Shown piece after piece: positions 1 through 45,686 of a DNA stretch of 45,686 nucleotides. A model generated the notes under the pieces. The model made no database searches and was not told the origin of the DNA. It saw only the letters and a program-made list of their open reading frames with translations. Position numbers and translations under genes: made by a program. This DNA is from a virus. Lineage: Duplodnaviria > Heunggongvirae > Uroviricota > Caudoviricetes. Within the stretch, counting starts at the first letter, position 1, and the number at the start of each line of letters is the position of its first letter. The stretch lies in the IMG/VR virus record IMGVR_UViG_2718217885_000013; one strand, 5' to 3'.

Positions 1-750
1 TCAGTCAATTGTTTTGTTTATTCCATCTGTGACGCCGATTATTTTCTCAAAATAATGAGATGGCGTGACACCATAATAATCTTTAAATGCACATATGAAA
101 TATGAAGTACTGTTATAGCCACATTTCTGGGCTACGACATTGATAGAATAAGAGTTTGAAGTTATGAGTTTTTTTGCATACCTCATCCTAGTATCTCTCA
201 ATATTTCAGTAAATGACGTTCCTTCATCCCTTAATCTTTTTTTTATTAAACTTTCACTCGTATAAATCAATTCCGCAATATCTTTTAAATGCCATTGCCG
301 CTCAATATTAAAACTGATTATTCCAGTAATTTTACAGGTAAATGTATTTATATTTGTTAGTATAAATGAATTTACACTTTCGCGTTTTTTGAACATGGCA
401 AGTAAGGATATACATAGTCTTTCTTTTAACCAAAGGGAGTGTGAGTCTGCTATTTTAATCCCTTCAAACAGAGAAAAAACAAGCGATAATGGAGGTTCCT
501 CTTCAGCAATATAGCCATTCTTATCAAGAGTAAATTTGCCAGGCAGCTCATTATTCACGTCGATAAAAAAGGATAAACATGTTTTCTTATCTATATCAAC
601 AATTCTTAGTTTAGAGGGGCATACTGGTAACTCCCTTCTAATTTTGTCGCTTACAATAAACAATGAATTTTTTTTGAACGAGATAACTCTCCTGTTTATA
701 ATTAAATCAAATGATTGACAGATGAAAACTACGGAGCAAACATAATCCAT
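1..750 (-). CDS. appY: AraC-family transcriptional activator AppY
   Basis: 249-aa ORF whose translation ([22 protein letters not shown]...) matches remembered K-12 AppY; C-terminal AraC-type HTH; sits beside tfa/ybcY as in DLP12. Confidence 0.85.
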
Positions 751-1340
751 CTTGCACCTATCATAAAATTAAAACAAGTTGATAGTAGTCAAATAACAAC
801 CAATTAAATACACAATCATAATCAGGATGATGTGCATTTATATTTTTATACACAAAATTATAGTTTGCAAATTTTAATAAATTTCATTTAAGATTAAATT
901 ATTATATGTATGTTGTTTTTTATTCTAACTTATTTCAAAGTTACATTTTTCAACGCTTACTATGCTTTTTATTAACATAAACTCACTACAACGCACCTGA
1001 AACCTCTTGCTATATATATGTCAACCGTTTGAATTTAAAATAAAAAGAGTATCATTTTTACTTGCATTTCTTATCAAGTCACATTCAACAACAGTAAAAA
1101 AACATTATTAGAACCATTCAATTAACAAAAAACCAACATCCAGCTTGCTTAATTTTTCTTTATTAAACGATATTGAAAATCAATTGATAAAATACATCTA
1201 AACAACCTTTTGGGGCGCAAAAGCATAACATCAAACAAACAAATAACACACCGAAAAAACTCACAATTAATAACCTATGATATACATACTGTTTATTATG
1301 GTTGAATAAGCCACTCGATATCTGGTGCTACGGAAGTGTC
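751..1340. promoter_or_regulatory. AT-rich upstream region of appY with no ORF of 60 aa or more; probable promoter/silencing region
   Basis: About 590 bp of strongly A/T-rich sequence directly 5' of appY on the minus strand; function inferred. Confidence 0.3.
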
Positions 1341-1451
1341 CACACGGTTTAGCAGCACCCGATACTTTTTTCAGGCTTCCAGCAACGATCTTTCTTCCTC
1401 CGTTGCGATTTCCAGATCTACAGCATCCTGCAGTGGCGCAATATACTCACT
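1341..1451. repeat. Direct repeat copy 1 (tfa 3' segment), about 110 bp
   Basis: About 90 percent identical to 2389-2500 by eye (cacggtt.agca.cacccgatacttttt.caggcttccagcaa...ccgttgcgatttccagatctacagcatcctg). Confidence 0.7.
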
Positions 1452-1556
1452 GAATTCCTGGATGTAGAACTGTGTGGTGACGGTCTTCCAGCCATTCGGC
1501 TCCTGCTGTATTGAAGCATACCAGGCTATTTCAATATCGCTATGCTGCGGCAGCAT
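1371..1556 (-). pseudogene. Tail fibre assembly protein fragment (tfaX-like remnant)
   Basis: 61-aa ORF whose C-terminus ([23 protein letters not shown]) duplicates a segment near the C-terminus of the full tfa at 2335-2919, with an unrelated N-terminus. Confidence 0.6.
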
Positions 1557-1695
1557 TTAACCCCTTGTAATTCATTGCCATAATTGATTTAATTCACAAA
1601 TAAAACTATAACATGGTGAAATTAATAAAAAAAACACAGATGATGGGGCTAGAATTTACACACCACTTACCCTAAAGCTTTATGACTGGTGGGTT

Positions 1696-2280
1696 TTGGG
1701 AGTATCAAATCGGCTTGCATGGGGATGTCCTACAAAGGAACACCTTCTTCCACACTTTCTGGAACATTTAGGTAACAACCATCTGGATATTGGTGTTGGA
1801 ACTGGGTTTTACCTTACTCACGTACCTGAGAGTAGTCTGATATCTTTAATGGATTTGAACGAAGCTAGCCTGAACGCGGCATCTACAAGGGCTGGGGAAT
1901 CAAAAATTAAACATAAAATTAGCCATGATGTTTTTGAACCTTATCCCGCGGCGTTACATGGTCAATTTGATTCCATTTCCATGTTTTACCTTCTTCACTG
2001 CCTGCCTGGAAATATATCTACAAAAAGCTGTGTAATACGCAATGCGGCGCAGGCCTTAACTGACGATGGAACTCTATACGGAGCCACAATTCTTGGCGAT
2101 GGAGTTGTGCACAATAGCTTCGGTCAAAAACTGATGCGCATTTACAATCAGAAAGGCATCTTTTCAAACACAAAAGATTCCGAAGAAGGCTTAACACATA
2201 TACTCTCAGAGCATTTCGAGAATGTTAAAACCAAGGTTCAAGGTACTGTAGTAATGTTTTCCGCTTCAGGGAAAAAATAG
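1696..2280 (+). CDS. ybcY: Putative SAM-dependent methyltransferase (YbcY-like); start is TTG with no in-frame ATG near the 5' end, so possibly disrupted
   Basis: 194-aa ORF with a glycine-rich motif I-like segment (LDIGVGTGFYL); same position as the ybcY pseudogene in DLP12; the first codon of the track ORF is TTG. Confidence 0.45.
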   Translation: MGVSNRLAWGCPTKEHLLPHFLEHLGNNHLDIGVGTGFYLTHVPESSLISLMDLNEASLNAASTRAGESKIKHKISHDVFEPYPAALHGQFDSISMFYLLHCLPGNISTKSCVIRNAAQALTDDGTLYGATILGDGVVHNSFGQKLMRIYNQKGIFSNTKDSEEGLTHILSEHFENVKTKVQGTVVMFSASGKK

Positions 2281-2287
2281 CATCCAA

Positions 2288-2320
2288 CCGCAGCACGTTC
2301 TTGCTTAAGACGTGCTGCGG
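2288..2320. terminator. Perfect 11-bp inverted repeat between the convergent ybcY-like and tfa genes
   Basis: ccgcagcacgt-(11 nt)-acgtgctgcgg; a T-run follows on the minus strand after a short spacer. Confidence 0.45.
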
Positions 2321-2334
2321 CATAATCCCAATGA

Positions 2335-2919
2335 TTACTCCCTGACAGGGTTCGTAGGCCACTCAATATCAGGTGCAGTTGATGTATCAACACGGTTCAG
2401 CAACACCCGATACTTTTTCCAGGCTTCCAGCAATGAGGTTTCTTCCTCCGTTGCGATTTCCAGATCTACAGCATCCTGAAGTGGCGCAATATGCTCACTG
2501 GCTACCTGCATCAGGCTGTTTTTTATTTCTTCCGCCTCCCGGATCCGGAACAGTTTTTCTGCTTCTGCATCTTTCACCCAGGCTGTGCCGTTCCACTTCT
2601 GAAACTCCCCTTCCGGCGATAACCAGGTAACATTTTCCGGTAACGGACCGAGTTCAGAAATAAATAACTCGTCCCCTGACGCTACGTCATAAACCGTTTT
2701 ACCCCGATGGTCTTCAACGAGATGCCACGATGCCTCATCACTGTTGAAAACAGCCACGAAGCCAGCCGGAATATCTGGCGGTGCAATATCGGTACTGTTT
2801 GCTGGCAGACCTGTATGAGGCGGAATATATGCATCACCTTCACCAATAAATTCATTAGTTCCGGCCAGCAGATTATAAATTGTTATGGTCCGTGGTTGTT
2901 CACTCATTCTGAATGCCAT
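2335..2919 (-). CDS. tfa: Tail fibre assembly protein Tfa
   Basis: 194-aa translation recognised as lambda/e14-type Tfa; directly downstream of stf. Confidence 0.9.
2389..2500. repeat. Direct repeat copy 2 (within tfa)
   Basis: Partner of 1341-1451. Confidence 0.7.
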
Positions 2920-5900
2920 TATGCAAGCCTCACAATATAGTTAAATGCGATGTTTTTGACGGTGTTTTCCGCGTTACCAGCAGCGTTAACGGTGATGGTG
3001 TGTCCATGTGAGCCAATCGCAACGGAGTGCGTATGAGCACCAATACCGACAGTATGTGCGTGTGCACCTGCGCTTGCAGCAGTACCCGATACAGAGTGCG
3101 TATGAGCGCCTGCAGAAGAAGTGTTAACACTGTATTTAGAATAATCAGGTGATCCACTTCCCGGAGCACCACTGGAACCACCTGAAACAAATGTCATCGA
3201 ATGGGTATGTGCACCGGCTGAAGCAGCCGTACCGCTAACACTATGGGTATGTGCACCAGTGTTATTCGTGGATTTAGTGCCGTAATCAAACGATGATGTG
3301 GTTTTCGTCCCCAAATCCGTACTGGATGCGCTGGCGCTGTGGGTGTGCGATTTAATGCCGTCCTGTTCCTGAGACAATACGGCACGACCACTGGCGGGCT
3401 TGCCCTTAATCGTCCAGCCACGCATATCAGGAATAACGCCTGACGGATAAGCCACTGCAAGTTTCGGGTATGCAGATTTGTCAAAAGTCTGCCCCTGCAT
3501 CAGGGCATAGCCAGACGGAACGGTATCTGATGGCCACGGGATTGGTGCGCCGACTGGGTAGCTTTCTGGTGGAAGATTTTTCGAGGTATAAACTTCTGCC
3601 CAGTCATCCTCAAAACCATAACCGTCTCTTGAAGAACGGTAGAACAGACCACCATTTCTGTAATGCGCCTTCATCTGCAGGGTCCGGCAACTTCCGACTC
3701 CGGTATAGAAGTTAACCAGAATATAGCTGTCGCCAGAGCGAGTGACATTGTAAGCGCCTGATTCGGCATTCCATGGAACGCCACCATCCGCATCGGCATA
3801 TGTATCCGTTGCCCTTCTGGCAAAAGCAGCCACATGCGCGGCGGTTAAAGTAATATCTTTGGAACCATCAAACTCAACACCAGAAACCCGTCTTGGCGTT
3901 TGCAGCTTTGTTGCTGTTAATGCATTACCGTTCAGACTTGCGGACAGTTTGGTTCCAATAACCAGTTCGCCGGTTGCGTTATCAATAGCAAACGGTCTTA
4001 ATGTATTCCAGCCACCATAAACATCACCTTGATTGGTAAGCAGCAGGTAAGTTTTAGCGCCATCATTACGCCATAATGCACCATACTCTCCACCTATCAT
4101 TCGAATCTGATTACCACCACGCGCTACAATTTCGTCTGTGGCAAAAAGTTTTTTGCACGACAAGTTATCGTTAACGATTAACGAATGAGACTCATAAAAA
4201 CCACGCCCACTCTTAAAATCAAGGATAACGTCCGCCGCGATACATTCAGTCGCTGGATTTGTTGCCCCAAACTTATAGGTCGTATCATTAACAACGAGAT
4301 CAGCACCAGGTGCGGATATTGACAGGCCATCTTCGATAAACGCAAAAACAGGGAAAGCAGCGCCATCAACATAGAACACAGAGCGCAAATCATCGCCCTT
4401 ATTACTCATCATTATTGAGTGGATGGCTCGTTCATTGTTTTGATATTGCCAGAACATTCCATAAGCATAACGCCCCCTGTCAGTCCAGCCACCAGGCATA
4501 ACAAATCCGTTAAACTCGCAGTTATTCATCGGATCGCCTGCGGTTCGCGTTGCCGTGGTGATAATGACCCTTGATGCCAGTTCGCTTACTGAGCCAGCAG
4601 AACGCATAACAACAACAGGGTAATATTTTCCAGATGTTGCACCTGCAGGAGCGTTAACCCGCACATAACGCATACCACGCTTATCAGCAAAGTCTGTTTT
4701 ACTGACCGCGTTAATGTTGTTCAGGAAGCGTCCCTTATCGGGTATATCAGTGCCGTTCTGGTCTTTCTGCAGACGTTTCTCTGCATTGTCATAGGCTGAT
4801 TTTACTGCCTTTGGCGTTGCCGCCAGCGTTTCAGACGTACTGTTGGTCGCACTGCTGAGCTGTACTATCCCCTTTTTCGTCGTGCTCGCATCCTCAAGCG
4901 CCACGGCGGATGCAATATCCTCTGCCCGTTTTGCTGCTGTCTCGGCGCGCGTTGCCGCGGATTCCGCCGTACTTTTGCTCTGAGCTGCCGCCGTCGCACT
5001 GCCAGCTGCCTCTGTCGCCTTCGTGGATGCCGTCGTGGCGCTGCCCTTCGCTGCTGACGCCTGTCTGGTCGCCTCATCTTTTGAAGCAGACGCCGATGAT
5101 GCCGATGACGCCGCCGAACTGGCTGACGATGCGGCAGCCGTTTTTGAGGATTCTGCGCTGGTTTCCGACGCTTTCGCGTTCGTTTCGGATGTCTTCGCTG
5201 CGGAAGCTGACCTCGCTGCTACCGTGGCCTGTTCAGTGGCTTCGCCAGCCTTCGTTGTGGCTGTTGAAGCGGATGATGCGGCGCTTTCTGCCGACTTTCC
5301 GGCAGCGGTGGCACTGGCTGAGGCCTGCCCGGCATTTGTTGACGCGGCGCTGGCAGATGAGGCAGCCGCTGTTTTTGAGTCTGCTGCTGCGGAGGCACTC
5401 TGTCCCGCTGCCGTCTCAGAAGACTTTGCGTTCGTCTCGGACGTTTTTGCCGCCTTCGCGGAAGTTCCTGCCGCTGTTGCCGAGGAGGCTGCACGACTGG
5501 CGCTCGAGGCTGCGTTCGTTTCTGATGATTTCGCTGCCTCTTTTGAAGCCGACGCATCCCTGGCTGAAGTGGCTGCTTCTGACGCTTTCGTGGTCGCGGT
5601 GGATGCAGAAGTGGCTGCTGATTGTTGTGACGCTGCCGCATTCGTTTCTGACGTTTTCGCCGCACCGGCACTGGTAGCCGCCGCGCTTTTTGAGGACTCT
5701 GCAGCGGCAGCACTTTTTGATGCTTCAGTGGCCTTTGCTGATGCCGTTCCTGCGCTGGAAGACGCTGACTGAGCAGATGATGCAGCCTGTCCGGCTGACG
5801 TGCTGGCGGCACGTGCTGAGCCTGCAGCATCGGTTGCATGGGTTGCCGCCTCACGGGCAGATGTGCTGGCATCACTGGCTGACTTCTTCGCGGCTGCCGT

Positions 5901-6269
5901 GTTCTGTGCCACTGCGGACGCGTTACGCGCCACCTCTTCCACCATCAGTTCAAAACGGCGCAGTGCCTCCGGACGGGCATCATCCTCCGTCATGGCACCG
6001 AGAAAATCATTCAGCGTACCGGGTTGAGAATCTTCATACACGGTAATGGTCCCGGCATGTGACGGCGGGAATCCTTCCACCAACAGAATAACGCTGTACT
6101 GACCGTACTCAACGTCCATGCTGTAACGCCCGGCTTCATCCGGATTTTCTGAGGCCAGCGTGTTCACCACCACCGTGGTGCTGTTACGTTTTGCTTTCAG
6201 CTGGATTGTGCAGTTCTGTACCGGTTTTCCTGTGCCGTCTTTCAGTACACCTGAAATCTTTACTGCCAT
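2919..6269 (-). CDS. stf: Side tail fibre protein Stf
   Basis: N-terminus [27 protein letters not shown] matches lambda Stf; long Ala/Ser/Thr-rich central region; C-terminal GAHTHS repeats; ATG at 6269 is two codons inside the track ORF, which begins with GTG. Confidence 0.9.
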
Positions 6270-6280
6270 ATTCACCCCAC

Positions 6281-6307
6281 AAAAAAGCCCGCCTGAACCG
6301 GCGGGCT
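6281..6307 (-). terminator. Intrinsic terminator after lom, immediately upstream of the stf start
   Basis: Minus-strand AGCCCGCC-GGUUCA-GGCGGGCU followed by UUUUUU. Confidence 0.6.
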
Positions 6308-6333
6308 GTCATAACACTGTGTTACCTGGCTAA

Positions 6334-6933
6334 TCAGAACTTATAACCGACACCCACGATGAAACCGTCAGTGCGCCAGTCGCCACTGCCGGAGCCTTCA
6401 TAAGCAATATCAATGGCCACGGATTCGGTCGGGTTAAACTGCACGCCAGCTCCCCACGCCAGAGACGTGTTGCTGTGGCGACCGTCATCACTTCCGGTCA
6501 GCACATCGTGCGTTTTCCCCTTGTTGTCAGTTACGCGAAGATAATCCCCGGAGAAAGTCGACACACGGCTGTAAGCCACACCCGCCATCGCATACGCGCT
6601 GAACCATTCATTCACGCGCACAGACGGCCCCGCCATCACGCTGAACCAGCGGTTACGCACGGAATCTTCATGCCAGCGGGTATCGCTGTAATGGGTCAGC
6701 TGGCGATTCTTGTCTCCTGCATAGCTGAATGACGTCACCATCCCCAGTGTGTCCGTAAACTCATAACGGTATTTCACGTTAATCCCGTTCAGATCATCGC
6801 TGCCGGGAACGTTCGTCGAGGCATGAAGATACCCCGCGCTCAGCGTGGACTGATGTTCAGACGCCCATGCAGGCGCACCGGATACGGCCAGACAAATGGC
6901 TGCGGACAAAATGGCGGCATAAAGTTTACGCAT
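6334..6933 (-). CDS. lom: Outer membrane protein Lom (Ail/Lom family)
   Basis: 199-aa ORF with signal peptide and beta-barrel-type sequence; canonical position after J. Confidence 0.9.
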   Translation of the reverse strand: MRKLYAAILSAAICLAVSGAPAWASEHQSTLSAGYLHASTNVPGSDDLNGINVKYRYEFTDTLGMVTSFSYAGDKNRQLTHYSDTRWHEDSVRNRWFSVMAGPSVRVNEWFSAYAMAGVAYSRVSTFSGDYLRVTDNKGKTHDVLTGSDDGRHSNTSLAWGAGVQFNPTESVAIDIAYEGSGSGDWRTDGFIVGVGYKF

Positions 6934-6999
6934 AATTACCTCTCGCTTTTCTGCAATAAAAAAGGCGTCATTTCTGACGCCCGTTATGGGTTATAAAAT

Positions 7000-10401
<3,402 letters not shown>

Positions 10402-10458
10402 TCATGCTCCATAAACGATAAAACCGCCCGGAGGCGGTTTCACATAAAACATTTTGCA

Positions 10459-11130
10459 TCAGCGACCAATCACCACAACCTGACCACCGTCCCCTTCGTC
10501 TGCCGTGCTGATCTCCTGAGAAACCACGCGTGACCCCACGCGCATTTCACCGTACAGAACCGGCAGAACATTGCCCTGGGCAACCATGTTATCCAGTGAG
10601 GAGAAATAGGTGTTCTGTTTGCCGTTATCCGTTGTCTGTTTACGGGGAGTTCTGGCTTTCGGTGCCAGCATCTGCGCCACACCACCGAGCACCATACTGG
10701 CACCGAGAGAAAACAGGATGCCGGTCATACCACCGGCCCCAATGGCTGCCCCCCATGCTGCAAGGGTGGCTCCGGCGGTAAAGAATGATCCGGCAATGGC
10801 GGCAGCCCCCAGGACAATCTGGAATACGCCACCTGACTTGGCCCCGGCGACTCTGGGAACAATATGAATCACAGCGCCATCAGGCAGAGTCTCATGTAAC
10901 TGCGCCGTTAACCCGGACGTGCTGACGTCCCGCCCGGCAATCCGTACCTGATACCAGCCGTCGCTCAGTTTCTGACGAAACACCGGGAGCTGTGTGGCCA
11001 GTGCGCGGATGGCTTCAGCCCCCGTTTTCACACGAAGGTCGATGCGGCGGCCAAATCGTTGCAAATCCCCGTAAAGGCAGATGCGCGCCATGCCCGGTGA
11101 CGCCAGAGGGAGTGTGTGCGTCGCTGCCAT
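10459..11130 (-). CDS. I: Tail assembly protein I
   Basis: 223 aa, lambda I-like; overlaps K as in lambda. Confidence 0.9.
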   Translation of the reverse strand: MAATHTLPLASPGMARICLYGDLQRFGRRIDLRVKTGAEAIRALATQLPVFRQKLSDGWYQVRIAGRDVSTSGLTAQLHETLPDGAVIHIVPRVAGAKSGGVFQIVLGAAAIAGSFFTAGATLAAWGAAIGAGGMTGILFSLGASMVLGGVAQMLAPKARTPRKQTTDNGKQNTYFSSLDNMVAQGNVLPVLYGEMRVGSRVVSQEISTADEGDGGQVVVIGR

Positions 11131-11771
11131 TTGTCGGTATACCTCTCTCGTTTGCTCAGTTGTTCAGGAATATGGTGCAGCAGCTCGCCATCACCACAGT
11201 AAATGGCGGCATGATTCGGCACCGATGAACCAAAACAGCACAGCAGCACATCGCCCGGTTGTGCTGATGACAACGGCACCTGATACAGCCCTGTGGCCTC
11301 CAGATTATCCAGATAGAGATTCTGACCGTGACGCCACCAGTCATCCCCGCGATGAAAATCCGGCATCTCAATCCCCGCCAGATGATAAGCATCCCGGAAC
11401 AGCGTGTAACAGTCCGTCACCCCGTGCTCAAAGCGCCGCCCGGTGAGATGCGGCACACAGCGGAACTTATGAATCGTCCCCCGGCAGACCAGCCACCACG
11501 GCAAATCACTCTGCACCTGCAGCCGCCTGTCGGCCTCACTCAGCCAGGGCAGACCACCGGGGTGGCTGTGGACCAGCGCCACAATCTCACCCTGCATTTC
11601 TGCCTGCAGCCAGTCTTCCGGCGACATACGGAAATACGCCTCCGGCTCACCGGAAATATTCACGCCGGGAAAATATCTTTCCCCCTCCGGCGTTCTCACC
11701 ACGAAGCCGCACGACTCCGCTGGCGCACATCGCCGGGCGTGCGCCAGAATCGCTGATTCTGTCTTTGTCAT
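11028..11771 (-). CDS. K: Tail assembly protein K (MPN/JAB plus NlpC/P60-like)
   Basis: Translation matches lambda K (HSHP motif, C-terminal Cys-containing domain). Confidence 0.9.
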   Translation of the reverse strand: MTKTESAILAHARRCAPAESCGFVVRTPEGERYFPGVNISGEPEAYFRMSPEDWLQAEMQGEIVALVHSHPGGLPWLSEADRRLQVQSDLPWWLVCRGTIHKFRCVPHLTGRRFEHGVTDCYTLFRDAYHLAGIEMPDFHRGDDWWRHGQNLYLDNLEATGLYQVPLSSAQPGDVLLCCFGSSVPNHAAIYCGDGELLHHIPEQLSKRERYTDKWQRRTHSLWRHRAWRASAFTGICNDLAAASTFV

Positions 11772-11776
11772 GGGAT

Positions 11777-12475
11777 TTACTGCGAAAGTTTGTTAATGGA
11801 AAGGAAGCCGCCAAAGTTGCCGACGTTATTGCGGAACTTACAACCGCTCAGGCATTTGCTGCATTTATCCTTCGTGATATCGGACGTTGGCTGGTCATAT
11901 TCATCCGCGACCGCCGGACCGTGATAACCGCACTCACCGCCGCGATAGGTCCAGGTGCAGGTGTTGGCCAGCATGATACGTCCCGGAAAAACAGCGCCGT
12001 CCGTTTCCGTCGGCGTGGACAGTACAAAGGAGGCACTGACCGCGCTCAGTTCGCTGCACTGCTCAATGCGCCAGCGGCTGATCACCTCCTGCTCCGGATC
12101 GGCGTCACTGTTTCCGTTGACGAAGTTCACCGCATCCAGAAAACGGGCGTAAACCTTACGCCGGACCACCGTTCCGCCGACCAGACTCTGCAGATCTTCC
12201 GCCATCCCGGTGACCATACCGTACAGGTTAGAAACCGTCAGCGTGGGGCGCGTACTGGTGCCTTTGCCATTCAGTTCAAAACCACTCCCCTGAATGGGAT
12301 ACGGCTGATACTGTCGCCCCTGCCAGGTGACCGGCTCACCTTTTTCGTTCTGCTCATTACAGAAAAAATAACGTTCTCCACCGACCTCTGTCAGATCGAT
12401 TTCCCAGAGCACCACGCTGGCCGACTGCTCCGCACGGGTGCATTCATTCAGTGTTTCCTGCCGGATATCCTGCAT
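11777..12475 (-). CDS. L: Minor tail protein L
   Basis: 232 aa, lambda L-like including the C-terminal Cys cluster. Confidence 0.9.
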   Translation of the reverse strand: MQDIRQETLNECTRAEQSASVVLWEIDLTEVGGERYFFCNEQNEKGEPVTWQGRQYQPYPIQGSGFELNGKGTSTRPTLTVSNLYGMVTGMAEDLQSLVGGTVVRRKVYARFLDAVNFVNGNSDADPEQEVISRWRIEQCSELSAVSASFVLSTPTETDGAVFPGRIMLANTCTWTYRGGECGYHGPAVADEYDQPTSDITKDKCSKCLSGCKFRNNVGNFGGFLSINKLSQ

Positions 12476-12804
12476 CAGTTCACCACCTGTTTAAACTCTG
12501 CGCTGAACTCAACACGCAACATACTGACCTGCGACGACCATTTTGCGCAGGTCACCTTTATCTGCCTGTAACCATAAGGCGGCGTCCACAGAAAGGCCTT
12601 CCAGCCTCCGTGCTCTGCCAGAAACGACTCCAGCGCCGTGGCCTCCTCACGGGAGACAGACAGCGTCACGCTGTACGTTTTCAGGTCAGCGTTCAGCCCG
12701 GCAGGCGCACGCTGGGAATAGCCATCACCAAAGCGCACCTCCCTGACGGAAGGAGCCGATGTCACATCCATCCCGGGTTTCACTTTCCAGCGGAAGGTTT
12801 TCAT
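12475..12804 (-). CDS. M: Minor tail protein M
   Basis: 109 aa, lambda M-like. Confidence 0.9.
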   Translation of the reverse strand: MKTFRWKVKPGMDVTSAPSVREVRFGDGYSQRAPAGLNADLKTYSVTLSVSREEATALESFLAEHGGWKAFLWTPPYGYRQIKVTCAKWSSQVSMLRVEFSAEFKQVVN

Positions 12805-15362
12805 CGTCCACCTCCGGAGAACAGACCACCATCGCGCATCTGCCCGGTCACAACATCCATTGCCGCCTTACGGGCTACGTCATAAACAGCCTTCAGCGCC
12901 TGTGGCCCTATCTGCCCGTTCGTGCCGTCGTTGTTAATCACCACATGGTTATTCTGCTCAAACGTCCCGGACGCCTGCGACCGGCTGTCTGCCATGCTGC
13001 CCGGTGTACCGACATAACCGCCGGTGGCATAGCCGCGCATCAGCCGGTAAAGATTCCCCACGCCAATCCGGCTGGTTGCCTCCTTCGTGAAGACAAACTC
13101 ACCACGGTGAACAATCCCCGCTGGCTCATATTTGCCGCCGGTTCCCGTAAACCCTCCGGTTGCAAAATGGAATTTCGCCGCAGCGGCCTGAATGGCTGTA
13201 CCGCCTGACGCGGATGCGCCGCCACCAACAGCCCCGCCAATGGCGCTGCCGATACTCCCGACAATCCCCACCATTGCCTGCTTAAGCAGAATTTCTGTCA
13301 TCATGGACAGCACGGAACGGGTGAAGCTGCGCCAGTTCTGCTCACTGCCGGTCAGCATCGCCGCCATATTCTGTGCAATACCATCAAAGGTCTGCGTGGC
13401 TGCACTTTTTACCTGCGACATACTGTCCGTGGCGCTCTCTTCCCACTCACTCCAGCCGGACTTCAGGCCTGCCATCCAGTTCCCGCGAAGCTGGTCTTCA
13501 GCCGCCCAGGTCTTTTTCTGCTCTGACATGACGTTATTCAGCGCCAGCGGATTATCGCCATACTGTTCCTTCAGGCGCTGTTCTGTGGCTTCCCGTTCTG
13601 CCTGCCGGTCAGTCAGCCCCCGGCTTTTCGCATCAATGGCGGCCCGTTTTGCCCGTTGCTGCTGTGCGAATTTATCCGCCTGCTGCGCCAGCGCATTCAG
13701 GCGCTCCTGATACGTGACCTTATCGCCAAGTGCAGCCAGCTGGCGTTTGTACTCCAGCGTCTCATCTTTATGCGCCAGCAGGGATTTCTCCTGTGCGGAC
13801 AGCTGGCGACGTTGTGCCGCCTCCTCCAGTACCGCGAACTGACTCTCCGCCTTCCACAAATCCCGGCGCTGCTGGCTGATTTTCTCATTTGCTCCGGCAT
13901 GCTTCTCCAGCGTCCGGAGTTCAGCCTGAAGCGTCAGCAGGGCAGCATGAGCACTGTCTTCCTGACGATCGCCCGCAGACACCTTCACGCCGGACTGTTT
14001 CGGCTTTTTCAGCGTCGCTTCATAATCCTTTTTCGCCGCCGCCATCAGCGTGTTGTAATCTGCCTGCAGGATTTTCCCGTCTTTCAGTGCCTTGTTCAGT
14101 TCTTCCTGACGGGCGGTATATTTCTCCAGCGGCGTCTGCAGCCGTTCGTAAGCCTTCTGCGCCTCTTCGGTATATTTCAGCCGTGACGCTTCGGTATCGC
14201 TCTGCTGCTGCGCATTTTTGTCCTGTTGAGTCTGCTGCTCAGCCTTCTTTCGGGCGGCTTCAAGCGCAAGACGGGCCTTTTCACGATCATCCCAGTAACG
14301 CGCCCGCGCTTCATCGTTAACAAAATAATCATCCTTGCGCAGATTCCAGATGTCGTCTGCTTTCTTAAACGCAGCCTCTGCCTTAATCAGCATCTCCTGC
14401 GCGGTATCAGGACGACCAATATCCAGCACCGCATCCCACATGGATTTGAATGCCCGCGCTGTCCTGTCTGCCCAGGTCTCCAGCGTGCCCATGTTCTCTT
14501 TCAGGCGGCGGGTCTGGTCATCAAACCCTTTCGTTGCGGCCTCGTTCGCCGCCTGCAATGCCCCGGCTTCATCGCCGGAACGCTGCAACTGAGCAACATA
14601 CGCAATCTGCTCCGCCGTCACGTTATGGAACTGGCGTGCCATCGCCGTCAGCCCCGACGTCGGGTCTGTGGTCAGCTTCCCGAAGGCTTCAGCGACCTTG
14701 TCCACCTCCACGCCGGATGCAGAGGAGAAACGCGCCACACTCTGGCTGATGGACGCAATCTGAGCCTCACCGCTTACCCCCGCCTTAACCAGTGCGCTGA
14801 GTGACTCGCTGGTCTGGTTAAACGTCAGCCCTGCCGCCTGCCCGGCTCTGGACAGGACCAGCATACGATCTGCCGTCAGTCCCGCCTGATTGCCGGAAAG
14901 GACCAGCGTTTTGTTGAAATCGGACAGGGTTGAGTTGCCCTGATACCAGGCATACGCCAGCGCACCGGTCGCCACCGCCAGCGAGGTGGCCCCCACCATC
15001 GGCAGGGTGATCGCACCGGCAAGCCCCCTGAACATGGGGATCATCCCGCCGAAGGAGTCCTTCACCTGCCCCCCCTGTTGCAGCAGGATCAGCCACGGAC
15101 TTTGCCCGCCTGCAAGCTGCGTGGCCACGTCGGTGAACTGTGCAGGCAGCATACGCATGGCGGCTTTATACTGCCCGACGGAAATCCCCGCTTTCTGTGC
15201 AGCCAGCGCCTGTCGGCTCAGCGACTGTTCAACGACTGCCGCTGTTTTTTTCGCATCACTTTCCGTACCGGAAAAATGACGCCTGACTCTGGCCATCTGC
15301 TCGTCAAATCTGGCCGCATCCAGACTCAAATCAACGACCAGATCGCCTACCGGTTCAGCCAT
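12801..15362 (-). CDS. H: Tail tape measure protein H
   Basis: 853 aa, the same length as lambda H; coiled-coil-rich; canonical position. Confidence 0.9.
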   Translation of the reverse strand: MAEPVGDLVVDLSLDAARFDEQMARVRRHFSGTESDAKKTAAVVEQSLSRQALAAQKAGISVGQYKAAMRMLPAQFTDVATQLAGGQSPWLILLQQGGQVKDSFGGMIPMFRGLAGAITLPMVGATSLAVATGALAYAWYQGNSTLSDFNKTLVLSGNQAGLTADRMLVLSRAGQAAGLTFNQTSESLSALVKAGVSGEAQIASISQSVARFSSASGVEVDKVAEAFGKLTTDPTSGLTAMARQFHNVTAEQIAYVAQLQRSGDEAGALQAANEAATKGFDDQTRRLKENMGTLETWADRTARAFKSMWDAVLDIGRPDTAQEMLIKAEAAFKKADDIWNLRKDDYFVNDEARARYWDDREKARLALEAARKKAEQQTQQDKNAQQQSDTEASRLKYTEEAQKAYERLQTPLEKYTARQEELNKALKDGKILQADYNTLMAAAKKDYEATLKKPKQSGVKVSAGDRQEDSAHAALLTLQAELRTLEKHAGANEKISQQRRDLWKAESQFAVLEEAAQRRQLSAQEKSLLAHKDETLEYKRQLAALGDKVTYQERLNALAQQADKFAQQQRAKRAAIDAKSRGLTDRQAEREATEQRLKEQYGDNPLALNNVMSEQKKTWAAEDQLRGNWMAGLKSGWSEWEESATDSMSQVKSAATQTFDGIAQNMAAMLTGSEQNWRSFTRSVLSMMTEILLKQAMVGIVGSIGSAIGGAVGGGASASGGTAIQAAAAKFHFATGGFTGTGGKYEPAGIVHRGEFVFTKEATSRIGVGNLYRLMRGYATGGYVGTPGSMADSRSQASGTFEQNNHVVINNDGTNGQIGPQALKAVYDVARKAAMDVVTGQMRDGGLFSGGGR

Positions 15363-16193
15363 ACCGGACTCCTCCTGCGATCCCTTCTGATACTGTCATC
15401 AGCATTACGTCATCCTCCGTCATGTCCGCCACATCCGGGGAAGCGGGGATAACTTCATTCCCGTCCGGGCCAAAGCGGACACCTCCGGCAAGCCCTGCCG
15501 CTTTCTGCATCAGCACATCATCTTCAGGCTCTTCGTCAGCCTCGCGCCGGTTCAGCAGACTGAAATCCAGCGGATGCATATCCGGATCGCTGAAAAACAG
15601 GCTGAGCACGGTGTACGTCAGCCCGGAAAAGTGCATATCCAGCAGAACATCATGAAAATAATGGGTACTGTAAAAGCGGTGCCAGTCGGCATACTCCGTG
15701 GATGACATCCCGGCAAGCATGGCACGCCAGTCGGGTCGCCCCATCTCACGCGCCAGTTTCAGGGCAAAACTCAGCTCACCGTCGAACACTTTCCCGCAGA
15801 AACAGGCTCTGCGGGCCTGGCGTCCTCTGTCTGTTCAGGGGCATTATTCACAACAAACTCATACATACCAGACAGCCGGTACACCACGTTTTCAGCATGA
15901 GAAATTGCCTCCGTGGGCCAGGTGGTAAGCACTTCCTGCTCAATCTGTTTAACGGCTTCATTCATGGACGGCATCTGCGTCTTCTGCGGATGGTTATGCC
16001 ACAGGGACATCGCCACCAGAAACGCGCCGGTTCTGATGGCGTCTTCCACAGTAAACTTCCGGTTGCTGTCTGACTCCGCCTGTTCTGCCTGCCGTTTCAT
16101 CAGGGCGAGATGCTCAATACGCTGCAGGGCTGACAGTTCAGAAAGCGTGACGGTCACGCCGTTATGTTCAAATGATTCGGTTTTCAGGAACAT
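15355..16193 (-). CDS. GT: Tail assembly chaperone G-T fusion made by programmed -1 ribosomal frameshift
   Basis: T-frame ORF 15355-15789 overlaps the G 3' end; slippery heptamer G GGA AAG (plus-strand CTTTCCC at 15789-15795) lies in the overlap. Confidence 0.8.
15771..16193 (-). CDS. G: Tail assembly chaperone G
   Basis: 140 aa, lambda G-like (MFLKTESFEHNGVTVTLSELSALQRIEHLALMKRQ). Confidence 0.9.
   Translation of the reverse strand: MFLKTESFEHNGVTVTLSELSALQRIEHLALMKRQAEQAESDSNRKFTVEDAIRTGAFLVAMSLWHNHPQKTQMPSMNEAVKQIEQEVLTTWPTEAISHAENVVYRLSGMYEFVVNNAPEQTEDARPAEPVSAGKCSTVS
15789..15795 (-). other. Slippery heptamer GGGAAAG for the G to GT -1 frameshift
   Basis: Read directly in the G/T overlap; same heptamer as lambda. 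Confidence 0.8.
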
Positions 16194-16208
16194 CGCTGAC
16201 TCTCCGGA

Positions 16209-16949
16209 TTAACTGTCGGTGACAGTGATTTCTGCAACCGCAGCAAGTTCACCATTACCGGATACAACCGGAATGTTGACCTTACCTGCAGCAACGCCTT
16301 TCACGGTGATGGTCATACCACTGACCGACACGGTGGCTTTTGTTTTATCCGCTGACACCGCACGGAAGCTCTTGTCAGTTGCGCCCTCCGGCTGGAATGC
16401 CACGGTCAGCGTGGTGCTCTGCCCTTTCACCACCGAGGAGCTGGCAGGCGTCACAGTCATACCGGTTGCCGCCGTCACCGTACTGCGATCTTCTGCCATT
16501 GACGGACGGCCCACATTGGTGACCTTCACCGTACGGGTGATCACTTCCTTCGCCGTCACCGCCTTACCGATACTGCTGACCCAGCCACGGAACACATCGA
16601 CCGTGCCGTTCGGGAAGCGGATTTTATAGGCACGGGTATCACCTTCATTAAACCACGCCAGCAGCGCCTGCTGCCCCTGCTCTCCGGGCATCCACGCCAG
16701 CGTGAAGCTGGTATCTCCGGCGGATTTCTGCCCCTGCCCGGTCGCGGTCCAGTCCGCATCTTCATCATCGAGATAACTGTCGTCATAGGACTCAGCGGTC
16801 AGTTCGCCGGGCGTCAGGTCTTTAACTTTAGCCAGACGCGACCAGTCAACGTCTGAAAGCGGGTTCGCATAAGGGTCGCCGCTCCCGTTATAAACCCACA
16901 GGGTGGTCCCGGCACCTTTCACCGGTATTGCTGGATTTGGTACAGGCAT
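16209..16949 (-). CDS. V: Major tail tube protein V (with C-terminal Ig-like domain)
   Basis: Matches lambda V from MPVPNP onward; start set at the internal Met 10 codons inside the track ORF. Confidence 0.9.
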
Positions 16950-16956
16950 ATCGTCC

Positions 16957-17352
16957 TCACATTTCATAGGTAATGACATAAGTCAGATCGGCAGAACTCC
17001 ACAGGCCCGCATCATCGTCGCGCCGGTAGTCATAGCCACTGGCCACCATACTGGTGAGCAAATCTGACAGTGCCGGGATATCGCTCATCACCGGATAAAT
17101 CCGGGACTCCATCCACGCATCCAGCTCTGAATCCGGTACCTGAGCAGGCAGGAAAACTTCGATATGCAGCTCCGCCTGCCAGGTATCGCTGTCCAGCTCT
17201 TCGCCCGTGTATTCAGCGCCGGTGAGATAAACGGCAACTGCCGGAAAATCCTCCTCATCAAAAACAGCGGGGCGACCATCAAAAAACGTCGCCCCGGTGT
17301 CATGCTTCTCCAGTGCATCCAGTACGGCTGCACGGAGTTCAGTATGTTTCAT
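16957..17352 (-). CDS. U: Tail terminator protein U
   Basis: 131 aa, lambda U-like. Confidence 0.9.
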
Positions 17353-17927
17353 CGCTTTATTACCATCCTCAGTTGATGCTGCAGCGCATAGCCCAGCTCT
17401 TTCGGAAGACGTTCACGCCGTATCCGCTCAATATTTTGTTTAAACGCCGTGGTCAGCGGCACCGCCATCGGGATTTTCACCACATCAATGGGGTAACGGT
17501 TTTTCCCGGCCACACGCTGCATGACATGCCACCGGCCATTTTTCAGTTGCTGAATAAACGCGCCGGGAATACGACGGTTTCCCACCACAAGCACGCTGCC
17601 GCCACCTTTCAGGGCTGAACGCTGCCCCTTTTTACGACGCCTGCGTCGGGACAGGACAATCCGCACGTTACCCAGCTTTATTACGGGCAAATCCCCCCGG
17701 TTAACCTTGATTCTGGCCTGCGGATTTTTGACCGTGGCCCTTTTCAGCCTGGCCCTTTCCTTTACCAGTTTCCGGCGTACCTTTGTCTCACGGGCAACCT
17801 GTGACGCCGACTGCGATATCGCGGATGAAGCAACGCGGTTAATGGCCATTGCGGCGGCACCGGGCACCGCCGTTTTGCTGATACGGCTGAGGTTTTCAAC
17901 GGCCTGCTCAAGACCCTGTATGGCCAT
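17349..17927 (-). CDS. Z: Tail completion protein Z
   Basis: Matches lambda Z from MAIQGLEQAVENL; start set at the internal Met. Confidence 0.85.
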   Translation of the reverse strand: MAIQGLEQAVENLSRISKTAVPGAAAMAINRVASSAISQSASQVARETKVRRKLVKERARLKRATVKNPQARIKVNRGDLPVIKLGNVRIVLSRRRRRKKGQRSALKGGGSVLVVGNRRIPGAFIQQLKNGRWHVMQRVAGKNRYPIDVVKIPMAVPLTTAFKQNIERIRRERLPKELGYALQHQLRMVIKR

Positions 17928-17938
17928 ACATCCCCCTT

Positions 17939-18292
17939 TCAGCGACGACGGCTGGCGGCAGGTGGTTGCCCCCGGTTGAGCCAGAGATAACAACTCCCTC
18001 CGTCATCCGGAGAAACACGGTCCACCCAGAACATCTCGCCGTTAATGGTCAGCGTGTCACCACGCCGTACAGCACAAACCGTATCCGTAAGCACAAATAA
18101 TGACGGGTTACTTCCTTCAATACGGATCCCACTACTGGCAAAACCCAGCGACTCCGGATCGTCAAAAACGCCATGAACCTCGCCGCCACGCTGTGCACCG
18201 GAGGTGAACTGCGCACTGATGCCCATCACTTCAACAATCGTACTGTCCACCCCGGCAAGGGCGGCATCAAAGGCATTCTGAAAATCACGCAT
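17939..18292 (-). CDS. FII: Head-tail joining protein FII
   Basis: 117 aa from MRDFQNAF; conserved C-terminal DRVSPDDGGSC...RRR as in lambda FII. Confidence 0.85.
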   Translation of the reverse strand: MRDFQNAFDAALAGVDSTIVEVMGISAQFTSGAQRGGEVHGVFDDPESLGFASSGIRIEGSNPSLFVLTDTVCAVRRGDTLTINGEMFWVDRVSPDDGGSCYLWLNRGQPPAASRRR

Positions 18293-18659
18293 AAACAGCC
18301 ATTCCACCATCAACGTGTGTTTTTGCATCTGAGGACATAATCAGAATCACCCGACCAACATCCGCAAGCTCAACGGATTCCCCCGTTTCACCATCAACGC
18401 CACAGAGATGGAGGCAGGTCAGAACTCTGATGCGCGTTAACGCGCCGGATGTTTCCTCACGAACATCATGAGCCGCGGTTTCCCGCTCCCGGATATCCAT
18501 ATTCATAACCTGTACATCATCGCCGGATGACTGCATTTCCTCTTCCCATTCTGCCACCCGCTGCGCTATCTCTGCGGCACTCCCGGATATATCCGGCTCA
18601 CGCCCCAGAATCAGGGCCAGTTCATCAAGCCGTTTCAGATTTTGCTCTTTCGTTGCCAT
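18285..18659 (-). CDS. FI: FI-like DNA packaging / head assembly protein
   Basis: Position between E and FII; start at MATKEQ preceded by an AGGGGG Shine-Dalgarno; sequence diverges from lambda FI. Confidence 0.65.
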   Translation of the reverse strand: MATKEQNLKRLDELALILGREPDISGSAAEIAQRVAEWEEEMQSSGDDVQVMNMDIRERETAAHDVREETSGALTRIRVLTCLHLCGVDGETGESVELADVGRVILIMSSDAKTHVDGGMAVYA

Positions 18660-18710
18660 ATCAGCCCCCTGTGAAAAAAGACACGGGGGCATTTCGCCCC
18701 CGCTCACGGA

Positions 18711-19739
18711 TTATTTCACCTGTACCACCACAAACTCATCCGGGTCCGGCAACACCATCAGCGGCGCGGACTGCGTCATGGTAAATTCACGGGCGGGATC
18801 CCCTACCGTCAGCCAGTGTTTCGGATAACGGGAAGATGCCACCACACCTTCGGACAACGCCTGAGCATCCTGAATGGCACCGTAACAACGGATCCCATCT
18901 GCAGCAGTATTCCCCAGAACCAGCATGCCATCTGGAAGATAACGTTTTTCGATACCGTCTTCTGCTATATAAGACGTTTTCGCCACCACAATGGCCAGAT
19001 CGCCGTAATACCCCTTGAAGGACACCACTGCGCCCAGATCTTTCACTGCCGTTTCGAGTTGAGAATTTGAACCGCGACGGGTATCCAGTTTTTCGCGGAA
19101 CAGCTTAAAACCATTCAGAAGACGCCAGACGGTACCGTCCATAATGGCAATATTCACAAGACCGCTGGCCTGGTCGCAGTAGAGGTCAATATCATGTGTA
19201 GGATCGAACGTGTCACGATCCTGTTTTGACCACTCCTTACCACTACCCTGAGTGATGTTATTCTTCGTCGACCTGCCAAAATCGACCTCAATTTTCTCGA
19301 ACTGGTCTCCTTCCATGGTGTATTTGCCATACAACACAGCATTTACCGCCTGCATTTCTTCCACCTGGACAATCGCGTGCTCTTCCTGTTTGAGGTTATC
19401 GGTAATGATACGCAGACGGCGGTAAGCCGGATCATTCAGTTGAGATGGATCTTCACCAGGAAGGCGCTCAACCGCCTGCTGGTAATTAAATTCGTGTTTC
19501 GGCTTGACGTAGCCCGGACGCAACACGCGGGTTTCACCACCACGATGACGCAGCACTTTTCCTTCAACAACCGGGGAGACATAGGCCGCCACCGGCGTTT
19601 TTCCGGTAATTTTGTCCAGCATCACCTCTTCGGTATGGAAATTCACCGTACGGCGGAAAAACAGCTCCAGAAACAGCGCACGAAATTTAACTTTTTGTTC
19701 GGTATAACCGAGTAACTGGCGGGTCGTAAACAATCCCAT
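18711..19739 (-). CDS. E: Major capsid protein E
   Basis: 342 aa; strong similarity to lambda E (PGYVKPKH, LDTRRGSNS, GDPAREFTM, SAPLM motifs). Confidence 0.95.
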   Translation of the reverse strand: MGLFTTRQLLGYTEQKVKFRALFLELFFRRTVNFHTEEVMLDKITGKTPVAAYVSPVVEGKVLRHRGGETRVLRPGYVKPKHEFNYQQAVERLPGEDPSQLNDPAYRRLRIITDNLKQEEHAIVQVEEMQAVNAVLYGKYTMEGDQFEKIEVDFGRSTKNNITQGSGKEWSKQDRDTFDPTHDIDLYCDQASGLVNIAIMDGTVWRLLNGFKLFREKLDTRRGSNSQLETAVKDLGAVVSFKGYYGDLAIVVAKTSYIAEDGIEKRYLPDGMLVLGNTAADGIRCYGAIQDAQALSEGVVASSRYPKHWLTVGDPAREFTMTQSAPLMVLPDPDEFVVVQVK

Positions 19740-19796
19740 AAATCAGTTCCTTTCATTCAGAAATCAGTCAGGCCACCGCGGTGGCCTGATAACGTG

Positions 19797-20144
19797 TTAC
19801 GGCAGCGCCGCGTGACTCAGGGCACTGCCAGCAAAGGCGTTGGCCTTTTTGTGTTCATCCACACTTTCAGGCCAGTGGATTGCCTCCGTCGCAAAGGTTC
19901 CCGACTTGTAATACGTCAGCGCCGTCTCTGTGCCGTCAATCGGCAGTACCAGTATGCCAACCGCACTACCGGCTTTCTGTCCGTCCCAGACCACCAGTTT
20001 CCCGGTGGCTTCATCCAGCATCAGGGGCGTCAGTGCCGGTGTTGGCGAGGAAATCCCGCTGCTGCCTGTGGCGGTATGAGCCGGATCATTACCGGCAAAA
20101 ATACGTACTTCCGCACGCTGTTCAGTGATGGTTTTCGTCACCAT
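19797..20144 (-). CDS. D: Head decoration protein D
   Basis: 115 aa; DPAHTAT, TPLMLD and YKSGTF motifs as in lambda D. Confidence 0.9.
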   Translation of the reverse strand: MVTKTITEQRAEVRIFAGNDPAHTATGSSGISSPTPALTPLMLDEATGKLVVWDGQKAGSAVGILVLPIDGTETALTYYKSGTFATEAIHWPESVDEHKKANAFAGSALSHAALP

Positions 20145-20180
20145 ATTGTAAAAACCTCCTATTGATGGTCAGCACTGGCT

Positions 20181-21686
20181 TCATGGCATGGCCATGAGCA
20201 TTTTCACGTCCGCATCACCATCTGCTGACGTCTGTGGCACGCCACCCTGTACCGCTGCCGGTGAATGGTTCGCCATGAAATGTTCAAACATGGCGGTTGT
20301 GGATGCAGAGACCGGTTCTGCCTTACCTGATCCCGCAGCCAGCACAGCCCGGGCGCTCTCCACAGTCATTCCCGGGCAGGCAGCCAGCTGTTCAGCCTGC
20401 ACCTCAGCCCCTTTTGCCTCATCCAGTGCCATGATCTGATCACGGAGTGATGGTCCGGCATCCGCCTGCGGTGAAGCAGCCAGGATCGGGCGGGCTTTTT
20501 CCACCGTCATCTCCGGCATCGCCGCCAGTGTTGCCGCCAGTTGTTCACGACCGTTCGCTTCTTCACACGCCATAATGCGATCGGCTTCACTCTGCGTGGA
20601 TGCCACCGGCTGCTGCGGTGCCGCCGCGGCCAGAATCGCCCGGGCCTGTTCAACGCTCATGCCCTGTTGTCCTGCCAGCATCGTGGCAAGCTGTTCACGT
20701 CCTTTCGCTTCCTGGCATGTCAGGATCCCCATCACTCGCTGGTTCTCCTGCGCGGCGGCTTCCGTTGCAGTTAATTGCGGCATAGTGCCTCCTCTGACAT
20801 TACTGTTCAGCGCCGTGGCCATCACACTGATGGCATCCGACGCATTGATTAATTCATCCGCCAGCCCGGCCTCAATGCCGGACTGACCTTCAAAAACGGC
20901 GGCCTCTGTTCCCGTGACTGCATCAACAGACAGACCGGTAAACATCGCCACTTTTTCGGCAAACATCCGGCGCGCCGCATCAATCCGCTGCTGCATGTCC
21001 TGGCGAACCTCTGCCGGCAACGCTTCAAACTGATTGCCATCCACCTTGTGCGCCCCTGAGTAAATCAGCGTGATATCCACACCGGCCTGCGCCAGATGAC
21101 CGGCATAGCTGACATGGCTCATCATCACGCCAATGGAACCGATACGGGATGTCTGGGTAACCAGCCGTCGGGAGCAGGCCGACGCCAGCAGCATGGCTGC
21201 AGAACAGGCCGTGTCATTGCACAGTGCCCAGACCGGCTTCTGCTGACGGAGGCGGTAAATCATGTCAGCGCAGTCAAACGCGCCGGCGGCCTGCCCGCCC
21301 GGACTGTCAATGTCCAGCAGTACGCCCCGCACCTGGCTATCCGCCATTGCCTGCTGAAGACAGGCGACAATACCGTCATAGCCTGTCATTCCGGAAAATG
21401 GCCGCATACCACCCAGCCGGTGCACCAGCGTGCCGGTCACCGGCAGTACAGCAATACCGTTCACCACCCTGTAAACACGGGCAGGTCGTTTACCTCCGGC
21501 CATGTACTCGTCCGTTTCAGCCAGCATTCCGGGAGCATCAAACTGTACCTGCTGTTGTGGTACCGAAAGACTTGCTGCCCCCATCTCGCGCCCGAGCGCG
21601 CAAAAGAAAACCCGCGCATAGGCGGGCTCCAGAAGCAGCGGTTCATTGAATGCTGCGGCAATAATGTGTGAAAGATTACGTCTCAC
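20181..21686 (-). CDS. C: Capsid assembly protease C (S49 family) with in-frame scaffold (Nu3-like) C-terminal part
   Basis: 501 aa, lambda C-like N-terminal protease domain; C-terminal region has three tandem repeats of roughly 48 aa. Confidence 0.9.
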   Translation of the reverse strand: MRRNLSHIIAAAFNEPLLLEPAYARVFFCALGREMGAASLSVPQQQVQFDAPGMLAETDEYMAGGKRPARVYRVVNGIAVLPVTGTLVHRLGGMRPFSGMTGYDGIVACLQQAMADSQVRGVLLDIDSPGGQAAGAFDCADMIYRLRQQKPVWALCNDTACSAAMLLASACSRRLVTQTSRIGSIGVMMSHVSYAGHLAQAGVDITLIYSGAHKVDGNQFEALPAEVRQDMQQRIDAARRMFAEKVAMFTGLSVDAVTGTEAAVFEGQSGIEAGLADELINASDAISVMATALNSNVRGGTMPQLTATEAAAQENQRVMGILTCQEAKGREQLATMLAGQQGMSVEQARAILAAAAPQQPVASTQSEADRIMACEEANGREQLAATLAAMPEMTVEKARPILAASPQADAGPSLRDQIMALDEAKGAEVQAEQLAACPGMTVESARAVLAAGSGKAEPVSASTTAMFEHFMANHSPAAVQGGVPQTSADGDADVKMLMAMP

Positions 21687-23268
21687 GTGGTGTTGTCTCC
21701 TCTTCCGGCCTGCGACTCTCCGCTATCTGCTGCTGATACGCCTGCGCTATCCACACCGGACGTGAGAGTCCGGCTTTTTGCCGCTCAGCAGATTCCCTGA
21801 CCTGCTGGCGGAAAATGTCCTGATAATCCTCGCCCATCAGCGCCAGCTCTTTCTCATACGTGCTCAGTCCGGCCTCAATGCGCATCACTGATTCCTGGAC
21901 TTCCTTGAGCCCGTCAATGGCCATTCTTCCGGCACCAATCCACTCTGCCCGTGACCAGGCTGATCGCGCCTGATAAAAATCAAAACGTGCCCGTGGCGGA
22001 CGAATAATCCCCCGAAGAAGTGCCTCTTCCAGCCAGCAGGAAAACATCTGCGTGGCCAGCCGGGCCGCAATAAATTTTCGCCGCCCCATAAAATAGCGCC
22101 ACGACTCATTGGCGGAGGCGCGGGCACTTGAGTAACTGACCTTCGAGTAATCACGGGACAACTGTTCGTAGGAAACGCCAAGACCGGCGGCGATATACCG
22201 CAGCAGCGCCTGTTCAAGCGCAGAAAATCCATTGTCTGAATCCTGCGCAGTCTGTAGTTTCAGATCATCACCAGGGAAAAGGTGCGGAATTTTGACACCG
22301 CCCAGTGTCACGTTATTCGTGTCATACCAGCTGGAGAACTTCTCCAGAATATTAATAAGCGGATTATCCTTCTGCTCCTGTGGCGCGCCGGCGATATATT
22401 CAAAGGCCTTTTCGGTATCAAGTTCACTTTCAATCGTCGCTGCATACATCGCCTTCACTATGGCCGACTGAAGCTGTGTTGCCTGCAGGGAATCGAGCAT
22501 CTTCAGCCGTTCCATGACGCTGTAAAACTGATTAGCCCCACGGGTCTGCCCGTCCTCCACCGGCTCGAAAATATGCAGCATGGCCGGACGCCCGGTGGGA
22601 AGTTCACGCGGGATCCGTTCCCATCGTCCACTACCAGAGAACGGAAAATCATCCTCACAGATATGGTACGCGACGGCACGGCCATATCGATCGACCTCCA
22701 CACCGGCCCGCAGAAAACGGTTCCCCATACCGTGTCCAGGCGTGTCCACCCGTTTCGGACTCACGGCTTTAAAACGCGTACGGAATAACTGCGTGGTTTC
22801 CGTATCCCAAACCGGCTGCACAAAGATTTCGCCGTTAAACGCATGAACGCCCACACCTTCACGGATAAATTCCGTGAACGTGCGTTTTCCTTCCACGTCG
22901 ATCTCGCCAAACATCCCTTCGGCGTATTCCGACCAGGCCGCCTCCACCTCATCGACAAAGCTTTTTGCTGCGGTCTCCCGCATCCCCAGCCAGCGCCAGT
23001 TCGGACGGTAGCTGATCAGAAACATATGCCCGACAATGTGATCCTTATGCAGAGCCACCGCATTAGCCGCTATTCCGTTATTGCGCACCAGATCATCTGC
23101 CCGGGCATTCCCCAGACGCAACGCGGGCAGCAGGGCCGCATCGGCACTCTGCGCCGGTGGCAACCACTCAGCCATTTGCCCGCCAAATCCTGCACCGCCC
23201 CCGTTGTAGCTGAGACTCTCACGAAGCGGAACGCCGTTCACATCAATCAGGACAGGCGTTCGTTTCAT
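21676..23268 (-). CDS. B: Portal protein B
   Basis: 530 aa, lambda B-like. Confidence 0.95.
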   Translation of the reverse strand: MKRTPVLIDVNGVPLRESLSYNGGGAGFGGQMAEWLPPAQSADAALLPALRLGNARADDLVRNNGIAANAVALHKDHIVGHMFLISYRPNWRWLGMRETAAKSFVDEVEAAWSEYAEGMFGEIDVEGKRTFTEFIREGVGVHAFNGEIFVQPVWDTETTQLFRTRFKAVSPKRVDTPGHGMGNRFLRAGVEVDRYGRAVAYHICEDDFPFSGSGRWERIPRELPTGRPAMLHIFEPVEDGQTRGANQFYSVMERLKMLDSLQATQLQSAIVKAMYAATIESELDTEKAFEYIAGAPQEQKDNPLINILEKFSSWYDTNNVTLGGVKIPHLFPGDDLKLQTAQDSDNGFSALEQALLRYIAAGLGVSYEQLSRDYSKVSYSSARASANESWRYFMGRRKFIAARLATQMFSCWLEEALLRGIIRPPRARFDFYQARSAWSRAEWIGAGRMAIDGLKEVQESVMRIEAGLSTYEKELALMGEDYQDIFRQQVRESAERQKAGLSRPVWIAQAYQQQIAESRRPEEETTPRET

Positions 23269-23471
23269 AACCTCACTCCCAGCGGACGACGGCGACGCCG
23301 GGTTGTCCCCAGTACCGACTCCGCATCATTGATCGCCCGGTTAAGCTCATCCAGAGAAGCCGCCGTATATTCAATTCTGCGACCATCTTTCTGGACAGAC
23401 ACCACCCGTTTACCGGTTAATAAATCAAGGCGCGCCTGACGCAGCGCCTGCAGTTCAGCGACTGTAACCAT
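23265..23471 (-). CDS. W: Head-tail connector protein W
   Basis: 68 aa; LTGKRVVSVQKDGRR resembles lambda W. Confidence 0.9.
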   Translation of the reverse strand: MVTVAELQALRQARLDLLTGKRVVSVQKDGRRIEYTAASLDELNRAINDAESVLGTTRRRRRPLGVRL

Positions 23472-25383
23472 TCACTCCTCCGGACAGCTTCGCTGCCAGT
23501 TCTTTAAGGGTTGGCCGGGTCGTCTCTTCTTCCCGGGATTTTGCCAGTACAGCCAGATCAAGCTGCCAGCGTTGCACGGACACACGTAATGCCGCGTAGG
23601 CATACACCAGGCAGTCCAGCGCTTCGTTACGCCGCTTTTTGTTATCCCACAGCAGACGCATCTTTCCTTTTTCCCACTTCTCCACAAGCTCTTCCGCGAC
23701 CAGTTGCTGCGCCTCTGTCTGCGAAAAAATCTCCGGATCATCAGGAAAACGGATGGCATACGACGTGGCTTCATACACAGGCGTGGGATCGGCTTTCATA
23801 CGGGCATAGAGAATTTCTTTTGCGGTGTCCGTCCCCACTTCACACAGATACACGCCCCGCTGATTGCGGGTTTTTGGCATGGTGATCACCGGCTTGCCAT
23901 AGACAGATGCGCCTTTTATCGGCAGCACCCGGAAAACACCGTGTTTTTTTGACCTCTGATAAACGATTTCGCCATCGATCCCCCCGATGTCCCAGCAGAC
24001 ACGAGAAATAGTCATTTCGGTTCCGTCTGCATGGCGGTATTTTTTGTTGATCGCCGCATCCACACGTAACAGCGTCTCTTCCTCATCGGGACGCCCCATA
24101 ATGATGATTTTATCCACCAGAAAGGCTTCCTCTCCCGGAGCCCATCCCCAGACATACATCTCAAAACGGTTTCGCTGCGAGTCAATGCCCGCCGTCAGAT
24201 AAACCACCCGGGCAGGCACCGCCGCCGTGTAACGCACAACCTTATCCATCAGTACCTGGTGATCGAGTTTTTCGCCCACGGCCTCTTCCCAGGTCTCGCC
24301 CAGCGTGGTGTTCACAAAGGTTTTCAGGCCGTTGGGATCTTTCAGTGCATCCAGCCAGTCATAGACAATCTGTACCCATGTGGTGAACGGACTGTACGCC
24401 GTCCAGATATGGAAAGTGATGGAGCGCGGCGGCGGAATTTCATCACCCCGGGCGCTGAAAAACATCAGGCCGTCACGGGTCCACATGCCCGTGTTTTCAC
24501 AGATCCACCGCCCGTTACTCTGGTCAAGCTCAGACTGATGGATCACACAGCCATGATGCTCACAAAGGTAGAAAACACTTTCTGGCTTATTCTTCTCCCA
24601 CTTAAGACCGAAAGGCGAGGCATCATCGCCAAATTTCAGATACTGCTCCTCCCCACAGTGCGGACAGGGCACATAAAAACGCATGAAGTGTGCCGACTCG
24701 TTAGCGGCTTTTTCGATCTGGCAGGAGCCTTTGATTTTAGGCGTCGAGCCGCGAATGGATTTTGGCCATACAGAGCCCTCAATACGTTTATCCCCCAGCA
24801 GGGTTGGCGAACCCTCTTTTTCAACATCCGGTTCGAACGAGGAAAGCTCGTCATAACAGACCACATCCACGGATTTTTCACGGTAGTTTTTTGCTGCCGC
24901 ACCACCCAGACACCAGAACCCCACACCGGAGGAAAAACGCTTCAGGGTGAGCGTATTATCGCGGTGTTTTCTTCCGAACCATGGAGCCAGCTCCAGCAAT
25001 GCAGGAACATCCCTTATCGTTGGCTCAACATGAGATTTCATAAAATCTTCAGCAGCTGAGTCCGTGGGCTGAAAAAGAAGGCTGTTGCGTGATTTATGCT
25101 CAATAAAATAAGCCTCCACTCCCAGCAACATCTTTGTATAACCAACACGGGCAGATTTAATCAGGTTAACCGTGCGAATCAGATCGTTGCCCATACAGTT
25201 CATGATGCCAACCTGAAACGGCAGTGTTTCCCACCGCCCCGGGGTATAAGACGACTCTTTAGGAAGGTAATAATGTTTATTGGCCCACTGAACTGTCGTC
25301 AGTGGAACAGGAATAATGAGAGATAAAAGCCCTGTAGCTATCGCACCGGCTGCATTAGCTGCCTTCTGCGCGTCTGAAATCAT
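23455..25383 (-). CDS. A: Terminase large subunit A
   Basis: Lambda gpA-like throughout; start set at MISDAQ, which gives lambda-like N-terminal spacing; the track ORF extends to 25425. Confidence 0.9.
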
Positions 25384-25903
25384 CGATCCACCCGCCCACG
25401 TTTTCACCGGCCTTAGCTGCAACATTGGAGGCTTTCGCGATTTCAGTTTTCACCACATCAAGGTGTGATGGTGAAATGTCCGGATATTTACGCTGTAATG
25501 TCAACGGCACACGCACAAGTATCCCCGAAATCTCCTGTGCCACACGTTGCAGAATGAAGGTAAACAGTTCAGTTTCCAGCACTACTCCGTCTTCACGGGC
25601 ATTTTTCAGTTCCTGCGCATCTGCCTGCGCTTTTGTGAGCCTGTAGCGTTCATAGTCAATGGTGCCGGGTTGTAAATCTGACTCCGCTGCCGCACGCAAA
25701 TCGTCCAGTTCTTTGCGGAGCTTTTCGTTTTCGATATCAGTTTCCCTCTGCGCATACCACTGAATTGCCATGGCAGTATCAAATACAGATTCAATGCCCT
25801 TACTACCTTTGGAGGCGCAAGGGAGTCCCTGAGACTGCCAGCGTTCAATCGTCCGCGGGTCCACGTTGAAAATTTCGGCAAGCCTCTTTTTATTAACCTT
25901 CAT
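25355..25903 (-). CDS. nu1: Terminase small subunit Nu1
   Basis: 182 aa; [12 protein letters not shown]...EIENEKLR...[15 protein letters not shown] matches lambda Nu1. Confidence 0.95.
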
Positions 25904-26080
25904 GAAAACAACCCATTATCAAATACAAGGCCCGACATGAAAACGCCAGAAAAAGGCATTTTCGGACACTTTCATGTCGGACCTTTACGGATGAAATATT
26001 AAAAAAAAACAAAAAGTTATATTCGAGAAGTACCGACACGATTTTCCCTGAAAAATTTTCATAAATAGTGAAAAACCGCG

Positions 26081-26092
26081 AGGTCTCCGCCC
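26081..26092 (-). other. cosN cohesive-end site (12 nt); cosB probably lies between it and Nu1
   Basis: Minus-strand GGGCGGAGACCTCGCGGTTTTTCACTATTTATGAAAATTTTTCAGGG closely resembles the lambda cos sequence; 12-nt end GGGCGGAGACCT. Confidence 0.8.
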
Positions 26093-26291
26093 CGTAACCT
26101 GTCGGATCGCCGGAAAGGACCCACAAAATGATAATAATTATCATCTACATGTCACAACGTGCATCTACGCCATCAAACCACGTCAAATAATCAATTATGA
26201 CGCAGGTATCGTATTAATTGATCTGCATCAACTTAACGTAAAAACAACTTCAGACAATACAAATCAGCGACACTGAATACGGGGCAACCTC

Positions 26292-26486
26292 ATGTCAACT
26301 AAGAACAGAACCCGCAGAACAACAACCCGCAACATCCGCTTTCCTAACCAAATGATTGAACAAATTAACATCGCTCTTGAGCAAAAAGGGTCCGGGAATT
26401 TCTCAGCCTGGGTCATTGAAGCCTGCCGTCGGAGGCTAACGTCAGAAAAGAGAGCATATACATCAATTAAAAGTGATGAAGAATGA
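26292..26486 (+). CDS. ylcI: YlcI-like small protein (DUF3950-type)
   Basis: 64 aa; same position next to nu1/cos as ylcI in DLP12. Confidence 0.7.
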   Translation: MSTKNRTRRTTTRNIRFPNQMIEQINIALEQKGSGNFSAWVIEACRRRLTSEKRAYTSIKSDEE

Positions 26487-26657
26487 ACATCCCGCGTTCT
26501 TCCCTCCGAACAGGACGATATTGTAAATTCACTTAATTACGAGGGCATTGCAGTAATTGAGTTGCAGTTTTACCACTTTCCTGACAGTGACAGACTGCGT
26601 GTTGGCTCTGTCACAGGTTAAGTAGTTTGATCCTACCCACGTAATATGGACACAGGC

Positions 26658-27524
26658 CTAAGCGAGGTTCTTGTTTTCAAATTGTTCCGGACTGAGGCCG
26701 CCACACCAACTGTGCCGCCGCCACCGATTGTAATCACATTCGATATAATTAAACACCGTTGCCCGCATTATTTCCCGGCTGATAAAGTGTTCTCCATGGA
26801 TACATTCCACTTTCAGCGAATGAAAGAAGCTTTCCACGCAGGCATTATCGTAGCAGCAACCTTTTGCGCTCATACTTCCACGCAGATTATGCCGCTTCAG
26901 TTGCGCCTGATAATCTGCTGAACAGTACTGGCCTCCACGGTCCGTGTGAACGATAACGTTCCGGGGCCTCTTACGCCGCCACAGCGCCATCTGCAGGGCA
27001 TCGCAGGCCAGTTGCGCCGTCATGCGTGGCGACATTGACCAGCCAATAACGGCACGTGACCACAGGTCAATGACCACTGCCAGATACAGCCAGCCTTCAT
27101 CTGTACGTAAGTACGTGATGTCTCCTGCCCACTTCTGGTTCGGGCCACTGGCGTAAAAATCCTGCTCCAACAGATTTTCTGACACAGGCAGGCCGTGTGC
27201 GCGGTAGCTGACCGGGCTGAACTTCCGGGAGGCCTTTGCCCTCAGTCCCTGACGGCGCAGGCTTGCCGCCACGGTTTTTACGTTAAAGGGGTAACCCTGA
27301 GCACGCAGTTCATCCGTCAGGCGTGGGGCACCGTAACGCTGTTTTGACCGGGTAAAAGCCGCGAGGACAACGCTGTCGCAGTGTTGGCGGAACTGCTGAC
27401 GCGTGCTTATCCTTGTCCGCCGCTGACACCACGTATACCAGCCGCTGCGGGCCACCCGGAGCACGCGGCACATTGCTTTGATGCTGAACTCAGCCTGATG
27501 TTTTTCAATAAAGACATACTTCAT
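26658..27524 (-). CDS. insF: IS3 transposase OrfB (InsF)
   Basis: 288-aa DDE integrase-type translation recognised as IS3 InsF. Confidence 0.9.
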
Positions 27525-27820
27525 TTCAGGCGCTTCGCGAAGTATGTCGCGGCCTTTTGGAGGATAGCCAGCTCTTCATCCCGTTCTGCCAGCTGGCGTT
27601 TGAGACGTGCAATCTCGGTAGACATCTCCAGTTCACGTTCAGAAGACGTCTGCTGATTTTGCTGTTTACTGCGCCAGTTGTAGAGTTGTGATTCATACAG
27701 GCTGAGTTCACGGGCTGCGGCAGTAACACCGATGCGTTCAGCAAGCTTCAGGGCTTCACTGCGAAATTCAGGCGAATGCTGTTTACGGGGTTTTTTACTG
27801 GTTGATACTGTTTTTGTCAT
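27521..27820 (-). CDS. insE: IS3 transposase OrfA (InsE)
   Basis: 99 aa from [25 protein letters not shown]; HTH; overlaps insF in the -1 frame. Confidence 0.9.
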
Positions 27821-27911
27821 GTGAGTCACCTCTGACTGAGAGTTTACTCACTTAGCCGCGTGTCCACTATTGCTGGGTAAGATCAGTTTGAATGATTAGC
27901 AGTTATGGTGA

Positions 27912-28118
27912 TCAGTCAACCACCAGGGAATAATCCTTCATATTATTATCGTGCTTCACCAACGCTGCCTCAATTGCCCTGAATGCTTCCAGAGACACCT
28001 TATGTTCTATACATGCAATTACAACATCAGGGTAACTCATAGAAATGGTGCTATTAAGCATATTTTTTACACGAATCAGATCCACGGAGGGATCATCAGC
28101 AGATTGTTCTTTATTCAT
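27912..28118 (-). CDS. ybcW: YbcW-like small protein
   Basis: 68-aa ORF at the DLP12 ybcW position; assigned by position and length only. Confidence 0.55.
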
Positions 28119-28403
28119 TTTGTCGCTCCATGCGCTTGCTCTTCATCTAGCGGTTAAAATATTACTTCAAATCTTTCTGTATGAAGGTTTGAGCACGTTG
28201 GCCTTACATACATCTGTCGGTTGTATTTCCCTCCAGAATGCCAGCAGGACCGCACTTTGTTACGCAACCAATACTATTAATTGAAAACATTCCTAATATT
28301 TGACATAAATCATCAACAAAACACAAAGAGGTCAGACCAGATTGAAGCGATAAAAACGATAATGCAAACTACGCGCCCTCGTATCACATGGAAGGTTTTA
28401 CCA

Positions 28404-28814
28404 ATGGCTCAGGTTGCCATTTTTAAAGAAATATTCGATCAAGTGCGAAAAGATTTAAACTGTGAATTGTTTTATTCTGAACTAAAACGTCACAATGTCT
28501 CACATTATATTTACTATCTAGCCACAGATAATATTCACATTGTGTTAGAAAACGATAACACCGTGTTAATAAAAGGACTTAAAAAGGTTGTAAATGTTAA
28601 ATTCTCAAGAAATACGCATCTTATAGAAACGTCCTATGATAGGTTGAAATCAAGAGAAATCACATTTCAGCAGTACAGGGAAAATCTTGCTAAAGCAGGA
28701 GTTTTCCGATGGATTACAAATATCCACGAACATAAAAGATATTACTATACCTTTGATAATTCATTACTATTTACTGAGAGCATTCAGAACACTACACAAA
28801 TCTTTCCACGCTAA
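28404..28814 (+). CDS. ybcV: YbcV-like protein (DUF1398-type)
   Basis: 136 aa from [18 protein letters not shown]; the track ORF is extended upstream by a TTG. Confidence 0.7.
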
Positions 28815-29104
28815 ATCATAACGTCCGGTTTCTTCCGTGTCAGCACCGGGGTGTTGGCATAATACAATACATGTACGCGCTAAACCCTGTGTGCATCGTT
28901 TTTAATTATTCCCGGACACTCCCGCAGAGAAGTTCCCCGTCAGGGCTGTGGACATAGTTAATCCGGGAATACAATGACGATTCATCGCACCTGGCATACA
29001 TTAATAAATATTAACAATATGAAATTTCAACTCATTGTTTAGGGTTTGTTTAATTTTCTACACATACGATTCTGCGAACTTCAAAAAGCATCGGGAATAA
29101 CACC

Positions 29105-29398
29105 ATGAAAAAAATGCTACTCGCTACTGCGCTGGCCCTGCTTATTACAGGATGTGCTCAACAGACATTTACTGTTCAAAACAAACAGACAGCAGTAGCA
29201 CCAAAGGAAACCATCACCCATCATTTCTTCGTTTCTGGAATTGGGCAGAAGAAAACTGTCGATGCAGCTAAAATTTGTGGCGGCGCAGAAAATGTTGTTA
29301 AAACAGAAACCCAGCAAACATTCGTAAATGGATTGCTCGGTTTTATTACTTTAGGCATTTATACTCCGCTGGAAGCGCGTGTGTATTGCTCAAAATAA
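29105..29398 (+). CDS. bor: Bor lipoprotein (serum-resistance factor)
   Basis: 97 aa with lipobox LITGC; matches lambda Bor. Confidence 0.9.
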   Translation: MKKMLLATALALLITGCAQQTFTVQNKQTAVAPKETITHHFFVSGIGQKKTVDAAKICGGAENVVKTETQQTFVNGLLGFITLGIYTPLEARVYCSK

Positions 29399-29429
29399 TT
29401 GCATGAGTTGCCCATCGATATGGTCAGCT

Positions 29430-29891
29430 CTATCTGCACTGCTCATTAATATACTTCTGGGTTCCTTCCAGTTGTTTTTGCATAGTGATCAGCCTCTCTC
29501 TGAGGGTGAAATAATCCCGTTCAGCGGTGTCTGCCAGTCGGGGGGAGGCTGCATTATCCACGCCGGAGGCCGTGGTGGCTTCACGCACTGACTGACAGAC
29601 TGCTTTGATGTGCAACCGACGACGACCAGCGGCAACATCATCACGCAGAGCATCATTTTCAGCTTTCGCATCAGCTAACTCCTTCGTGTATTTTGCATCG
29701 AGCGCAGCAACATCACGCTGACGCATCTGCATGTCAGTAATTGCCGCGTTCGCTAGCTTCAGTTCTCTGGCATTTTTGTCGCGCTGGACTTTGTAGGCGA
29801 TTGCGTTATCACGGTAATGATTGACCGCCCATGACAGGCTGACGATGATGCAGATAATCAGAGCGGATATAATCGCGGTTACTCTGCTCAC
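29430..29891 (-). CDS. Rz: Spanin inner-membrane subunit Rz (i-spanin)
   Basis: Near-identical to lambda Rz from [10 protein letters not shown]; GTG start overlapping the R stop (GTGA). Confidence 0.85.
29489..29671 (-). CDS. Rz1: Spanin outer-membrane lipoprotein Rz1 (o-spanin), embedded in Rz in the +1 frame
   Basis: 60 aa; [49 protein letters not shown] matches lambda Rz1. Confidence 0.9.
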
Positions 29892-30385
29892 TGTTGCCCC
29901 CACAAACAGACTTCACGCTCAATCTCACGACGAGTCATCAGGCCTTTCCATTGCTTACCGCCAGCGTATGTCCAGCGACGCAGCTGATCACATGCGCCTT
30001 TGATATCGCCCTGGTTTATTTTGCGAAGAAGCGTCGATGTTCTAAAATTGCCAGCACCCACGTTGTAAACGAATGAGTAAAGAGCACCGCGCGTTGTTTC
30101 CGGTATATCGACTTTGATATACGGGTTAATTTGTCTGGCGACAGTGGCAAGGTCTTTATTCAAGAGTGCTTTGCATTCTGCTTTGGTATACGTTTTACCG
30201 AGCATGATGTCTTTTCCGGTGTGTCCGTGACATACAGTCCATACACCAACAATATCTTTGTATGGTATGTAGCTGACACCTTCCAGACCATCGTTACCAC
30301 TTGGGCCAGTGATTAACACTGATGCTATAGCAATTGCTCCGCCACCAATAGCAGCAGCAACGGCTTTTCGTAATGATGGAGGCAT
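29888..30385 (-). CDS. R: SAR endolysin (T4-lysozyme-type, phage 21 R-like)
   Basis: 165 aa; weakly hydrophobic Gly/Ala-rich N-terminal signal-anchor-release segment followed by a lysozyme domain. Confidence 0.9.
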
Positions 30386-30600
30386 TATTCACCTCTCGCA
30401 GCCTTGCGCTTATCTTCTTTAATCTTGAAATAAAGGTTTGTCAGGTACGTCAGCAGGCCAAATACCAGGCTACCCAGCACACCTATTGCTGCCCACTGTG
30501 AGGGAGTGACTTTATCGAGCAGCTGTAAAAACCAGTAACCGGCACTACCTGCTGAGGTGCCATAGGCGACTCCAGTTGTTAACTTATCCATGAATTTCAT
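30385..30600 (-). CDS. S: Pinholin S (phage 21-type) with dual-start motif MKFM
   Basis: 71 aa from [26 protein letters not shown]; two transmembrane segments; GAGGTGGGG Shine-Dalgarno; the track ORF extends 15 codons upstream. Confidence 0.85.
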
Positions 30601-31188
30601 AACCCCACCTCGCAGACAAAGCGGGTGTAAATTGAGGGAATACAACGTATCGCAAAAAAGCAGAAACGTAACTGACTCCGAGTCAGTGAATAACTCAGGT
30701 ATTGAGTTATCAGCTAATATCGAGACTCAAAAAATGGAAAAACCAGCTCGACGGCGGGTTTAAGCTGTGTGACGAAGTAACCACTCTTAACAGCATAACC
30801 AATTTTTTACGTACGTAAACCACTGAATGATATTTATGAGAATGCTACCGAGTGTTCAAAACATCACCACAAATACATAAGAAAACTTCAACAAATAACC
30901 AATAAATAATTTCCAGTGTTATTTTTAGCTGGTTTAAATTAAACAGACGAATTATAGAACCACCATAAATAACAGCCATTAATATAAATTAGCTAATAGA
31001 TTTATTTTTGTTCAAATAAGAGCCATAAATAGGTTTCGATAGAAAAAGTTCAGATAAAAATAGAGATCTACTTCACAAATTAAATGAGAAACTAAAACTT
31101 ACATCTTGAAATAATCACATTGATTAGATGAATATTTATCGCGCAGTGACATCATTTTTTAATAATAGTTCAAAAAAAAGGGCTCACG

Positions 31189-32286
31189 ATGAAAAAATTA
31201 ACAGTGGCAATTTCTGCTGTAGCTGCATCAGTACTGATGGCGATGTCTGCTCAGGCAGCTGAAATTTATAATAAAGACAGTAACAAGCTGGATCTGTACG
31301 GGAAAGTTAATGCCAAGCACTACTTTTCCTCTAACGATGCAGATGATGGTGATACTACTTATGTTCGTCTGGGCTTCAAAGGCGAAACCCAAATCAACGA
31401 TCAGCTGACTGGTTTCGGTCAGTGGGAATATGAATTCAAAGGCAACCGCGCTGAATCTCAAGGTTCCTCCAAAGACAAAACCCGTCTTGCATTTGCAGGC
31501 CTGAAATTCGGTGACTACGGCTCAATCGATTACGGCCGTAACTACGGTGTAGCATACGACATCGGTGCGTGGACTGACGTTCTGCCAGAATTCGGTGGCG
31601 ATACCTGGACCCAAACAGATGTGTTCATGACTGGTCGCACCACTGGTGTTGCAACCTATCGTAACAACGACTTCTTTGGTCTGGTTGATGGTCTGAACTT
31701 TGCTGCTCAGTACCAAGGCAAAAACGATCGTAGCGATTTCGATAACTACACCGAAGGTAACGGTGATGGCTTCGGTTTCTCTGCTACCTATGAATACGAA
31801 GGATTCGGTATCGGTGCAACTTATGCGAAATCTGATCGTACCGACACTCAAGTTAATGCAGGGAAAGTTCTTCCTGAAGTATTTGCTTCCGGTAAAAATG
31901 CAGAAGTTTGGGCCGCAGGTCTGAAATATGACGCTAACAACATTTACCTGGCCACTACCTATTCTGAAACCCAGAATATGACTGTATTTGCTGATCACTT
32001 CGTTGCTAATAAAGCTCAAAACTTCGAAGCTGTTGCACAATATCAGTTCGATTTCGGTCTGCGTCCGTCCGTTGCTTACCTGCAATCTAAAGGTAAGGAT
32101 CTTGGAGTATGGGGCGATCAGGACTTAGTCAAATATGTTGATGTAGGTGCAACCTATTACTTCAACAAAAATATGTCTACTTTCGTTGATTACAAAATCA
32201 ACCTGCTTGACAAAAATGACTTCACTAAAGCACTCGGTGTAAGCACTGATGACATCGTTGCTGTAGGTCTGGTTTACCAGTTCTAA
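31189..32286 (+). CDS. nmpC: Outer membrane porin NmpC (OmpC/OmpF/PhoE family), full length
   Basis: 365 aa with signal peptide and general-porin sequence ending in YQF; sits between Q and S, antisense to the late operon. Confidence 0.9.
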
Positions 32287-32294
32287 TCTGATTA

Positions 32295-32336
32295 CGAAAA
32301 AGATATGTTGCGGGAGGCTTTGCCTCCCCAACATAT
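32295..32336 (-). terminator. Intrinsic terminator on the late-operon strand about 140 nt downstream of Q (tR'-like)
   Basis: Minus strand: imperfect 16-bp stem (ATATGTTG.GGGAGGC / GCCTCCC.CAACATAT) followed by CUUUUUCG. Confidence 0.5.
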
Positions 32337-32423
32337 AAGTGGCTCCCTCAAGCCACTTCCTTTAGGAGCACAACCTTGCTTCTAACTATATAAACCTTCT
32401 GTTATATATTACCCTTTATTTTT

Positions 32424-32448
32424 GGGGGCGTTGCAACGCCCCATTTTT
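32424..32448 (+). terminator. Intrinsic terminator on the nmpC strand
   Basis: GGGGCGTTGCAACGCCCC followed by ATTTTT. Confidence 0.55.
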
Positions 32449-32475
32449 AATAACTTTTAGTAAACAACTGGCATA

Positions 32476-32859
32476 TTAATTAGAGTTATTAACAACGATA
32501 TCCATCTCTAACCGGATATCTAATGCCATTAACATCCCTTCAATTATACCCTCAGCCTTCTGTAACCTTTTCCCGATATAACCATCAGAGCAGCAATGCT
32601 TACCTGCCAGTGACATGAATGTCATACCGACTACATAATAATCTACTAATAAATCGTGCAAATCGCTGTTGTTCTTTTTCAGACGGGCCATGCACCCGCA
32701 AATGATCATCGCGTCATCGTCACAACATTGCGGGCGAGATTTTACTTTTGAAGTAATTAATCCCTTAAAACCGGCGGCAATGGACGACCAGGTCACATCT
32801 TCATGATTATTAGCCGCCCACGCTCCCCAACGCTCAAGAACCATCTGAATATCACGCAT
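32476..32859 (-). CDS. quuD: Late-gene antiterminator Q (DLP12 QuuD / phage 82 Q type)
   Basis: 127 aa from [18 protein letters not shown]; Cys-rich zinc-binding region; directly upstream of the late/lysis region. Confidence 0.85.
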
Positions 32860-32944
32860 CAACTTACTCCACAAAAATCAGACCAAAACGCCAATTACAA
32901 GCAAAAATCAACAAAACAGTATTAGTTGATTGTTATCTCTGACT

Positions 32945-33067
32945 TCATACTCCTGCTCCTGTCAGGGTTTTGGCGTAACTCTTCAGTATTCGGTAATCGG
33001 TCAAAACAGAACCGGGGAAACGATATAAGCGCAGGCGCACCCAGCGGCGGCGAAGACGTTCTGCCAT
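32945..33067 (-). CDS. Small basic ORF (40 aa) in the ylcG position between rusA and Q
   Basis: ATG-initiated ORF MAERLRRRWVRLRLYRFPGSVLTDYRILKSYAKTLTGAGV read by hand; no clear Shine-Dalgarno. Confidence 0.3.
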   Translation of the reverse strand: MAERLRRRWVRLRLYRFPGSVLTDYRILKSYAKTLTGAGV

Positions 33068-33081
33068 ATAAGACTCAAACA

Positions 33082-33444
33082 TCATTCATCTCCCAGTTCA
33101 GTGATGGTCAGTTCCAGCCTCCCACCTTTGGTAACAGGCATCTTCACAACGCGGTAATCAACGACCTGAGCATCATCCAGCCAGAAACCTGCTTTGGTGA
33201 GTGCGTCAAAAGAGGCTTTTTGTAGATTATCCAGGTCACGGCGACGGCGATCCGGCATGTGGCACTCAATGCGGATTTTCACAGGCATAGCCAGACCGAT
33301 ATCCAGCATTGAGCCTTTAATGATTCGGGCGACGTTATCGCGGTATGCCTGCCCTTCTGCGCTGATGTGCGTGCGCCCTCGATTATGGCGGTAGTAGCGG
33401 TTATTGCTCGGCGGCCAGGGTAGTGTGATGTGGTAAGTATTCAC
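33082..33444 (-). CDS. rusA: Holliday junction resolvase RusA
   Basis: 120 aa; [26 protein letters not shown] matches RusA. Confidence 0.95.
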
Positions 33445-33731
33445 GCCTTAATTACCCCCTCTTTCAGCCAGATAACCTGCGTTCTCGCCATACCTTCCAG
33501 CGCGCATTCTTTTGCATATCCAGCGTCAACAAAATGCGTGCGGCGGTCGATTTCGTCGTGGCAGGCAGAACATGCAATGGTGGCAATCAGGTCTGGCGGT
33601 TTCGTACCGGTGCCGCACAATCCAGTCAGCCGGATATGTGCCAGTACAGACGTTTCAGGGTTGCCATTACATACGCCAGGGATTCTTACCTGGCATTCCC
33701 GACCACGCGCTGCTTTTCTCAAATCAGCCAT
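33441..33731 (-). CDS. ybcO: YbcO-like protein (DUF1364-type, Cys-rich, putative nuclease)
   Basis: 96 aa from [23 protein letters not shown]; the track ORF extends 13 codons upstream. Confidence 0.8.
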
Positions 33732-33894
33732 GATTCCTCCTTGCTGCCAGTCGCAACCATTTTTTATCAACCAGGCTAGCGGTATATCCGAGCAGTGTTG
33801 GTATTTCGGATGGCTTCAGCTCAGGTTTACGCTTACGACGATTTGGTACTTTGTAGATGTGTCCGTTCATGACACGAATAAGCGGTGTAGCCAT
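33724..33894 (-). CDS. ninE: NinE-like protein
   Basis: 56-aa ORF translated by hand ([56 protein letters not shown]); tightly coupled to ybcN (TAATG) and ybcO (ATGGCTGA); below the track cutoff. Confidence 0.75.
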   Translation of the reverse strand: MATPLIRVMNGHIYKVPNRRKRKPELKPSEIPTLLGYTASLVDKKWLRLAARRNHG

Positions 33895-34349
33895 TACGCC
33901 TCCTGCTTGTCGCGCAGCAGCTGGAACTCGCAGCTCTGCGGAATAGTCAGGTGGCAGCCAATATTCATCGCCCAGGCTTCAACCTTACACAGGAAGACAT
34001 ACATCTCTCCGGTATCAAGATCGGAGGTATGGCGTAACGACTGGATAGTAGTGATTTCGCCGGTTACGACATCAACCAGGTCCTTGGTTTCATAACCGAG
34101 GTATGTGTGTTTGAGAGCATCTTTTACCCATGCTGCGGTAGCGAACGATTTCCCCCTGCTGATGAGGTATTCACTGATTTCGCTGTACCACATGTGGCTG
34201 AGTGCATTCTGGGAAAGACTGCGTCTCTCTCGCCACGGTTTAAGCACCATGCGAAAGCATTTGCCGTCTTCCAGATAAGGCTGGATCTGCTGACCGATAG
34301 CGGTGAAGTTACCGCGATGCAATTTGATGCCATCTTGTGGGAGGTTCAC
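33894..34349 (-). CDS. ybcN: YbcN-like protein (DUF1367-type)
   Basis: 151 aa; GTG start preceded by a GGAGGTG Shine-Dalgarno. Confidence 0.8.
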
Positions 34350-34555
34350 GCTTCACCTCCACAGAGGTCAAACGCTAGATGCAAAGAATTGCAGGTGCAT
34401 TTCTGCATCTGTGAAAGGAGAAGATAGTTTGGATTGTATGTGCGCATAAACGTCCCCGTTTAGCGCAGAAGTCACCGGAGTTGTTCAGGCTCCGATTACT
34501 TAATTATGGCAAGTTGATTATCGCAAATCAAAGGTTTTAATTGTGCTTTATTCTT

Positions 34556-34756
34556 TCAAGCGTTTCCTTCATACCAAAGCCTATAAAGTTTTTCTTCTTC
34601 GTTTGGGTTAATAGGCTCACCATGTTTTAATTTTTCAGTGTACAAAATTGTTGAACAAATCGCGGAAGTTAATCCAGTGATCGCCATCTGCTGCAGATCG
34701 GATTTTTGTGTCCCCCCCAACAGACGATCTCCCATCCATGTAATAATTGTATCCAT
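34556..34756 (-). CDS. Hypothetical 66-aa protein in the moron slot
   Basis: ORF only; no family recognised; preceded on its strand by about 300 nt with no ORF. Confidence 0.35.
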   Translation of the reverse strand: MDTIITWMGDRLLGGTQKSDLQQMAITGLTSAICSTILYTEKLKHGEPINPNEEEKLYRLWYEGNA

Positions 34757-35343
34757 GCTTCAGCCCTTCTTAGTAAATAGTGTGTAGGGCGACTGAAGGA
34801 CCGAGTTTATGCTTTTTCGCATTGCTTTCAGTTAGTAGACCGGTATCGCACCGGAAACAATCCTACGGCAAATTGGTTGTCTGACCTCTCGGTTTTTCGT
34901 GCATTAACCGATACCCACTACAGTCTCGGCGAAAGCTGCACACCCCCAAGGTGTACTGGTAGCACTCGGCACAGCCTAGCGCGCCACTTTCTTCTCACTA
35001 TCCAGTCTAATTTTATCCCCTAGTCAGACACTCAGATGTAGTGCTCCGCAGCGGCATGCGGGGGAATACAAAAACTCGGACAAAATTGGGCCCTCCTTTT
35101 TGAATCACTCGCGGGGATGTAGTTATTAATACATGGGAAAAGATCTGTTTTCAAATCCAACATTATATGGTTTCAATACCACGGGGTGGCTATGTGTTTC
35201 TCATTATTATTTACAATCTACTGTAATCGCTCCGAACGCAAATGCGTCAATACTCGAATCAACTGATCATCCTGCCACGACTGAAATCTCAAATAGGCCG
35301 TTTCTCAAGTAAGAGATTTTGAATGCATTATTGGCTACTGAAA

Positions 35344-35368
35344 TAAAAAACCCAGCACCAACTGGGTT
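35344..35368 (-). terminator. Intrinsic terminator directly after the 164-aa secreted-protein gene
   Basis: Minus strand AACCCAG-uuggug-CUGGGUU followed by UUUUUAUUU. Confidence 0.65.
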
Positions 35369-35385
35369 CATATGAAATTTTTTTG

Positions 35386-35880
35386 TCATTTCCAATTGCA
35401 AGACTGTGAAATTTTTTCCACAACCTTATCAATCTCAGACAAGTCAAACTCAACTACTTGCATAGTTGATCCATAAGGTTCAAACCCAAAAATAGCTTTT
35501 TTATGCTTAGCCAAGGTCTTTATAAATTGTATTGGTTGTGGAGCAAATGCAGAATCACCGCCTTCCCCACCTCCCCAAGCACTCTTGACCGGCTTTCCGC
35601 CATCTAACCGCACTGTAATTCTTGGGTTGTCCGAACCCATATAATCATTGAATGATAAATAGGCATCTGTTTTGTTATCACTACAACGCAACACCAGTGA
35701 AGTTGCACGATCAGTACCTGCTTTGTTATATGAATCTGGTGATAAATTAAGAGCCACAAAGTCAGTCTGGTCAGTCATTTTATTTATCTCAGACTTTGTT
35801 ATCCACGGCCCTAACTTCTCTACACCAGCATTTGCAGTAAACGAGGCACTTATGACAAAGGCTATAATAAATTTTCTCAT
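35386..35880 (-). CDS. Hypothetical secreted/periplasmic protein (moron)
   Basis: 164 aa with a typical Sec signal peptide (MRKFIIAFVISASFTANA); own terminator; no family recognised. Confidence 0.6.
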   Translation of the reverse strand: MRKFIIAFVISASFTANAGVEKLGPWITKSEINKMTDQTDFVALNLSPDSYNKAGTDRATSLVLRCSDNKTDAYLSFNDYMGSDNPRITVRLDGGKPVKSAWGGGEGGDSAFAPQPIQFIKTLAKHKKAIFGFEPYGSTMQVVEFDLSEIDKVVEKISQSCNWK

Positions 35881-36026
35881 AACCCTATCTCCTTGGATTT
35901 AAAGAACTAAATATTATCAAGTCTCTTGCCACTAGAAAACCCACTTTATTTCCAAACTCTGATGGCATTCCTGAAAATCCGCTTCATACTCACTTGCCCC
36001 GCCCTATCATCCTGAGTAGCTAACCG

Positions 36027-36200
36027 TTAAACAAACGTTCGCCAGACCTTACCATCAATGACCAGGATTCCTGCCCGCGCCATTTTTGCCGCAGCCTGAT
36101 TTATGCTGGTTAATGTCACACCTGTTGTCGCAGCAACGTCCGGCGCACAGAAGCTCTTGTGCGTCTCCAGATAATGAATAATTGCCTCTTTGCCCGTTAT
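36027..36200 (-). pseudogene. ren: ren remnant (start codon lost, truncated)
   Basis: Hand translation ITGKEAIIHYLETHKSFCAPDVAATTGVTLTSINQAAAKMARAGILVIDGKVWRTFV matches the lambda Ren N-terminus; the lambda ATG is ATA here and the frame stops after about 57 codons. Confidence 0.7.
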
Positions 36201-36898
36201 ACAGTTGCTCCTTTCAGTCCGAACTTCGCTTTGATTTCTGCGATCTTCGCCAGAGCCTGTGCACGATTTAGAGGCCTACCGCCCATGACAGGAAGTTGTT
36301 TTACTGGTTCAGGTATCGCCTCACCACGGTTAATTCGCGCGGTCATACAGGTCAGCTCATCGGCAGCTTTACGCCGTAATTCCGCGTCAGTCAGCGCATT
36401 GGCCCGCATGTTCTGGTACAGGTTGGTAACCAACCAGTAGTGCGCGTTTGATTTCCATGGATAAGACTCTGCGTCCGGATACAGGCCACGCTTCCGGCAA
36501 TACTCGTAAACCATATCAACCAGCTCGCTGGCGTTTGGCAGTCCGGCGGTAACGGATGCTTCTTCCCGGCACCAGGCGACAAACTGCCCGGGTGATGGCA
36601 GGAATGGTCGATTCTGCCGACGGGCTACGCGCATTCCTGCGTTAACCTGTTCCATTGTGGTGATCCCGTTTTCCCGGAAAGCCAGAACCCACTGGCGGCG
36701 GATTTCGTTCAGTTCGTTCTGGTCCCGGTTAGCCAGGCTCGCCGGGAAAGTTGCCAGTAACTGGCTGAACACACCGTTGATGATCCGCGCTACCTGCTGT
36801 ACCTGCGGCTTTTCGTCGTACTGTTCCGGCATGTTGTTGGCGATCCGGCGCATCTGCTCACGGTCAAAGTTAACCATCTGTGCGGCGATGTTTTTCAT
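36197..36898 (-). CDS. P: Replication protein P (DnaB helicase loader)
   Basis: 233 aa, near-identical to lambda P (MKNIAAQMVNFDREQMRRIANNMPEQYDEKPQVQQV). Confidence 0.95.
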   Translation of the reverse strand: MKNIAAQMVNFDREQMRRIANNMPEQYDEKPQVQQVARIINGVFSQLLATFPASLANRDQNELNEIRRQWVLAFRENGITTMEQVNAGMRVARRQNRPFLPSPGQFVAWCREEASVTAGLPNASELVDMVYEYCRKRGLYPDAESYPWKSNAHYWLVTNLYQNMRANALTDAELRRKAADELTCMTARINRGEAIPEPVKQLPVMGGRPLNRAQALAKIAEIKAKFGLKGATV

Positions 36899-37824
36899 AA
36901 ATCCACCCCATAAATCCAGTCAGTGTTTGTCAGGTCGAGTTTTGATTTTCCGGCTGTCACGCCAGCCTGTTGCTTGTTACGGTTGATTTCGAGCTGGGTC
37001 CACTTGTCGCGGAGTTTGGCCGGACTTAGCACGTTACCGGACCAGAAGTTGTCCTGGCATGCCCAGCGGAACAGCACGCACATGTCGCGGTGGTTACGTC
37101 CGTCACGTTCACGCATCAGGCGGATATCGTTAGCCCACCCTGCAAAATTCGGTTTTCTGGCTGATGGCGCGATGGTCTTCACCATGTCAAACATCCACTC
37201 TGCGGCGGTCAGGTCTTCTGCTGTCCCCCACCTGCTGCCGCTCTGAATTGCAGCATCTGGTTTCTCCACAGGAAGATCGTTTTCTGGTTGGTCAGAGGAT
37301 TCGCCAGAATTCTCGGACGAAAAAGGTTTTATATTGTCTTTTGTTAGTTTGTCTTTTGTGTTTACCTGATTCGGGTAAACGCCTTTACCTGATTTGGGTA
37401 AACTTTTCTTACCTGATTCAGGTAAATTTACCTCTTTCAGGTAAACTTTATTTTTCTTACCTGATTCGGGTAATGTTGACCATTCACTGACCACATTATT
37501 AATGCCGATATTCCGCCCGCTCTGAATAAGAATCCCACGCTTTACCAGAACGCTTTTTGCAGCAGAACACTTGTGCGGCAATATCCCGGTCAACTCGGAA
37601 AGTTGCTCGTTGCTCACCCAATCCAGTTTTTTATTAAAGCCATATGTTTTGCGCATGACAGCCAGGAAGACCAGAAGCTGGTGCTGTGTTAATCCGGCCA
37701 GCATCACAGCTTCCAGCAACTCATTTGCAATGCGCGTATAACCATCATCGAGATCTGCCACGCGCGGCTCCTTTTGTGCCGCATCCGGCACTGGAAAATT
37801 GAATATCTCAGCAGTGTTTGCCAT
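36895..37824 (-). CDS. O: Replication initiator O; alternative upstream start at 37914
   Basis: Lambda O-like N-terminus spacing from MANTAEIFNF with a GGGAGG Shine-Dalgarno; C-terminus conserved; iterons inside the gene; the track ORF begins 30 codons upstream with an ATG coupled to the preceding stop. Confidence 0.8.
   Translation of the reverse strand: MANTAEIFNFPVPDAAQKEPRVADLDDGYTRIANELLEAVMLAGLTQHQLLVFLAVMRKTYGFNKKLDWVSNEQLSELTGILPHKCSAAKSVLVKRGILIQSGRNIGINNVVSEWSTLPESGKKNKVYLKEVNLPESGKKSLPKSGKGVYPNQVNTKDKLTKDNIKPFSSENSGESSDQPENDLPVEKPDAAIQSGSRWGTAEDLTAAEWMFDMVKTIAPSARKPNFAGWANDIRLMRERDGRNHRDMCVLFRWACQDNFWSGNVLSPAKLRDKWTQLEINRNKQQAGVTAGKSKLDLTNTDWIYGVDL
37363..37474. repeat. Replication origin iterons: five copies of about 18 bp (TACCTGATTCGGGTAAAC type) next to an AT-rich stretch (37321-37362)
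   Basis: Direct repeats tacctgattcgggtaaac, tacctgatttgggtaaac, tacctgattcaggtaaat, tacctctttcaggtaaac, tacctgattcgggtaat read in the sequence, inside O. Confidence 0.85.
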
Positions 37825-37910
37825 AATTCCTCCCGCAATGAGTGTGTTACGATTTGCACCTGAAAGTCGGTTCTGTTCCCGCAGACCGACTTTCGCCATT
37901 TCTGAACCTG

Positions 37911-38450
37911 TCATATTGCCCCCAGCATGGTGGTCACCATCGCCATTAATGGACCAGCCAGATCCGGGTCCACACGAAACATCGACACAATACCTTCACT
38001 CATTTCCTTCAGTTTCTGGTGGCGTGGTGCGTTGAGAATGACAGCCTGTTTTGCCTCACTGAGTTCCTTTTCCATTTCAGCCAACCGAGTCATGAAGCTA
38101 TCCTGCTCAACCAGGTAACCGCGATATTCCAGCGGTAGTACCGCCAGAATTGCCGGGGTCAGTTCACGCACGTTATTTCGGTATTTTTCAGAATCGAATT
38201 TGTTATCGAGGAAGCGGAACAGCTTCTGGCGTGCACGGCTGACATCATCAGGGAAATCGATGGTGCCGTCGCCCTGCTCCCGATACTCATTCACAATGAG
38301 TGCGGCAACGACATCCTGATTATCTACAGCCGACCAGGCGCGGACGGCATCACGGATTTTTTCGTGGCCTGGAGCTTGTTTTGTTTGAGAACGATTTATC
38401 ACCGCAGTCGGAATAAATCCGCTAGTCTGTTGGTATGTAAGTGGTTGCAT
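37911..38450 (-). CDS. YdaT-like protein in the cII position
   Basis: 179 aa; AAGGAG Shine-Dalgarno; segment LTPAILAVLPLEYR recalls Rac YdaT; downstream of the Cro-like gene. Confidence 0.55.
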   Translation of the reverse strand: MQPLTYQQTSGFIPTAVINRSQTKQAPGHEKIRDAVRAWSAVDNQDVVAALIVNEYREQGDGTIDFPDDVSRARQKLFRFLDNKFDSEKYRNNVRELTPAILAVLPLEYRGYLVEQDSFMTRLAEMEKELSEAKQAVILNAPRHQKLKEMSEGIVSMFRVDPDLAGPLMAMVTTMLGAI

Positions 38451-38519
38451 AATTGACTCCTTTAGTTTGAATTGACTGTTAAGTTGATTGCTTATTGTTA
38501 AAGAGCGTGAAATGGAAAT

Positions 38520-38750
38520 TTAAGCTGCGTTCTTTTCGGTGTGTGGAAACAACTTCGGAAGATCCGGGCGAATCTGGTATGCCTTCACAACTCCACCAGT
38601 AGCCGTAACAATGCTGCCGACATGTTCAGGGGATACCTTTGCTTTGTTGTGAAGCCACTTATAGACGGCCTGCTGTGAAACTTCGCAGGCATCGCCTAGT
38701 TTCTTTTGTGAACCAACGATATTGATCGCTGTTTTGATTGCTGGGTTCAT
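38520..38750 (-). CDS. Cro-like HTH regulator (YdaS-type)
   Basis: 76 aa with HTH (GSQKKLGDACEVSQQAVYKWL); divergent from cI; GGAGG Shine-Dalgarno. Confidence 0.75.
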   Translation of the reverse strand: MNPAIKTAINIVGSQKKLGDACEVSQQAVYKWLHNKAKVSPEHVGSIVTATGGVVKAYQIRPDLPKLFPHTEKNAA

Positions 38751-38854
38751 AACAACCTCCGTGGTTAATCCGAATCAAGATTAAAACTATGGTTGTTTTT
38801 AGTCAACAACCATTTTCGTTTGATGAAATAAAACCTTGGTTGTACATTTGATCT
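38751..38854. promoter_or_regulatory. Right operator/promoter region (OR, PR, PRM)
   Basis: Repeated GGTTGTT/AACAACC half-sites including palindrome ATGGTTGTT-N7-AACAACCAT (38789-38813); candidate PR (TTGACT-17-TAATCT, minus strand) and PRM (TTGATG-17-TACATT, start near the cI ATG, implying a leaderless cI mRNA). Confidence 0.7.
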
Positions 38855-39544
38855 ATGAAAACAACACTCTCAGAAAGACTTAAAGAAGCCAGATTAGCGC
38901 GAGGCCTTACACAAAAGGCGCTTGGGGATTTGGTCGGGGTTAGCCAGGCTGCTATTCAGAAAATCGAAACAGGGAAAGCTAACCAAACAACTAAAATCGT
39001 GGAGATCGCGAACGCTTTGGGTGTGCGCGCAGAATGGTTATCTTCTGGCGTTGGAAATATGTCAGACAGTACAGTGCAACCAATACAATCAACTGTCAGC
39101 CATTCCAAATACTTCAAAATTGACGTTCTTGATATAGAAGTCAGTGCCGGGCCAGGTGTAATCAACCGTGAGTTTGTAGAAGTTCTACGCTCGGTTGAGT
39201 ACTCGTTTGACGATGCTCGTCACATGTTCGATGGCAGGAAGGCGGAAAATATCCGCATCATTAACGTGCGAGGTGACAGCATGTCAGGGACGATCGAACC
39301 AGGTGACCTGCTGTTCGTTGATATCACTGTTAAATCTTTCGACGGTGATGGCATCTATGCGTTTCTGTACGACGACACTGCCCATGTAAAACGTCTTCAA
39401 ATGATGAAGGATAAGCTGCTGGTTATCTCTGATAACAAGAGCTACTCGCCGTGGGACCCGATCGAGAAAGACGAGATGAACCGGGTGTTCATATTCGGTA
39501 AGGTCATTGGAAGCATGCCGCAGACGTACAGGAAGCATGGTTAA
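38855..39544 (+). CDS. cI: CI-type repressor (HTH plus LexA/S24 autocleavage domain)
   Basis: 229 aa; N-terminal HTH (LTQKALGDLVGVSQAAIQKIETGK); C-terminal S24-like region with GDSM and a later Lys. Confidence 0.9.
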   Translation: MKTTLSERLKEARLARGLTQKALGDLVGVSQAAIQKIETGKANQTTKIVEIANALGVRAEWLSSGVGNMSDSTVQPIQSTVSHSKYFKIDVLDIEVSAGPGVINREFVEVLRSVEYSFDDARHMFDGRKAENIRIINVRGDSMSGTIEPGDLLFVDITVKSFDGDGIYAFLYDDTAHVKRLQMMKDKLLVISDNKSYSPWDPIEKDEMNRVFIFGKVIGSMPQTYRKHG

Positions 39545-39773
39545 TTTATCTACGACTTAAGGGAGCGAAGGTTAAGGTTTATACCACTCGGATTAGATAT
39601 TGCACTAAATTCTCTATAAGAACGCCAAATCTGTTTGCATATTTCAGTAAATATTCTCGTTGTTAGCTGAGATTTGTTGCTACTGTCAGCAAAATGTCCC
39701 CCTATCTCGTAGCGGTTTTTATTTCGAATCATTATGTTAAGATGTTTCTGATTATAATGAATGGAAACATAAA

Positions 39774-40154
39774 ATGAGAAAAATCCTAATCGCTGTCATG
39801 ATGGCATCTGTATTGGCTGGGTGTGCTTCTTCAGGCAACCAGCAACTCAAAAATGAAACTGAAATTAGTGTCCAGTCTAAACTTCAGGAAGGTAAAACAA
39901 CCAAGAATGAGGTTAAATCTTACTTTGGTTCTCCTGATGCTGTTTCATATACTGACAGTGGAAACGAGATCTGGAAGTACGCCTTTGCAAAAGTAAAAGT
40001 TAATGGCACCACTTTTATTCCATTCTATGGATTATTCCATAATGGAACGAACGGTACGAAAAAAGAACTTACTATTCTTTTTAACGATGACACGATTAAG
40101 AAATACACAATGTCAGAAACCCAAATAAACTCGAAATCAGGTTGGGCTGACTGA
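39774..40154 (+). CDS. Lipoprotein with BamE (SmpA/OmlA)-like pattern, in the rex position
   Basis: 126 aa; lipobox LAGC; pattern G-K-T-x-x-E-V...FGSP...W-x-Y...LTILFN resembles BamE; has its own candidate -10 TATAAT at 39753-39758. Confidence 0.6.
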   Translation: MRKILIAVMMASVLAGCASSGNQQLKNETEISVQSKLQEGKTTKNEVKSYFGSPDAVSYTDSGNEIWKYAFAKVKVNGTTFIPFYGLFHNGTNGTKKELTILFNDDTIKKYTMSETQINSKSGWAD

Positions 40155-40162
40155 TAATCATA

Positions 40163-40189
40163 CCCGGCAACCGCGCCGGGTTTTCTTTT
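40163..40189 (+). terminator. Intrinsic terminator after the lipoprotein gene (end of the cI operon)
   Basis: CCCGGC-aaccgc-GCCGGG followed by TTTTCTTTT. Confidence 0.7.
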
Positions 40190-40280
40190 CCTCCCCCTCA
40201 TAACTCATACCGTCCAAAAAACCACCACACCTCACTTCAGTTATCGCTATGCGATGCAAGTCACAAAATAAATCCATCCT

Positions 40281-40357
40281 AAATACAACCAGTTATATTT
40301 AAAACAACCGACAAAACAACTTTTGTTGTTGACGATAAAACAACTATAGTTTTAAAT
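40281..40357 (+). promoter_or_regulatory. Left operator/promoter region (OL/PL)
   Basis: The same AACAACC/GGTTGTT half-sites as OR, including AACAAC-tttt-GTTGTT at 40315-40330; candidate PL TTGACG (40329-40334)-17-TTAAAT (40352-40357). Confidence 0.65.
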
Positions 40358-40361
40358 AAAT

Positions 40362-40413
40362 TCATCGCAACGACACAACGATACGGTAACCACCTGTTTC
40401 ACCGTTGCGATGA
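40362..40413 (+). other. Large hairpin (11-bp perfect stem, 29-nt loop) at the predicted 5' end of the PL transcript
   Basis: TCATCGCAACG ... CGTTGCGATGA read in the sequence; function unknown. Confidence 0.4.
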
Positions 40414-40634
40414 CCACTTAGATCCGCAGTTTGAATTTCAGCAGGCTTCGGGGAGTGCGAGGGGTGAAGCGGACGCGTGAACGTCGGTGTGACCAGCTGA
40501 AATCAACTCAACACTTCATACCTCAGTCGCTTCAACGAGGCGACTTAGTTATGACAACCGGCGGCCATCCACCGCCTGAATACGCGCAGAAGTCTCTATA
40601 TGTTCAGCAGCCCAGCTTACGGGCAGGAGTTTTT

Positions 40635-40841
40635 ATGGTTCATCAACATTACGGAACGCAGACCGTTAATCGAGGTGCGGTCATGCCAGGAATGCTGGTC
40701 AAACACAAAGATGGTACCTGGACTGCATCAGCTAATTTACGCGGACGGCTTTATCTGCATCGCGGCATCGAGCGCACTTATACCCGTGATTTGCTCGTGG
40801 AAGTTTTTCTCGACGGACGCGGTAACGGCCTGAATCGCTAA
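40635..40841 (+). CDS. Hypothetical early-left protein in the kil position; start uncertain (alternatives 40551 or 40431)
   Basis: ATG at 40635 has an AGGAG Shine-Dalgarno 5 nt upstream; the track ORF begins at a TTG; lambda homology resumes exactly at this ORF's stop. Confidence 0.4.
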   Translation: MVHQHYGTQTVNRGAVMPGMLVKHKDGTWTASANLRGRLYLHRGIERTYTRDLLVEVFLDGRGNGLNR

Positions 40842-40916
40842 TCCCCTTTCCTGTTTTCCTAATCAGCCTGGCATTTCGCGGGCAATATTTTCACAGCCAT
40901 TTTCAGGAGTTCAGCC

Positions 40917-41213
40917 ATGAACGCTTATTACATTCAGGATCGTCTTGAGGCTCAGAGCTGGGCGCGTCACTACCAGCAGATCGCCCGTGAAGAGAAAGAG
41001 GCAGAACTGGCAGACGACATGGAAAAAGGCCTGCCCCAGCACCTGTTTGAATCGCTATGCATCGATCATTTGCAACGCCACGGGGCCAGCAAAAAAGCCA
41101 TTACCCGTGCATTTGATGACGATGTTGAGTTTCAGGAGCGCATGGCGGAACACATCCGGTACATGGTTGAAACTATTGCTCACCATCAGGTTGATATTGA
41201 TTCAGAGGTATAA
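40917..41213 (+). CDS. gam: Gam, host RecBCD inhibitor (short GamS form)
   Basis: 98 aa near-identical to lambda GamS ([21 protein letters not shown]). Confidence 0.95.
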
Positions 41214-41218
41214 AACAA

Positions 41219-42004
41219 ATGAGTACTGCACTCGCAACGCTGGCAGGGAAGCTGGCTGAACGTGTCGGCATGGATTCTGTCGACCCACAGGAACTGATCA
41301 CCACTCTTCGCCAGACGGCATTTAAAGGTGATGCCAGCGATGCGCAGTTCATCGCATTGTTGATCGTCGCCAACCAGTACGGCCTTAATCCGTGGACGAA
41401 AGAAATTTACGCCTTCCCTGATAAGCAGAACGGCATCGTTCCGGTGGTGGGCGTTGATGGCTGGTCCCGCATCATCAATGAAAACCAGCAGTTTGATGGT
41501 ATGGACTTTGAGCAGGACAATGAATCCTGCACATGCCGGATTTACCGCAAGGACCGTAATCATCCGATCTGCGTTACCGAGTGGATGGATGAATGCCGCC
41601 GCGAACCATTCAAAACCCGCGAAGGCAGAGAAATCACGGGGCCGTGGCAGTCGCATCCCAAACGGATGTTACGTCATAAAGCCATGATTCAGTGTGCCCG
41701 TCTGGCCTTCGGATTTGCTGGTATCTATGACAAGGATGAAGCCGAGCGCATTGTCGAAAATACCGCATACACTGCAGAACGTCAGCCGGAACGCGACATC
41801 ACTCCGGTTAACGATGAAACCATGCAGGAGATTAACACTCTGCTGATCGCCCTGGATAAAACATGGGATGACGACTTATTGCCGCTCTGTTCCCAGATAT
41901 TTCGCCGCAACATTCGTGCATCGTCAGAACTGACACAGGCCGAAGCAGTAAAAGCTCTTGGATTCCTGAAACAGAAAGCCGCAGAGCAGAAGGTGGCAGC
42001 ATGA
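41219..42004 (+). CDS. bet: Bet, single-strand annealing recombinase
   Basis: 261 aa near-identical to lambda Bet. Confidence 0.95.
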
Positions 42005-42681
42005 CACCGGACATTATCCTGCAGCGTACCGGGATCGACGTGAGAGCTGTCGAACAGGGGGATGATGCGTGGCACAAATTACGGCTCGGCGTCATCACCG
42101 CTTCAGAAGTTCACAACGTGATAGCAAAGCCCCGCTCAGGAAAGAAGTGGCCTGACATGAAAATGTCCTACTTCCACACCCTGCTGGCTGAGGTTTGCAC
42201 CGGTGTGGCTCCGGAAGTTAATGCTAAGGCGCTGGCCTGGGGAAAACAGTACGAGAACGACGCCAGAGCCCTGTTTGAGTTTACTTCCGGCGTGAATGTT
42301 ACTGAATCCCCGATCATCTATCGCGACGAAAGTATGCGCACCGCCTGCTCTCCCGATGGTTTATGCAGTGACGGCAACGGCCTTGAACTGAAATGCCCGT
42401 TTACCTCCCGGGATTTCATGAAATTCCGGCTCGGTGGTTTCGAGGCCATAAAGTCGGCTTACATGGCCCAGGTGCAGTACAGCATGTGGGTGACGCGAAA
42501 AGATGCCTGGTACTTTGCCAACTATGACCCGCGCATGAAGCGTGAAGGCCTGCATTATGTCGTGATTGAGCAGGATGAAAAGTACATGGCGAGTTTTGAC
42601 GAGATGGTGCCGGAGTTCATCGAAAAAATGGACGAGGCACTGGCTGAAATTGGTTTTGTATTTGGGGAGCAATGGCGATGA
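42001..42681 (+). CDS. exo: Exo, lambda exonuclease
   Basis: 226 aa near-identical to lambda Exo. Confidence 0.95.
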
Positions 42682-42839
42682 AGCATCCTCACGATAATAT
42701 CCGGGTAGGCACGATCACTTTCGTCTACTCCGTTACAAAGCGAGGCTGGGTATTTCCCGGCCTTTCTGTTATCCGAAATCCCCTGAAAGCACAGCGGCTG
42801 GCTGAGGAGATAAATAATAAACGGGGGCTGTATGACTGA
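42678..42839 (+). CDS. Small hypothetical protein (53 aa), translationally coupled between exo and the methyltransferase
   Basis: ATG overlaps the exo stop (ATGA) and its stop overlaps the methyltransferase start (ATGACTGA); hand translation [53 protein letters not shown]. Confidence 0.5.
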
Positions 42840-43389
42840 TTTCACCGGAAGCAATACTCCTGCCGAACATCGCGACAGCTGGCGCACACCACCAGAGATT
42901 TTTGCTGCGCTTAATGCAGAGTTCGTTTTTCAACTTGATGCTGCCGCCAGCGAAAAAAACCGACTATGTCGGCTTTTTATCTCACAGGAGCAGAACACAT
43001 TAACCACTTCATGGCCTGAAGCAATGGGATATGCCTCTGGTTATGTCTGGTTGAATCCACCATACAGCAATATTTCCCCTTTTGTGAAAAAGGCAGCCAC
43101 TGAAAACAAATTCAGTAGTGTGGGATGTGTAATGTTATTGCCTGCTGACACATCTGTCGGATGGTTTCATGAAGCGATACAAACCGCCAGTGAGGTCAGA
43201 TTCATCACGGCAGGACGACTGGCATTTATTAACCCACTCACTGAGAAACCCGTCAGTGGAAATAATAAAGGCTCGATGCTCATTATCTGGCACCCATACC
43301 CCCGTACACACTGCCACTTTACGACCGTTGATCGTGGAGAGTTGATGGCGTTCGGCTCAAGGATTCTTGCCCGTCGGGAGGCTGCATGA
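42832..43389 (+). CDS. Phage-type DNA N6-adenine methyltransferase (Dam-like)
   Basis: 185 aa with the amino-methyltransferase catalytic motif NPPY (WLNPPYSN). Confidence 0.8.
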   Translation: MTDFTGSNTPAEHRDSWRTPPEIFAALNAEFVFQLDAAASEKNRLCRLFISQEQNTLTTSWPEAMGYASGYVWLNPPYSNISPFVKKAATENKFSSVGCVMLLPADTSVGWFHEAIQTASEVRFITAGRLAFINPLTEKPVSGNNKGSMLIIWHPYPRTHCHFTTVDRGELMAFGSRILARREAA

Positions 43390-43469
43390 CAACCACGGAA
43401 TGCATTTTTCTGGCAGCGGGCTTCATATTCTGTGTGCTTATGCTTGCCGACATGGGACTTGTTCAATGA
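43386..43469 (+). CDS. Possible 27-aa hydrophobic micro-protein
   Basis: MTTTECIFLAAGFIFCVLMLADMGLVQ; start overlaps the methyltransferase stop and its stop overlaps the next start (both ATGA); read by hand. Confidence 0.3.
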   Translation: MTTTECIFLAAGFIFCVLMLADMGLVQ

Positions 43470-43681
43470 CACCTCAGCACGAAAACGCCCTTCGCAGCAT
43501 TGCCCGTCAGGCTAATTCTGAAATCAAAAAAGCCAGACAGCAGTTTCCGGATAAAAACGTCGATGACATTTGCCGTAGCGTACTAAAGAAGCACCGCGAA
43601 ACGGTAACGCTGATGGGATTCACACCGACTCATTTAAGCCTGGCGATCGGCATGTTAAACGGCGTCTTTAAGGAACGGTGA
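43466..43681 (+). CDS. Hypothetical 71-aa protein
   Basis: ATG-initiated part of the track ORF 43367-43681, from MTPQHENALRSIARQ. Confidence 0.5.
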   Translation: MTPQHENALRSIARQANSEIKKARQQFPDKNVDDICRSVLKKHRETVTLMGFTPTHLSLAIGMLNGVFKER

Positions 43682-43703
43682 ACATGAAAAGCAAAATCAT
43701 CAG

Positions 43704-43726
43704 GGAGCTACAGGCTCCTTTTTTAT
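43704..43726 (+). terminator. Intrinsic terminator after the exo-methyltransferase block
   Basis: GGAGC-tacag-GCTCC followed by TTTTTTATT. Confidence 0.45.
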
Positions 43727-43779
43727 TGTTCGCATTCATCCTCAAGCGTATTAACCAACAATTCAGGGATTAATGGAAG

Positions 43780-43998
43780 ATGGCAGACATCATTGATTCG
43801 GCATCAGAAATCGAAGAATTACAGCGCAATACAGCAATAAAAATGCGTCGTCTGAACTACCAGACTGTATCCGCAACTCATTGTTGTGAGTGTGGCGATC
43901 CGATAGATGAGCGAAGACGCCTGGCTGTTCAGGGTTGTCGGACTTGTGCAAGTTGCCAGGAGGAGATCGAACTTAAGAACAAACAATGGGGACTGTGA
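43780..43998 (+). CDS. TraR/DksA-family C4 zinc-finger protein
   Basis: 72 aa with the CxxC-N17-CxxC spacing (CCECGDPIDERRRLAVQGCRTCASC). Confidence 0.8.
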   Translation: MADIIDSASEIEELQRNTAIKMRRLNYQTVSATHCCECGDPIDERRRLAVQGCRTCASCQEEIELKNKQWGL

Positions 43999-44045
43999 TG
44001 GCCTCAAAGCAGCAAATTTCAACATCGTCCAACTGAGGTGTAAAA

Positions 44046-44324
44046 ATGTTCAGAATCATTTTTCCTAACACCTGGTACGTCGACCACCACGGCACTCCCT
44101 GCAAAATCCTGCGTTCTACCCACAACAAAGTTCACTACATCCGAAAAGGCAGAACATGTATCGCCAGCATGTTCCGCTTTAATCATGACTTTGAACCTGT
44201 GAATAAAGCTGATGCAGATCGGATAGCAGAAGAGATCGAAACGGCAGAACACATTAAGAAGTTACGTGACATGCGTTCAAAAAGCAGAGGTAACCATGGA
44301 ATCATACAGCCTCACACTCGATGA
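44046..44324 (+). CDS. Hypothetical phage protein
   Basis: 92-aa ORF; no family recognised. Confidence 0.5.
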   Translation: MFRIIFPNTWYVDHHGTPCKILRSTHNKVHYIRKGRTCIASMFRFNHDFEPVNKADADRIAEEIETAEHIKKLRDMRSKSRGNHGIIQPHTR

Positions 44325-44667
44325 GGCCTGTCAGTTTCTTAAGATATCCAGACCAACCGCCACCAACTGGATACGAACAGGCCGCCTACAGGCAACACGT
44401 AAAGATCCAACCAAGCCAAAATCTCCTTACCTCACAACACGGCAAGCCTGCATTGCGGCGCTTCAGTCTCCGCTGCATACTGTCCAGGTGAGCGCGGGTG
44501 ATGGCATAACAGAGGAAAGAAAATGTCACTCTTCCGCAGAAATGAAATATGGTATGCCTCGTATTCGCTCCCGGGCGGGAAACGAATTAAGGAATCTCTT
44601 GGCACAAAGGACAAGCGGCAAGCTCAGGAGTTGCACGACAAGCGAAAAGCAGAACTCTGGCGAGTAG
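44296..44667 (+). CDS. xis: Excisionase-like HTH protein; 3' end overlaps int, true C-terminus uncertain
   Basis: [31 protein letters not shown] is a typical Xis/AlpA-type HTH; GAGG Shine-Dalgarno; immediately upstream of int. Confidence 0.6.
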
Positions 44668-45686
44668 AAAAGCTAGGGGATTTACCTGATGTCACTTTTG
44701 AAGAGGCCTGCCTAAGATGGCTTGAGGAAAAAGCTGATAAAAAATCTCTCGATTCAGATAAAAGCCGGATTGAGTTCTGGCTTGAACATTTTGAGGGTAT
44801 AAGGCTTAAAGATATCTCGGAGGCAAAGATTTACTCTGCTGTAAGCAGAATGCATAACAGAAAGACGAAAGAAATATGGAAACAGAAAGTTCAGGCCGCC
44901 ATCAGGAAAGGTAAAGAACTGCCTGTTTATGAACCAAAGCCAGTATCAACTCAGACAAAGGCAAAGCATCTTGCCATGATAAAGGCCATTCTCCGTGCTG
45001 CAGAACGCGACTGGAAGTGGCTGGAAAAAGCGCCTGTCATCAAGATACCAGCGGTCAGAAACAAGCGAGTCAGATGGCTGGAAAAGGAGGAAGCAAAACG
45101 CCTTATTGATGAGTGCCCCGAACCACTGAAATCTGTCGTCAAGTTTGCGCTGGCAACTGGTCTGAGAAAGTCGAACATCATAAATCTGGAATGGCAACAA
45201 ATCGACATGCAGCGACGAGTTGCCTGGGTGAATCCAGAAGAGAGCAAATCAAACCGCGCCATTGGTGTGGCGCTGAACGATACCGCCTGTAAAGTGTTGC
45301 GTGATCAAATAGGCAAGCATCACAAATGGGTGTTTGTACATACCAAGGCGGCTAAGCGAGCAGATGGAACATCAACGCCTGCGGTCAGGAAGATGCGCAT
45401 CGACAGCAAGACATCATGGCTATCAGCTTGTCGTCGTGCAGGAATTGAAGATTTCCGTTTCCATGACCTCAGACACACCTGGGCAAGCTGGCTGATCCAG
45501 TCAGGCGTCCCATTATCTGTGCTTCAGGAAATGGGCGGATGGGAGTCCATAGAAATGGTTCGTAGGTATGCTCACCTTGCGCCTAATCATTTGACAGAGC
45601 ATGCAAGGAAAATAGACGACATTTTTGGTGATAATGTCCCAAATATGTCCCACTGTGGAATTATGGAGGATATAAAGAAGGCGTAA
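44523..45686 (+). CDS. intD: Tyrosine integrase (DLP12 IntD-like)
   Basis: 387 aa; C-terminal catalytic residues (R...HDLRHTWAS...Y); translation matches remembered IntD; stop at the window edge. Confidence 0.95.

Follow-up and report, generated by a model that had tools for sequence, protein, structure and literature searches.

A full-length lambdoid prophage at the argU site, related to the DLP12 remnant of Escherichia coli K-12

The 45,686-nt window, the whole stretch of DNA analysed here, is almost all of a 47.4-kb lambda-like prophage and a full-length relative of the DLP12 remnant of Escherichia coli K-12. Very probably, it represents a temperate lambdoid prophage of full length, integrated at the 3' end of the tRNA-Arg gene argU, where DLP12 also sits. 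Read as its reverse complement, the window corresponds to the prophage in E. coli OkiPb01715 (1 SNP) and 09-00049 (4 SNPs), both complete genomes in which the prophage is chromosomal, and because these two independent complete assemblies agree, an assembly chimera is unlikely. Direct repeats of 47 bp, one within argU and the other downstream of ompT, are spaced 47,372 bp apart, which is the length of the unit from att core to att core. The initial annotation called the element apparently complete, and this holds insofar as the essential genes are all open, but both att cores and ompT lie beyond the window ends. Approximately 1.67 kb more of the element extends past position 1, via ompT to attR, while attL (the core within argU) starts 14 bp past the other end; nothing else of the unit is missing. 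The isolated phage PhiR26_1 has an identical 47-bp core and the same ompT arm. Based on similarity to known phages, the element is a mosaic of DLP12-type parts (int/xis, the nin-Q region, nmpC, the lysis cassette, and the right arm tfa-ybcY-tfaX-appY-ompT), lambda-type parts (the Red genes, P, and the tail), phage-21-type parts (cos, terminase, and head), and an immunity region of the YdaS/YdaT type whose cI is LexA-like.

The gene order of DLP12 had been proposed to occur here in full-length form, and the comparison bears this out. The order runs appY, the tfaX remnant, ybcY, tfa, stf, lom, J to Z, FII to Nu1, and cos; then ylcI, ybcW, ybcV, bor, Rz/Rz1, R, S, nmpC, quuD, and ylcG-rusA-ybcO-ninE-ybcN-ylcH; and then the ren pseudogene, P, O, a cII-like gene, cro, cI, kil-gam-bet-exo, xis, and int. 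Segments common to the window and K-12 DLP12 align collinearly at 93.6–99.6% DNA identity, except for the ylcI-cos-Nu1 stretch (82.6%) and the missing emrE-ybcKLM module. Starting from a window-like prophage, the K-12 copy can be reached by three deletions, the insertion of IS3 and IS5, and swaps of modules. AppY, QuuD, RrrD, RzpD, RzoD, BorD, YbcV, YbcW, YlcI, and YbcO are 100% identical to the K-12 proteins.

The right arm begins with appY (1–750, minus strand), a cargo gene for an AraC-family regulator, followed by tfaX (1371–1556, minus), which is what remains of a second gene for tail fibre assembly; it is 100% identical to K-12 TfaX and lies in a pseudogene region in RefSeq. The adjacent ybcY (1621–2280, plus), whose product is a SAM-dependent methyltransferase of class I with 99.5% identity to its homologue in PhiR26_1, is intact, whereas the K-12 copy is a pseudogene. 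The side tail fibre assembly gene tfa (2335–2919, minus; 99% to PhiR26_1 Tfa and 93% to lambda Tfa) and the side tail fibre gene stf (2919–6269, minus; one 1116-aa ORF with an Ala/Ser-rich shaft) are followed by lom (6334–6933, minus), cargo encoding an Ail/Lom outer-membrane protein 97.5% identical to PhiR26_1 Lom and 45% identical to lambda Lom. The lambda-type tail module (J, I, K, L, M, H, T/G, V, U, and Z; 7000–17927, minus) aligns to lambda 7837–18461 at 96.6% DNA identity; its proteins are full length and 89–100% identical to those of lambda, 21, or PhiR26_1, and the T/G slippery site GGGAAAG is intact, the same as in phage 21. The phage-21-type head and packaging genes (FII, FI, E, D, C/Nu3, B, W, A, and Nu1; 17939–25903, minus) belong to a packaging and head region that is 98.0% identical in DNA to phage 21 positions 1–18189, and the Nu1 to FII proteins are of equal length and 98–100% identical to their phage 21 counterparts. 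Nu1 had been described as nohD-type; its identity is 100% to the phage 21 protein but just 51% to NohD.

The cos site (25926–26122, minus) was located by alignment to the circularised phage 21 junction and a pattern scan. The claim that it is intact stands for cosQ (GGGTCCT, 26116–26122) and for the phage-21-type cosB (R3-I1-R2-R1) between cosN and Nu1, both conserved, but not for cosN (26081–26092), which reads GGGCGGAGACCT and is one substitution (C7A, at 26086) away from the canonical GGGCGGCGACCT of lambda, 21, PhiR26_1, and DLP12. The variant is rare, found in 4 of 5,426 complete E. coli genomes and in one IMG/VR contig compared with at least 120 that have the canonical site. Changes to bp 7–12 of lambda cosN have minimal effect (PMC4669245).

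Beyond cos, ylcI (26292–26486, plus) and ybcW (27912–28118, minus) are separated by an IS3 element (26628–27885, minus; 1,258 bp) that is 99.9% identical to K-12 IS3C. The insertion is clean and intergenic within the late operon, with a 3-bp target duplication (AAC) at 26625–26627 and 27886–27888, and its transposase is oriented in the direction of late transcription. The empty site is present in PhiR26_1 and K-12, and among 5,426 genomes the junction occurs only in 09-00049 and OkiPb01715. As IS3 sits in the single late transcription unit, between the lysis genes and cos/Nu1, it could be polar without read-through by Q-modified polymerase; in lambda, polymerase modified by Q passes terminators. 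Next are ybcV (28404–28814, plus), bor (29105–29398, plus), and the lysis genes, consisting of Rz (RzpD; 29430–29891, minus) with an intact embedded Rz1 (RzoD; 29489–29671, minus), the SAR endolysin gene R (RrrD; 29888–30385, minus; 98.8% to phage 21 R), and the S21-type pinholin gene S (30385–30600, minus), which has an intact dual start (MKFM), a 16-bp insertion in its upstream leader, and a product 98.6% identical to K-12 EssD.

The porin gene nmpC (31189–32286, plus; 99.7% to the PhiR26_1 porin) lies between Q and S on the strand opposite to both and, as the initial annotation noted, is uninterrupted, forming a 365-codon ORF where K-12 has IS5 at the matching position. The interval between Q and nmpC (32287–32475, minus) is identical to PhiR26_1 throughout and, by position only, is the presumed late promoter and Q-utilisation region. 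The Q antiterminator gene quuD with ylcG, rusA, ybcO, ninE, ybcN, and ylcH (32476–34447, minus) is 96.6% identical in DNA to K-12. A variable module of ~1.4 kb (34533–35955, minus) then replaces K-12 emrE-ybcKLM; protein comparison with K-12 did not find emrE, ybcK, or ybcL in the window and gave for ybcM only a weak 33% match inside appY. This module contains a 66-aa ORF (34556–34756, minus) and a VasI/TagO-like gene (35386–35880, minus), the latter part having no match in any isolated phage of the collection, and a terminator-like hairpin (35348–35369) lies after the VasI/TagO-like gene, upstream of Q. A ren remnant had been noticed previously, and ren (35932–36200, minus) is indeed dead: alignment to PhiR26_1 ren and the RefSeq note identify a pseudogene with an ATA start codon, an internal stop, and a frameshift.

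The replication genes P (36197–36898, minus; 97.4% to lambda P) and O (36895–37914, minus) encode proteins 99.1% identical to those of PhiR26_1, and intact O contains five ori iterons (TTTACCTGATTCGGGTAA) at 37357–37473. Pfam and PHROG matches place the gene at the cII position (37911–38450, minus) in the YdaT family and cro (38520–38750, minus) in the YdaS family, with a perfect boxA (CGCTCTTTAACAA) at 38495–38507. The OR/pR/pRM region (38751–38854) has operator half-sites AAAAC..GGTTGT and adjoins the cI repressor gene (38855–39544, plus), whose product combines HTH and S24 peptidase domains (Pfam); Ala98-Gly99, Ser142, and Lys179, in Ala-Gly, GDSM, and VKRL motifs, are residues expected of an SOS-cleavable repressor. 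A gene for a BamE-like lipoprotein (39774–40181, plus; lipobox LAGC) follows cI where lambda has rex, with a terminator at its end (40162–40181). A candidate OL/pL region (40296–40560, plus) has AAAACAAC..GTTGTT operators at 40296–40360 followed by a conserved, structured leftward leader. No N gene was found in protein comparisons with lambda, phage 21, and PhiR26_1.

The leftward early genes (40635–44324, plus; 97.7% DNA identity to lambda 31194–33193) include kil (KilR type), gam, bet, exo, a DUF1317 gene, orf61, a TraR-like gene, a DUF4222 gene, and a Dam-type methyltransferase gene (42832–43389, plus), and a terminator-like hairpin (43702–43720) lies upstream of xis and int. The P22-type excisionase gene xis (44296–44667, plus) is full length at 123 aa, overlaps the int start by 145 nt, and matches the excisionase profile phrog_2907 over positions 1–116 of 117 (E = 5.9e-46); RefSeq does not call it as a gene, giving just a 66-nt fragment, and it is truncated in K-12. 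The tyrosine integrase gene intD (44523–45686, plus) encodes a protein 99.5% identical to K-12 IntD.

Frameshifts or deletions in essential genes were searched for, and none were found. All 58 annotated CDS lack internal stops, each essential gene is as long as its phage 21 or PhiR26_1 counterpart, the head, tail, lysis, replication, immunity, and int/xis genes are all full length, and the products of int, exo, bet, gam, cI, cro, the cII-like gene, O, P, Q, S, R, Rz, and Z to I are 95–100% identical to those of PhiR26_1. The statement that the modules are all intact is accurate for the essential ORFs, but it passes over dead ren, the base change in cosN, and the IS3 located within the late operon, and also ignores that a site resembling an intrinsic terminator lies upstream of Q in this lineage, which lacks N. 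The lesions are three, namely dead ren, which is non-essential, the lineage-specific intergenic IS3, and cosN C7A, and all look tolerable from the sequence. Similarly, the cargo reported earlier (appY, nmpC, bor, and lom) is present but the list omitted ompT and the lipoprotein gene adjacent to cI; the full cargo also includes two methyltransferases and the VasI/TagO-like gene.

Steps of the life cycle can be proposed by homology to lambda, 21, and P22. Int would recombine the 47-bp core matching the argU end, and cI would bind AAAACAAC..GTTGTTTT operators at OR and OL until cleaved after SOS induction. Transcription from pL would then express kil, gam, bet, exo, xis, and int, and that from pR cro, the cII-like protein, O, and P, with O acting on the five iterons within its own gene. 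QuuD would allow RNA polymerase to run from just past Q, antisense to nmpC, into the pinholin, SAR endolysin, and spanin genes and on over IS3 and cos to the head and tail genes, and the phage-21-type terminase would cut cosN to leave 12-nt cohesive ends. The presence of int/xis, att cores, cI, O/P, Q, the lysis cassette, terminase/cos/head, and tail partly supports the initial proposal of a complete and potentially inducible phage, and nothing was found that would clearly stop induction. SOS-induced excision, replication, and lysis are likely, while the production of infectious virions could go either way. Points against function are the placement of IS3, the rare cosN, the hairpins ahead of Q and of xis/int where N is lacking, the 16-bp insertion ahead of S, and the missing RefSeq call for xis.

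A serious possibility, though falling somewhat short of even chances, is that this complete-looking prophage was recently grounded and no longer makes infectious particles, an early stage of the decay represented by K-12 DLP12. IS3 polarity, cosN C7A, termination upstream of Q without N, or unseen missense changes, singly or in combination, would be the cause, and such a prophage might still excise, replicate, or lyse. The lineage-specific IS3 in the late operon, the rarity of the cosN variant, the already decayed ren, and the terminator-like site after a moron without a match in isolated phages are consistent with this reading, as is the acquisition of an IS3 by K-12 DLP12. However, the essential ORFs are all undamaged, IS3 is intergenic, and, as established for lambda Q, terminators are passed by Q-modified polymerase. 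A different mosaic prophage, in MS15046, also has the C7A cos and encodes an identical Nu1, and the 47,372-bp unit remains packageable, inside the 43–50 kb range of isolated phages with this head module. At the population scale, ~74% of strains have an element at the DLP12 site and most of these copies are defective (PMC6379469), which favours grounding.

It is very improbable that the window is the direct intact ancestor of K-12 DLP12, with DLP12 being the same phage minus pieces. The common segments are collinear and about 94–99.6% identical, reaching 99.6% in the right arm including appY. Direct ancestry is contradicted by the packaging type, with NohD 98.9% identical to PhiR26_1 Nu1 versus 51% to that of the window, and by the alignment of K-12 (L005) 11187–17062 to PhiR26_1 without a break at 98.4%. 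Together with emrE-ybcKLM, present in K-12 where the window has another module, the packaging difference indicates that the full-length prophage described here is a mosaic cousin of DLP12 and not its ancestor.

DLP12 itself (NC_000913.3 564755–586056) is attached at argU with the same 47-bp core and shares the order of the nin-Q, nmpC, and lysis genes and the tfa-ybcY-tfaX-appY-ompT arm. In K-12, three stretches have been deleted, xis(5')-to-exo, exo-to-P, and A-to-tfa (~22 kb for this one), and IS3 and IS5 have entered ren and nmpC, respectively, whereas the IS3 of the window is elsewhere; emrE-ybcKLM is replaced in the window by the different 1.4-kb module, and nohD and cosB of K-12 are lambda-type where Nu1 and cosB of the window are phage-21-type. 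Phage 21 (OL657228.1) is 98.0% identical in DNA from cos to J, starting at exactly cosN position 1, with identical (100%) Nu1, FI, and FII and a pinholin/SAR endolysin/spanin cassette that is 85–99% identical. It differs in integrating at icd with another int and xis, in having N, nut sites with boxB, cII, and cIII, and in its Q, its tRNA genes where the window has nmpC, and its canonical cosN. Lambda (NC_001416.1) is alike in overall genome architecture and cosQ, and in DNA across the tail from Z to J (96.6%), exo-bet-gam (97.7%), the P region (91.8%), and Rz-bor-right end (97–98%), but its head and terminase proteins are just 52–67% identical and no homologues of lambda int, xis, N, cI, cro, cII, cIII, Q, S, or R are detectable in the window. 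PhiR26_1 (PV340555.1), recorded as a complete Escherichia phage genome with host MG1655 and related to PhiR30_1, PhiR34_1, PhiR68_2, and ev243, is 100% identical for cI, cro, the cII-like protein, Q, Exo, Gam, Bor, and the xis ORF, 99.7% for the integrase and the porin, and 96% for tail DNA. Unlike the window, it has lambda-type terminase and head genes (Nu1 53% identical), intact ren, no IS3, a canonical cosN, a variable module of PD-lambda-1 and Rha, and another gene in place of appY. PA-2 is a viable lambdoid phage that carries a porin gene, the nmpC-like lc, as lysogenic-conversion cargo. GenBank already contains complete relatives that form plaques and share the integrase, Q, porin, lysis genes, and ompT arm, so the novelty implied by the initial annotation is not supported, and its observation is therefore correct in outline but ordinary, a full-length element of a known kind for which isolated phages such as PhiR26_1 exist.

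The reverse complement of the window is a chromosomal segment of E. coli OkiPb01715 (bovine faeces, Japan), from which it differs by a single SNP, and the same segment occurs four SNPs from the window in E. coli 09-00049 (lettuce, USA). Both are complete genomes, and in both the segment is flanked by the tRNA-Arg gene argU and by envY. The window begins at the stop codon of appY and finishes at the stop codon of int, and is therefore short of the whole element. A 47-bp sequence, CTTCTAAGTCGTGGGCCGCAGGTTCGAATCCTGCAGGGCGCGCCATT, constitutes the 3′ end of argU and recurs as an exact second copy downstream of ompT. These att cores lie 47,372 bp apart, both beyond the window (2235–2281 and 49607–49653 of L001, the chromosomal locus holding the window and its flanks), and the element therefore also takes in ompT and both cores. 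Integration in argU with the 47-bp core duplicated at both ends is the DLP12 arrangement: the K-12 prophage is bounded by the same pair, and this sequence is the DLP12 attR of the literature (PMC6379469). The sole SNP relative to OkiPb01715, at window position 17252, changes Ala34 of gpU to Glu and was rejected as a lesion because Glu34 is the native residue of phage 21.

The segments common to the window and K-12 DLP12 are collinear at 93.6–99.6% DNA identity, which bears out the central observation of the initial annotation, that this is a full-length DLP12 relative. Identity to K-12 amounts to 99.5% across int and the 3′ part of xis, 98.4% for the exo fragment, 93.6% for the P fragment (peaD), 96.6% from ylcH to quuD, 97.9% from nmpC to ybcW and 99.6% across tfa-ybcY-tfaX-appY, and for 11 proteins the window and K-12 versions are 100% identical. 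The tfa coding sequence wholly contains a match to Rfam IS009, a candidate small RNA (227.9 bits, 2378–2576 (−)). A DLP12-type integrase (IntD, 99.5% identical) is paired with a P22-type excisionase, encoded by an intact 123-codon ORF (44296–44667 (+)) that overlaps int by 145 nt and has a full-length match to the excisionase PHROG (E 5.9e-46). RefSeq/PGAP annotates only a 63–66-nt ‘HTH pseudogene’ at this position; the ORF is 100% identical, and likewise unannotated, in the isolated Escherichia phage PhiR26_1 (PV340555.1), while the K-12 xis is truncated by a deletion. The order of QuuD, opposite-strand nmpC, essD-rrrD-rzpD/rzoD, bor, ybcV, ybcW and ylcI is also that of DLP12, with the QuuD-to-ylcI block 96.6–97.9% identical to K-12 in DNA and 98.6–100% in protein.

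Relative to the window, K-12 DLP12 is missing three blocks, the largest from gene A to tfa (~22 kb), and has IS3 within ren and IS5 within nmpC. The slot that holds emrE-ybcK-ybcL-ybcM in K-12 is instead a 1.4-kb module coding for a 66-aa protein and a VasI/TagO-like protein; emrE, ybcK and ybcL had no match in the window, and ybcM had only a weak 33% match, inside appY. The nohD-type (lambda-type) small terminase subunit and cosB of DLP12 are likewise not those of the window. The stretch from ylcI through cos to Nu1 is only 82.6% identical to K-12, and Nu1, initially assigned to the nohD type, is 51% identical to NohD compared with 100% to Nu1 of phage 21.

Complete DLP12 relatives are already present in GenBank as isolated phages, and the novelty implied for this element is unsupported. 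The window shares with PhiR26_1 the integrase, xis, 47-bp core, Q (the quuD product), porin, lysis genes and ompT arm. In the cos/Nu1 region PhiR26_1 is the nearer of the two to DLP12: NohD and the PhiR26_1 Nu1 are 98.9% identical, and positions 11187–17062 of the K-12 DLP12 locus (L005) align continuously to PhiR26_1 at 98.4%. The status of PhiR26_1 as a viable phage is taken solely from its GenBank record, in which the host is MG1655. Its source is presumed to be Brenes and Laub 2025, cited in PMC13190303 for a panel of lambda-related temperate phages. Four further isolates (PhiR30_1, PhiR34_1, PhiR68_2 and ev243) match through the int end and have the integrase annotated, and contiguous 47–48-kb relatives with intD annotated occur in other complete genomes (e.g., PapRG-06-5 and ARS-C101). 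The window is thus a further mosaic of known modules. Its alignment to lambda extends over ~23.6 kb, with major near-identical blocks of ~17 kb at 92–98% identity (tail, 96.6%; Red genes, 97.7%; P region, 91.8%; Rz to the right end, 97–98%), and such long near-identical DNA would provide a basis for recombination with lambda.

No internal stops were found across the RefSeq CDSs translated from the window, and frameshifts or deletions in essential genes, the objection that the initial annotation had raised against itself, were looked for and not found. Essential ORFs and cis-acting sites are intact by comparison to viable phages, with the caveats of a substitution in cosN (C7A) and a 16-bp insertion upstream of the pinholin gene S. 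Annotation, the ORF map and alignments to lambda, phage 21 and PhiR26_1 place the modules in lambdoid order: int/xis, recombination, divergent cI/cro, replication, nin, Q, lysis, cos/terminase, head and tail. From position 1 of cosN through most of J, the window and phage 21 share 98.0% DNA identity, and Nu1, A, W, B, C/Nu3, D, E, FI and FII have 98–100% protein identity to phage 21 at identical length. The tail is 96.6% identical to lambda in DNA, with proteins Z to I 89–100% identical, J at its full length of 1132 aa, Stf as one 1116-aa ORF and the G-T slippery site GGGAAAG conserved. The early region aligns to PhiR26_1 at 98.4% with two gaps; protein identity is 100% for cI, cro, the cII-position protein, Exo, Gam and Q and 99.1% for O and P, and O contains five iterons of the presumed replication origin. 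The cI repressor combines an HTH with a complete S24 domain and has Ala98-Gly99, Ser142 (in GDSM) and Lys179 (in VKRL), the features of an SOS-cleavable repressor. The lysis cassette is complete, with an S21-type pinholin with dual start, a SAR endolysin with 98.8% identity to phage 21 R, and Rz and embedded Rz1 100% identical to the K-12 proteins. In the S leader, the 16-bp insertion (CTGCTTTTTTGCGATA, 30640–30660 (−)) comes after a short palindrome ~55 bp upstream of the S start and is absent from both K-12 and PhiR26_1.

Packaging is of the phage 21 type, with cosQ, a 12-bp cosN and cosB sites R3-I1-R2-R1 alongside Nu1 (100% identical) and A (99.7%). The cosQ and cosB sites are conserved, cosQ being identical and cosB having one substitution and one extra T in the junction alignment. 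The cosN of the window is GGGCGGAGACCT, compared with GGGCGGCGACCT in lambda, phage 21, PhiR26_1 and DLP12. This C7A change, at 26086, is rare, occurring in 4 of 5,426 genomes and, in IMG/VR, in 1 contig compared with at least 120 canonical ones. In lambda, changes at cosN bp 7–12 have minimal effect and these positions vary naturally (Feiss et al., PMC4669245). A lambdoid prophage of strain MS15046 (human CSF) with a different immunity region has the same C7A cos (20001–20031 of its locus, L129) and a Nu1 with the identical protein accession, WP_000867568.1, which argues that the variant is tolerated and that the variant cos module has moved between phage genomes.

The main rival to an inducible phage is a prophage that was grounded very recently. 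The initial annotation had overlooked the cosN substitution, the insertion upstream of S and a mobile element inside an operon needed for lytic growth. This element, a 1,258-bp IS3 (26628–27885) 99.9% identical to K-12 IS3C and flanked by a 3-bp duplication (AAC), occupies the ybcW-ylcI spacer, which PhiR26_1 and K-12 both retain as an intact empty site. The insertion is intergenic but falls inside the one late transcription unit, with cosN ~535 bp downstream. Of 5,426 complete genomes, only those of the two near-identical strains have its junction, and the insertion is therefore recent. As established for lambda Q, Q-modified RNA polymerase reads through terminators, and an intergenic IS3 therefore need not be polar. 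The one dead gene is ren, as the initial annotation had noted, with ATA replacing the start codon plus one stop and a frameshift; ren is non-essential. Isolated phages with this head module have genomes of between 42.9 kb (phage 21) and 50.1 kb (ev017), and the 47.4-kb unit falls inside that span. Judged from the sequence, SOS-induced excision, replication and lysis are probable, and the chance that infectious virions would be produced is about even.

No N, cIII or lambda-type cII is present in the window. Neither tblastn with N, cII, cIII and kil of lambda against the window nor blastp with phage 21 N against the annotated window proteins gave a match. PhiR26_1, viable by its record, has the same N-less early region. 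A palindromic operator motif, AAAACAAC..GTTGTTTT, lies between cI and cro and again at 40296–40360, which places a candidate OL/pL to the right of a BamE-like lipoprotein gene (39774–40154 (+); lipobox LAGC) with its own strong terminator (feature span to 40181). The lipoprotein gene therefore sits where lambda has rex (rexAB), and lysogens would accordingly be likely to express it. In the candidate pL operon kil, of the KilR type, comes first. The kil reading frame stays open ahead of its annotated start (40464–40634 (+)), and this longer ORF opens with the arginine-rich VKRTRERRCDQLK; its VKRTRERR was rejected as an N-type arginine-rich motif and treated as chance, because the only diverged homologues (Enterobacter phages) conserve residues 19–55 at the protein level and not the arginine-rich part.

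Two elements remain in this N-less lambdoid lineage, which includes the prophage and isolated relatives such as PhiR26_1, 4A7, 1W and Perceval: a boxA and a pL leader. The boxA (CGCTCTTTAACAA, 38495–38507 (−)) is a perfect 13-nt match of the rrn/phage-21 type, 13 nt after cro; no boxB-like hairpin was found after it and no boxA was found in the pL leader. The leader, which lies with the candidate OL/pL within 40296–40560 (+), has ~190 structured nt, ~95% conserved among isolated phages with differing immunity regions; its fold z-score is only −2.0, and a search for a second copy of its hairpin found none. A put-like RNA was rejected, as the whole-window Rfam scan gave only the IS009 match inside tfa, and at the DNA level the leader does not resemble HK022 and matches HK225 over only 46 bp. 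Terminator-like hairpins occur at two places: one, ahead of xis and int, separates orf61 from the TraR-like gene, and the other, upstream of Q, follows the VasI/TagO-like gene. Early antitermination by host factors only (rrn-like and boxA-dependent), by a cis-acting leader RNA, or by both is an unlikely reading of these features, but if true it would add a third solution to N/nut and the put RNAs of HK022. A natural place to test it would then be the VasI/TagO-like gene (Pfam VasI, phrog_1848; 35348–35880 (−) including its hairpin), a terminator-flanked moron upstream of Q. This gene occupies a variable slot between ren and ylcH that holds emrE-ybcKLM in K-12 and PD-lambda-1 in PhiR26_1, and no isolated phage of the collection has its module. 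When ten accessory proteins were screened for defence systems with PADLOC, an orphan Dam-type methyltransferase was the only match.

The DLP12 locus was already known to be occupied in most E. coli, and the result matters little beyond bookkeeping. It does illustrate that the site can host a full-length, apparently competent lambdoid phage carrying ompT, appY, nmpC, bor and lom, which fits the view that these ‘host’ genes of K-12 are phage cargo and can still move. The window copy is of use mainly as a view of how prophage decay begins, with one IS3, one dead accessory gene and one point change in cos, in contrast to the K-12 remnant with its three deletions.

Follow-up and report, generated by a model that had tools for sequence, protein, structure and literature searches.

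Direct repeats of tail-fibre assembly gene 3′ ends flank the methyltransferase gene ybcY in a DLP12-type Escherichia coli prophage

Gene organization of the tail-fibre end

The window, the whole stretch of 45,686 nucleotides analysed here, belongs to a lambdoid prophage of the E. coli DLP12 type, whose tail-fibre end is the region studied. Over 2250 nt, it shows 100% identity with E. coli 09-00049, in which envY-ompT-appY lie beside this region. Along the direction of late transcription (window minus strand), the order reads stf, an intact tfa, a hairpin, the convergent ybcY, the relic tfaX, an AT-rich spacer and appY. The tfaD-ybcY-tfaX-appY segment is already annotated in K-12 MG1655 as tfaD (b0561), ybcY (b0562, pseudogene), tfaX (b0563) and appY, within 'cryptic prophage DLP12'; the arrangement is thus known, ordinary phage mosaicism and not a new scar.

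The side tail fibre gene stf (2919..6275, minus strand) encodes 1118 aa with phage_tail_N, Gp34_trimer, Collar and Phage_fiber domains. Its ORF ends at 2919, where the tail-fibre assembly gene that serves it starts on the same strand. This intact tfa (2335..2919, minus strand), the equivalent of tfaD, encodes 194 aa annotated as tail fiber assembly protein WP_065225538 and matches Pfam Caudo_TAP (PF02413) at E=1.7e-44 (151.6 bits, cut-off 22.1), covering profile positions 1-130 of 131. Tfa proteins combine a conserved C-terminal domain with a variable N-terminal fibre-binding domain (PMC9608196, summarising North et al. 2019). Beyond stf, the ORFs of the window continue to an integrase-sized ORF at the far end.

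The opposite end of the region holds appY (1..750, minus strand), a cargo gene at the prophage tail-fibre end whose 249-aa ORF encodes an AraC-type activator; both K-12 and the RefSeq record NZ_CP015228, which is 100% identical to the window here, annotate it as appY. A spacer of 25% GC (751..1295) separates appY from the tfaX relic, and the tfaX/appY interval of K-12 contains an H-NS-marked RpoD site (Shimada 2014, PMC3946193).

The ybcY gene, its product and its neighbours

The gene ybcY (1613..2280, plus strand; phrog_2132) encodes a class I SAM-dependent methyltransferase and is present in the window as a start-loss/frameshift allele. The original prediction had described an ORF with a TTG start and no in-frame ATG, possibly disrupted; the ORF list indeed opens it at TTG 1696, and its 5′ end is damaged, the true ATG having lost its G. 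This is the second ATG, the start of the PHROG profile and of most YbcY homologues (218 aa), and the missing G lies at 1626/1627, directly before an A8 run (1627-1634). Intact alleles read ATGGTGAAATTAATG-A8-C and the window reads …TTAAT-A8-C. The first ATG is out of frame and meets TAA after 20 codons, and the remainder of the protein is identical to the common 222-aa form at 214 of 217 positions. Judged from this start region, YbcY is most likely not made in the window; RefSeq rescues the gene with an ATT start, by which some translation is possible.

The one-base lesion sits at a homopolymer, where assembly errors arise; among the matches listed, the exact 108-nt window (A8) sequence is common to nine independently assembled genomes. 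Start alleles were read directly from alignments, which gave G+A8 (intact) in phages and Combat11I9, G+A7 in NCTC86, A8 in the window and A7 in K-12. The '>=99%' BLAST band admits one difference in 108-109 nt, so that band counts are not exact-allele counts, and only listed 100% rows were used for the A-tract alleles. The NCTC86 gene lies at a different prophage locus and possibly carries a long-read homopolymer error. In CT30, the first ATG is replaced by ACG.

A candidate sigma-70 promoter, TTGATT-17-TATAAC (1584..1612, plus strand), ends one base before the first ATG. In K-12, the same ybcY element lies at a genomic-SELEX RpoD site with H-NS (PMC3946193), and we infer that it is used, although a generic consensus promoter scan did not list it. 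Downstream, the 54-bp gap between the convergent stop codons of ybcY and tfa contains a GC-rich hairpin (2288..2320), a candidate bidirectional terminator with folding energies of -23.9 kcal/mol on the plus strand and -28.5 kcal/mol on the minus strand (z = -5.7 and -5.5). Because no T run adjoins it, this hairpin went uncalled in the terminator scan.

The YbcY sequence scores above the cut-offs of Pfam Methyltransf_12, 23, 25 and 11, and in its motif I, DIGVGTG, the D, two G, the T and a G are invariant and the V nearly so across 34 homologues. An AlphaFold2 model with a pLDDT of 90.5 matches solved methyltransferases with a Foldseek probability of 1.00; the best matches are small-molecule or lipid methyltransferases, with TM scores of 0.55-0.67 spread over O-, N- and C-methyltransferases. 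YbcY is accordingly predicted to be a class I SAM methyltransferase of the small-molecule or lipid type. No named subfamily or substrate emerged from sequence, NCBIfam, PDB and fold searches: the best NCBIfam hits scored 17 bits against cut-offs of 175-180, the PDB sequence search gave matches only at E >= 1e-3, and PHROG 2132 is labelled 'unknown function'.

Relatives of YbcY with 56-65% identity are encoded in Enterobacter, Yersinia and Erwinia as ordinary chromosomal genes with no phage genes nearby. Hydrolase genes lie near ybcY relatives in phages, Enterobacter and Erwinia. A functional link between YbcY and an alpha/beta hydrolase was considered and rejected, since the hydrolase of the phages bears no relation to the esterase of Erwinia (E=0.8) and their proximity is therefore coincidental.

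Of 5426 complete E. coli genomes, 3797 contain the 871-bp ybcY cassette at a coverage of >=80%, with up to 4 copies each, and 14 phage records contain it at full length. Both flanks of the cassette vary. Towards tfaX, appY gives way in the phages to alpha/beta hydrolase-ompT, followed by an integrase in 2G7b and Turner. The neighbour towards tfa is a complete tfa, a stub of it, or a pin-like recombinase together with further small genes ahead of tfa; the recombinase is located between ybcY and tfa in phage Turner (L007 5916-6506) and strain EC596 (L023 5416-6006). The EC596 slot also holds ydfK and a YnaM/YnfT-family gene, whereas the window slot holds ybcY alone, and CT30 retains a minimal ompT-ybcY remnant in which ybcY is intact. 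GC content is 40.9% in ybcY, 48% in tfa and 53% in stf. In this deviant GC, and in its variable occurrence between genes that lie side by side in relatives, ybcY resembles a moron.

Direct repeats, the tfaX chimera and recombination

A repeat search returned one direct-repeat pair, 1307-1463 and 2355-2511, with a length of 157 nt, an identity of 86% and a spacing of 1048. The left copy (1307..1451, minus strand) consists of codons of the tfa C-terminal domain and includes a perfect 40-bp core at 1391-1430, and the right copy (2355..2499, minus strand) is the natural 3′ end of the intact tfa. An ungapped count gives 127 of 145 identical positions (87.6%) between them, rising to 102/111 (91.9%) for the repeat core 1341-1451 versus 2389-2499, which bears out the direct repeats of ~110 bp and ~90% identity originally proposed. 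The proposed inner edge at 1451 and 2499-2500 also holds, and the outer edge lies ~35 nt farther towards appY than claimed. Identity drops outside the repeats to 34% on the inner side (1452-1556) and 26% on the outer side (1200-1295). As a background, 20 shuffles of 751-3000 gave best 145-nt diagonals with 60-68 matches, at most 68/145 compared with the 127/145 observed; the repeat is therefore real.

The 18 differences between the copies are split 3:3:12 over codon positions, and the 12 at the third position form the pattern of diverging coding alleles. Caudo_TAP matches both copies, and the derivation of the repeats from tail-fibre assembly genes is thereby confirmed. The evidence supports the two repeats being the 3′ ends of two tail-fibre assembly alleles.

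The left copy lies in the tfaX relic ORF (1296..1556, minus strand), which joins a 5′ part derived from phrog_3893 to a 3′ part derived from tfa. It is interrupted by a TGA at 1371-1373, where the tfa copy has TGG; the ORF list gives 1371-1556, and RefSeq annotates 1296-1463 as a pseudogene, 'tail fiber assembly protein, internal stop, missing N-terminus'. The ~35 codons of the 5′ part (1452..1556, minus strand) are non-tfa and match phrog_3893 at 3.2e-07 over residues 3-37. This 79-aa family of unknown function is present at full length in Klebsiella phage Kp4882-3, and the TfaX N-terminus is 51% identical to residues 1-37 of the 79-aa ORF there. TfaX residues ~30-86 match tail-fibre assembly families, so the fragment beside ybcY is the chimera that had been predicted. 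The tfaX frame matches Caudo_TAP at E=1.4e-23 over profile positions 75-130 of 131 only, with no alignment over the phrog_3893-derived 5′ part, and the whole chimera matches phrog_2341 at 4.9e-58. With its N-terminal fibre-binding domain absent and its reading frame interrupted, TfaX fails to qualify as a full Tfa protein. Literature searches for tfaX and tfaD returned unrelated acronyms only.

RefSeq places a plus-strand pseudogene, 'DinI family protein', at 1458-1538 (Ecol_448, ESY002). Its peptide has no Pfam match at E<=10, and minus-strand phrog_3893 is the better account of this interval.

Compared with the phage copies, the window tfaX is identical at 90/90 positions over 1391-1480 and at 59/84 over 1307-1390, which indicates that the distal tfaX is itself mosaic. 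The founding junction, at about 1451/1452, appears from its flanking sequences to be an illegitimate join of a non-tfa gene to a tfa gene. The locus had been interpreted as a scar of recombination between tfa paralogues; exchange between tfa 3′ ends stands, with two recombinants described below, and the founding join is not a paralogue crossover. Full-length phrog_3893 genes lie upstream of a UmuD-like gene, with neither ybcY nor tfa within 3 kb. A pre-fusion state, with a whole phrog_3893 gene adjoining ybcY or a whole second tfa, was searched for and not found.

Strains with the single-repeat state, the proposed check on recombination, do exist: a synthetic single-repeat junction aligns as a single 653-bp piece in nine genomes, where tfa directly adjoins the appY spacer. 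WGI31CT is of tfaX type up to 1390 (111/111) and of tfaD type from 1431; its hybrid includes the TGA of tfaX, and the annotation reads 'internal stop'. In CFIAFB20190172 the switch falls at about 1345/1346, and the hybrid tfa is intact. Since these two genomes have different crossover points inside the repeat, the repeats do recombine. SFE8-type genomes have a single tfa, a third allele adjoining the appY spacer, and could represent the ancestral state rather than deletions.

Origin of the arrangement and comparison with known systems

We consider it very probable that the locus is explained overall as a DLP12-type tail-fibre end combining a tfa homology patch, the chimeric tfaX and cargo ybcY. 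Observed here are the two repeats, the chimeric tfaX, the distribution of the cassette, the single-repeat recombinants and the ybcY start lesion. The order of founding events is inferred, because the pre-fusion arrangement was not found, as are the recombination pathway, promoter use and loss of expression. The right repeat is the ordinary 3′ end of the working tfa gene, and the left repeat is the same Tfa domain as encoded by another tfa allele. An old illegitimate join would have fused the last ~50 codons of that allele in frame to the first ~35 codons of phrog_3893, creating a cargo slot between a whole and a truncated tfa. Conserved among otherwise different phages, the tfa 3′ end acts as a homology patch for ordinary homologous recombination, probably of the RecA or Red type, and the module therefore stands beside different neighbours. 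The distal part of tfaX has itself been exchanged, and occasional recombination of the two repeats deletes ybcY.

The direct orientation of the repeats, the position of the cargo exactly between them and the existence of single-copy genomes would also fit an in-situ duplication, in which a transposition-like or copy-choice insertion of ybcY into a single tfa duplicated ~150 bp of its 3′ end and the copies then drifted. We regard this as very unlikely: 18/145 differences with a 3:3:12 bias point to two separately selected coding alleles and not to a dead duplicate, and at its inner edge the left copy continues, in frame, into foreign phrog_3893 coding sequence rather than into ybcY sequence. 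The locus has no transposase and no terminal inverted repeats (inverted repeats in 1-6000 are weak, 71-78% complementary), and at least two single-copy genomes are hybrids of both window copies, hence deletions and not empty sites. We give almost no credence to a remnant of an invertible tail-fibre switch of the Mu G, P1 C or e14 P type, with tfaX as the alternative tfa′. The relatives Turner and EC596 do have the pin-like recombinase between ybcY and tfa, but the two tfa ends are direct rather than inverted, the interval from appY to stf is free of recombinase genes in the window, and tfaX is not accompanied by an alternative stf C-terminus. The Turner repeats are direct as well (146 nt, 84%), with no long inverted repeats around the segment, and neither inverted crossover sites nor a second stf C-terminal exon beside tfaX was seen in the relatives.

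Rfam RF02111, 'IS009', matches the minus strand at 2378..2576 with 227.9 bits against a gathering score of 117, wholly inside tfa coding sequence, and a second match at 1330-1533, in the tfaX copy, reaches 110 bits and falls below that score. Matches to both repeat copies on the same strand would suit a small-RNA gene present twice and conserved for RNA function. This reading is scarcely plausible, as both hits are contained within the tfa reading frame and share its coding strand, the protein family match reaches E=1.7e-44, the repeat differences are biased to third codon positions and several pairs of the IS009 model are broken in the tfaX copy; the agreement with IS009 is purely formal, since what it covers is tfa coding sequence. 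Four ybcY alleles within 9 nt raise the prospect that the gene varies in phase by A8 slippage, the window allele being an OFF phase rather than a dead gene. We judge this quite improbable. The window lost the G of its ATG at unchanged tract length, slippage restores the frame of the first ATG and not of the preferred start, and a homopolymer error in long reads could account for the NCTC86 variant. Moreover, A7 is exact in 60/60 records listed, almost all of them K-12-derived laboratory strains, and no A9 or longer allele occurs among the matches listed, the best A9 match being 99.1%.

In a more ambitious reading, which we hold to be unlikely, the tfa/truncated-tfa pair would be a maintained 'cargo slot', and YbcY a selected, host-benefiting methyltransferase whose expression is toggled by mutation at an ATG-A8 hotspot. 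Were it true, lambdoid phages would take up, exchange and lose genes of lysogenic conversion (ybcY, pin, ydfK) through homologous recombination at the conserved Tfa C-terminal coding segment. Slot variability, natural deletions, wide retention of ybcY and clustered 5′ lesions are all observed. The retention cited for selection on YbcY comprises ~70% of E. coli genomes and the intact gene in the CT30 remnant.

Two database artefacts can be flagged, the Rfam IS009 model, which is tfa coding sequence, and the RefSeq ATT start that rescues ybcY. The K-12 names can likewise be explained: tfaD denotes a real chaperone gene, and tfaX a chimeric relic with no gene family of its own. In both K-12 and the window, ybcY is a start/frameshift mutant of a cargo methyltransferase gene whose intact form most E. 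coli and active phages carry. The locus offers a natural example of a conserved chaperone domain serving as a recombination patch beside host-range genes; its significance beyond this bookkeeping is small.

The closest known system is DLP12 of K-12, in which tfaD (b0561), ybcY (b0562), tfaX (b0563) and appY (b0564) share gene order, strands, spacer and appY flank with the window. The chimeric tfaX is alike in both, with an identical TGA, and ybcY is damaged at the same 9-nt spot, although K-12 has A7 and is two bases short and the window has A8 and is one base short. The structural genes are gone from K-12, whose tfaD is consequently a 5′-truncated fusion beside aaaD, whereas the window keeps the 194-aa tfa and the 1118-aa stf. 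Temperate coliphages (2G7b/ev243 'Nesevirus', PhiR26_1, Turner and others) carry tfa or a stub, ybcY and tfaX with 99% identity over the 871-bp cassette. Unlike the window, they have an intact ybcY (222-aa ORF), and the distal ~85 nt of their tfaX is a different allele. Whereas the window copy of tfaX has the TGA, PhiR26_1 and Turner keep the gene as an open reading frame of 101 aa, and that of 2G7b lacks 7 bp.

Morons of lambdoid phages, a concept of Juhala and Hendrix, offer a further comparison. Moron-like in ybcY are its single extra gene, a candidate promoter of its own and hairpin, lower GC, presence or absence among relatives and transcription against the late operon. Unlike morons, it stands between two direct copies of a 145-bp stretch from a neighbouring gene's 3′ end, which makes it removable by homologous recombination. 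Mosaic tail-fibre/tfa modules, such as lambda Stf/Tfa, P2 H/G and Mu S/U, are exchanged among unrelated phages, as was reportedly described by Haggard-Ljungquist in 1992, Hendrix and Duda in 1992 and Sandmeier in 1994. A comparison with a lambda Tfa sequence gave 93% identity, a figure that we do not use as evidence. Those modules and the window share a conserved Tfa C-terminal segment across divergent alleles, with breakpoints in or next to it. The window differs in having this segment twice, in direct orientation within one genome, with natural intramolecular recombinants between the two copies.

Direct repeats and the chimeric tfaX relic

Over its first 6.3 kb, the window carries a minus-strand tail-fibre operon heading towards position 1. 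The operon comprises a side tail fibre gene (stf; 2919-6275, -; 1118 aa), with phage_tail_N, Gp34_trimer, Collar and Phage_fiber domains, and a tail fibre assembly gene (tfa; 2335-2919, -; 194 aa; Caudo_TAP, E=1.7e-44). Beyond these lie a methyltransferase ORF (ybcY, +) ending at 2280, a 61-codon ORF (the tfaX relic; 1371-1556, -), a spacer of 25% GC and appY (1-750, -). The Ala/Ser-rich central part of stf (4800-5900, -) consists of imperfect 21-nt-periodic repeats (families D1-D4) and gives long spurious ORFs of 255, 249 and 218 aa in other frames on both strands. A 45-aa ORF (2225-2362, -) that crosses the inter-gene hairpin, overlapping the ybcY and tfa ends, is probably also spurious; RefSeq names it 'hypothetical protein' (WP_001309429.1), and its counterpart in other genomes is labelled 'nucleocapsid protein'. 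The sub-threshold Rfam match to CssrB over the hairpin (2289-2351, -; 32.6 bits versus a gathering score of 76) probably reflects the stem-loop alone.

A repeat search revealed one direct-repeat pair (1307-1463 and 2355-2511; 157 nt, 86%). The original prediction had placed it at 1341-1451 and 2389-2500, where an ungapped count gives 102/111 identities (92%); the inner boundary holds, and the true repeat is somewhat longer than reported. Across 1307-1451, which contains a perfect 40-bp core (1391-1430), the copies match at 127 of 145 positions, above the maximum of 68/145 in 20 shuffles of 751-3000, and identity beyond the repeat edges falls to background on either side (26-34%). Derivation from tfa 3' ends is likewise borne out: the right copy forms the normal 3' end of intact tfa, and the left copy also translates in frame, as a tfa allele. 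The 18 nucleotide differences fall at 12 third, 3 first and 3 second codon positions (chi-square ~9, 2 degrees of freedom, p ~0.01), a bias that fits two alleles diverging while both coding rather than a duplicate decaying in place. According to a passage of one paper summarising North et al. 2019, the domain encoded by the repeated segment stays conserved in Tfa proteins that diverge elsewhere, and the N-terminal fibre-binding domain is variable (PMC9608196).

In the TfaX read-through, residues 31-86 alone align to Caudo_TAP (Pfam; profile positions 75-130), and residues ~30-86 match tail-fibre assembly PHROGs. By tblastn, the first 37 residues share 51% identity with the start of an unannotated 79-aa ORF of Klebsiella phage Kp4882-3 (3004-3243 of its locus) and 75% identity with part of a truncated ORF of phage Ayreon. 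The 79-aa protein and TfaX residues 3-37 both match phrog_3893, a PHROGs family of unknown function, and TfaX taken whole is phrog_2341. As had been proposed for the tfa fragment beside ybcY, tfaX is, judged by sequence, a chimera with its first 37 residues of non-tfa origin, joined at ~1451/1452 between …IQEF and SEY….

Full-length phrog_3893 genes (79 aa; Klebsiella, Raoultella, Citrobacter) lie directly upstream of a UmuD-like (S24 peptidase) ORF, at 3004-3571 in Kp4882-3, where the two ORFs overlap, and around 3001-3620 in loci L024-L029; the pair may constitute a small operon. The pre-fusion state, searched for at these full-length loci, was not found.

In the window and K-12, tfaX carries TGA (1371-1373) where tfa has TGG. 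Phage 2G7b and Ecol_448 have, instead of this TGA, a 7-bp deletion (AGATCTA; alignment columns 233-239, equivalent to ~1414-1420 within the perfect core), and the frame is open in PhiR26_1 and Turner (101 aa). That tfaX has been inactivated repeatedly and independently speaks for its being a relic. The 7-bp deletion counts as a third, independent kind of damage to the gene.

Start lesion of ybcY

The YbcY model adopts a confident Rossmann-type fold (pLDDT 90.5), with the closest solved folds (TM 0.55-0.67) being juvenile-hormone acid, phosphatidylethanolamine, phosphoethanolamine, NodS and natural-product methyltransferases; no named methyltransferase subfamily fits in NCBIfam or PDB sequence searches. 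Relatives with 56-65% identity are ordinary chromosomal genes in Enterobacter, Yersinia and Erwinia, which, along with a GC content of 40.9%, fits ybcY being a captured bacterial gene.

Intact alleles, carried by phages 2G7b, PhiR26_1 and Turner, strain Combat11I9 and most genomes, read ATG GTG AAA TTA ATG AAA AAA AAC…; the window reads …TTA AT- AAA AAA AAC, having lost precisely the G of the second ATG. The PHROG profile starts at that codon (residues 5-222 aligning to profile positions 1-218), homologues are mostly 218 aa long, and ACG replaces the first ATG in strain CT30. The promoter published for K-12 ybcY, TTGATT-17-TATAAC (PMC3946193), has a matching motif in the window that ends at 1612, one base ahead of the first ATG, so a normal transcription start would fall downstream of that codon. 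Together, these features identify the second ATG as the real start. The first ATG is out of frame in the window and meets a stop after 20 codons, bearing out the suspected 5' disruption. Since the remaining protein is identical to the common form at 214/217 residues, the lesion is recent.

The identical RefSeq record annotates the start-loss gene as intact (NZ_CP015228, GJ12_RS04620; 1621-2280, +; 219 aa, WP_071961356.1) with an ATT start at 1621, which we regard as an annotation convenience; the A7 allele of strain CLSC36 is marked 'frameshifted'. K-12 ybcY is two bases short (A7). In NCTC86, at a different prophage locus (L037, ~1660-1670), ATG is followed by A7, not A8, and the gene is annotated 'frameshifted'; this is either another independent mutation of that homopolymer or an error of long-read assembly. 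Phase variation of ybcY is not supported: the window lesion takes out the start codon, no alleles longer than the intact form were seen, and A7 is exact in 60/60 records among the matches listed, nearly all of them laboratory strains derived from K-12.

Recombination and probable mobility of the module

A synthetic single-repeat junction (1100-1451 joined to 2500-2800) is matched as one 653-bp piece by nine genomes, including two clear hybrids. WGI31CT follows tfaX without a mismatch up to 1390 (111/111) and is tfa from 1431 on, placing the crossover within the 40-bp core; its hybrid carries the tfaX TGA and the RefSeq label 'internal stop'. CFIAFB20190172 switches at ~1345/1346, and its hybrid tfa is intact. 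With their different crossover points, the two hybrids represent separate deletions of ybcY by homologous recombination. In SFE8-type genomes a third tfa allele occupies this position, which leaves their history ambiguous. The observation stands, and the original interpretation was essentially right.

The 871-bp inter-repeat cassette is present at a coverage of at least 80% in 3797/5426 complete E. coli genomes, with at most 4 copies each, and 14 phage records carry it as well. On the tfaX side, phages have an alpha/beta hydrolase and ompT in place of appY, and in 2G7b and Turner the integrase comes next. On the tfa side, the window and PhiR26_1 have an entire tfa and Ecol_448 has a 120-nt stub of the gene, whereas in Turner (4850-6650 of its locus) and EC596 (4684-6006) a pin-like serine recombinase with further small genes precedes tfa; the EC596 slot also holds ydfK (cold-shock-like) and a YnaM/YnfT-family gene. 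CT30 retains a minimal DLP12 remnant (2403-5380 of its locus) composed of ompT, ybcY, a tfa fragment, an int fragment and argU (tRNA-Arg). Its ybcY is intact (218 aa) though nearly all phage genes are gone, a survival that hints at selection for ybcY. Window and phage tfaX agree at 90/90 positions over 1391-1480 and at 59/84 over 1307-1390; exchange within the conserved segment has therefore affected the distal end of the relic as well.

In-situ duplication of the tfa 3' end around ybcY is disfavoured, being opposed by the codon-position bias and by the foreign fusion partner of the left copy. A remnant of an invertible tail-fibre segment is excluded for the window, where the tfa ends are direct and there is no invertase; the pin-bearing relatives Turner and EC596 have no obvious invertible segment, and in Turner the tfa repeats, with 2771 nt between them, keep their direct orientation. 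The repeated unit could also be read as Rfam RF02111 'IS009', a putative sRNA that matches both copies (227.9 bits at 2378-2576, -; 110 bits at 1330-1533, -), but the matched sequence is the coding strand of tfa, in its 3' half and more weakly in the tfaX relic, and the family looks like tfa coding sequence, not an RNA gene.

In the likeliest scenario, the tail of a second tfa allele was long ago joined illegitimately to a fragment of a phrog_3893 gene. With an entire tfa and its cargo upstream, the fusion would have left a slot that has sequence encoding the conserved domain at each end. Ordinary homologous recombination at the conserved segment would then have moved the module among lambdoid phages, swapped its flanks and, now and then, deleted the cargo. 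We infer both this founding order and the recombination pathway.

Relation to the K-12 DLP12 locus

Positions 751-3000 are 100% identical to E. coli strain 09-00049, with envY, ompT and appY as flanks there. The remainder of the window (6334-45686) contains densely packed large ORFs, ending in a 387-aa ORF (44523-45686, +) that we take, from its size and position, to be the integrase. By ORF layout, the strain seems to harbour a full-length DLP12-type prophage, unlike the K-12 remnant. The K-12 MG1655 annotation holds the same gene string, tfaD (b0561), ybcY (b0562, pseudogene), tfaX (b0563) and appY (b0564), in the cryptic prophage DLP12; the locus described here thus corresponds to one already known from K-12, in a full-length prophage. 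To this known tfaD-ybcY-tfaX arrangement, a textbook case of tail-fibre-region mosaicism, the analysis makes modest additions: where tfaX came from, the precise lesion in ybcY, and single-repeat recombinants that occur in nature.

Follow-up and report, generated by a model that had tools for sequence, protein, structure and literature searches.

The nmpC/lc porin cassette of DLP12/PA-2-type lambdoid prophages of Escherichia coli is known biology, and its porin genes (nmpC in DLP12, lc in PA-2) are textbook. IpeX, an RNA from a porin 3' UTR, lowers OmpC and OmpF, and Lc-mediated down-regulation of OmpC has reportedly been seen for PA-2. IpeX is cited as an ompC regulator in PMC3333887 and PMC5745476. 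In K-12, the nmpC promoter is active and its activity is lost on deletion of -199 to -1 (PMC11677980). Detection of nmpC mRNA after IS excision is described in bioRxiv 10.64898/2026.08.19.745717. For the DLP12 lysis operon, a regulatory region of its own has been cloned, and control by a Q-type antiterminator and RpoE is reported (PMC7918800, citing Rueggeberg 2013, 2015). For the Stx phages, dRNA-seq and Term-seq of Sakai place the PR' transcription start site (TSS) 258 nt upstream of tR' (PMC7547250). Gene order alone suggests that the porin gene of DLP12-type prophages lies antisense within a Q-dependent late operon; the comparative evidence given here points to a late promoter beyond it, and the correction of this gene-order inference is the useful result.

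The window, the whole stretch of 45,686 nt that was analysed, is an almost complete E. coli lambdoid prophage of the DLP12 site, in reverse orientation and with head and tail genes retained. E. coli 09-00049 is 100% identical across the region compared, and is annotated with the order intD...quuD-porin-essD-rrrD-rzpD-bor...appY. Most of the 2.8-kb region is found in ~2,350 of 5,426 complete E. coli genomes and in 35 phage records. The arrangement of spacer plus porin is carried by 36 phage records, and as these include isolated plaque-forming phages, it is compatible with lytic growth. Features are listed in Table 1.

Table 1. Features of the Q-to-bor region of the window, with strand and the basis of each assignment.
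Feature	Position	Strand	Basis
quuD (Q antiterminator)	32476-32859	-	RefSeq start; ORF 32476-32874; Pfam PF06530, 4e-53
nmpC intrinsic terminator (predicted)	32425-32450	+	Terminator scan: 7 pairs, 6 GC, then ATTTTTAA
nmpC 3' UTR, ipeX region of DLP12/PA-2: four stem-loops, then terminator	32287-32450	+	Fold z = -8.5
Late-strand hairpin (32336-32303) and C-U5 tract; candidate terminator of Q/early-right transcript	32295-32336	-	Folds
nmpC/lc porin gene, 365 aa with signal peptide	31189-32286	+	ORF; Pfam; RefSeq WP_000737283.1 'porin'
PnmpC promoter region (predicted)	30990-31188	+	K-12 deletion data; PA-2 record
pR' (essDp): -35 TTTACG 30819-30814, 16-nt spacer, -10 TATGCT 30797-30792	30792-30819	-	Homology
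Promoter-proximal terminator hairpin of pR' module (predicted)	30729-30761	-	AAACCCGC-CGTCGA-GCTGGTTT and U-rich tail
Second candidate terminator, pR'-S leader	30653-30687	-	ACTGACT-CGG-AGTCAGT, then UACGUUUCUGCUUUUUUG; fold, alignment
Holin S (essD), P21-type, dual starts 30600 and 30591	30385-30600	-	Pfam Phage_holin_2_1, 3.5e-35; RefSeq essD
R	29888-30385	-	
Rz	29430-29903	-	
bor	29105-29398	+	

The gene identities are established. As the earlier note had it, an intact porin gene lies antisense with Q on one side and the lysis genes on the other: its ORF matches the Pfam profile Porin_1 end to end (E 1.8e-156, profile positions 1-337 of 337) after a signal peptide, without frameshift or IS insertion. 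Residues 24-365 align end to end with solved structures of OmpC, OmpK36, PhoE and OmpF, and the protein is identical to Lc of phage PA-2 at 362 of 365 residues (99% protein identity). By these alignments it is a general bacterial porin of the OmpC/OmpF/PhoE family, NmpC/Lc/OmpD subgroup. QuuD is 81% identical in amino acids to Q of H-19B across residues 1-120, only the C-terminus being divergent, and has a distant structural match to the Q21 structures 6jnx and 6p18 (PDB Q21 E 7.6e-07). PF06530 is the Q21 family (PMC9388147), and by homology QuuD is a Q21-family antiterminator (PF06530) of the H-19B/933W subgroup.

The cassette shows the hallmarks of the DLP12/PA-2 nmpC-lc moron, namely a location between Q and S, opposite orientation, an ipeX-type structured 3' UTR and a terminator of its own. 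The PA-2 lc record carries annotated regulatory sites, of which the CRP site maps to ~31060-31080 of the window. This annotation and the literature (PMC11677980; bioRxiv 10.64898/2026.08.19.745717) agree with the earlier proposal that the porin is expressed in the lysogen, in that expression from its own promoter in non-induced cells would fit both.

Both strands of the whole 189-nt spacer between Q and nmpC fold into extensive structure (z = -5.8 and -8.5). It aligns at ~97% identity with K-12 DLP12, PA-2 and 434B, the differences falling mostly in loops, and among phage records it occurs only alongside the porin. The part that forms the 3' UTR of nmpC we take to be IpeX, per Castillo-Keller et al. 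2006. A scan of 28000-36000 against Rfam (E <= 1) returned no family, either for this 3' UTR or for the pR' leader. On the plus strand, a GC-rich hairpin stands directly before a U-tract (GGGGCGT-TGCA-ACGCCCC at 32425-32442, followed by AUUUUUAA; fold -13.9 kcal/mol), 25 nt from the Q stop codon. A separate plus-strand terminator had been claimed for the late leader; the terminator is found by the scan, but it belongs to the porin gene and not to a late leader. It is predicted to be nmpC's own, closing its 3' UTR.

The opposite strand carries the late-strand hairpin, ATATGTTGGGGAGGC-AAA-GCCTCCCgCAACATAT at 32336-32303, followed by C-UUUUU-CG to 32295. Both the fold (-22.7 kcal/mol, z = -6.3, none of 200 shuffles as stable) and the distance of its 5' end from the Q stop (140 nt) agree with the hairpin and U-run previously noticed there. 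By folding it qualifies as an intrinsic terminator, with a U-tract of just 4-5 U after a C; the bulge in its stem hid it from a simple terminator scan. The stem is kept among variants while bulge and loop vary; the short U-tract varies too, being 4 U or 5 U long, and about half of 93 related loci have the 4-U form. The hairpin is confined to porin-carrying phages, and on the plus strand the same positions form the first stem-loop of the nmpC 3' UTR. Its reading as tR' does not hold up, as there is no pR' homologue between Q and the hairpin, and the single pR' homologue lies ~1.5 kb further on. Most likely, the transcript of Q terminates at this hairpin.

Of the late promoter module known for this Q family (TTTACG-N16-TATGCT, a start region TAAGAG and a promoter-proximal hairpin), the window has a single copy (30820-30738, minus strand), between the 5' end of the porin gene and S, ~186 nt upstream of S and 1.65 kb past the Q stop codon, with nmpC between. 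A 44-nt degenerate pR' pattern has one match in the window and none in 100 shuffles. The segment 30820-30777 (minus strand) aligns with pR' of Sakai, 933W and H-19B, and the alignment of the window with Stx-phage pR' is colinear from the -35 through the hairpin. In a BLAST search with 30600-30900, 289 of 355 matching records fall within a 60-80% identity band, and 30820-30738 matches the 3' end of the Q gene or the sequence just after it among the Stx-phage matches listed. OP797663 labels the matching site pR' and PV189402 labels it 'Promoter'; both records also mark a terminator. The TSS is predicted at 30787-30785, within TAAGAG; back-calculation from the 258-nt TSS-to-tR' spacing on the Sakai sequence (NC_002695.2, the paper having used NC_002695.1) places it at the corresponding site there, in TAAGAG and 5-7 nt past TATCAT. 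By hexamer score alone, pR' (8/12) is no better than two weak sigma-70-like matches in the Q-nmpC spacer (TTGCAA-N19-TAATAT at 32436-32406 and GTAATA-N16-TATAGT at 32412-32385), and a simple promoter scan returned nothing relevant, missing pR' at 8/12. Where the pR' homologue lies, and that it is unique in the window, is established; its activity and TSS in the prophage of the window, and its dependence on Q, are predicted. From homology and the reported control of the DLP12 lysis operon, we infer that pR' at 30819-30792 is the cognate promoter of QuuD, and holin S would be the first gene in the Q-dependent late unit.

The promoter-proximal hairpin is weakened in the window by a C.U mismatch at 30745 (-5.3 kcal/mol, versus -11.5 for the K-12 allele). 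This allele is common to PA-2 and E. coli B and is present in 602 of 2,454 records. A hairpin with a T-run is predicted at this site in most of 28 loci, the stem sequences differing among genera. The second leader hairpin (30687-30653) is intact in the window and PA-2, and mutated or deleted in K-12. The mapped tR' of Stx phages (second terminator, +258) has no counterpart in the window.

A comparison across relatives shows what moves pR' away from Q. With an nhmmer profile of pR', exactly one match was found per locus. The match starts 24 to ~70 nt past the Q match in 24 of 30 QuuD-family gene copies, drawn from eight other genera including Shigella, Citrobacter, Trabulsiella, Pantoea, Xenorhabdus, Providencia and Morganella, and ~145 nt past it in a 25th. 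It is displaced only where antisense genes intervene, that is in DLP12-type copies (the window, and L012 and L013 with nmpC::IS5), SfII and C. braakii. Adjacency of pR' to Q is established as the rule in relatives without cargo, and the window departs from it. Among 80 viral contigs with identical Q, 75 have a single pR' match; in 73 of them it lies 1634-1654 nt past Q, and in the remaining two the distance is 2430 or 2965 nt. The three cargo genes of the C. braakii prophage have no match in Pfam, PHROG or PADLOC. An 11-bp imperfect direct repeat flanking the cassette (CAGTTGTTTAC / CAGTGGTTTAC) was considered as an insertion junction and rejected, the extended alignment being non-significant (165 of 2000 shuffles).

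The earlier note had held that Q-antiterminated late transcription must cross nmpC antisense; the only pR' homologue being beyond nmpC in the late direction speaks against this. With a Q-dependent pR' beyond the porin gene, late transcription most likely starts past nmpC and does not read it antisense; pR' and nmpC would then be divergent, with nmpC outside the Q-dependent unit. The best explanation, and in our judgement a probable one, is that the porin gene is a self-contained moron upstream of pR' that late transcription does not cross. nmpC/lc would be an autonomous unit in the Q-pR' gap, with its own promoter, structured 3' UTR (ipeX) and terminator. QuuD would be made from the early-right operon and would act in trans on RNA polymerase starting at pR' (30819-30792, TSS ~30786, minus strand), carrying it through the leader terminator or terminators into S-R-Rz and the structural genes. 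Q and nmpC are convergent, and the two unidirectional terminators between them would be crossed: that of nmpC adjoins the Q stop codon, and the late-strand hairpin and its U-run adjoin the nmpC stop codon. The two hairpins are established as folds and termination at either is predicted; since the late-strand hairpin most likely ends Q/early transcripts, nmpC would be shielded from antisense read-through. Antisense transcripts of nmpC could come only from early (pR) transcription that runs on past Q, or from a weak putative promoter, and the Q-nmpC spacer may hold a minor promoter.

The reading suggested by gene order, in which a late promoter lies within 140 nt past Q, 32336-32295 is tR', and Q-modified polymerase runs antisense through nmpC to S and interferes with porin expression in lytic growth, appears very unlikely. 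A hairpin and U-run do stand at the right distance from Q, weak sigma-70-like matches are present at 32436-32406 and 32412-32385, and pR' abuts Q in lambda, 21, 82 and the Stx phages. However, every uninterrupted relative in this Q subfamily has the pR' module after Q, and the spacer shows no resemblance to it; the window's one copy of the module lies beyond nmpC, and the spacer travels only with the porin cassette. The best hexamer match requires a 19-nt spacer, and its -35 falls in a polymorphic hairpin loop (GCAA, GAGA or GAAA). Furthermore, an rrnB terminator placed in the K-12 nmpC/quuD spacer did not detectably change an antisense-dependent downstream phenotype (PMC11677980). A combination of two routes, with pR' at 30820 Q-dependent and N-like-antiterminated pR transcripts also running past Q, through 32336-32295 and antisense across nmpC, is possible but doubtful. 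Q and nmpC are convergent, with only a hairpin with a short U-tract between them. Processive antitermination systems override intrinsic terminators in lambda biology, and such override could apply here; in uninduced K-12, however, there is no sign of transcription into nmpC from the Q side (PMC11677980). If both routes operated, there would be transient antisense interference and some Q-independent late expression, comparable to N-dependent read-through in lambda.

The assignment of the late-strand hairpin as a terminator has its own alternative, namely that it is simply the first stem-loop of the nmpC 3' UTR/IpeX RNA, selected for the stability or function of the plus-strand RNA, with the T-run opposite it incidental. 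The hairpin does belong to a five-stem structured plus-strand 3' UTR; its minus-strand U-tract is short, preceded by C and reduced to 4 U in about half of related loci, and a window-specific substitution in a neighbouring stem gives G.U on the plus strand versus an A.C mismatch on the minus strand. Against this, the fourth stem has an A to G variant that the minus-strand fold accommodates but the plus-strand fold does not, and a convergent gene that ends in a -22.7 kcal/mol hairpin with U4-5 could plausibly have its terminator there. Across 28 spacer variants this G.U versus A.C asymmetry amounts to one case each way, and several variants resemble assembly errors. A non-terminator role seems rather unlikely, and termination of the Q transcript at this hairpin is preferred.

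If the porin gene is a moron upstream of pR', it would be insulated from late transcription and the site at which Q acts would be 1.65 kb away from the Q gene, the Q|pR' junction accepting cargo without loss of late control. This matters for late-promoter annotation in very many E. coli prophages of the DLP12/PA-2 type, and for predicting which cargo is induction-dependent (stx) and which is lysogen-expressed (nmpC). A broader conjecture, to which we give little credence at present, is that the Q-pR' junction is a recurrent slot for antisense lysogen-expressed cargo (E. coli DLP12/PA-2 phages carry the porin there, SfII a candidate defence pair resembling PDC-M53, and Citrobacter braakii three genes), with Q and nmpC RNAs possibly cross-regulating. 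With crossed terminators, the 3' UTR of the Q mRNA would be a perfect complement of the nmpC 3' UTR/IpeX RNA along ~150 nt, so that an abundant porin transcript and the Q transcript could regulate each other as RNA. Q might for example be damped in the lysogen, or IpeX neutralised on induction.

Among known systems, Shigella phage SfII likewise has Q, antisense cargo and a pR'-family element just upstream of S. However, its cargo is not a porin but two genes matching the PADLOC candidate defence system PDC-M53A/B, and the -35 of its pR' element has been replaced at the junction. The lambda morons bor and lom resemble nmpC in being lysogen-expressed from their own promoters and embedded in a lambdoid late region, but bor is antisense inside the late transcription unit, whereas nmpC would lie outside. 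The bor-type layout is the situation first supposed for nmpC.

The cryptic K-12 prophage DLP12 (qsr') occupies the same prophage site (intD...appY) with the same order (rusA-ylcG-quuD-nmpC(antisense)-essD-rrrD-rzpD-bor), and its Q-nmpC spacer and pR' region are nearly identical to those of the window. In K-12, however, nmpC is split by IS5, whereas it is intact in the window; K-12 has an intact pR'-proximal hairpin, mutated downstream leader hairpins and a 16-nt deletion, and head and tail genes are still present in the window's prophage. PA-2 lc (GenBank J02580) shares the pR'-S leader, which is 99.7% identical and includes the weakened hairpin allele; the porin agrees at 362/365 residues and the 3' UTR is the same, with matches to PA-2 lc of 97-99.7% in all. 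PA-2 is an active phage. The Stx phages 933W, H-19B and Sakai Sp5/Sp15 (Q-pR'-tR'(StxS)-stx) share a homologous Q (81% aa) and a homologous pR' -35, -10, start region and first hairpin, but their pR' and Q stop codon overlap, and the window lacks the +258 tR'/StxS segment. Their cargo genes (stx, tRNAs) follow pR' in sense orientation and are thus Q-dependent, whereas the cargo of the window lies upstream of pR', antisense, and is predicted to be Q-independent.

Judged from the position of the only pR' homologue, Q-dependent late transcription in this prophage most likely begins beyond nmpC, without antisense passage through the porin gene; transcription of nmpC runs towards Q and away from pR'. 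The window is 100% identical to E. coli strain 09-00049 over the region compared and, when reversed, is a near-complete lambdoid prophage occupying the DLP12 site, from intD to appY. RefSeq also annotates, in this identical genome, an IS3-family insertion adjoining ybcW (~26658-27820), a frameshifted ren, a TagO-like protein encoded at 35386-35880 (-) and a BamE-like protein encoded in the early region.

Genes and terminator-like elements around the Q-lysis junction of the window
Feature	Position	Strand	Remarks
rusA, then ylcG	rusA 33082-33444	-	late-direction order, before Q
Q, annotated quuD	32476-32859	-	PF06530, 4e-53
Plus-strand terminator	32425-32442	+	GGGGCGT-TGCA-ACGCCCC, then AUUUUUAA; terminator scan
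Late-strand hairpin	32336-32303	-	15-bp bulged stem; fold -22.7 kcal/mol, z = -6.3
Porin ORF	31189-32286	+	opposite strand, between Q and S
Holin S, annotated essD	30385-30600	-	P21-type; dual starts 30600 and 30591
R	29888-30385	-	after S
Rz/Rz1	29430-29903	-	after R
bor	29105-29398	+	downstream of Rz

The Q gene shares ~75-77% DNA identity with those of H-19B and 933W, and QuuD is 81% identical to the H-19B Q protein up to residue 120. At the stop codon of its Q gene, H-19B resembles the stretch of the window just upstream of S, and no counterpart was seen beside the window's own Q on reading the sequence. In a BLAST search of 30600-30900 (-), 30820-30738 aligns, in the listed Stx-phage records, at or just past the point where Q ends (3'). 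Their identity lies in the 60-80% band, which takes in 289 of the 355 records matched. Two of the listed Stx-phage records have a promoter and then a terminator annotated at the site, which one of them names pR'. The alignment with Stx phages is colinear through a -35 (TTTACG), a 16-nt spacer, a -10 (TATGCT in the window versus TATCAT in Stx phages), the start region (TAAGAGTGGTTAC) and a GC hairpin with a T-run. A 44-nt degenerate pR' pattern has one match in the window and zero in shuffles. dRNA-seq and Term-seq place the Sakai PR' start and its 3' end, respectively, at a distance of 258 nt (Sy et al., PMC7547250); counted back from the tR' U-run, this start falls in TAAGAG, 5-7 nt after TATCAT. 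The homologous predicted start in the window is 30787-30785 (-), upstream of S by ~186 nt; the start codon of nmpC, from which it points away, is ~400 nt distant. A CRP-binding site in the 1986 PA-2 GenBank record maps to this start region (+1 to ~+22, window ~30764-30784).

Thirty QuuD-family Q gene copies were gathered from genomes and scanned with a pR'-element profile, giving exactly one match per locus wherever there was any match. The element starts 24 to ~70 nt past the Q match in 24 copies, including those of one E. coli and one Shigella flexneri genome and of Citrobacter, Trabulsiella, Pantoea, Xenorhabdus, Providencia and Morganella species, and ~145 nt past it in C. amalonaticus. 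It is clearly displaced only in the window, in two K-12-like loci with nmpC::IS5 (L012 and L013), in a C. braakii prophage and in the Shigella phage SfII, which was analysed separately. The three remaining copies, two of them on contigs of 2-3 kb, have no pR' match. Of 80 viral contigs carrying an identical Q, 75 show one match each, 1634-1654 nt after Q in 73 and 2430 or 2965 nt after it in the other two. Adjacency in relatives, and displacement only together with antisense cargo, argue that Q directly followed by pR' is the ancestral order, and the sequence comparison indicates that the porin cassette was inserted between them in DLP12/PA-2-type phages. An 11-bp imperfect direct repeat (CAGTTGTTTAC / CAGTGGTTTAC, at 32470-32460 and 30825-30815 (-)) brackets the 1.65-kb porin cassette, both copies ending in the GTTTAC of the pR' -35. 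It may be a relic of the insertion junction; an extended alignment of the two copies is not significant (165/2000 shuffles).

The earlier note had late transcription reading antisense through nmpC, with the hairpin at 32336-32295 as a tR' candidate and the plus-strand terminator in the same leader. This model is not supported by the location of the sole pR' homologue, beyond nmpC and pointing away: Q-loaded polymerase starting there would have no need to cross nmpC, the hairpin at 32336-32295 cannot then be tR', and the plus-strand terminator is better read as ending the nmpC transcript. By hexamer matching alone pR' scores 8/12, a score equalled by two weak candidates for a minor promoter in the Q-nmpC spacer, TTGCAA-N19-TAATAT, whose -35 sits in a polymorphic hairpin loop, and GTAATA-N16-TATAGT. 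Antisense nmpC RNA could also arise during induction from early transcripts reading through under an N-like antiterminator. With late transcription beginning beyond nmpC, the two terminators together would insulate the gene as a self-contained moron. This fits reports that PnmpC is active in uninduced K-12 and that a terminator inserted in the K-12 nmpC/quuD spacer has no detectable effect (both PMC11677980), that nmpC mRNA appears on loss of the interrupting IS (bioRxiv 10.64898/2026.08.19.745717) and that the lysis operon of DLP12, for which a regulatory region of its own has been cloned, is reportedly under a Q-type antiterminator and RpoE (PMC7918800, citing Rueggeberg 2013 and 2015). The arrangement is carried by 36 phage records and, as isolated plaque-forming phages are among them, is compatible with lytic growth.

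Terminator-like elements do occur on both strands of the spacer, as had been proposed, the plus-strand one found by scanning (fold -13.9 kcal/mol) and the minus-strand one by folding. The latter, whose tail C-UUUUU-CG runs to 32295, 11 nt from the nmpC stop codon, most likely ends the Q (early-right) transcript. It may equally be simply the first stem of the nmpC 3' UTR, a reading favored by its short U-tract of just 4-5 U after a C. This tract (32297-32302) is polymorphic: about half of 93 related loci have C-TTTTAG, with 4 U, in place of the CTTTTTCG seen in the window, K-12 and PA-2. The 189 nt between the two stop codons form five stem-loops on either strand (z = -5.8 and -8.5, one per strand) and are ~97% identical to K-12 DLP12, PA-2 and the DLP12-recombinant phage 434B, with differences mostly in loops; in the phage collection the spacer is confined to 36 porin-carrying records. 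We take it to be the ipeX region, i.e. the nmpC/lc 3' UTR, the RNA of which is said to have been found by Castillo-Keller et al. in 2006 to lower OmpC and OmpF. In an Rfam search the spacer matches none of the families. IpeX is cited solely as an ompC-targeting RNA in PMC3333887 and PMC5745476. The terminators are crossed (32297-32450), each adjoining the opposite gene's stop codon. Use of both would give Q and nmpC 3' UTRs that are ~165-180 nt long and mutually complementary over ~150 nt, which, speculatively, could permit cross-talk between Q and nmpC at the RNA level.

Just downstream of pR', a hairpin with a T-run is predicted in most of 28 loci examined, with stems that vary by genus (CCCGCC/GGCGGG, CCCTGCCA/TGGCGGGG, CCTCGC/GCGGGG, CCTTGC/GCAAGG, CCCCG/CGGGG); its retention while stem sequences differ argues for a functional promoter-proximal terminator. 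The window hairpin (30761-30740 (-)) has a C.U mismatch at 30745 (GCTGG, not GCGGG), giving -5.3 kcal/mol versus -11.5 when intact, an allele also present in PA-2, in E. coli B strains and, among the matching E. coli records, in 602 of 2,454. In K-12 this hairpin is intact, but two downstream leader hairpins are mutated and 16 nt are deleted. Thus, with the one weakened in the window and the others mutated in K-12, the identity of the effective tR' is uncertain.

The earlier note's description of an intact porin gene antisense between Q and S agrees with the gene order and with a full-length Porin_1 match (1-337/337, 1.8e-156). The 365-aa protein aligns over residues 24 to 365 with solved OmpC, OmpK36, PhoE and OmpF structures, and is identical to Lc of phage PA-2 at 362/365 positions. 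K-12 DLP12 has the same layout, but its nmpC is broken by IS5. Of 5,426 complete E. coli genomes, 2,349 contain most of the length of the Q-porin-S region (2.8 kb), as do 35 phage records. This locus is one instance of the DLP12 nmpC / PA-2 lc cassette, with H-19B/933W-type Q and pR'; it is already known, and nothing in it is new in kind.

The junction between Q and pR' serves repeatedly as a cargo slot. SfII has two antisense genes between Q and a pR'-like element (1329-2943 of locus L010), matching PDC-M53B (2.8e-54) and PDC-M53A (2.1e-32) of a PADLOC candidate defence system, and at the junction its pR' element has a replaced -35. A QuuD-family Q of Citrobacter braakii ATCC 51113 and its displaced pR' element are separated by three antisense ORFs of 345, 106 and 132 aa (6653-8619 of locus L020), none with a Pfam, PHROG or PADLOC match. 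In Escherichia virus Lambda_2E9 (2919-3600 of locus L006), a QuuD-like Q with 88% nt identity diverges ~25 nt before its stop codon, so that the mosaic junction falls inside the Q 3' end; a different promoter-like sequence (TTGCTG-N17-TAATGT), a strong terminator and an antisense lipocalin Blc gene follow. The sequenced 434 isolate 434B (OL657227) gained the DLP12 ylcG-Q-nmpC::IS5-pR'-S segment by recombination, and this segment is annotated as a region of 434 non-homology. As 434B carries the displaced pR' plus an extra 1.2-kb IS5, the arrangement still supports a viable phage.

The gene that is truly antisense inside the late unit, the arrangement ascribed earlier to nmpC, is bor, as likewise in lambda. 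In Stx phages the cargo lies downstream of pR' in the sense orientation and is Q-dependent, whereas in the window it lies upstream of pR', antisense, and would be Q-independent.

Follow-up and report, generated by a model that had tools for sequence, protein, structure and literature searches.

The slot between ren and ybcN in a DLP12-site lambdoid prophage of Escherichia coli is very probably a recombination mosaic that includes a gene for a structured RNA. The window analyzed here, 45,686 nucleotides in length, is the complete prophage of E. coli 09-00049. Read along the minus strand, the mosaic would comprise a secreted IalB/VasI-like periplasmic moron with its terminator, the 28-codon stump left by an antirepressor-like gene, an RNA gene of approximately 330 nt and a truncated copy of a phrog_12412 gene. 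The RNA gene is unannotated in any database, and no description of it was found in the literature, which was searched both for the topic and for sequence words.

The same region of K-12 DLP12 reads renD-emrE-ylcJ-ybcK-ybcL-ybcM-ylcH-ybcN. This comparison confirms what the earlier note had said of the K-12 cargo and supports its description of a variable moron slot, which here is filled differently. A check of the sequence located all the features named in that note at their positions, and the limits of the slot, set at 34350-36030, need rewording. The right end of this interval is a remnant of ren, part of a frameshifted pseudogene with an internal stop (approximately 35932-36200, minus strand; PGAP annotation of an identical record). 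The ATG of lambda ren is ATA in the window, and the frame ends at 36027 after GKVWRTFV. The left boundary is a ylcH-like ORF of 33 aa with a conserved ninB-upstream segment (34346-34447, minus strand; hypothetical protein in PGAP), which occupies the position of K-12 ylcH. Beyond it lies the flanking ybcN gene of the NinB family (33894-34349, minus strand; YbcN in PGAP, 22.1 bits with Pfam NinB).

The cargo had been described as private, which it is not: 58 out of 5,426 complete E. coli genomes contain the whole 1,681-bp slot with an identity of at least 99%, and more have parts of it. The full slot is rare, and more than 2,800 genomes have only the 183 bp proximal to ylcH and ybcN (window 34350-34532), which match at 90-95% there and in many lambdoid phages. 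A plasmid collection gave no match. No protein within or adjoining the slot matched a PADLOC model, no tRNA or tmRNA was detected in the whole window, and the sole Rfam match in the window at gathering thresholds was IS009 at 2378-2576.

Between the two protein-coding ORFs of the slot, the stretch 34757-35385 has no ORF longer than 59 aa on either strand, as the earlier note had observed. Far from being filler, this stretch contains, besides the terminator of the upstream gene, the antirepressor remnant and a promoter-like element, a structured RNA gene that is better conserved than any other part of the slot. The core of the RNA (34790-35118, minus strand; nhmmer) spans 329 nt from AUCCCCGCGAG to CCUUCAGUCG and folds into two domains closed by long-range helices. 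We collected 87 full-length copies from IMG/VR, metagenomes and phages, which reduce to 31 distinct sequences (alignment A2). All of them are 327-329 nt long, and they form 14 lineages below 97% identity, with identities down to 69%. The RNAalifold consensus of this alignment contains 96 pairs, and 22 of them show compensatory changes on both sides. Overall, 96.2% of the cells are paired, compared with 34-44% when the partners are slid by one to three columns, and the covariation score is 0.220 as opposed to approximately 0.05 for slid partners. None of 500 shuffles matched the observed pairing values, although this control overstates the significance because the family is narrow and many compensatory changes were inherited by related sequences. 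The narrowness of the family is apparent from three different patterns that returned the same 65 IMG/VR contigs, and a further scan of viral sequences, for which a two-block pattern was relaxed, yielded no new members.

The alignment also fixes the strand of the RNA, since its pair cells contain 345 G.U and only 11 A.C combinations. The alifold energy of the RNA strand is -72.9 kcal/mol, and that of its reverse complement is -45.5 kcal/mol. The folding energy of the single sequence is no better than that of shuffles (z = -0.48) and is therefore uninformative. Many unpaired nucleotides are invariant across the alignment, which suggests that they make tertiary contacts or bind a protein or a ligand. 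One further interaction, a pseudoknot between GUCUGAC (91-97) and GUCAGAC (236-242), is a possibility raised by a single compensatory event in lineage L084. A brute-force search for additional covarying columns was swamped by phylogenetic signal and was discarded.

We considered and rejected a protein-coding reading of this stretch, in which the longest frames differ by lineage and are broken by indels of 1-2 nt and by stops. We also rejected a 19-codon ORF that follows a perfect AAGGAGG in the 5' domain, as it is frameshifted in L083 and L084 and its variable part corresponds to a covarying helix of alignment A2. On the opposite strand, frames are open across the whole element in 7 out of 31 variants. 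No array of tandem repeats was reported by TRF at a minimum score of 30, and no relevant direct or dispersed repeats were detected. The RNA matched none of the 4,227 families of Rfam 15, and when three divergent lineages were scanned permissively, only chance-level scores were returned (E above 0.8). The element thus has the compensatory changes, the single strand and the lack of a conserved ORF that characterize structured non-coding RNAs in general. Taken together, these comparisons show that the element is a module of its own, in which purifying selection maintains a particular fold of the minus strand.

A full copy of the RNA is present once in 158 out of 5,426 complete E. coli genomes (approximately 3%) and is annotated in none of them. 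It occurs also in the viable plaque-forming phages Turner and IdasGreatGrand and in related lambdoid phages of the Klebsiella/Enterobacter type. In the GTDB species representatives, an 18-mer scan gave ten hits, all in unrelated taxa. Since nhmmer with the profile of the element found no real match at these loci (one marginal alignment of 36 nt, E 0.0035), the RNA is absent from these representatives. When the E. coli element is compared with that of Klebsiella phage Kp4856-1, the 335-bp core is 78% identical and the flanking genes differ on both sides. Both ends of the RNA lie on or close to mosaic joints, with the downstream joint just past the last helix and a recombination joint upstream near 35306, approximately 190 bp before the core. 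The stretch adjoining this upstream joint (35218-35304, minus strand) preserves the final 28 codons of an antirepressor-like gene of the Roi/P22AR-C type, as judged from the translation, which reads ETAYLRFQSWQDDQLIRVLTHLRSERLQ before the stop in the window and RETAHVKFRPWQDDKWSRVLPHLRSDRLQ before the stop in phage Turner. In approximately 100 E. coli genomes the same stretch lies within a gene annotated as a 'P22AR C-terminal domain-containing protein', and the RNA occurs without the secreted protein gene in approximately 100 genomes. The identity between the window and phage Turner is 99.1% in the RNA, 98.4% in the promoter-like element, 92.9% in the ORF that follows and 89.4% in the upstream remnant.

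The genes downstream of the RNA belong to six unrelated families (pairwise hhalign probabilities below 2%). One is an ordinary nin-region gene (DUF1367) and several encode small orphan proteins, including one with two terminal hydrophobic segments. Pfam, PADLOC and NCBIfam assign no function to these cargo proteins, which are of unknown function in PHROGs. In every context a same-strand ORF starts 35-115 nt behind the RNA. An intrinsic terminator follows the RNA in 13 out of 23 distinct downstream contexts, with stems that vary (CCGCC/CCACC), and three contexts have none at all, including the E. coli lineage of the window. The contexts show that the RNA passes between lambdoid prophages of Enterobacteriaceae without being tied to its neighbors.

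Upstream of the core we infer a promoter (35126-35154, minus strand), composed of TTGAAA (35154-35149), a 17-nt spacer and TATTAA (35131-35126), with 7 nt to the start of the core. The same geometry recurs with different sequence in nearly all lineages: the first hexamer starts 34-35 nt upstream of the RNA and, after a spacer of 17 nt, an A/T-rich hexamer ends 6-7 nt upstream. A strict consensus promoter scan did not report it, and the -10 hexamer is imperfect (TATTAA/TTTAAT).

Based on these data, we favor a cargo-independent structured RNA that would be expressed from the prophage. Its independence of the cargo follows from the six unrelated downstream families and from the 99.1% identity with Turner in a context where the ORF behind it is truncated. 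The RNA would be transcribed from its own sigma70-type promoter, with a predicted start on or close to the A of AUCCCC. The transcript would end, in most lineages, at the intrinsic terminator located 8-12 nt past the last helix, and in the E. coli lineage it would continue into the downstream ORF. As a side effect, the promoter and a leaky terminator may set a low level of expression of the downstream cargo gene. How the RNA acts is a more tentative matter. It may act in trans as a folded RNA, namely as an 'RNA moron' deployed in conflicts between phage and host or between phages, a role to which we give appreciably less than an even chance.

The earlier note had instead looked for an uncharacterised function, in lysogenic conversion or defence, in the two proteins of the slot. 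The first of them, an ORF of 164 aa at 35386-35880 on the minus strand, is present as described. Its N-terminus, MRKFIIAFVISASFTANA followed by G, reads as a typical Sec signal, and the gene has its own terminator, a 9-bp hairpin and T-run at 35369-35348 (feature 35340-35369, minus strand; stem GAACCCAGTTGGTGCTGGGTTT) that a permissive Rfam scan scored also as a RyhB-terminator-like hairpin. The claim that neither protein matches a family does not hold for this one, which is assigned to Pfam VasI (PF11319) by a marginal pass (27.4 versus 26.5 bits, residues 56-163), to the prophage moron family phrog_1848 in PHROGs and to TagO by PGAP; NCBIfam gave no match. Homologues with 54-80% identity are found in Salmonella, Enterobacter, Citrobacter, Pantoea, Serratia and Klebsiella. 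They have precomputed assignments to PF11319, and the Klebsiella homologue is sited between prophage tail genes. Whereas VasI/TagO genes belong to type VI secretion clusters, the 164-aa gene is a prophage moron located between ren and the RNA. Its model superposes on the solved structure of IalB (PDB 3dtd) with 9% sequence identity, and the protein can be described as a Sec-secreted beta-sandwich, VasI/'TagO'-like by Pfam and PGAP and IalB-like in fold. Searches of the PDB by sequence and by Foldseek returned nothing significant, and a single-sequence AF2 model (pLDDT 48) was too poor for use. Invariant residues and a confidently predicted fold suggest that the protein is functional.

The second ORF, of 66 aa, was found at 34556-34756 on the minus strand and is neither an unrecognised family nor intact cargo. 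It corresponds to phrog_8527, a short form of the 118-aa phrog_12412 gene that lies after the RNA in phage Turner. When aligned with the Turner protein, its 62 N-terminal residues match, after which a deletion between the direct repeats TTGGTATGAAG produces a frameshift to a tail ending in YEGNA, and a full-length match to phrog_12412 is not obtained. Variants of 59-60 aa generated by poly-G slippage also occur, and the ORF is a truncated and decaying remnant.

The two-protein explanation is compatible with an RNA gene, and we regard it as possible, if on the doubtful side. It gains from the first gene, an intact and self-terminated moron with a signal peptide, invariant residues, a confident fold and homologues in prophages of many Enterobacteriaceae. 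It loses from the second, a remnant of deletion and frameshift that accumulates slippage variants, as well as from the lack of PADLOC matches, from a 164-aa family that is neither private nor unrecognised, and from the missing functional link between the ORFs, the RNA being present without the 164-aa gene in the genomes mentioned above. The earlier note had named what would count against it, namely that both proteins belong to characterised housekeeping families and that most relatives carry the same cargo. Neither was observed, and no part of the slot has a characterised function.

The main rival to a cargo-independent RNA is a cis-acting leader, similar to a riboswitch, T-box or attenuator, which together with the 3' terminator would gate the interchangeable cargo, which could be a toxic or defensive protein, until a signal arrives. 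Like these leaders, the slot RNA is long and structured, lies 5' of an ORF on the same strand and, in most lineages, is separated from it by a terminator. Its many invariant unpaired positions are typical of ligand-binding aptamers. In the cluster-16, 26 and 35 contexts, a promoter, the 329-nt RNA, an intrinsic terminator, approximately 25 nt, an RBS and the ORF leave no space for a second promoter. The constant proximity of the ORF, which leaves too little space for another promoter in any context and agrees equally well with a free-standing RNA, the small orphan proteins among the cargo (including the one with two terminal hydrophobic segments) and the direct passage from RNA to ORF in the E. 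coli lineage are also consistent with a leader. However, the orientation of the ORF is uninformative, since all genes of the prophage operon that includes the slot share one orientation. Moreover, riboswitch classes control functionally related genes, whereas the families behind this RNA are unrelated and include DUF1367. The terminator stems vary, and in our reading of the context sequences we recognised no conserved terminator/antiterminator alternative that pairs with the aptamer. The terminator is missing in three contexts, E. coli included, conservation is higher in the RNA than in the truncated ORF behind it, and there is no Rfam match. On balance, we consider a leader rather unlikely.

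Still less likely is a type III-like system of toxin-antitoxin or abortive infection, in which an abundant RNA would neutralise a toxic product of the downstream ORF, with the toxin mRNA produced by read-through of the terminator and the parts arranged in the order toxI-terminator-toxN known from ToxIN. In the 13 contexts with a terminator, the promoter, non-coding RNA, terminator and small ORF do resemble this order, and the locus is a hot spot of prophage accessory genes. However, type III antitoxins are tandem arrays of 30-40 nt units processed by the toxin, whereas the slot RNA has no tandem repeats and forms a single complex fold. None of the downstream proteins matches ToxN, AbiQ, CptN, TenpN or a PADLOC model (Pfam and PADLOC searches). 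Furthermore, such antitoxins are toxin-specific, whereas here one conserved RNA accompanies six unrelated orphan families and remains intact where the ORF is truncated. Least probable of all is the absence of a functional RNA, with a DNA-level element (a module boundary, recombination linker or protein-binding site) or a decayed protein gene in its place, a view that agrees with the joints at both ends, the unremarkable MFE z-score and the open antisense frames, but that has to face the 96% of cells kept paired by compensatory changes, a G.U to A.C asymmetry that would be expected only if one strand is transcribed into a single-stranded RNA, a length fixed within 327-329 nt while small indels break every frame between lineages, and the absence of internal repeats.

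The favored structured RNA can also be compared with RNAs already described in phages. Lambdoid phages encode several non-coding RNAs (the put RNAs of HK022, oop, DicF, IsrK, AgvB/AsxR and StxS), some of which are expressed in lysogens. These RNAs, approximately 50-150 nt long, work either through base pairing or through binding to RNA polymerase in cis. The slot RNA is far larger and multi-domain, and those of them that are included in Rfam 15 do not match it. A retron msr/msd is accompanied by an adjacent reverse transcriptase, and we found none in the annotation of the whole prophage, nor an RT domain in the representative neighbor families that were scanned. The slot RNA also resembles GOLLD and ROOL, which are likewise borne by prophages or phages, have a multi-helix fold supported by covariation and lack a known protein partner or function. 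The slot RNA differs from them in matching neither Rfam model, in its length (approximately 330 nt, as opposed to more than 800 nt for many GOLLD members), in its occurrence in lambdoid phages of Enterobacteriaceae and in the lack of a tRNA gene in the prophage, whereas GOLLD and ROOL often adjoin tRNA genes. Of the features that define membership in these families, it shares the prophage location only. It is a long shot that the RNA represents a new class of complex-folded phage RNA in the best-studied family of bacteria, acting as a sensor or effector made of RNA only. It would then be a portable 'ignition module' for prophage accessory genes, in which a signal of infection or stress would open the terminator and switch on toxic or defensive cargo, or a self-assembling or ligand-sequestering RNA such as ROOL and GOLLD.

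Large structured RNAs without known function are rare, and the phage-borne GOLLD and ROOL are known largely from organisms that do not lend themselves easily to manipulation. E. coli and Klebsiella carry the RNA described here in their lambdoid prophages, and plaque-forming phages carry it too, so that its expression, structure, partners and phenotype can be tested by standard lambda genetics. It also shows that a gap in a prophage accessory slot may look free of ORFs, and be left blank by annotation pipelines in each of the 158 carrier genomes, and yet contain the best conserved element of that slot. If the RNA does control or cooperate with the interchangeable cargo, it would represent a new route by which phages deploy accessory genes.

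The window matches E. coli 09-00049 (NZ_CP015228) at 100% identity and represents a complete prophage at the DLP12 site, which extends from intD to appY and has its head and tail genes intact. In the PGAP annotation, the variable slot between ren and ybcN (34350-36030) is bordered by a frameshifted ren pseudogene (around 35932-36200) and, at its left end, by a ylcH-like 33-aa ORF and ybcN. Our ORF listing confirmed that the slot hosts a 164-aa ORF (35880-35386) and a 66-aa ORF (34756-34556), both on the minus strand and separated by 629 bp (34757-35385) in which the longest ORF on either strand is at most 59 aa. The earlier note was right to flag this slot as a place to look for something of interest, and its content indeed differs from that of K-12, which carries renD-emrE-ylcJ-ybcK-ybcL-ybcM-ylcH-ybcN at the same position. 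The stretch between the two ORFs had been taken as empty, but it is exactly there that the interest of the slot lies, in the form of a predicted structured non-coding RNA.

The cargo is not private, contrary to what had been proposed: 58 of the 5426 complete E. coli genomes contain the full 1681-bp slot, and the ORF-less stretch, taken by itself, occurs in 180 genomes. In around 100 of these 180 genomes an antirepressor-like gene of the P22AR-C/Roi type lies upstream instead, behind ybcK and emrE; Turner, a viable E. coli phage, has the same arrangement. More than 2800 E. coli genomes have in common only the 183 bp adjoining ybcN. Given the different genome distributions and neighbors of its parts, the slot is a mosaic whose components move separately. 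The window retains a remnant of this antirepressor-like protein, its final 28 residues (35304-35218), as detected by comparing the translation with the protein intact in related prophages, and the joint near 35306 marks the point at which the 164-aa moron took the place of the remainder of the gene. The 183-bp segment (34350-34532), composed of the ylcH-like ORF and its upstream sequence, is kept at 90-95% in the more than 2800 E. coli genomes and in many lambdoid phages; the phage 82 record X92588 marks -35/-10 signals and a 'possible regulator-binding site' in the equivalent stretch.

The 164-aa product starts with a typical Sec signal (MRKFIIAFVISASFTANA|G), and a 9-bp GC-containing hairpin with a T-run (35369-35348) lies behind its gene, in agreement with the signal peptide and dedicated terminator attributed to it. 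It does have recognizable relatives, contrary to the earlier note: it barely exceeds the Pfam VasI threshold (27.4 versus 26.5 bits), is named TagO by PGAP and belongs to phrog_1848, with no match in NCBIfam or PADLOC. We found 30 homologs with 54-80% identity across Enterobacteriaceae, and the Klebsiella one lies between prophage tail genes, outside any T6SS cluster. The protein is a secreted IalB/VasI-like beta-sandwich and a recurrent prophage moron.

Several other features of the prophage were recorded. The only Rfam match above gathering threshold in the window is the IS009 sRNA (2378-2576, minus strand; 227.9 bits), which after coordinate conversion falls within a tail fiber assembly gene close to the end of the prophage. 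A 126-aa 'BamE'-annotated lipoprotein gene (39774-40154, plus strand) directly adjoins the S24 repressor gene, a position that in lambdoid phages usually holds N, and the whole-prophage annotation includes no N-like antiterminator. The cII position, which lies between the genes for a cro-like regulator and an O-like replication protein, is occupied by a gene annotated as a 179-aa 'toxin YdaT domain-containing protein' (37911-38450, minus strand). A class I SAM-dependent methyltransferase gene at the tail-fiber end (1621-2280, plus strand) and an IS3 copy between ybcW and ylcI (26658-27820) are further accessory or mobile insertions.

The RNA first came to attention when the slot was compared with phages by megablast. 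Two E. coli phages matched both the 66-aa ORF and the ORF-less stretch, and two Klebsiella phages matched only a central segment of the latter, around 335 bp long, with 78-79% identity. In the Klebsiella phage both genes flanking this conserved block differ from those of the window; on the strand that corresponds to the minus strand of the window, the block is followed by an intrinsic terminator. Three different conserved blocks, used as exact patterns, each retrieved the same approximately 65 IMG/VR contigs, and a metagenome scan added 28 further loci; nhmmer confirmed the homology of these matches. Overall, 87 full-length copies correspond to 31 distinct sequences of 327-329 nt, all extending from AUCCCCGCGAG to CAGUCG and forming 14 lineages below 97% identity; the most divergent pair is 69% identical. 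In the window, nhmmer placed the 329-nt core at 35118-34790 on the minus strand. A full copy, always one per genome, occurs in 158 of the 5426 complete E. coli genomes, and in none of the 158 does any annotation overlap it. The RNA had no match in the plasmid collection that we searched, and a pattern scan did not find it in GTDB species-representative genomes. Phages related to the loci of divergent lineages have Klebsiella, Enterobacter, Escherichia and Salmonella as hosts. One E. coli genome carries a variant with 82% identity (NZ_LS992185.1, 2305227-2305543), so more than one lineage circulates in this species. In one IMG/VR locus (L045:3037-3372) homology breaks off after around position 306, and the replacing sequence opens with an ORF that, judged by eye, resembles an IS transposase.

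Comparative evidence supports a conserved fold. A first RNAalifold model of the 31 sequences returned 83 pairs, 16 of them with compensatory double changes, and the consensus refined on the 14 lineages comprises 96 pairs in 18 helices. Across the 31 sequences, standard pairs occupy 96.2% of the alignment cells, compared to 34-44% in controls whose 3' partners were slid along the alignment by 1-3 columns. Changes on both sides affect 22 pairs (149 cells) versus 3-8 pairs (13-25 cells) with slid partners, although many of these double changes are inherited rather than independent because the family is narrow. The covariation score is 0.220 versus around 0.05 for slid partners, and none of 500 shuffles reached the observed pairing values. 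For example, the helix CCGAGAC.../...GUAUCGG becomes CCUUUGAU/AUUGAAGG, CCGAUGUC/GACGUCGG or CCAAAGCC/GGUUUUGG in other sequences, columns 131/187 are A-U in 20 sequences and G-C in 11, and columns 271/277 are A-U, U-A or C-G. The strand is indicated by the excess of G.U over A.C among paired cells (345 versus 11), and folding reaches -72.9 kcal/mol on the RNA strand, with a far poorer value (-45.5) for the reverse complement. The minimum free energy of the single sequence is no better than that of shuffled sequences (z = -0.48). A candidate long-range pairing between GUCUGAC (columns 91-97) and a GUCAGAC hairpin (236-242) shows one compensatory event. No reading frame is conserved across lineages, since indels of 1-2 nt and stops interrupt every frame between them. 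Inside the 5' domain, at 35071-35098 (minus strand), lies a near-invariant, perfect Shine-Dalgarno-like AAGGAGG, followed after 9-10 nt by UUG and a 19-codon frame (MSEFLYSPACRCGALHLSV); this frame is shifted in two lineages (L083 and L084) and hence probably not coding. The conserved GGAGG could pair with the ribosomal anti-SD.

In nearly all lineages a TTGAAA/TTGAAT/TTGTAT hexamer begins 34-35 nt before the first conserved base and is followed, after 17 nt, by an A/T-rich hexamer (TATTAA, TTTAAT, TTAAAT) ending 6-7 nt before the RNA. This geometry is constant and its sequence variable. Because a strict consensus promoter scan did not report the element, we refer to it as a putative promoter. 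In two loci (L070 and L103) unrelated DNA replaces the upstream sequence, including the -35 region, to around 20 nt before the RNA, which suggests a recombination joint within the putative promoter. Comparing the window with Turner region by region, identity is 99.1% in the RNA core, 98.4% in the putative promoter, 92.9% in the 66-aa ORF and 89.4% in the antirepressor remnant; the RNA and its putative promoter are thus the best-conserved portion of the slot.

The genes upstream of the RNA vary (DUF550-type pyrophosphohydrolase, antirepressor-like, 164-aa protein and others), and the gene behind it belongs to one of six unrelated families: phrog_12412 (118 aa), a 178-191-aa protein with hydrophobic N- and C-terminal segments, phrog_27260 (183 aa), phrog_26388 (177 aa), DUF1367 and a 95-aa orphan. 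One RNA therefore fronts interchangeable cargo. In the window this cargo is the 66-aa ORF, whose family had gone unrecognized: it aligns with roughly the first 62 residues of the intact 118-aa phrog_12412 protein of Turner; a deletion between direct repeats (TTGGTATGAAG) eliminates what follows and puts the ORF into another frame that ends in ...YEGNA*. This truncated form is common enough to have a separate PHROG, phrog_8527. A run of seven Gs at around 34708-34716 (minus strand) varies in length between otherwise near-identical copies, giving start-shifted forms of 59-60 aa, a pattern resembling slipped-strand variation of a decaying gene. Among sequenced phages only two E. coli phages, both carriers of the RNA, have the full-length phrog_12412 gene, and a 25%-identical relative lies in the lysis-terminase region of a Klebsiella phage without the RNA.

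We favor a free-standing 'RNA moron' that would act in trans. Its many invariant unpaired stretches (UUGGAUAGUG, GUGUCUGAC, a CAGACA loop and CCCCCGCAUGCC) suggest tertiary contacts or a partner. A cis-acting leader gating the cargo through the terminator also fits the layout of promoter, RNA, terminator, RBS and ORF: a canonical terminator (for example, CCGCC-UCAU-GGCGG-UAUUUUUUU) lies 8-12 nt past the last helix in 13 of 23 distinct downstream contexts, with the RBS of the next ORF within around 25 nt. However, the cargo families show no relationship to one another, the stems of the terminators vary with no recognizable conserved alternative pairing, and three contexts (the E. coli lineage and two others) lack a terminator, the next ORF beginning 35-40 nt past the core. 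Moreover, the window lineage has an intact RNA, while the ORF behind it is a decaying remnant. All these observations argue for the trans-acting RNA. A type III toxin-antitoxin system has the same layout but fails on repeats, toxin family and specificity.

No Rfam 15 family matched three divergent lineages of the RNA, permissive thresholds included. The RNA contains no relevant tandem or dispersed repeats, the window no tRNA or tmRNA genes, and neither the whole-prophage annotation nor the scanned representative neighbor proteins include a reverse transcriptase. Searching the literature by topic and by sequence words, we found it described nowhere. The nearest known kind are GOLLD and ROOL, large structured phage and prophage RNAs without known function (PMC12286853), which resemble it in carrier and complex fold. 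It is not a member of either, since sequence, size, host range and tRNA association all differ. The RNA is best regarded as a new family, of note because it is found in genetically tractable lambdoid phages of E. coli and Klebsiella.

What the first reader, a model, noticed from the sequence alone, without database searches (positions are those of the whole stretch)
34757..35385. About 630 bp with no convincing ORF inside a gene-dense phage
No ATG-initiated ORF with a Shine-Dalgarno is present on either strand; the longest is a 59-aa plus-strand ORF at 35133-35312 without an RBS. The stretch contains local hairpins (for example CCGGTgcgatACCGG) and forms a leader of roughly 300 nt upstream of the 66-aa ORF. 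Candidates are a structured ncRNA or long regulatory leader, or a decayed gene remnant.
Basis: seen in the sequence. Interest (0 to 1): 0.55.

Follow-up and report, generated by a model that had tools for sequence, protein, structure and literature searches.

The report
New structured RNA gene in prophages
The "empty" 630 bp hold a gene for a roughly 330-nucleotide, intricately folded non-coding RNA of a family not in Rfam, carried by lambda-like prophages of E. coli and related gut bacteria; what the RNA does is unknown.

Summary
In detail: window 34757-35385 has no credible protein gene. It is not one feature but four, all read on the minus strand:
- the terminator of the upstream 164-aa gene (35369-35348);
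- a 28-codon remnant of an antirepressor-like gene (35306-35218);
- a conserved promoter-like stretch (about 35175-35122);
- a 330-nt RNA core (35118-34788) that runs into the 66-aa ORF.

The core is an island of conservation with unrelated flanks, found in about 95 phage or metagenome loci and in 158 of 5,426 complete E. coli genomes, where it is never annotated. Substitutions show no codon periodicity.

A model of 93 base pairs is 97% canonical, against 35-43% in slid controls. Twenty-six pairs carry compensatory changes. A 6-bp kissing loop exists in four co-varying versions, and there is a second long-range helix. G·U pairs outnumber A·C 211 to 5, which fixes the strand.

No Rfam family matches, even at E ≤ 10. 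Most relatives end in an intrinsic terminator.

The downstream genes are mutually unrelated, and one of them also occurs without the RNA, so the RNA is a separable module.

The function is inferred only. Most likely it is a trans-acting, protein-binding or self-assembling RNA carried as prophage accessory cargo.

The parts
35338..35369 (-). Intrinsic terminator of the upstream 164-aa (VasI-like, secreted) gene: a 9-bp stem GAACCCAG..CTGGGTT followed by a T-tract.
   Evidence: Called by the terminator scan. It lies directly after the stop codon of ORF 35386-35880. The weak Rfam hits here (rimP, RyhB) are terminator-only matches.
35218..35306 (-). Remnant of a gene: the last 28 codons plus the stop of a Roi/antirepressor-like gene ('P22AR C-terminal domain' protein). 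There is no start codon and an in-frame stop lies upstream.
   Evidence: The translation ETAYLRFQSWQDDQLIRVLTHLRSERLQ* is 68% identical to residues 175-202 of the intact 202-aa protein of phage IdasGreatGrand. RefSeq annotates the intact gene at this place in about 100 E. coli genomes. Identity to IdasGreatGrand DNA is only 83% here, against 99% in the RNA.
35122..35175 (-). Putative promoter region: an imperfect palindrome (35171-35157), a -35-like TTGAAA (35154-35149), a 17-nt spacer and a -10-like TATTAA (35131-35126). The predicted start is at or next to A35118. This is inferred, not shown.
   Evidence: The pattern TTGAAA/TTGAAT/TTGATT/TTGTAT - 17 nt of unconserved spacer - TATTAA/TTTAAT/TTAAAT recurs in all sub-families. 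The stretch is 56/57 identical between the two E. coli contexts, and column identity rises at -55..-37 and -16..+3.

Against: the strict sigma-70 scan does not call it in the window or in three relatives, because the -10 lacks either A at position 2 or T at position 6.
34788..35118 (-). Core of the structured non-coding RNA, about 330 nt, from 5' AUCCCCGCGAG to CAGUCGCC 3'. The 5' domain (35118-35015) is helix P1 closing a junction of P2 and P3. The 3' domain (35007-34791) is P4 closing P5/P5a/P5b, P6, P7, P9 and P10.
   Evidence: nhmmer finds it in 93 held loci. The 93-pair model is 96.7-97.6% canonical against 34-43% in slid controls, with 17-26 pairs changed on both sides against 0-8, and 0/500 shuffles reach the observed value.

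G·U cells number 211 and A·C cells 5. There is no codon periodicity. It is 326/329 identical between two E. coli contexts whose flanks are 83-90% identical. No Rfam family matches.
35038..35043 (-). Loop L3 (CACUAC), the 5' partner of the kissing-loop interaction.
   Evidence: It pairs with L6 in four co-varying versions: CACUAC/GUAGUG, CACCAC/GUGGUG, CGCAAC/GUUGCG and CAUCAC/GUGAUG. All 23 sequences form all 6 pairs, and 3 of the 6 pairs show compensatory change.
34916..34921 (-). Loop L6 (GUAGUG), the 3' partner of the kissing-loop interaction.
   Evidence: Same evidence as for L3.
35023..35028 (-). Joining strand J3/1 (UCUGAC), the 5' strand of the second long-range helix (PK2).
   Evidence: It is perfectly complementary to GUCAGA at 34885-34880 and is otherwise invariant. 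L107 and L129 carry C-to-U here together with G-to-A in the partner. That keeps PK2 and breaks the alternative local hairpin. This is a single evolutionary event, so support is moderate.
34880..34885 (-). GUCAGA, the 3' strand of PK2.
34840..34854 (-).
   Evidence: The closing pair covaries as A-U, U-A and C-G.
34757..34787 (-). Short spacer carrying the Shine-Dalgarno (AAGGG, 34768-34764) of the 66-aa ORF. The window copy has no terminator here, whereas most relatives have one.
   Evidence: Sequence. The terminator scan finds nothing between 34790 and 34556. Relatives carry ACCGCC-loop-GGCGGU followed by 7-8 U about 10 nt after the core (tool-called in L122 and L063).
34556..34756 (-). The 66-aa ORF: a truncated allele of a 118-aa phage protein of unknown function (PHROG 12412). 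It is the commonest downstream neighbour of the RNA in E. coli.
   Evidence: The full-length allele is present in IdasGreatGrand and in 96 E. coli genomes, and the window-type short allele in about 58.

Best explanation
Shown by comparison. The core of the gap (window 35118-34788, minus strand) is a gene for a compactly folded non-coding RNA of about 330 nt. Its family is not in Rfam. The fold has two domains, about 18 helices in all. Two long-range base-paired contacts tie the domains together: a 6-bp kissing loop (L3-L6) and a 6-bp helix between J3/1 and a loop of the 3' domain. The RNA is a self-contained module that sits between the replication genes (O, P) and ninB in lambda-like prophages of Enterobacteriaceae (Escherichia, Klebsiella, Kosakonia). 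Its neighbours on both sides vary.

Inferred. The RNA is transcribed rightward, in the same direction as the early-right operon. It comes either from its own weak, non-canonical promoter just upstream or by processing of the long early transcript. In most relatives it ends at a strong intrinsic terminator. In the window copy it continues into the 66-aa ORF.

Most likely way of working (inference, roughly 45% of my belief about function). It acts in trans as a folded RNA, as accessory ('moron') cargo in a locus that collects such cargo. It would do so either by binding and holding a protein (decoy or scaffold) or by assembling with copies of itself through the kissing loop. The likely arena is phage-host or phage-phage conflict. 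No step of the function has been tested.
For: Discrete island of conservation. Mean column identity is 0.65-0.99 inside +4..+321 and 0.26-0.5 outside. Between unrelated phages the RNA is the only shared DNA.

Purifying selection. The core is 326/329 identical where the flanks are 83-90% identical.

Non-coding. There is no 3-periodicity, and the ORFs are broken in relatives.

Structure. 96.7-97.6% of cells are paired against 34-43% in slid controls. 17-26 pairs are compensatory against 0-8. 0/500 shuffles reach the observed value. The kissing loop has four co-varying versions.

Strand. G·U 211 against A·C 5.

Ends. P1 begins 7-8 nt after the -10-like element. Terminators lie directly after the core in relatives.

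Separability:
- The downstream proteins cl1, cl38, cl45, cl95 and cl96 are mutually unrelated (hhalign probabilities ≤0.5%).
- In L052 the next gene is an ordinary nin-region gene, DUF1367.
- cl38 homologues at 65%, 49%, 42%, 39% and 37% identity lack the RNA, while those at 92%, 72% and 50% have it.

Cargo hotspot. The neighbours include small membrane proteins, a VasI-like secreted protein and an AbiL-like AAA_21+RloB pair.
Against: - There is no transcript evidence of any kind.
- The promoter is not called by the strict scan.
- The folding energy of the single sequence is ordinary (z = -0.43).
- The family is narrow, about six sub-lineages, so the number of independent compensatory events is smaller than the cell counts suggest.
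- PK2 rests on one event.
- Six helices never vary or vary on one side only: P2a, the 16-17/57-58 helix, P2b, P2c, the 253-255/298-300 helix and P10.
- P1 and P4 have little or no compensatory support: one double change in P1, and only one-sided changes plus misaligned L107/L129 cells in P4.
- In E. coli the RNA and the 118-aa gene are almost always together (158 and 157 genomes), and there is no terminator between them. A leader role for that architecture is therefore not excluded.
- Nothing points to a particular partner or target. There is no complementarity to the phage's own genome beyond chance.
Confidence: 0.8

Rival explanations
1. Cis-acting leader or expression cassette. The promoter, folded RNA and terminator form a portable 5' control unit for whatever accessory gene lies downstream. 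It could work as a sensor that sets read-through of its terminator, or as a stabilising or processive-antitermination leader.
For: - A same-strand ORF always follows within about 25-60 nt, with no room for a promoter of its own.
- In the cl1 architecture the RNA runs straight into the Shine-Dalgarno and ATG.
- The order promoter-RNA-terminator-ORF is that of attenuators.
- The location corresponds to the lambda tR2 region ahead of nin/Q (my own knowledge of lambda, not tested here).
Against: - I found no alternative pairing between the terminator arms and the RNA. The one candidate is in L052 only.
- The outermost 3' helix, P4, does not overlap the terminator.
- The downstream genes are functionally unrelated, and in L052 the next gene is an ordinary nin gene.
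- 330 nt with two tertiary contacts is far more than known attenuators need.
- A processive antiterminator behind a constitutive promoter would drive Q and lysis in a lysogen.
Confidence: 0.2
2. RNA antitoxin or regulator of the adjacent protein, like type III toxin-antitoxin systems or the AbiF/RCd22 pair. Abundant RNA neutralises a toxic effector that is made by rare terminator read-through.
For: - The architecture promoter-RNA-strong terminator-small ORF matches ToxIN (my own knowledge) and resembles the AbiF ncRNA system, where the RNA neutralises the toxin by direct binding (PMC12373285, abstract only).
- Several downstream proteins are small or membrane proteins of unknown function.
- cl45 carries an R-x4-H motif (RLRHNLLH), seen by eye only.
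- The RNA-cl1 and RNA-cl38 pairs have each co-diverged across several RNA sub-types.
Against: - The RNA has no tandem repeats.
- The partners are at least five unrelated proteins, with no Pfam or PADLOC hit.
- cl38 homologues live without the RNA, and the RNA lives without a special partner (L052).
- The window's partner is truncated while the RNA is intact.
Confidence: 0.1
3. Decayed protein gene or unrecognised small protein gene. The conservation would then reflect a coding sequence, for example the 19-codon UUG-initiated mini-ORF behind the invariant AAGGAGG.
For: - A perfect Shine-Dalgarno-like AAGGAGG (35098-35092) lies 8 nt before a UUG (35083-35081) that opens 19 codons (sequence).
- A true gene remnant does exist just upstream, at 35306-35218.
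- Gene callers annotated 39- and 43-aa 'hypothetical proteins' here in IdasGreatGrand.
Against: - There is no codon periodicity.
- The mini-ORF region is invariant at all three codon positions in most members. The few changes in L051/L052 are mostly first-position and non-synonymous.
- The mini-ORF gains a stop in L004/L011 and a frameshift in L107.
- Compensatory base-pair changes explain the variation.
Confidence: 0.03
4. No function. The stretch would be conserved only because it spread recently by recombination among related prophages.
For: - The distribution is narrow: 0 hits in 185,579 species-representative genomes with two patterns, 4 of 50,697 phage records and no plasmids.
- Most E. 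coli copies are ≥99% identical.
- One copy, L116, looks degenerate.
Against: - Sub-families differ by 15-30%, yet they keep 97% of pairs through 26 double changes.
- The flanks diverge about ten times faster.
- Drift cannot produce four matched versions of a 6-bp loop-loop contact.
Confidence: 0.03

Closest known systems
ROOL and GOLLD RNAs (large 'ornate' RNAs of phages and prophages; Rfam families)
   Same: They are stand-alone, highly structured ncRNAs carried by prophages. They have multiple pseudoknots or kissing loops supported by covariation, no identified protein partner and no known function. In ROOL and GOLLD, loop-loop pairs first read as tertiary contacts turned out to be contacts between copies in a multimer (PMC12286853). 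That possibility is equally open for the L3-L6 pair here.
   Different: There is no sequence or structure similarity: the Rfam models give nothing even at E ≤ 10. This RNA is much smaller, about 330 nt, whereas GOLLD members often exceed 800 nt (PMC12286853; ROOL is about 580 nt from my own memory). It is not next to tRNA islands; no tRNA is found in the window. Its hosts are Enterobacteriaceae lambdoid prophages. Multimerisation is untested.
RNA antitoxins of type III toxin-antitoxin and AbiF-like systems (ToxI; RCd22 of C. difficile)
   Same: They are prophage-borne. The order is promoter, abundant RNA, terminator, then a small ORF that can only be reached by read-through.
   Different: The RNA here is a single large fold, not repeats or short motifs. 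The downstream proteins are several unrelated families without a nuclease or Abi_2 signature. The RNA and those proteins occur apart.
HK022-type put RNAs (cis-acting antiterminator RNAs of lambdoid phages)
   Same: A folded RNA in the early operon of lambdoid phages, immediately upstream of terminators. The position is equivalent to the lambda tR2 region. This comparison rests on my own knowledge.
   Different: put RNAs are about 70 nt, two stem-loops, and lie right after pL and pR. This RNA is about 330 nt, lies after the replication genes and apparently has its own promoter. No similarity was tested beyond Rfam, and I did not establish whether Rfam holds a put family.
Prophage-encoded base-pairing sRNAs of E. 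coli (AgvB, AsxR, DicF, Pas sRNAs, IS009)
   Same: They are carried by lambdoid prophages of E. coli, unannotated in most genomes, and in relatives end in an intrinsic terminator.
   Different: Those sRNAs are short and act through an unstructured seed. This RNA is 330 nt, almost fully structured, and shows no extended complementarity to its own phage. It matches none of their Rfam models.

Membership tests
Any Rfam 15 family (4,227 covariance models) | The match reaches the family's gathering score, or at least gives a suggestive E-value. | tested here: not met
   A whole-window gathering search finds only IS009, elsewhere in the window. Sensitive searches of the region, of four divergent relatives and of the RNA alone give no match to the core at E ≤ 10.
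tRNA / tmRNA | A cloverleaf or a tRNA-like domain with a tag reading frame. | tested here: not met
   ARAGORN finds no gene in the whole window.
ROOL / GOLLD ornate phage RNAs | A match to the family covariance model. | tested here: not met
   No Rfam match of any kind.
ROOL / GOLLD ornate phage RNAs | Homo-oligomeric assembly through loop-loop bridges. | not testable with these tools
   The L3-L6 covariation cannot tell pairing within one molecule from pairing between molecules.
Type III toxin-antitoxin RNA (ToxI-like) | The antitoxin is an array of tandem direct repeats. | tested here: not met
   No direct repeats inside the RNA.
Type III toxin-antitoxin RNA (ToxI-like) | A terminator lies between the RNA and the downstream toxin ORF. 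| tested here: inconclusive
   Present in most relatives. Absent in the window and in the other cl1-type copies.
Type III toxin-antitoxin RNA (ToxI-like) | The downstream protein is a ToxN/AbiQ/CptN-type endoribonuclease. | tested here: not met
   No Pfam or PADLOC hit for cl1, cl38, cl45, cl95 or cl96. PHROGs lists them as 'unknown function'.
AbiF / Abi_2-associated ncRNA | An Abi_2/AbiD/F protein downstream, and abiF RNA motifs. | tested here: not met
   No Abi_2 hit and no Rfam motif hit.
Retron / DRT template RNA | An adjacent reverse-transcriptase gene. | tested here: not met
   The immediate neighbours of the RNA in the 20 representative loci are P, VasI-like, Roi-like, dATP/dGTP pyrophosphohydrolase-like, cl1/38/45, DUF1367 and NinB, and none is a reverse transcriptase. 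The other ORFs within ±2.5 kb were listed but not scanned against protein families.
Riboswitch / attenuator leader | The sensing fold overlaps an expression platform (mutually exclusive terminator or anti-terminator), and the regulated genes share a function. | tested here: not met
   By inspection, the terminator arms have no conserved alternative partner in the RNA. The downstream genes are unrelated. Inspection is not exhaustive.
Protein-coding gene or pseudogene | A conserved reading frame, third-position bias, and similarity to a protein. | tested here: not met
   Core: no periodicity, and frames are broken in relatives. The feature is met only for 35306-35218, the antirepressor-like remnant.
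Small mobile element (MITE-like) | Terminal inverted repeats or target-site duplication at the boundaries. | tested here: not met
   No terminal repeats flank the conserved block.

The most novel reading that the evidence does not exclude
This would be the first member of a new class of compact 'ornate' RNA in Enterobacteriaceae. The RNA would work without a dedicated protein, either by assembling into multimers through its co-varying L3-L6 loops, as ROOL and GOLLD do, or as a ribozyme or ligand-binding fold. Lambdoid prophages would carry it as a weapon or shield in phage-host or phage-phage conflict.
Probability: 0.25. Interest if true: 0.85.

Novelty: new member of a known kind. Interest (0 to 1): 0.72.

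Why it matters
E. coli and its lambda-like phages are the most closely studied bacterial system there is. Even so, 3% of complete E. coli genomes carry a 330-nt RNA with ribozyme-grade architecture that no annotation pipeline sees and that no Rfam family covers.

RNAs of this size and degree of order are rare. The known ones are ribozymes, riboswitches, ribonucleoprotein scaffolds or, as found recently, RNA-only cages.

This RNA sits in a genetically tractable host and phage, so its function can be tested directly by deletion, phage challenge, pull-down and cryo-EM. That has been hard for ROOL and GOLLD.

As an RNA family it is new, with no detectable relatives. As a kind of thing it joins a known category: stand-alone structured RNAs on prophages with unknown roles.

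Tried and rejected
1. Rfam, at gathering and at permissive thresholds, on the window, on the RNA alone and on four relatives: nothing.

2. ARAGORN for tRNA or tmRNA: nothing.

3. Species-representative genomes. A 49-nt degenerate pattern gave 0 hits. The 18-mer gave 10 hits, all chance matches in unrelated phyla with nhmmer E > 0.004.

4. Looser two-block patterns in viral contigs added only chance hits (L105, L106) or one degenerate copy (L116).

I used nhmmer profiles instead.

6. Antisense targets in the phage's own genome: seven 11-mers against 7.6 ± 3.4 expected, and none of 12 or more.

7. An 11-nt complementarity between positions 43-53 and 311-321 (I2): rejected as a helix. The changes in L051/L052 (G45C) and L122 (G320A) break it, while the L122 change preserves P7.

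8. The local hairpin GGU-CAGACA-ACC: disfavoured against PK2 by the paired change in L107/L129.

9. Shared ancestry of the downstream proteins: hhalign probabilities ≤0.5%. Pfam, PADLOC and PHROGs were uninformative.

10. Homologues of the window's 66-aa ORF: only 13 proteins, all hypothetical. Structure prediction was not attempted because the alignment is too shallow and the protein proved separable from the RNA.

11. Plasmid collection: no match.

12. Literature: searches for a sequence fragment, for ninB + ncRNA and for prophage structured RNA found no description of this RNA.

13. A sigma-32-type reading of the window's TTGAAA...CCCATGT: the spacing is too short and the motif is absent from relatives.
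Full report
CONTEXT. The window is a complete lambda-like prophage whose early-right genes lie on the minus strand. In order they are a cI-type repressor, a YdaT-family gene, O, P, a 164-aa secreted VasI-like protein, the gap, a 66-aa ORF, NinB, NinE, YbcO, RusA and Q. Everything below is therefore read on the minus strand.

- Inside 34757-35385 there are only short ORFs.
- The quoted hairpin is real (34840-34854).
- The stretch is present and unannotated in RefSeq E. coli genomes: 180 genomes match, and no feature lies under the full-length matches.
- In phage IdasGreatGrand a gene caller put 39- and 43-aa 'hypothetical proteins' on it. These are not conserved as frames.

THE GAP HAS FOUR PARTS.
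1. 35369-35348 plus a T-tract is the intrinsic terminator of the 164-aa gene.
2. 35306-35218 is a remnant. Its translation, ETAYLRFQSWQDDQLIRVLTHLRSERLQ*, is 68% identical to the last 28 residues of the intact 202-aa Roi/antirepressor-like protein that occupies this position in IdasGreatGrand and about 100 E. coli genomes. The 164-aa gene with its terminator has replaced the rest of that gene.
3. About 35175-35122 is a conserved promoter-like stretch.
4. 35118-34788 is the RNA core. It runs through a 31-nt spacer with a Shine-Dalgarno into the 66-aa ORF.

A DISCRETE, MOBILE ISLAND OF CONSERVATION.
- Exact-pattern scans of viral and metagenome contigs, followed by nhmmer, gave 93 held loci with the element. 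Later look-ups added five more copies: L107, L116, L122, L125 and L129.
- BLAST finds it once per genome in 158 of 5,426 complete E. coli genomes, in 4 of 50,697 phage records (two Escherichia, two Klebsiella) and in no plasmid.
- It was not found in 185,579 species-representative genomes (the ten 18-mer hits are chance).
- One copy is in a Kosakonia chromosome.
- Among twelve divergent representatives, mean column identity is 0.65-0.99 from +4 to +321 and falls to 0.26-0.5 on both sides.
- When 6 kb around divergent copies are compared with all phage records, the RNA is essentially the only segment shared with the other carriers.
- Between the two E. coli contexts the core is 326/329 identical and the promoter stretch 56/57. 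The remnant is 83% identical and the start of the downstream ORF 90%.

IT IS NOT CODING.
- Variable columns fall 47/43/49 on the three phases (p = 0.82).
- An internal ATG frame has a stop in the Klebsiella copy.
- A 61-aa frame that is open in some relatives is closed in the window by the UAG inside loop L6.
- A 19-codon UUG frame lies behind an invariant AAGGAGG (35098-35092). It is invariant at all codon positions in most members, gains a stop in L004/L011 and is frameshifted in L107.

IT IS A FOLDED RNA, READ FROM THE MINUS STRAND.
- RNAalifold gave a first model with 13 compensatory pairs. I refined it by scanning all column pairs for covarying helices.
- Counted on three alignments, the final 93-pair model is 96.7-97.6% canonical, against 34-43% when partners are slid by 1-3 columns. 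It has 17, 25 and 26 pairs changed on both sides, against 0-8 in the slid controls. It exceeds all 500 shuffles on four of five measures.
- The best-supported helices are P5 (3 of 6 pairs compensatory), P5a, P5b (5 of 6), P6 (4-5 of 8), P3, P9 and P7.
- Six helices (P2a, 16-17/57-58, P2b, P2c, 253-255/298-300 and P10) never vary or vary on one side only. P1 has a single double change, and P4 shows only one-sided changes apart from misaligned cells in L107/L129. All of these are therefore compatible with the model but little or not proven.
- G·U cells outnumber A·C cells 211 to 5. On the opposite strand only 87% of cells would pair.
- The minimum free energy of the single sequence is not unusual (z = -0.43), so the case rests on comparison.

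TWO LONG-RANGE CONTACTS.
- The loop of P3 (35043-35038) and the loop of P6 (34921-34916) are complementary over 6 nt in every sequence. They come in four matched versions: CACUAC/GUAGUG, CACCAC/GUGGUG, CGCAAC/GUUGCG and CAUCAC/GUGAUG.
- The invariant UCUGAC (35028-35023) is complementary to GUCAGA (34885-34880). In L107 and L129 a C-to-U change is matched by G-to-A. This keeps the long-range helix and breaks the alternative local hairpin. It is one event, so support is moderate.
- Covariation cannot say whether either contact forms within one molecule or between molecules. In ROOL and GOLLD, contacts first seen by covariation proved to be bridges between copies in a multimer (PMC12286853).

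HOW THE RNA IS PROBABLY MADE (INFERENCE).
- Upstream of P1 all sub-families keep a TTGAAA-like hexamer, 17 unconserved nucleotides and an A/T-rich hexamer (TATTAA, TTTAAT or TTAAAT) ending 6-8 nt before the first base of P1. In the window these are TTGAAA at 35154-35149 and TATTAA at 35131-35126.
- In L066 the sequence upstream of the -10 element is replaced, which places the left boundary of the module there.
- The strict sigma-70 scan does not call this promoter in the window or in three relatives. It may be weak or regulated, or the RNA may be cut from the long early transcript.
- An imperfect palindrome overlaps the -35 element (35171-35157). It is a perfect 7-bp inverted repeat in L060.
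- At the 3' end most relatives have ACCGCC-loop-GGCGGU followed by 7-8 U about 10 nt after the core. The scan calls it in L122 and L063.
- The window and the other copies followed by the 118-aa gene have no terminator there.

NEIGHBOURS AND WHAT THEY SAY.
- Upstream genes differ: Roi-like, VasI-like, a dATP/dGTP pyrophosphohydrolase-like protein, others, and in Kosakonia an AbiL-like AAA_21+RloB pair.
- Downstream genes fall into at least five unrelated families (hhalign probabilities ≤0.5%):
  - a 118-aa protein, truncated to 66 aa in the window;
  - a 178-191-aa protein with terminal membrane segments;
  - a 183-aa Klebsiella protein;
  - a 95-aa plus 162-aa pair;
  - in L052, simply the ordinary nin-region gene DUF1367.
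- None has a Pfam, PADLOC or informative PHROG assignment.
- In E. coli the RNA and the 118-aa gene travel together (158 and 157 genomes).
- The 178-aa family was followed outward. Homologues at 92%, 72% and 50% identity have the RNA upstream. Those at 65% (Salmonella/Citrobacter), 49%, 42%, 39% and 37% (Pantoea) do not.
- The RNA and its neighbours are thus separable modules in a locus that collects accessory genes.

FUNCTION.
- Nothing here tests function.
- The RNA has no match of 12 nt or longer complementary to its own phage genome, and its seven 11-nt matches are what chance gives. It has no repeats and no terminal inverted repeats, and no reverse transcriptase or nuclease partner.
- The combination of a compact fold with two tertiary contacts, invariant unpaired stretches (UCUGAC, AUAGUG, GAAAA twice, CAGACA), stand-alone gene architecture and residence in a cargo hotspot fits best a trans-acting RNA. 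Such an RNA would bind a protein or assemble with itself. I put this at roughly 45% of my belief about function.
- A cis-acting leader for the downstream cargo gets about 20%. An antitoxin-like partner of the adjacent protein gets about 10%. The rest goes to ribozyme or ligand-binding roles and to the unknown.

COMPARISON WITH WHAT IS KNOWN.
- No Rfam family matches at any threshold.
- Literature searches found no description.
- The nearest analogues in kind are ROOL and GOLLD: prophage-borne, ornate, function unknown. They share no sequence or structure with this RNA and are much larger.
- The gene order resembles type III toxin-antitoxin and AbiF/RCd22 loci (PMC12373285), but the defining features are not met: no repeats or motifs, and no nuclease or Abi_2 toxin.

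VERDICT. The gap holds a previously undescribed family of structured RNA, plus a terminator and a gene remnant. As an RNA family it is new. As a category it joins the orphan structured RNAs of prophages.

Noticed in passing
window 34346-34532 (minus strand): This is a second conserved stretch between the 66-aa ORF and ninB. It is present in 37 phage records (HK639, HK225, 4A7, CobraSix, Klebsiella phages), including phages that lack the 330-nt RNA, and is mostly unannotated there. It holds a promoter-like TTGATT-17-CATAAT (34531-34503, called by the scan), two or three conserved hairpins and a conserved 33-aa ORF (34447-34346). I believe that ORF corresponds to the small gene ylcH upstream of ybcN/ninB in E. 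coli K-12 DLP12.
   Followed up: partly
window 2378-2576 (minus strand): Full-length match to Rfam IS009 (RF02111), 227.9 bits against a gathering score of 117. This is a known prophage-associated sRNA-like element at the far end of the prophage.
   Followed up: no
window 34556-34756 (minus strand); homopolymer near 34706-34712: The 66-aa ORF is a short allele of a 118-aa phage protein (PHROG 12412). The alleles diverge at a G7 run, where the full-length allele has GGGGTGGATAAC. Beyond about nt 193 of the gene the two alleles no longer match. About 58 E. coli genomes carry the short type and 96 the long type.
   Followed up: partly
window 35098-35024 (minus strand), inside the RNA: An invariant perfect Shine-Dalgarno-like AAGGAGG lies 8 nt before a UUG that opens a 19-codon frame ending at UGA inside the PK2 strand. 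The variation pattern argues against a peptide: there are no synonymous changes, L004/L011 have a stop and L107 a frameshift. Why an exact anti-SD complement is invariant in a folded RNA is unexplained.
   Followed up: partly
window 35157-35171 (minus strand) and the equivalent position in relatives: An imperfect palindrome overlaps the -35-like hexamer of the RNA. It reads AACCATA-n5-TATGGTT, perfect in L060, and AACCATAT..ATGTGGTT in the Kosakonia copy. It could be an operator for an unknown regulator or a small hairpin.
   Followed up: no
L122 1-1819 (Kosakonia sp. MUSA4 chromosome, CP025697.1): An AAA_21 ATPase plus an RloB-family protein, an AbiL-like defence pair, sit upstream of the RNA in this prophage (their end is about 800 nt before the RNA start). 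This suggests that the P-ninB interval is a hotspot for defence or accessory cargo.
   Followed up: no
L116 4017-4357 (IMGVR_UViG_2506520035_000002): This copy of the RNA looks decayed. It has two mismatches in the kissing loop, one in PK2, a broken P7 (CUCGG changed to CUAGG), a damaged P1 and no terminator. Its 5' part resembles the L107 type and its 3' part the L051 type, so it may be a recombinant.
   Followed up: partly
window 31189-32286 (plus strand): A 365-aa general porin gene (Porin_1, E = 1.8e-156) lies on the opposite strand between Q and the lysis genes. It is a classic lysogenic-conversion 'moron'.
   Followed up: no
L002 387-938 relative to the RNA (Klebsiella phage Kp4856-1, 183-aa protein): The protein downstream of the RNA in the Klebsiella phages contains RLRHNLLH, which fits the R-x4-H pattern of HEPN ribonucleases. 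No profile library supports this, and it was seen by eye only.
   Followed up: no

What the first reader, a model, noticed from the sequence alone, without database searches (positions are those of the whole stretch)
39774..40154. BamE-like lipoprotein occupies the rex (superinfection exclusion) position
Between cI and OL/PL, where lambda carries rexAB, this phage has one lipoprotein gene (lipobox LAGC) with a BamE/SmpA-OmlA-like pattern, its own candidate -10 element and an intrinsic terminator. Genes at this position are expressed in the lysogen and usually mediate exclusion or envelope modification; a BamE mimic could act on the outer-membrane assembly machinery or a phage receptor.
Basis: inference. 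Interest (0 to 1): 0.6.

Follow-up and report, generated by a model that had tools for sequence, protein, structure and literature searches.

The report
Prophage lipoprotein with a BamE fold
A lambda-like E. coli prophage carries, just after its repressor gene, a small mobile gene for an outer-membrane lipoprotein folded like the BamE assembly factor; its function is untested, it is most likely a lysogen-expressed envelope or anti-phage accessory, and it is probably not a working BamE.

Summary
ORF 39774-40154 (+) encodes a 126-aa lipoprotein (lipobox L-A-G-C, Cys17). It lies between the S24 repressor cI (38855-39544) and the OL/PL operators (about 40279-40357). An intrinsic terminator follows at 40162-40191.

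It is a swappable cargo cassette (39545 to about 40160, 36-38% GC). Sibling phages with the same backbone carry HipA/HipD, GevT/GevA or almost nothing there. The terminator belongs to the shared backbone.

The family is large (1,848 clusters at E<=1e-10) and under strong purifying selection. In all but one context inspected it is phage cargo, in one of two moron slots: after the repressor, or just upstream of the tape-measure gene.

Function is inferred, not shown. I favour an envelope-level exclusion or conversion factor that docks on the periplasmic face of an outer-membrane barrel. No paper describing it was found. It is a new member of a known kind, of moderate interest.

The parts
38520..38750 (-). 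cro-like regulator (YdaS family), divergent from cI
   Evidence: Pfam YdaS_toxin E 6e-17 and P22_Cro E 7e-5.
38781..38843 (.). OR operator region between cro and cI
   Evidence: Repeats of the TTAAAACTATGGTTGTTTT type, shared with the OL region (I2, I3, I8, I9, D7).
38855..39544 (+). cI-type repressor (HTH plus S24 peptidase)
   Evidence: Pfam Peptidase_S24 E 1e-18 and HTH_3 E 5e-13. Annotated cI in PhiR26_1. Found at 80% coverage or more in 1519 of 5426 complete E. coli genomes.
39545..40161 (+). Variable cargo cassette: a 229-bp leader plus the lipoprotein gene
   Evidence: Homology to sibling phages PhiR34_1, PhiR5_1 and PhiR47_2 stops at 39540-39544 and resumes at 40155-40163. GC is 36-38% against 45-53% in the flanks. 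The whole 610 bp occurs at 99% identity or more in 68 of 5426 E. coli genomes.
39696..39726 (+). Degenerate remnant of an upstream terminator hairpin plus T-run
   Evidence: Several relatives have a G+C-rich hairpin plus U-run here: S107, Citrobacter, Enterobacter and phage RAH1. The Serratia locus L023 did not fold into one. The window copy folds weakly (z -1.4).
39738..39743 (+). Candidate -10 element TAAGAT (conserved TAnnAT)
   Evidence: T, A, A and T are invariant in nine loci from both genomic slots. Inference only; no transcription start has been mapped.
39753..39758 (+).
   Evidence: Read from the sequence. It is TGCAAT in relatives. It would leave a leader of only about 10 nt.
39774..40154 (+). 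Lipoprotein gene, 126 aa, BamE (SmpA/OmlA) fold
   Evidence: (PHROG 3135, E 6e-48).
39774..39824 (+). Signal peptide and lipobox L-A-G-C (Cys17 codon at 39822-39824)
   Evidence: Read from the sequence. Cys17 is invariant in alignments A2 and A5.
40005..40046 (+). Family-specific insertion (residues 78-91, TTFIPFYGLFHNG) that BamE lacks
   Evidence: hhalign shows a gap in BamE here. I82, P83, G86 and G91 are invariant in A2. It is among the best-conserved blocks in 101 diverse members. Block-mean pLDDT is 53-68 over residues 71-90, so its shape is uncertain.
40162..40191 (+). Intrinsic terminator of the immunity operon (backbone, equivalent to t_imm)
   Evidence: Shared by sibling phages whatever their cargo.
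40279..40357 (+). OL operators and candidate PL (TTGACG 40329-34, 17-nt spacer, TTAAAT 40352-57)
   Evidence: Operator copies match OR. The promoter hexamers are my reading of the sequence and are an inference.
40635..40841 (+). KilR-like cell-division inhibitor, the first annotated gene of the leftward early operon
   Evidence: RefSeq annotates a 68-aa 'phage encoded cell division inhibitor protein'. GenBank PhiR26_1 annotates a 125-aa 'Kil'. The 136-aa ORF 40431-40838, which contains it, has no Pfam hit.

Best explanation
The feature is a moron: a self-contained cargo gene dropped between the prophage repressor and the terminator of the immunity operon.

Shown: it encodes a secreted protein with a lipobox, and the AlphaFold2 model of that protein has the BamE (SmpA/OmlA) alpha-alpha-beta-beta-beta fold plus a conserved FIPxxGxFxxG insertion. 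It is under strong purifying selection. It moves between phages as a unit and sits in two classic moron slots.

Inferred, step 1: it is made in the lysogen. Transcription would come by read-through from the cI promoter (no good terminator separates it from cI in this phage), from its own conserved TAnnAT promoter, or from both.

Inferred, step 3 (the least certain): it docks on the periplasmic face of an outer-membrane beta-barrel. BamE does this on BamA and TpgA-N does it on AtaA. The docking would change what that barrel does at the surface or during DNA entry, so that the lysogen resists other phages. This would work like the unrelated exclusion lipoproteins Llp (FhuA) and Rtp45 (LptD).

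The high conservation across genera, and the lack of linkage to the carrier phage's own receptor-binding domain, point to a conserved host target rather than a fast-evolving phage protein.
For: The cassette boundaries fall at the cI stop codon and at the backbone terminator. The same slot holds HipA/HipD, GevT/GevA or a near-empty remnant in sibling phages. GC is low.

All 10 Citrobacter and Enterobacter contexts, and Salmonella phage S107, place the gene on the repressor's strand just downstream of it.

Serratia (70% identical), Pantoea, Klebsiella phage RAH1, a Pseudomonas phage and an Alteromonas phage place it in the tail-gene module upstream of the tape-measure gene: directly upstream in Pantoea and RAH1, and within a few short ORFs of it in the others. 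In two of the three Serratia loci it sits among toxin-antitoxin-type morons. That is the HK97 gp15 exclusion-moron slot (PMC3594210).

Llp and Rtp45 set the precedent for periplasm-facing exclusion lipoproteins (PMC9586334, PMC12685063). The cI-to-N hotspot holds rexAB and bstA and is highly transcribed in lysogens (PMC8585504).

dN/dS is about 0.05. A conserved TAnnAT follows an upstream terminator in several relatives.
Against: There are no functional data for any family member. PADLOC finds nothing and PHROG 3135 has unknown function. No paper on phage BamE-like lipoproteins turned up.

Brenes and Laub's records name other defence genes in these phages but leave this one as a putative lipoprotein. 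That is weak negative evidence, since I could not read their paper.

Known exclusion lipoproteins sit beside the receptor-binding gene and track the receptor. This one does neither.

The BamE/BLIP-like fold is used for many unrelated jobs, including OsmE, BLIP and the T6SS immunity protein BtiO.

The prophage already carries other envelope morons with no anti-phage role: Bor and a porin, and a Lom-like ORF by synteny with PhiR26_1. A non-defence role is therefore quite possible.
Confidence: 0.42

Rival explanations
1. Host-fitness or virulence conversion factor with no anti-phage role. The lipoprotein would strengthen or alter the envelope of the lysogen, for example in osmotic or envelope stress tolerance, serum resistance or adhesion. 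Lambda Bor and Lom, and the BamE-fold lipoprotein OsmE, do this kind of thing.
Against: Both slots it occupies are dominated by anti-phage cargo in the examples seen (PMC8585504; PMC3594210). The sequence gives no direct evidence of any stress or virulence role.
Confidence: 0.25
2. A true BamE mimic or private BAM accessory. The protein would bind BamA/BamD in place of, or beside, BamE. It would retune outer-membrane protein assembly, either to lower receptor levels or to help assemble the prophage's own barrels (the porin, Lom, an OmpT-like protease).
Against: The N-terminal extension with the conserved Y28 and with P30 is deleted. None of Y37, L63, M64, D66, F68 or R78 is conserved. The true BamE equivalog model does not match. 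TpgA-N shows that this fold can bind other barrels and not BAM (PMC12523085). The alignment in loops is uncertain, so this evidence is not decisive.
Confidence: 0.12
3. A periplasmic inhibitor or immunity protein. The domain would bind and neutralise an incoming periplasm-acting enzyme or toxin. Candidates are a tail-associated peptidoglycan hydrolase of a superinfecting phage, a T6SS effector or a colicin.
Against: BLIPs are tandem repeats of the unit, whereas this protein is a single unit. No cognate toxin gene lies nearby. High conservation fits poorly with a fast-evolving phage or toxin target.
Confidence: 0.1

Closest known systems
BamE (SmpA/OmlA), lipoprotein subunit of the BAM complex
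   Different: It is prophage cargo rather than a core gene, and the host keeps its own bamE. It lacks the N-terminal extension with Y28/P30 and the six aligned BamA/BamD contact residues. It has a 12-residue conserved insertion. It falls below the Pfam cutoff and does not match the NCBIfam BamE equivalog.
TpgA N-terminal domain (SmpA/OmlA-like) bound to the AtaA autotransporter barrel (PDB 9VNJ)
   Different: TpgA is not a lipoprotein moron. It carries an OmpA_C peptidoglycan-binding domain and is encoded in an operon with its partner. The phage protein is a single domain with no partner gene nearby.
Superinfection-exclusion lipoproteins Llp (T5, FhuA), Rtp45 (Rtp, LptD) and Cor (phi80, N15, HK022; FhuA)
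   Same: Small phage-encoded lipoproteins. Llp and Rtp45 sit on the periplasmic side of the outer membrane and act on an outer-membrane barrel to stop further infection (PMC9586334, PMC12685063; Cor from PMC3594210). This is the proposed mode of action.
   Different: There is no sequence relationship; the PHROG Cor hit covers only the signal peptide (E 0.02). Those genes lie beside the receptor-binding gene and match its receptor. This gene sits by the repressor or the tape-measure gene and is shared by phages whose J ends differ. No phenotype is known.
Cargo of the cI-to-PL hotspot: lambda rexAB, BTP1 bstA, and HipA/HipD and GevT/GevA in PhiR phages
   Same: Same genomic slot, same strand as the repressor, upstream of the shared terminator, and presumably co-expressed in the lysogen (PMC8585504).
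   Different: Lambda RexAB (sensor plus membrane channel) and BstA act by abortive infection (PMC8585504), and HipA/HipD and GevT/GevA are annotated as toxin-antitoxin pairs. This is a single exported lipoprotein with no homology to any of them.
HK97 gp15 moron
   Same: Relatives of this gene (70% identical in Serratia) occupy the gp15 position between the tail chaperone genes and the tape-measure gene (PMC3594210). Both have the moron layout, and a promoter and terminator are inferred here.
   Different: gp15 is an inner-membrane YebO-like protein, not a lipoprotein, and is unrelated in sequence.

Membership tests
BamE (BAM complex subunit) | Match to Pfam PF04355 above the gathering score | tested here: not met
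   21.8 bits against a cutoff of 23.2, E 1.6e-4. However, 72 of 101 family members match at E<=0.001, and the Alteromonas-branch members carry the domain in the precomputed table.
BamE (BAM complex subunit) | alpha-alpha-beta-beta-beta SmpA/OmlA fold | tested here: met
BamE (BAM complex subunit) | Match to the NCBIfam BamE equivalog (NF008585 / PRK11548) | tested here: not met
   Not among the hits for the window protein. Only 3 of 101 relatives hit it, best E 1e-4.
BamE (BAM complex subunit) | N-terminal extension with conserved Tyr28 that contacts BamA turn 2 | tested here: not met
   hhalign places an 11-residue deletion over E24-Q34 of BamE, which includes Y28 and P30. The role of these residues is taken from bioRxiv 10.1101/2024.10.31.621230.
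BamE (BAM complex subunit) | BamA/BamD contact residues Y37, L63, M64, D66, F68, R78 | tested here: not met
   They align to Q23, D55, A56, T60, S62 and A72. Loop alignment is uncertain.
BamE (BAM complex subunit) | Core chromosomal gene | tested here: not met
   Prophage cargo in 68 of 5426 E. coli genomes. In Oceanisphaera a separate BamE-domain gene lies beside smpB in the same locus, while this homologue sits in an adjacent inserted element.
BamE (BAM complex subunit) | Physical association with BamA and BamD | not testable with these tools
   Needs pull-down, crosslinking or multimer modelling.
Moron (Juhala et al. 2000; Cumby et al. 2012) | Extra DNA between genes that are adjacent in related phages | tested here: met
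   Sibling phage PhiR34_1 has about 125 bp in the slot. Others carry different cargo. The flanks are 96-97% identical.
Moron (Juhala et al. 2000; Cumby et al. 2012) | Base composition differs from the neighbours | tested here: met
   36-38% GC against 45-53%.
Moron (Juhala et al. 2000; Cumby et al. 2012) | Own promoter | tested here: inconclusive
   A conserved TAnnAT lies 30 nt upstream of the ATG in nine loci, and follows a terminator hairpin in several of them. TATAAT is at 39753-58. No good -35 is present and the consensus scan found nothing on the + strand.
Moron (Juhala et al. 2000; Cumby et al. 2012) | Own terminator | tested here: inconclusive
   A strong terminator follows the gene and a similar hairpin follows homologues elsewhere. 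In this phage, however, it is backbone sequence shared with siblings that carry other cargo.
Moron (Juhala et al. 2000; Cumby et al. 2012) | Expressed from the repressed prophage | not testable with these tools
   Needs RNA-seq or a reporter in the lysogen.
Superinfection-exclusion lipoproteins (Cor, Llp, Rtp45 type) | Lipobox signal peptide and outer-membrane sorting | tested here: met
   L-A-G-C with Ala at +2, read from the sequence. Cys is invariant. Outer-membrane sorting is inferred from the +2 rule.
Superinfection-exclusion lipoproteins (Cor, Llp, Rtp45 type) | Sequence homology to a known member | tested here: not met
   The PHROG Cor family hit covers only residues 1-29, E 0.02. No Llp or Rtp45-like match appeared in the PDB sequence search.
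Superinfection-exclusion lipoproteins (Cor, Llp, Rtp45 type) | Linked to the phage's receptor-binding protein and receptor type | tested here: not met
   The gene is about 30 kb from J. The window phage and PhiR26_1 share the cassette (99.2% amino-acid identity), but their J proteins diverge strongly over the last 130 residues or so.
Superinfection-exclusion lipoproteins (Cor, Llp, Rtp45 type) | Blocks adsorption or DNA entry when expressed alone | not testable with these tools
   Needs an experiment.
RexAB or other catalogued defence systems | Homology to a catalogued defence protein | tested here: not met
   PADLOC-DB gave 0 families at E<=10.

The most novel reading that the evidence does not exclude
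The lipoprotein docks on BamA roughly where BamE does, but through its own surface (the FIPxxGxFxxG insertion). From the periplasmic side it would change BamA's surface loops or gating. This would exclude phages that use BamA as receptor; from my own knowledge, unchecked here, short-tailed Stx phages use BamA/YaeT. Alternatively it would bias BAM towards assembling the prophage's own barrels. It would then be a phage-encoded regulator of the essential outer-membrane assembly machine.
Probability: 0.08. Interest if true: 0.8.

Novelty: new member of a known kind. Interest (0 to 1): 0.4.

Why it matters
If the proposed role is right, this would be a new and very widespread family of envelope-acting prophage accessory proteins. 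The family comprises 1,848 clusters (50% identity) at E<=1e-10.

It would show that phages have borrowed the BamE module, a natural binder of the periplasmic face of outer-membrane barrels, for lysogenic conversion or exclusion.

It also matters for annotation. RefSeq names these genes 'outer membrane protein assembly factor BamE', which overstates what is known and could inflate counts of bamE paralogues.

The gene is small and self-contained. Close relatives of this prophage exist as cultivable phages (PhiR26_1 and the PhiR panel) that differ only in the cargo of this slot, so the question is directly testable.

Tried and rejected
- **Brenes and Laub 2025** (source of the PhiR phages): not held. 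Whether they tested this gene is unknown.
- **Kumar and Konovalova 2023** (BamE contact residues): not held. I took the residues from a preprint that cites it.
- **Literature searches** for phage BamE/OmlA lipoproteins found nothing relevant.
- **Rfam scan** of 38400-41000 gave only a chance sub-threshold CRISPR-repeat hit, so there is no known RNA element in the cassette leader.
- **The 60-aa antisense ORF** 39550-39732 has a 10-of-12 promoter-like site upstream. It has no homologue in the phage collection outside PhiR26_1 and is unannotated in RefSeq. I treat it as spurious.
- **The 176-bp leader** (39545-39720) occurs only together with this cassette. Its origin is unknown.
- **A pseudogene or chance ORF** is rejected by dN/dS of about 0.05.
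- **Homology to Cor** is rejected, because the hit covers only the signal peptide.
- **A chromosomal core gene of Citrobacter or Enterobacter**, which high contig counts suggested, is rejected. All 10 contexts inspected are prophage immunity regions.
- **Multimer modelling** with BamA/BamD or candidate receptors could not be run.

Full report
**What is there**

The window is a lambda-like E. coli prophage. Its immunity and early-left region (35956-42834) is 98.4% identical to Escherichia phage PhiR26_1 (PV340555.1). Other modules differ, so it is a mosaic relative and not the same phage.

On the + strand the order is as follows:
- a cro-like YdaS gene, 38520-38750 on the minus strand;
- OR operators;
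- cI, 38855-39544 (HTH plus S24 peptidase);
- the 126-aa ORF, 39774-40154;
- a hairpin terminator, 40162-40191;
- OL/PL;
- a KilR-like gene, then gam, bet and exo.

OL is placed by sequence. The 19-bp site at 38781-38799 recurs at 40337-40355, reverse-complemented and 95% matched. More copies lie at 40279-91 and 40309-27.

**It is a real gene**

Against homologues from Salmonella phage S107, Citrobacter, Enterobacter and Serratia, synonymous sites are saturated (pS 0.7-1.0). Non-synonymous differences are only 0.11-0.18, giving dN/dS of about 0.05. Most variation is in the signal peptide, and Cys17 is invariant.

**It is a cargo cassette in a hotspot**

Sibling phages with the same backbone align at 96-97% up to the cI stop (39540-39544) and again from 40155-40163 onward. 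Between those points they differ:
- PhiR5_1 carries HipA/HipD.
- PhiR47_2 carries GevT/GevA.
- PhiR34_1 carries only about 125 bp, which looks like the tail end of the Gev cassette.

It therefore serves whatever cargo is present, like lambda t_imm.

The cassette is 36-38% GC against 45-53% in the flanks. This repressor type occurs in 1519 of 5426 complete E. coli genomes. The lipoprotein cassette occurs in 68, always on the chromosome and at 99% identity or more. The two genomes I inspected have the same layout.

**Expression signals**

Only the last 45-60 bp before the ATG travel with the gene in other genera. In several relatives a G+C-rich hairpin plus U-run lies just upstream of this block: S107, Citrobacter, Enterobacter and phage RAH1. 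The Serratia locus L023 did not fold into one. In the window that hairpin is degenerate.

Within the block a TAnnAT (window TAAGAT, 39738-43) is invariant in nine loci from both genomic slots. A TGG at 39762-64, the likely ribosome-binding site, is invariant too.

It is TGCAAT in relatives and would leave almost no leader.

No convincing -35 is present, and the consensus scan found nothing on the + strand. An own promoter is therefore plausible but unproven. In this phage, read-through from the cI promoter is also likely, because no good terminator intervenes.

**Fold and family**

| Test | Result |
|---|---|
| Pfam BamE PF04355 | E 1.6e-4, 21.8 bits, cutoff 23.2 |
| Family profile against PDB sequences | BamE ranks first, weakly (E 0.025) |
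| hhalign against E. coli BamE | 90.9% probability, 81 columns |
| AlphaFold2 model (47-sequence alignment) | mean pLDDT 78.9, core above 90 |

Membership of the BamE family proper is not supported:
- The alignment deletes 11 residues of the BamE N-terminal extension, including the conserved Y28 and P30.
- BamE residues Y37, L63, M64, D66, F68 and R78 are reported to contact or crosslink BamA/BamD. They align to Q23, D55, A56, T60, S62 and A72.
- The NCBIfam BamE equivalog does not match.

The family has its own signature instead: a 12-residue insertion with an invariant FIP...G...G motif. It is among the best-conserved blocks in 101 diverse members, but it is modelled with low confidence.

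The family is large. There are 5,771 clusters (50% identity) at E<=0.001 and 1,848 at E<=1e-10. Of 101 sampled members, 72 hit the Pfam BamE domain.

**Where relatives sit**

- All 10 places read for Citrobacter and Enterobacter homologues, and Salmonella phage S107, are lambdoid or Rac-like prophage immunity regions. The gene lies on the repressor's strand, with zero to two genes in between.
- Serratia (70% identical), Pantoea, Klebsiella phage RAH1, a Pseudomonas phage and an Alteromonas phage carry it in the tail-gene module upstream of the tape-measure gene. It is directly upstream in Pantoea and RAH1, and within a few short ORFs of it in the others. In two of the three Serratia loci it sits among toxin-antitoxin-type morons. 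That is the HK97 gp15 exclusion-moron slot (PMC3594210).
- Other contexts are a metagenomic phage contig beside a divergent switch and an element inserted next to smpB in Oceanisphaera, with a separate BamE-domain gene nearby.
- One Chromohalobacter locus is ambiguous.

The gene is therefore mobile phage cargo found in two canonical moron slots.

**How it most likely works**

Shown: it has a lipobox signal and a predicted BamE fold, it is strongly constrained, and it moves as phage cargo in slots that hold lysogen-expressed and often anti-phage genes (rexAB and bstA, PMC8585504; Hip and Gev here; gp15).

Inferred:
- It is expressed in the lysogen.
- It is anchored in the outer membrane facing the periplasm, because +2 is Ala.
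- It docks on the periplasmic face of an outer-membrane barrel.

The fold has two such precedents: BamE on BamA, and TpgA-N on the AtaA barrel, the latter explicitly not a BAM subunit (PMC12523085).

Phage exclusion lipoproteins Llp and Rtp45 work from that same side, on FhuA and LptD (PMC9586334, PMC12685063).

The window phage and PhiR26_1 share the cassette, yet their J receptor-binding ends diverge strongly over the last 130 residues or so. The carriers also have diverse tails. The target is therefore unlikely to be the carrier's own receptor. High conservation across genera suggests a conserved host component.

I put this explanation at about 0.4. The rivals are a non-defence envelope fitness factor (0.25), a genuine BAM modulator (0.12) and a periplasmic inhibitor or immunity protein (0.10).

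**Against**

No member of the family has functional data. PADLOC gives nothing and PHROG 3135 has unknown function. The literature searches found nothing. The depositors of PhiR26_1 named PD-lambda-1 in that record, and Hip and Gev in sibling records, but left this gene as a putative lipoprotein.

**Novelty and verdict**

The gene is already in databases. RefSeq calls it 'outer membrane protein assembly factor BamE', a name the residue-level comparison does not support.

As a phage moron family with a BamE fold it appears undescribed in the library I could search. It fits a known kind, the envelope-acting lysogenic-conversion or exclusion lipoprotein, so I rate it a new member of a known kind with moderate interest (0.4).

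The most novel reading still open is a phage-encoded ligand of BamA that excludes BamA-dependent phages or retunes barrel assembly. I give it about 8%.

Noticed in passing
window 35386-35880 (-): At the hotspot next to ren, PhiR26_1 carries the defence gene PD-lambda-1. This window instead has a 164-aa ORF with a weak VasI (type VI secretion) Pfam match (E 3e-6, 27.4 bits against a cutoff of 26.5). The window is thus a mosaic relative of PhiR26_1 with different cargo here.
   Followed up: partly
window 31189-32286 (+), 29105-29398 (+), 6334-6933 (-): The prophage carries several other envelope-directed accessory genes. There is a full porin (Porin_1, E 2e-156) and Bor lipoprotein (E 1e-30). 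By synteny with PhiR26_1, a Lom-like ORF lies just after J. The Lom assignment was not checked by Pfam.
   Followed up: partly
window 40360-40841: No N-type antiterminator gene is annotated between PL and the first early-left gene. GenBank annotates a 125-aa 'Kil' and RefSeq a 68-aa cell-division inhibitor (40635-40841). The 136-aa ORF 40431-40838 has no Pfam hit but contains an arginine-rich KRTRERR stretch near its start. An inverted repeat CGCAACG...CGTTGCG lies at about 40366-40409. How early-left transcription is antiterminated is unclear.
   Followed up: partly
window 37911-38750: The genes labelled Cro and cII in the PhiR26_1 record are YdaS-family (E 6e-17) and YdaT-family (E 4e-30) proteins. 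The switch region is therefore Rac-prophage-like rather than lambda-like.
   Followed up: no
window 39641-39648 and 39858-39865; protein P0101: One database protein, from a 679-bp NCBI contig, fuses the first 31 residues of the antisense ORF 39550-39732 to the lipoprotein from residue 32. The junction falls at an 8-bp inverted repeat (ACTGAAAT). It is either an assembly artefact or a rare inversion of the promoter-proximal segment.
   Followed up: no
window 39751-39780 (-) and 39550-39732 (-): The best promoter-like match in the region (TTCTCA, 18-nt spacer, TATAAT; 10 of 12) is on the minus strand and points at a 60-aa antisense ORF. That ORF has no homologue in the phage collection outside PhiR26_1 and is unannotated in RefSeq. 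It is probably spurious.
   Followed up: yes
E. coli ET201, NZ_CP100994.1 around 3597643-3599028: In one of the 68 genomes the cassette match is split into two pieces with an IS1B transposase annotated under it, so an IS1 element appears to interrupt the cassette or its leader.
   Followed up: no
L003-L012 at 6410-6722 (-); L002 at 3423-3650 (-): In Citrobacter, Enterobacter and Salmonella prophages a small convergent ORF (68-75 aa, no Pfam hit) always lies immediately downstream of the lipoprotein gene. The window has no counterpart.
   Followed up: no
L023-L025 at 6381-6668 (+): In Serratia prophages the lipoprotein gene is followed, with overlapping stop and start codons, by a 95-aa ORF just before the tape-measure gene. 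In two of the three loci it also sits near SocA_Panacea or YafO toxin-antitoxin-type morons. The 95-aa ORF could be a partner or simply another moron.
   Followed up: no
L017 (PhiR34_1) at 1341-1467: The near-empty slot of PhiR34_1 shares about 40 bp just before the terminator with the GevT/GevA phage PhiR47_2. This suggests it arose by deletion of that cassette.
   Followed up: partly
window 7003-7400 (-): The last 130 residues or so of the J tail-tip protein differ strongly from both PhiR26_1 and lambda; over the last 250 residues identity to lambda is 62.6%. They are 89% identical to J of long-tailed Stx-converting phages and 98.8% identical to phage 2H10. The receptor is therefore probably not LamB.
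   Followed up: partly
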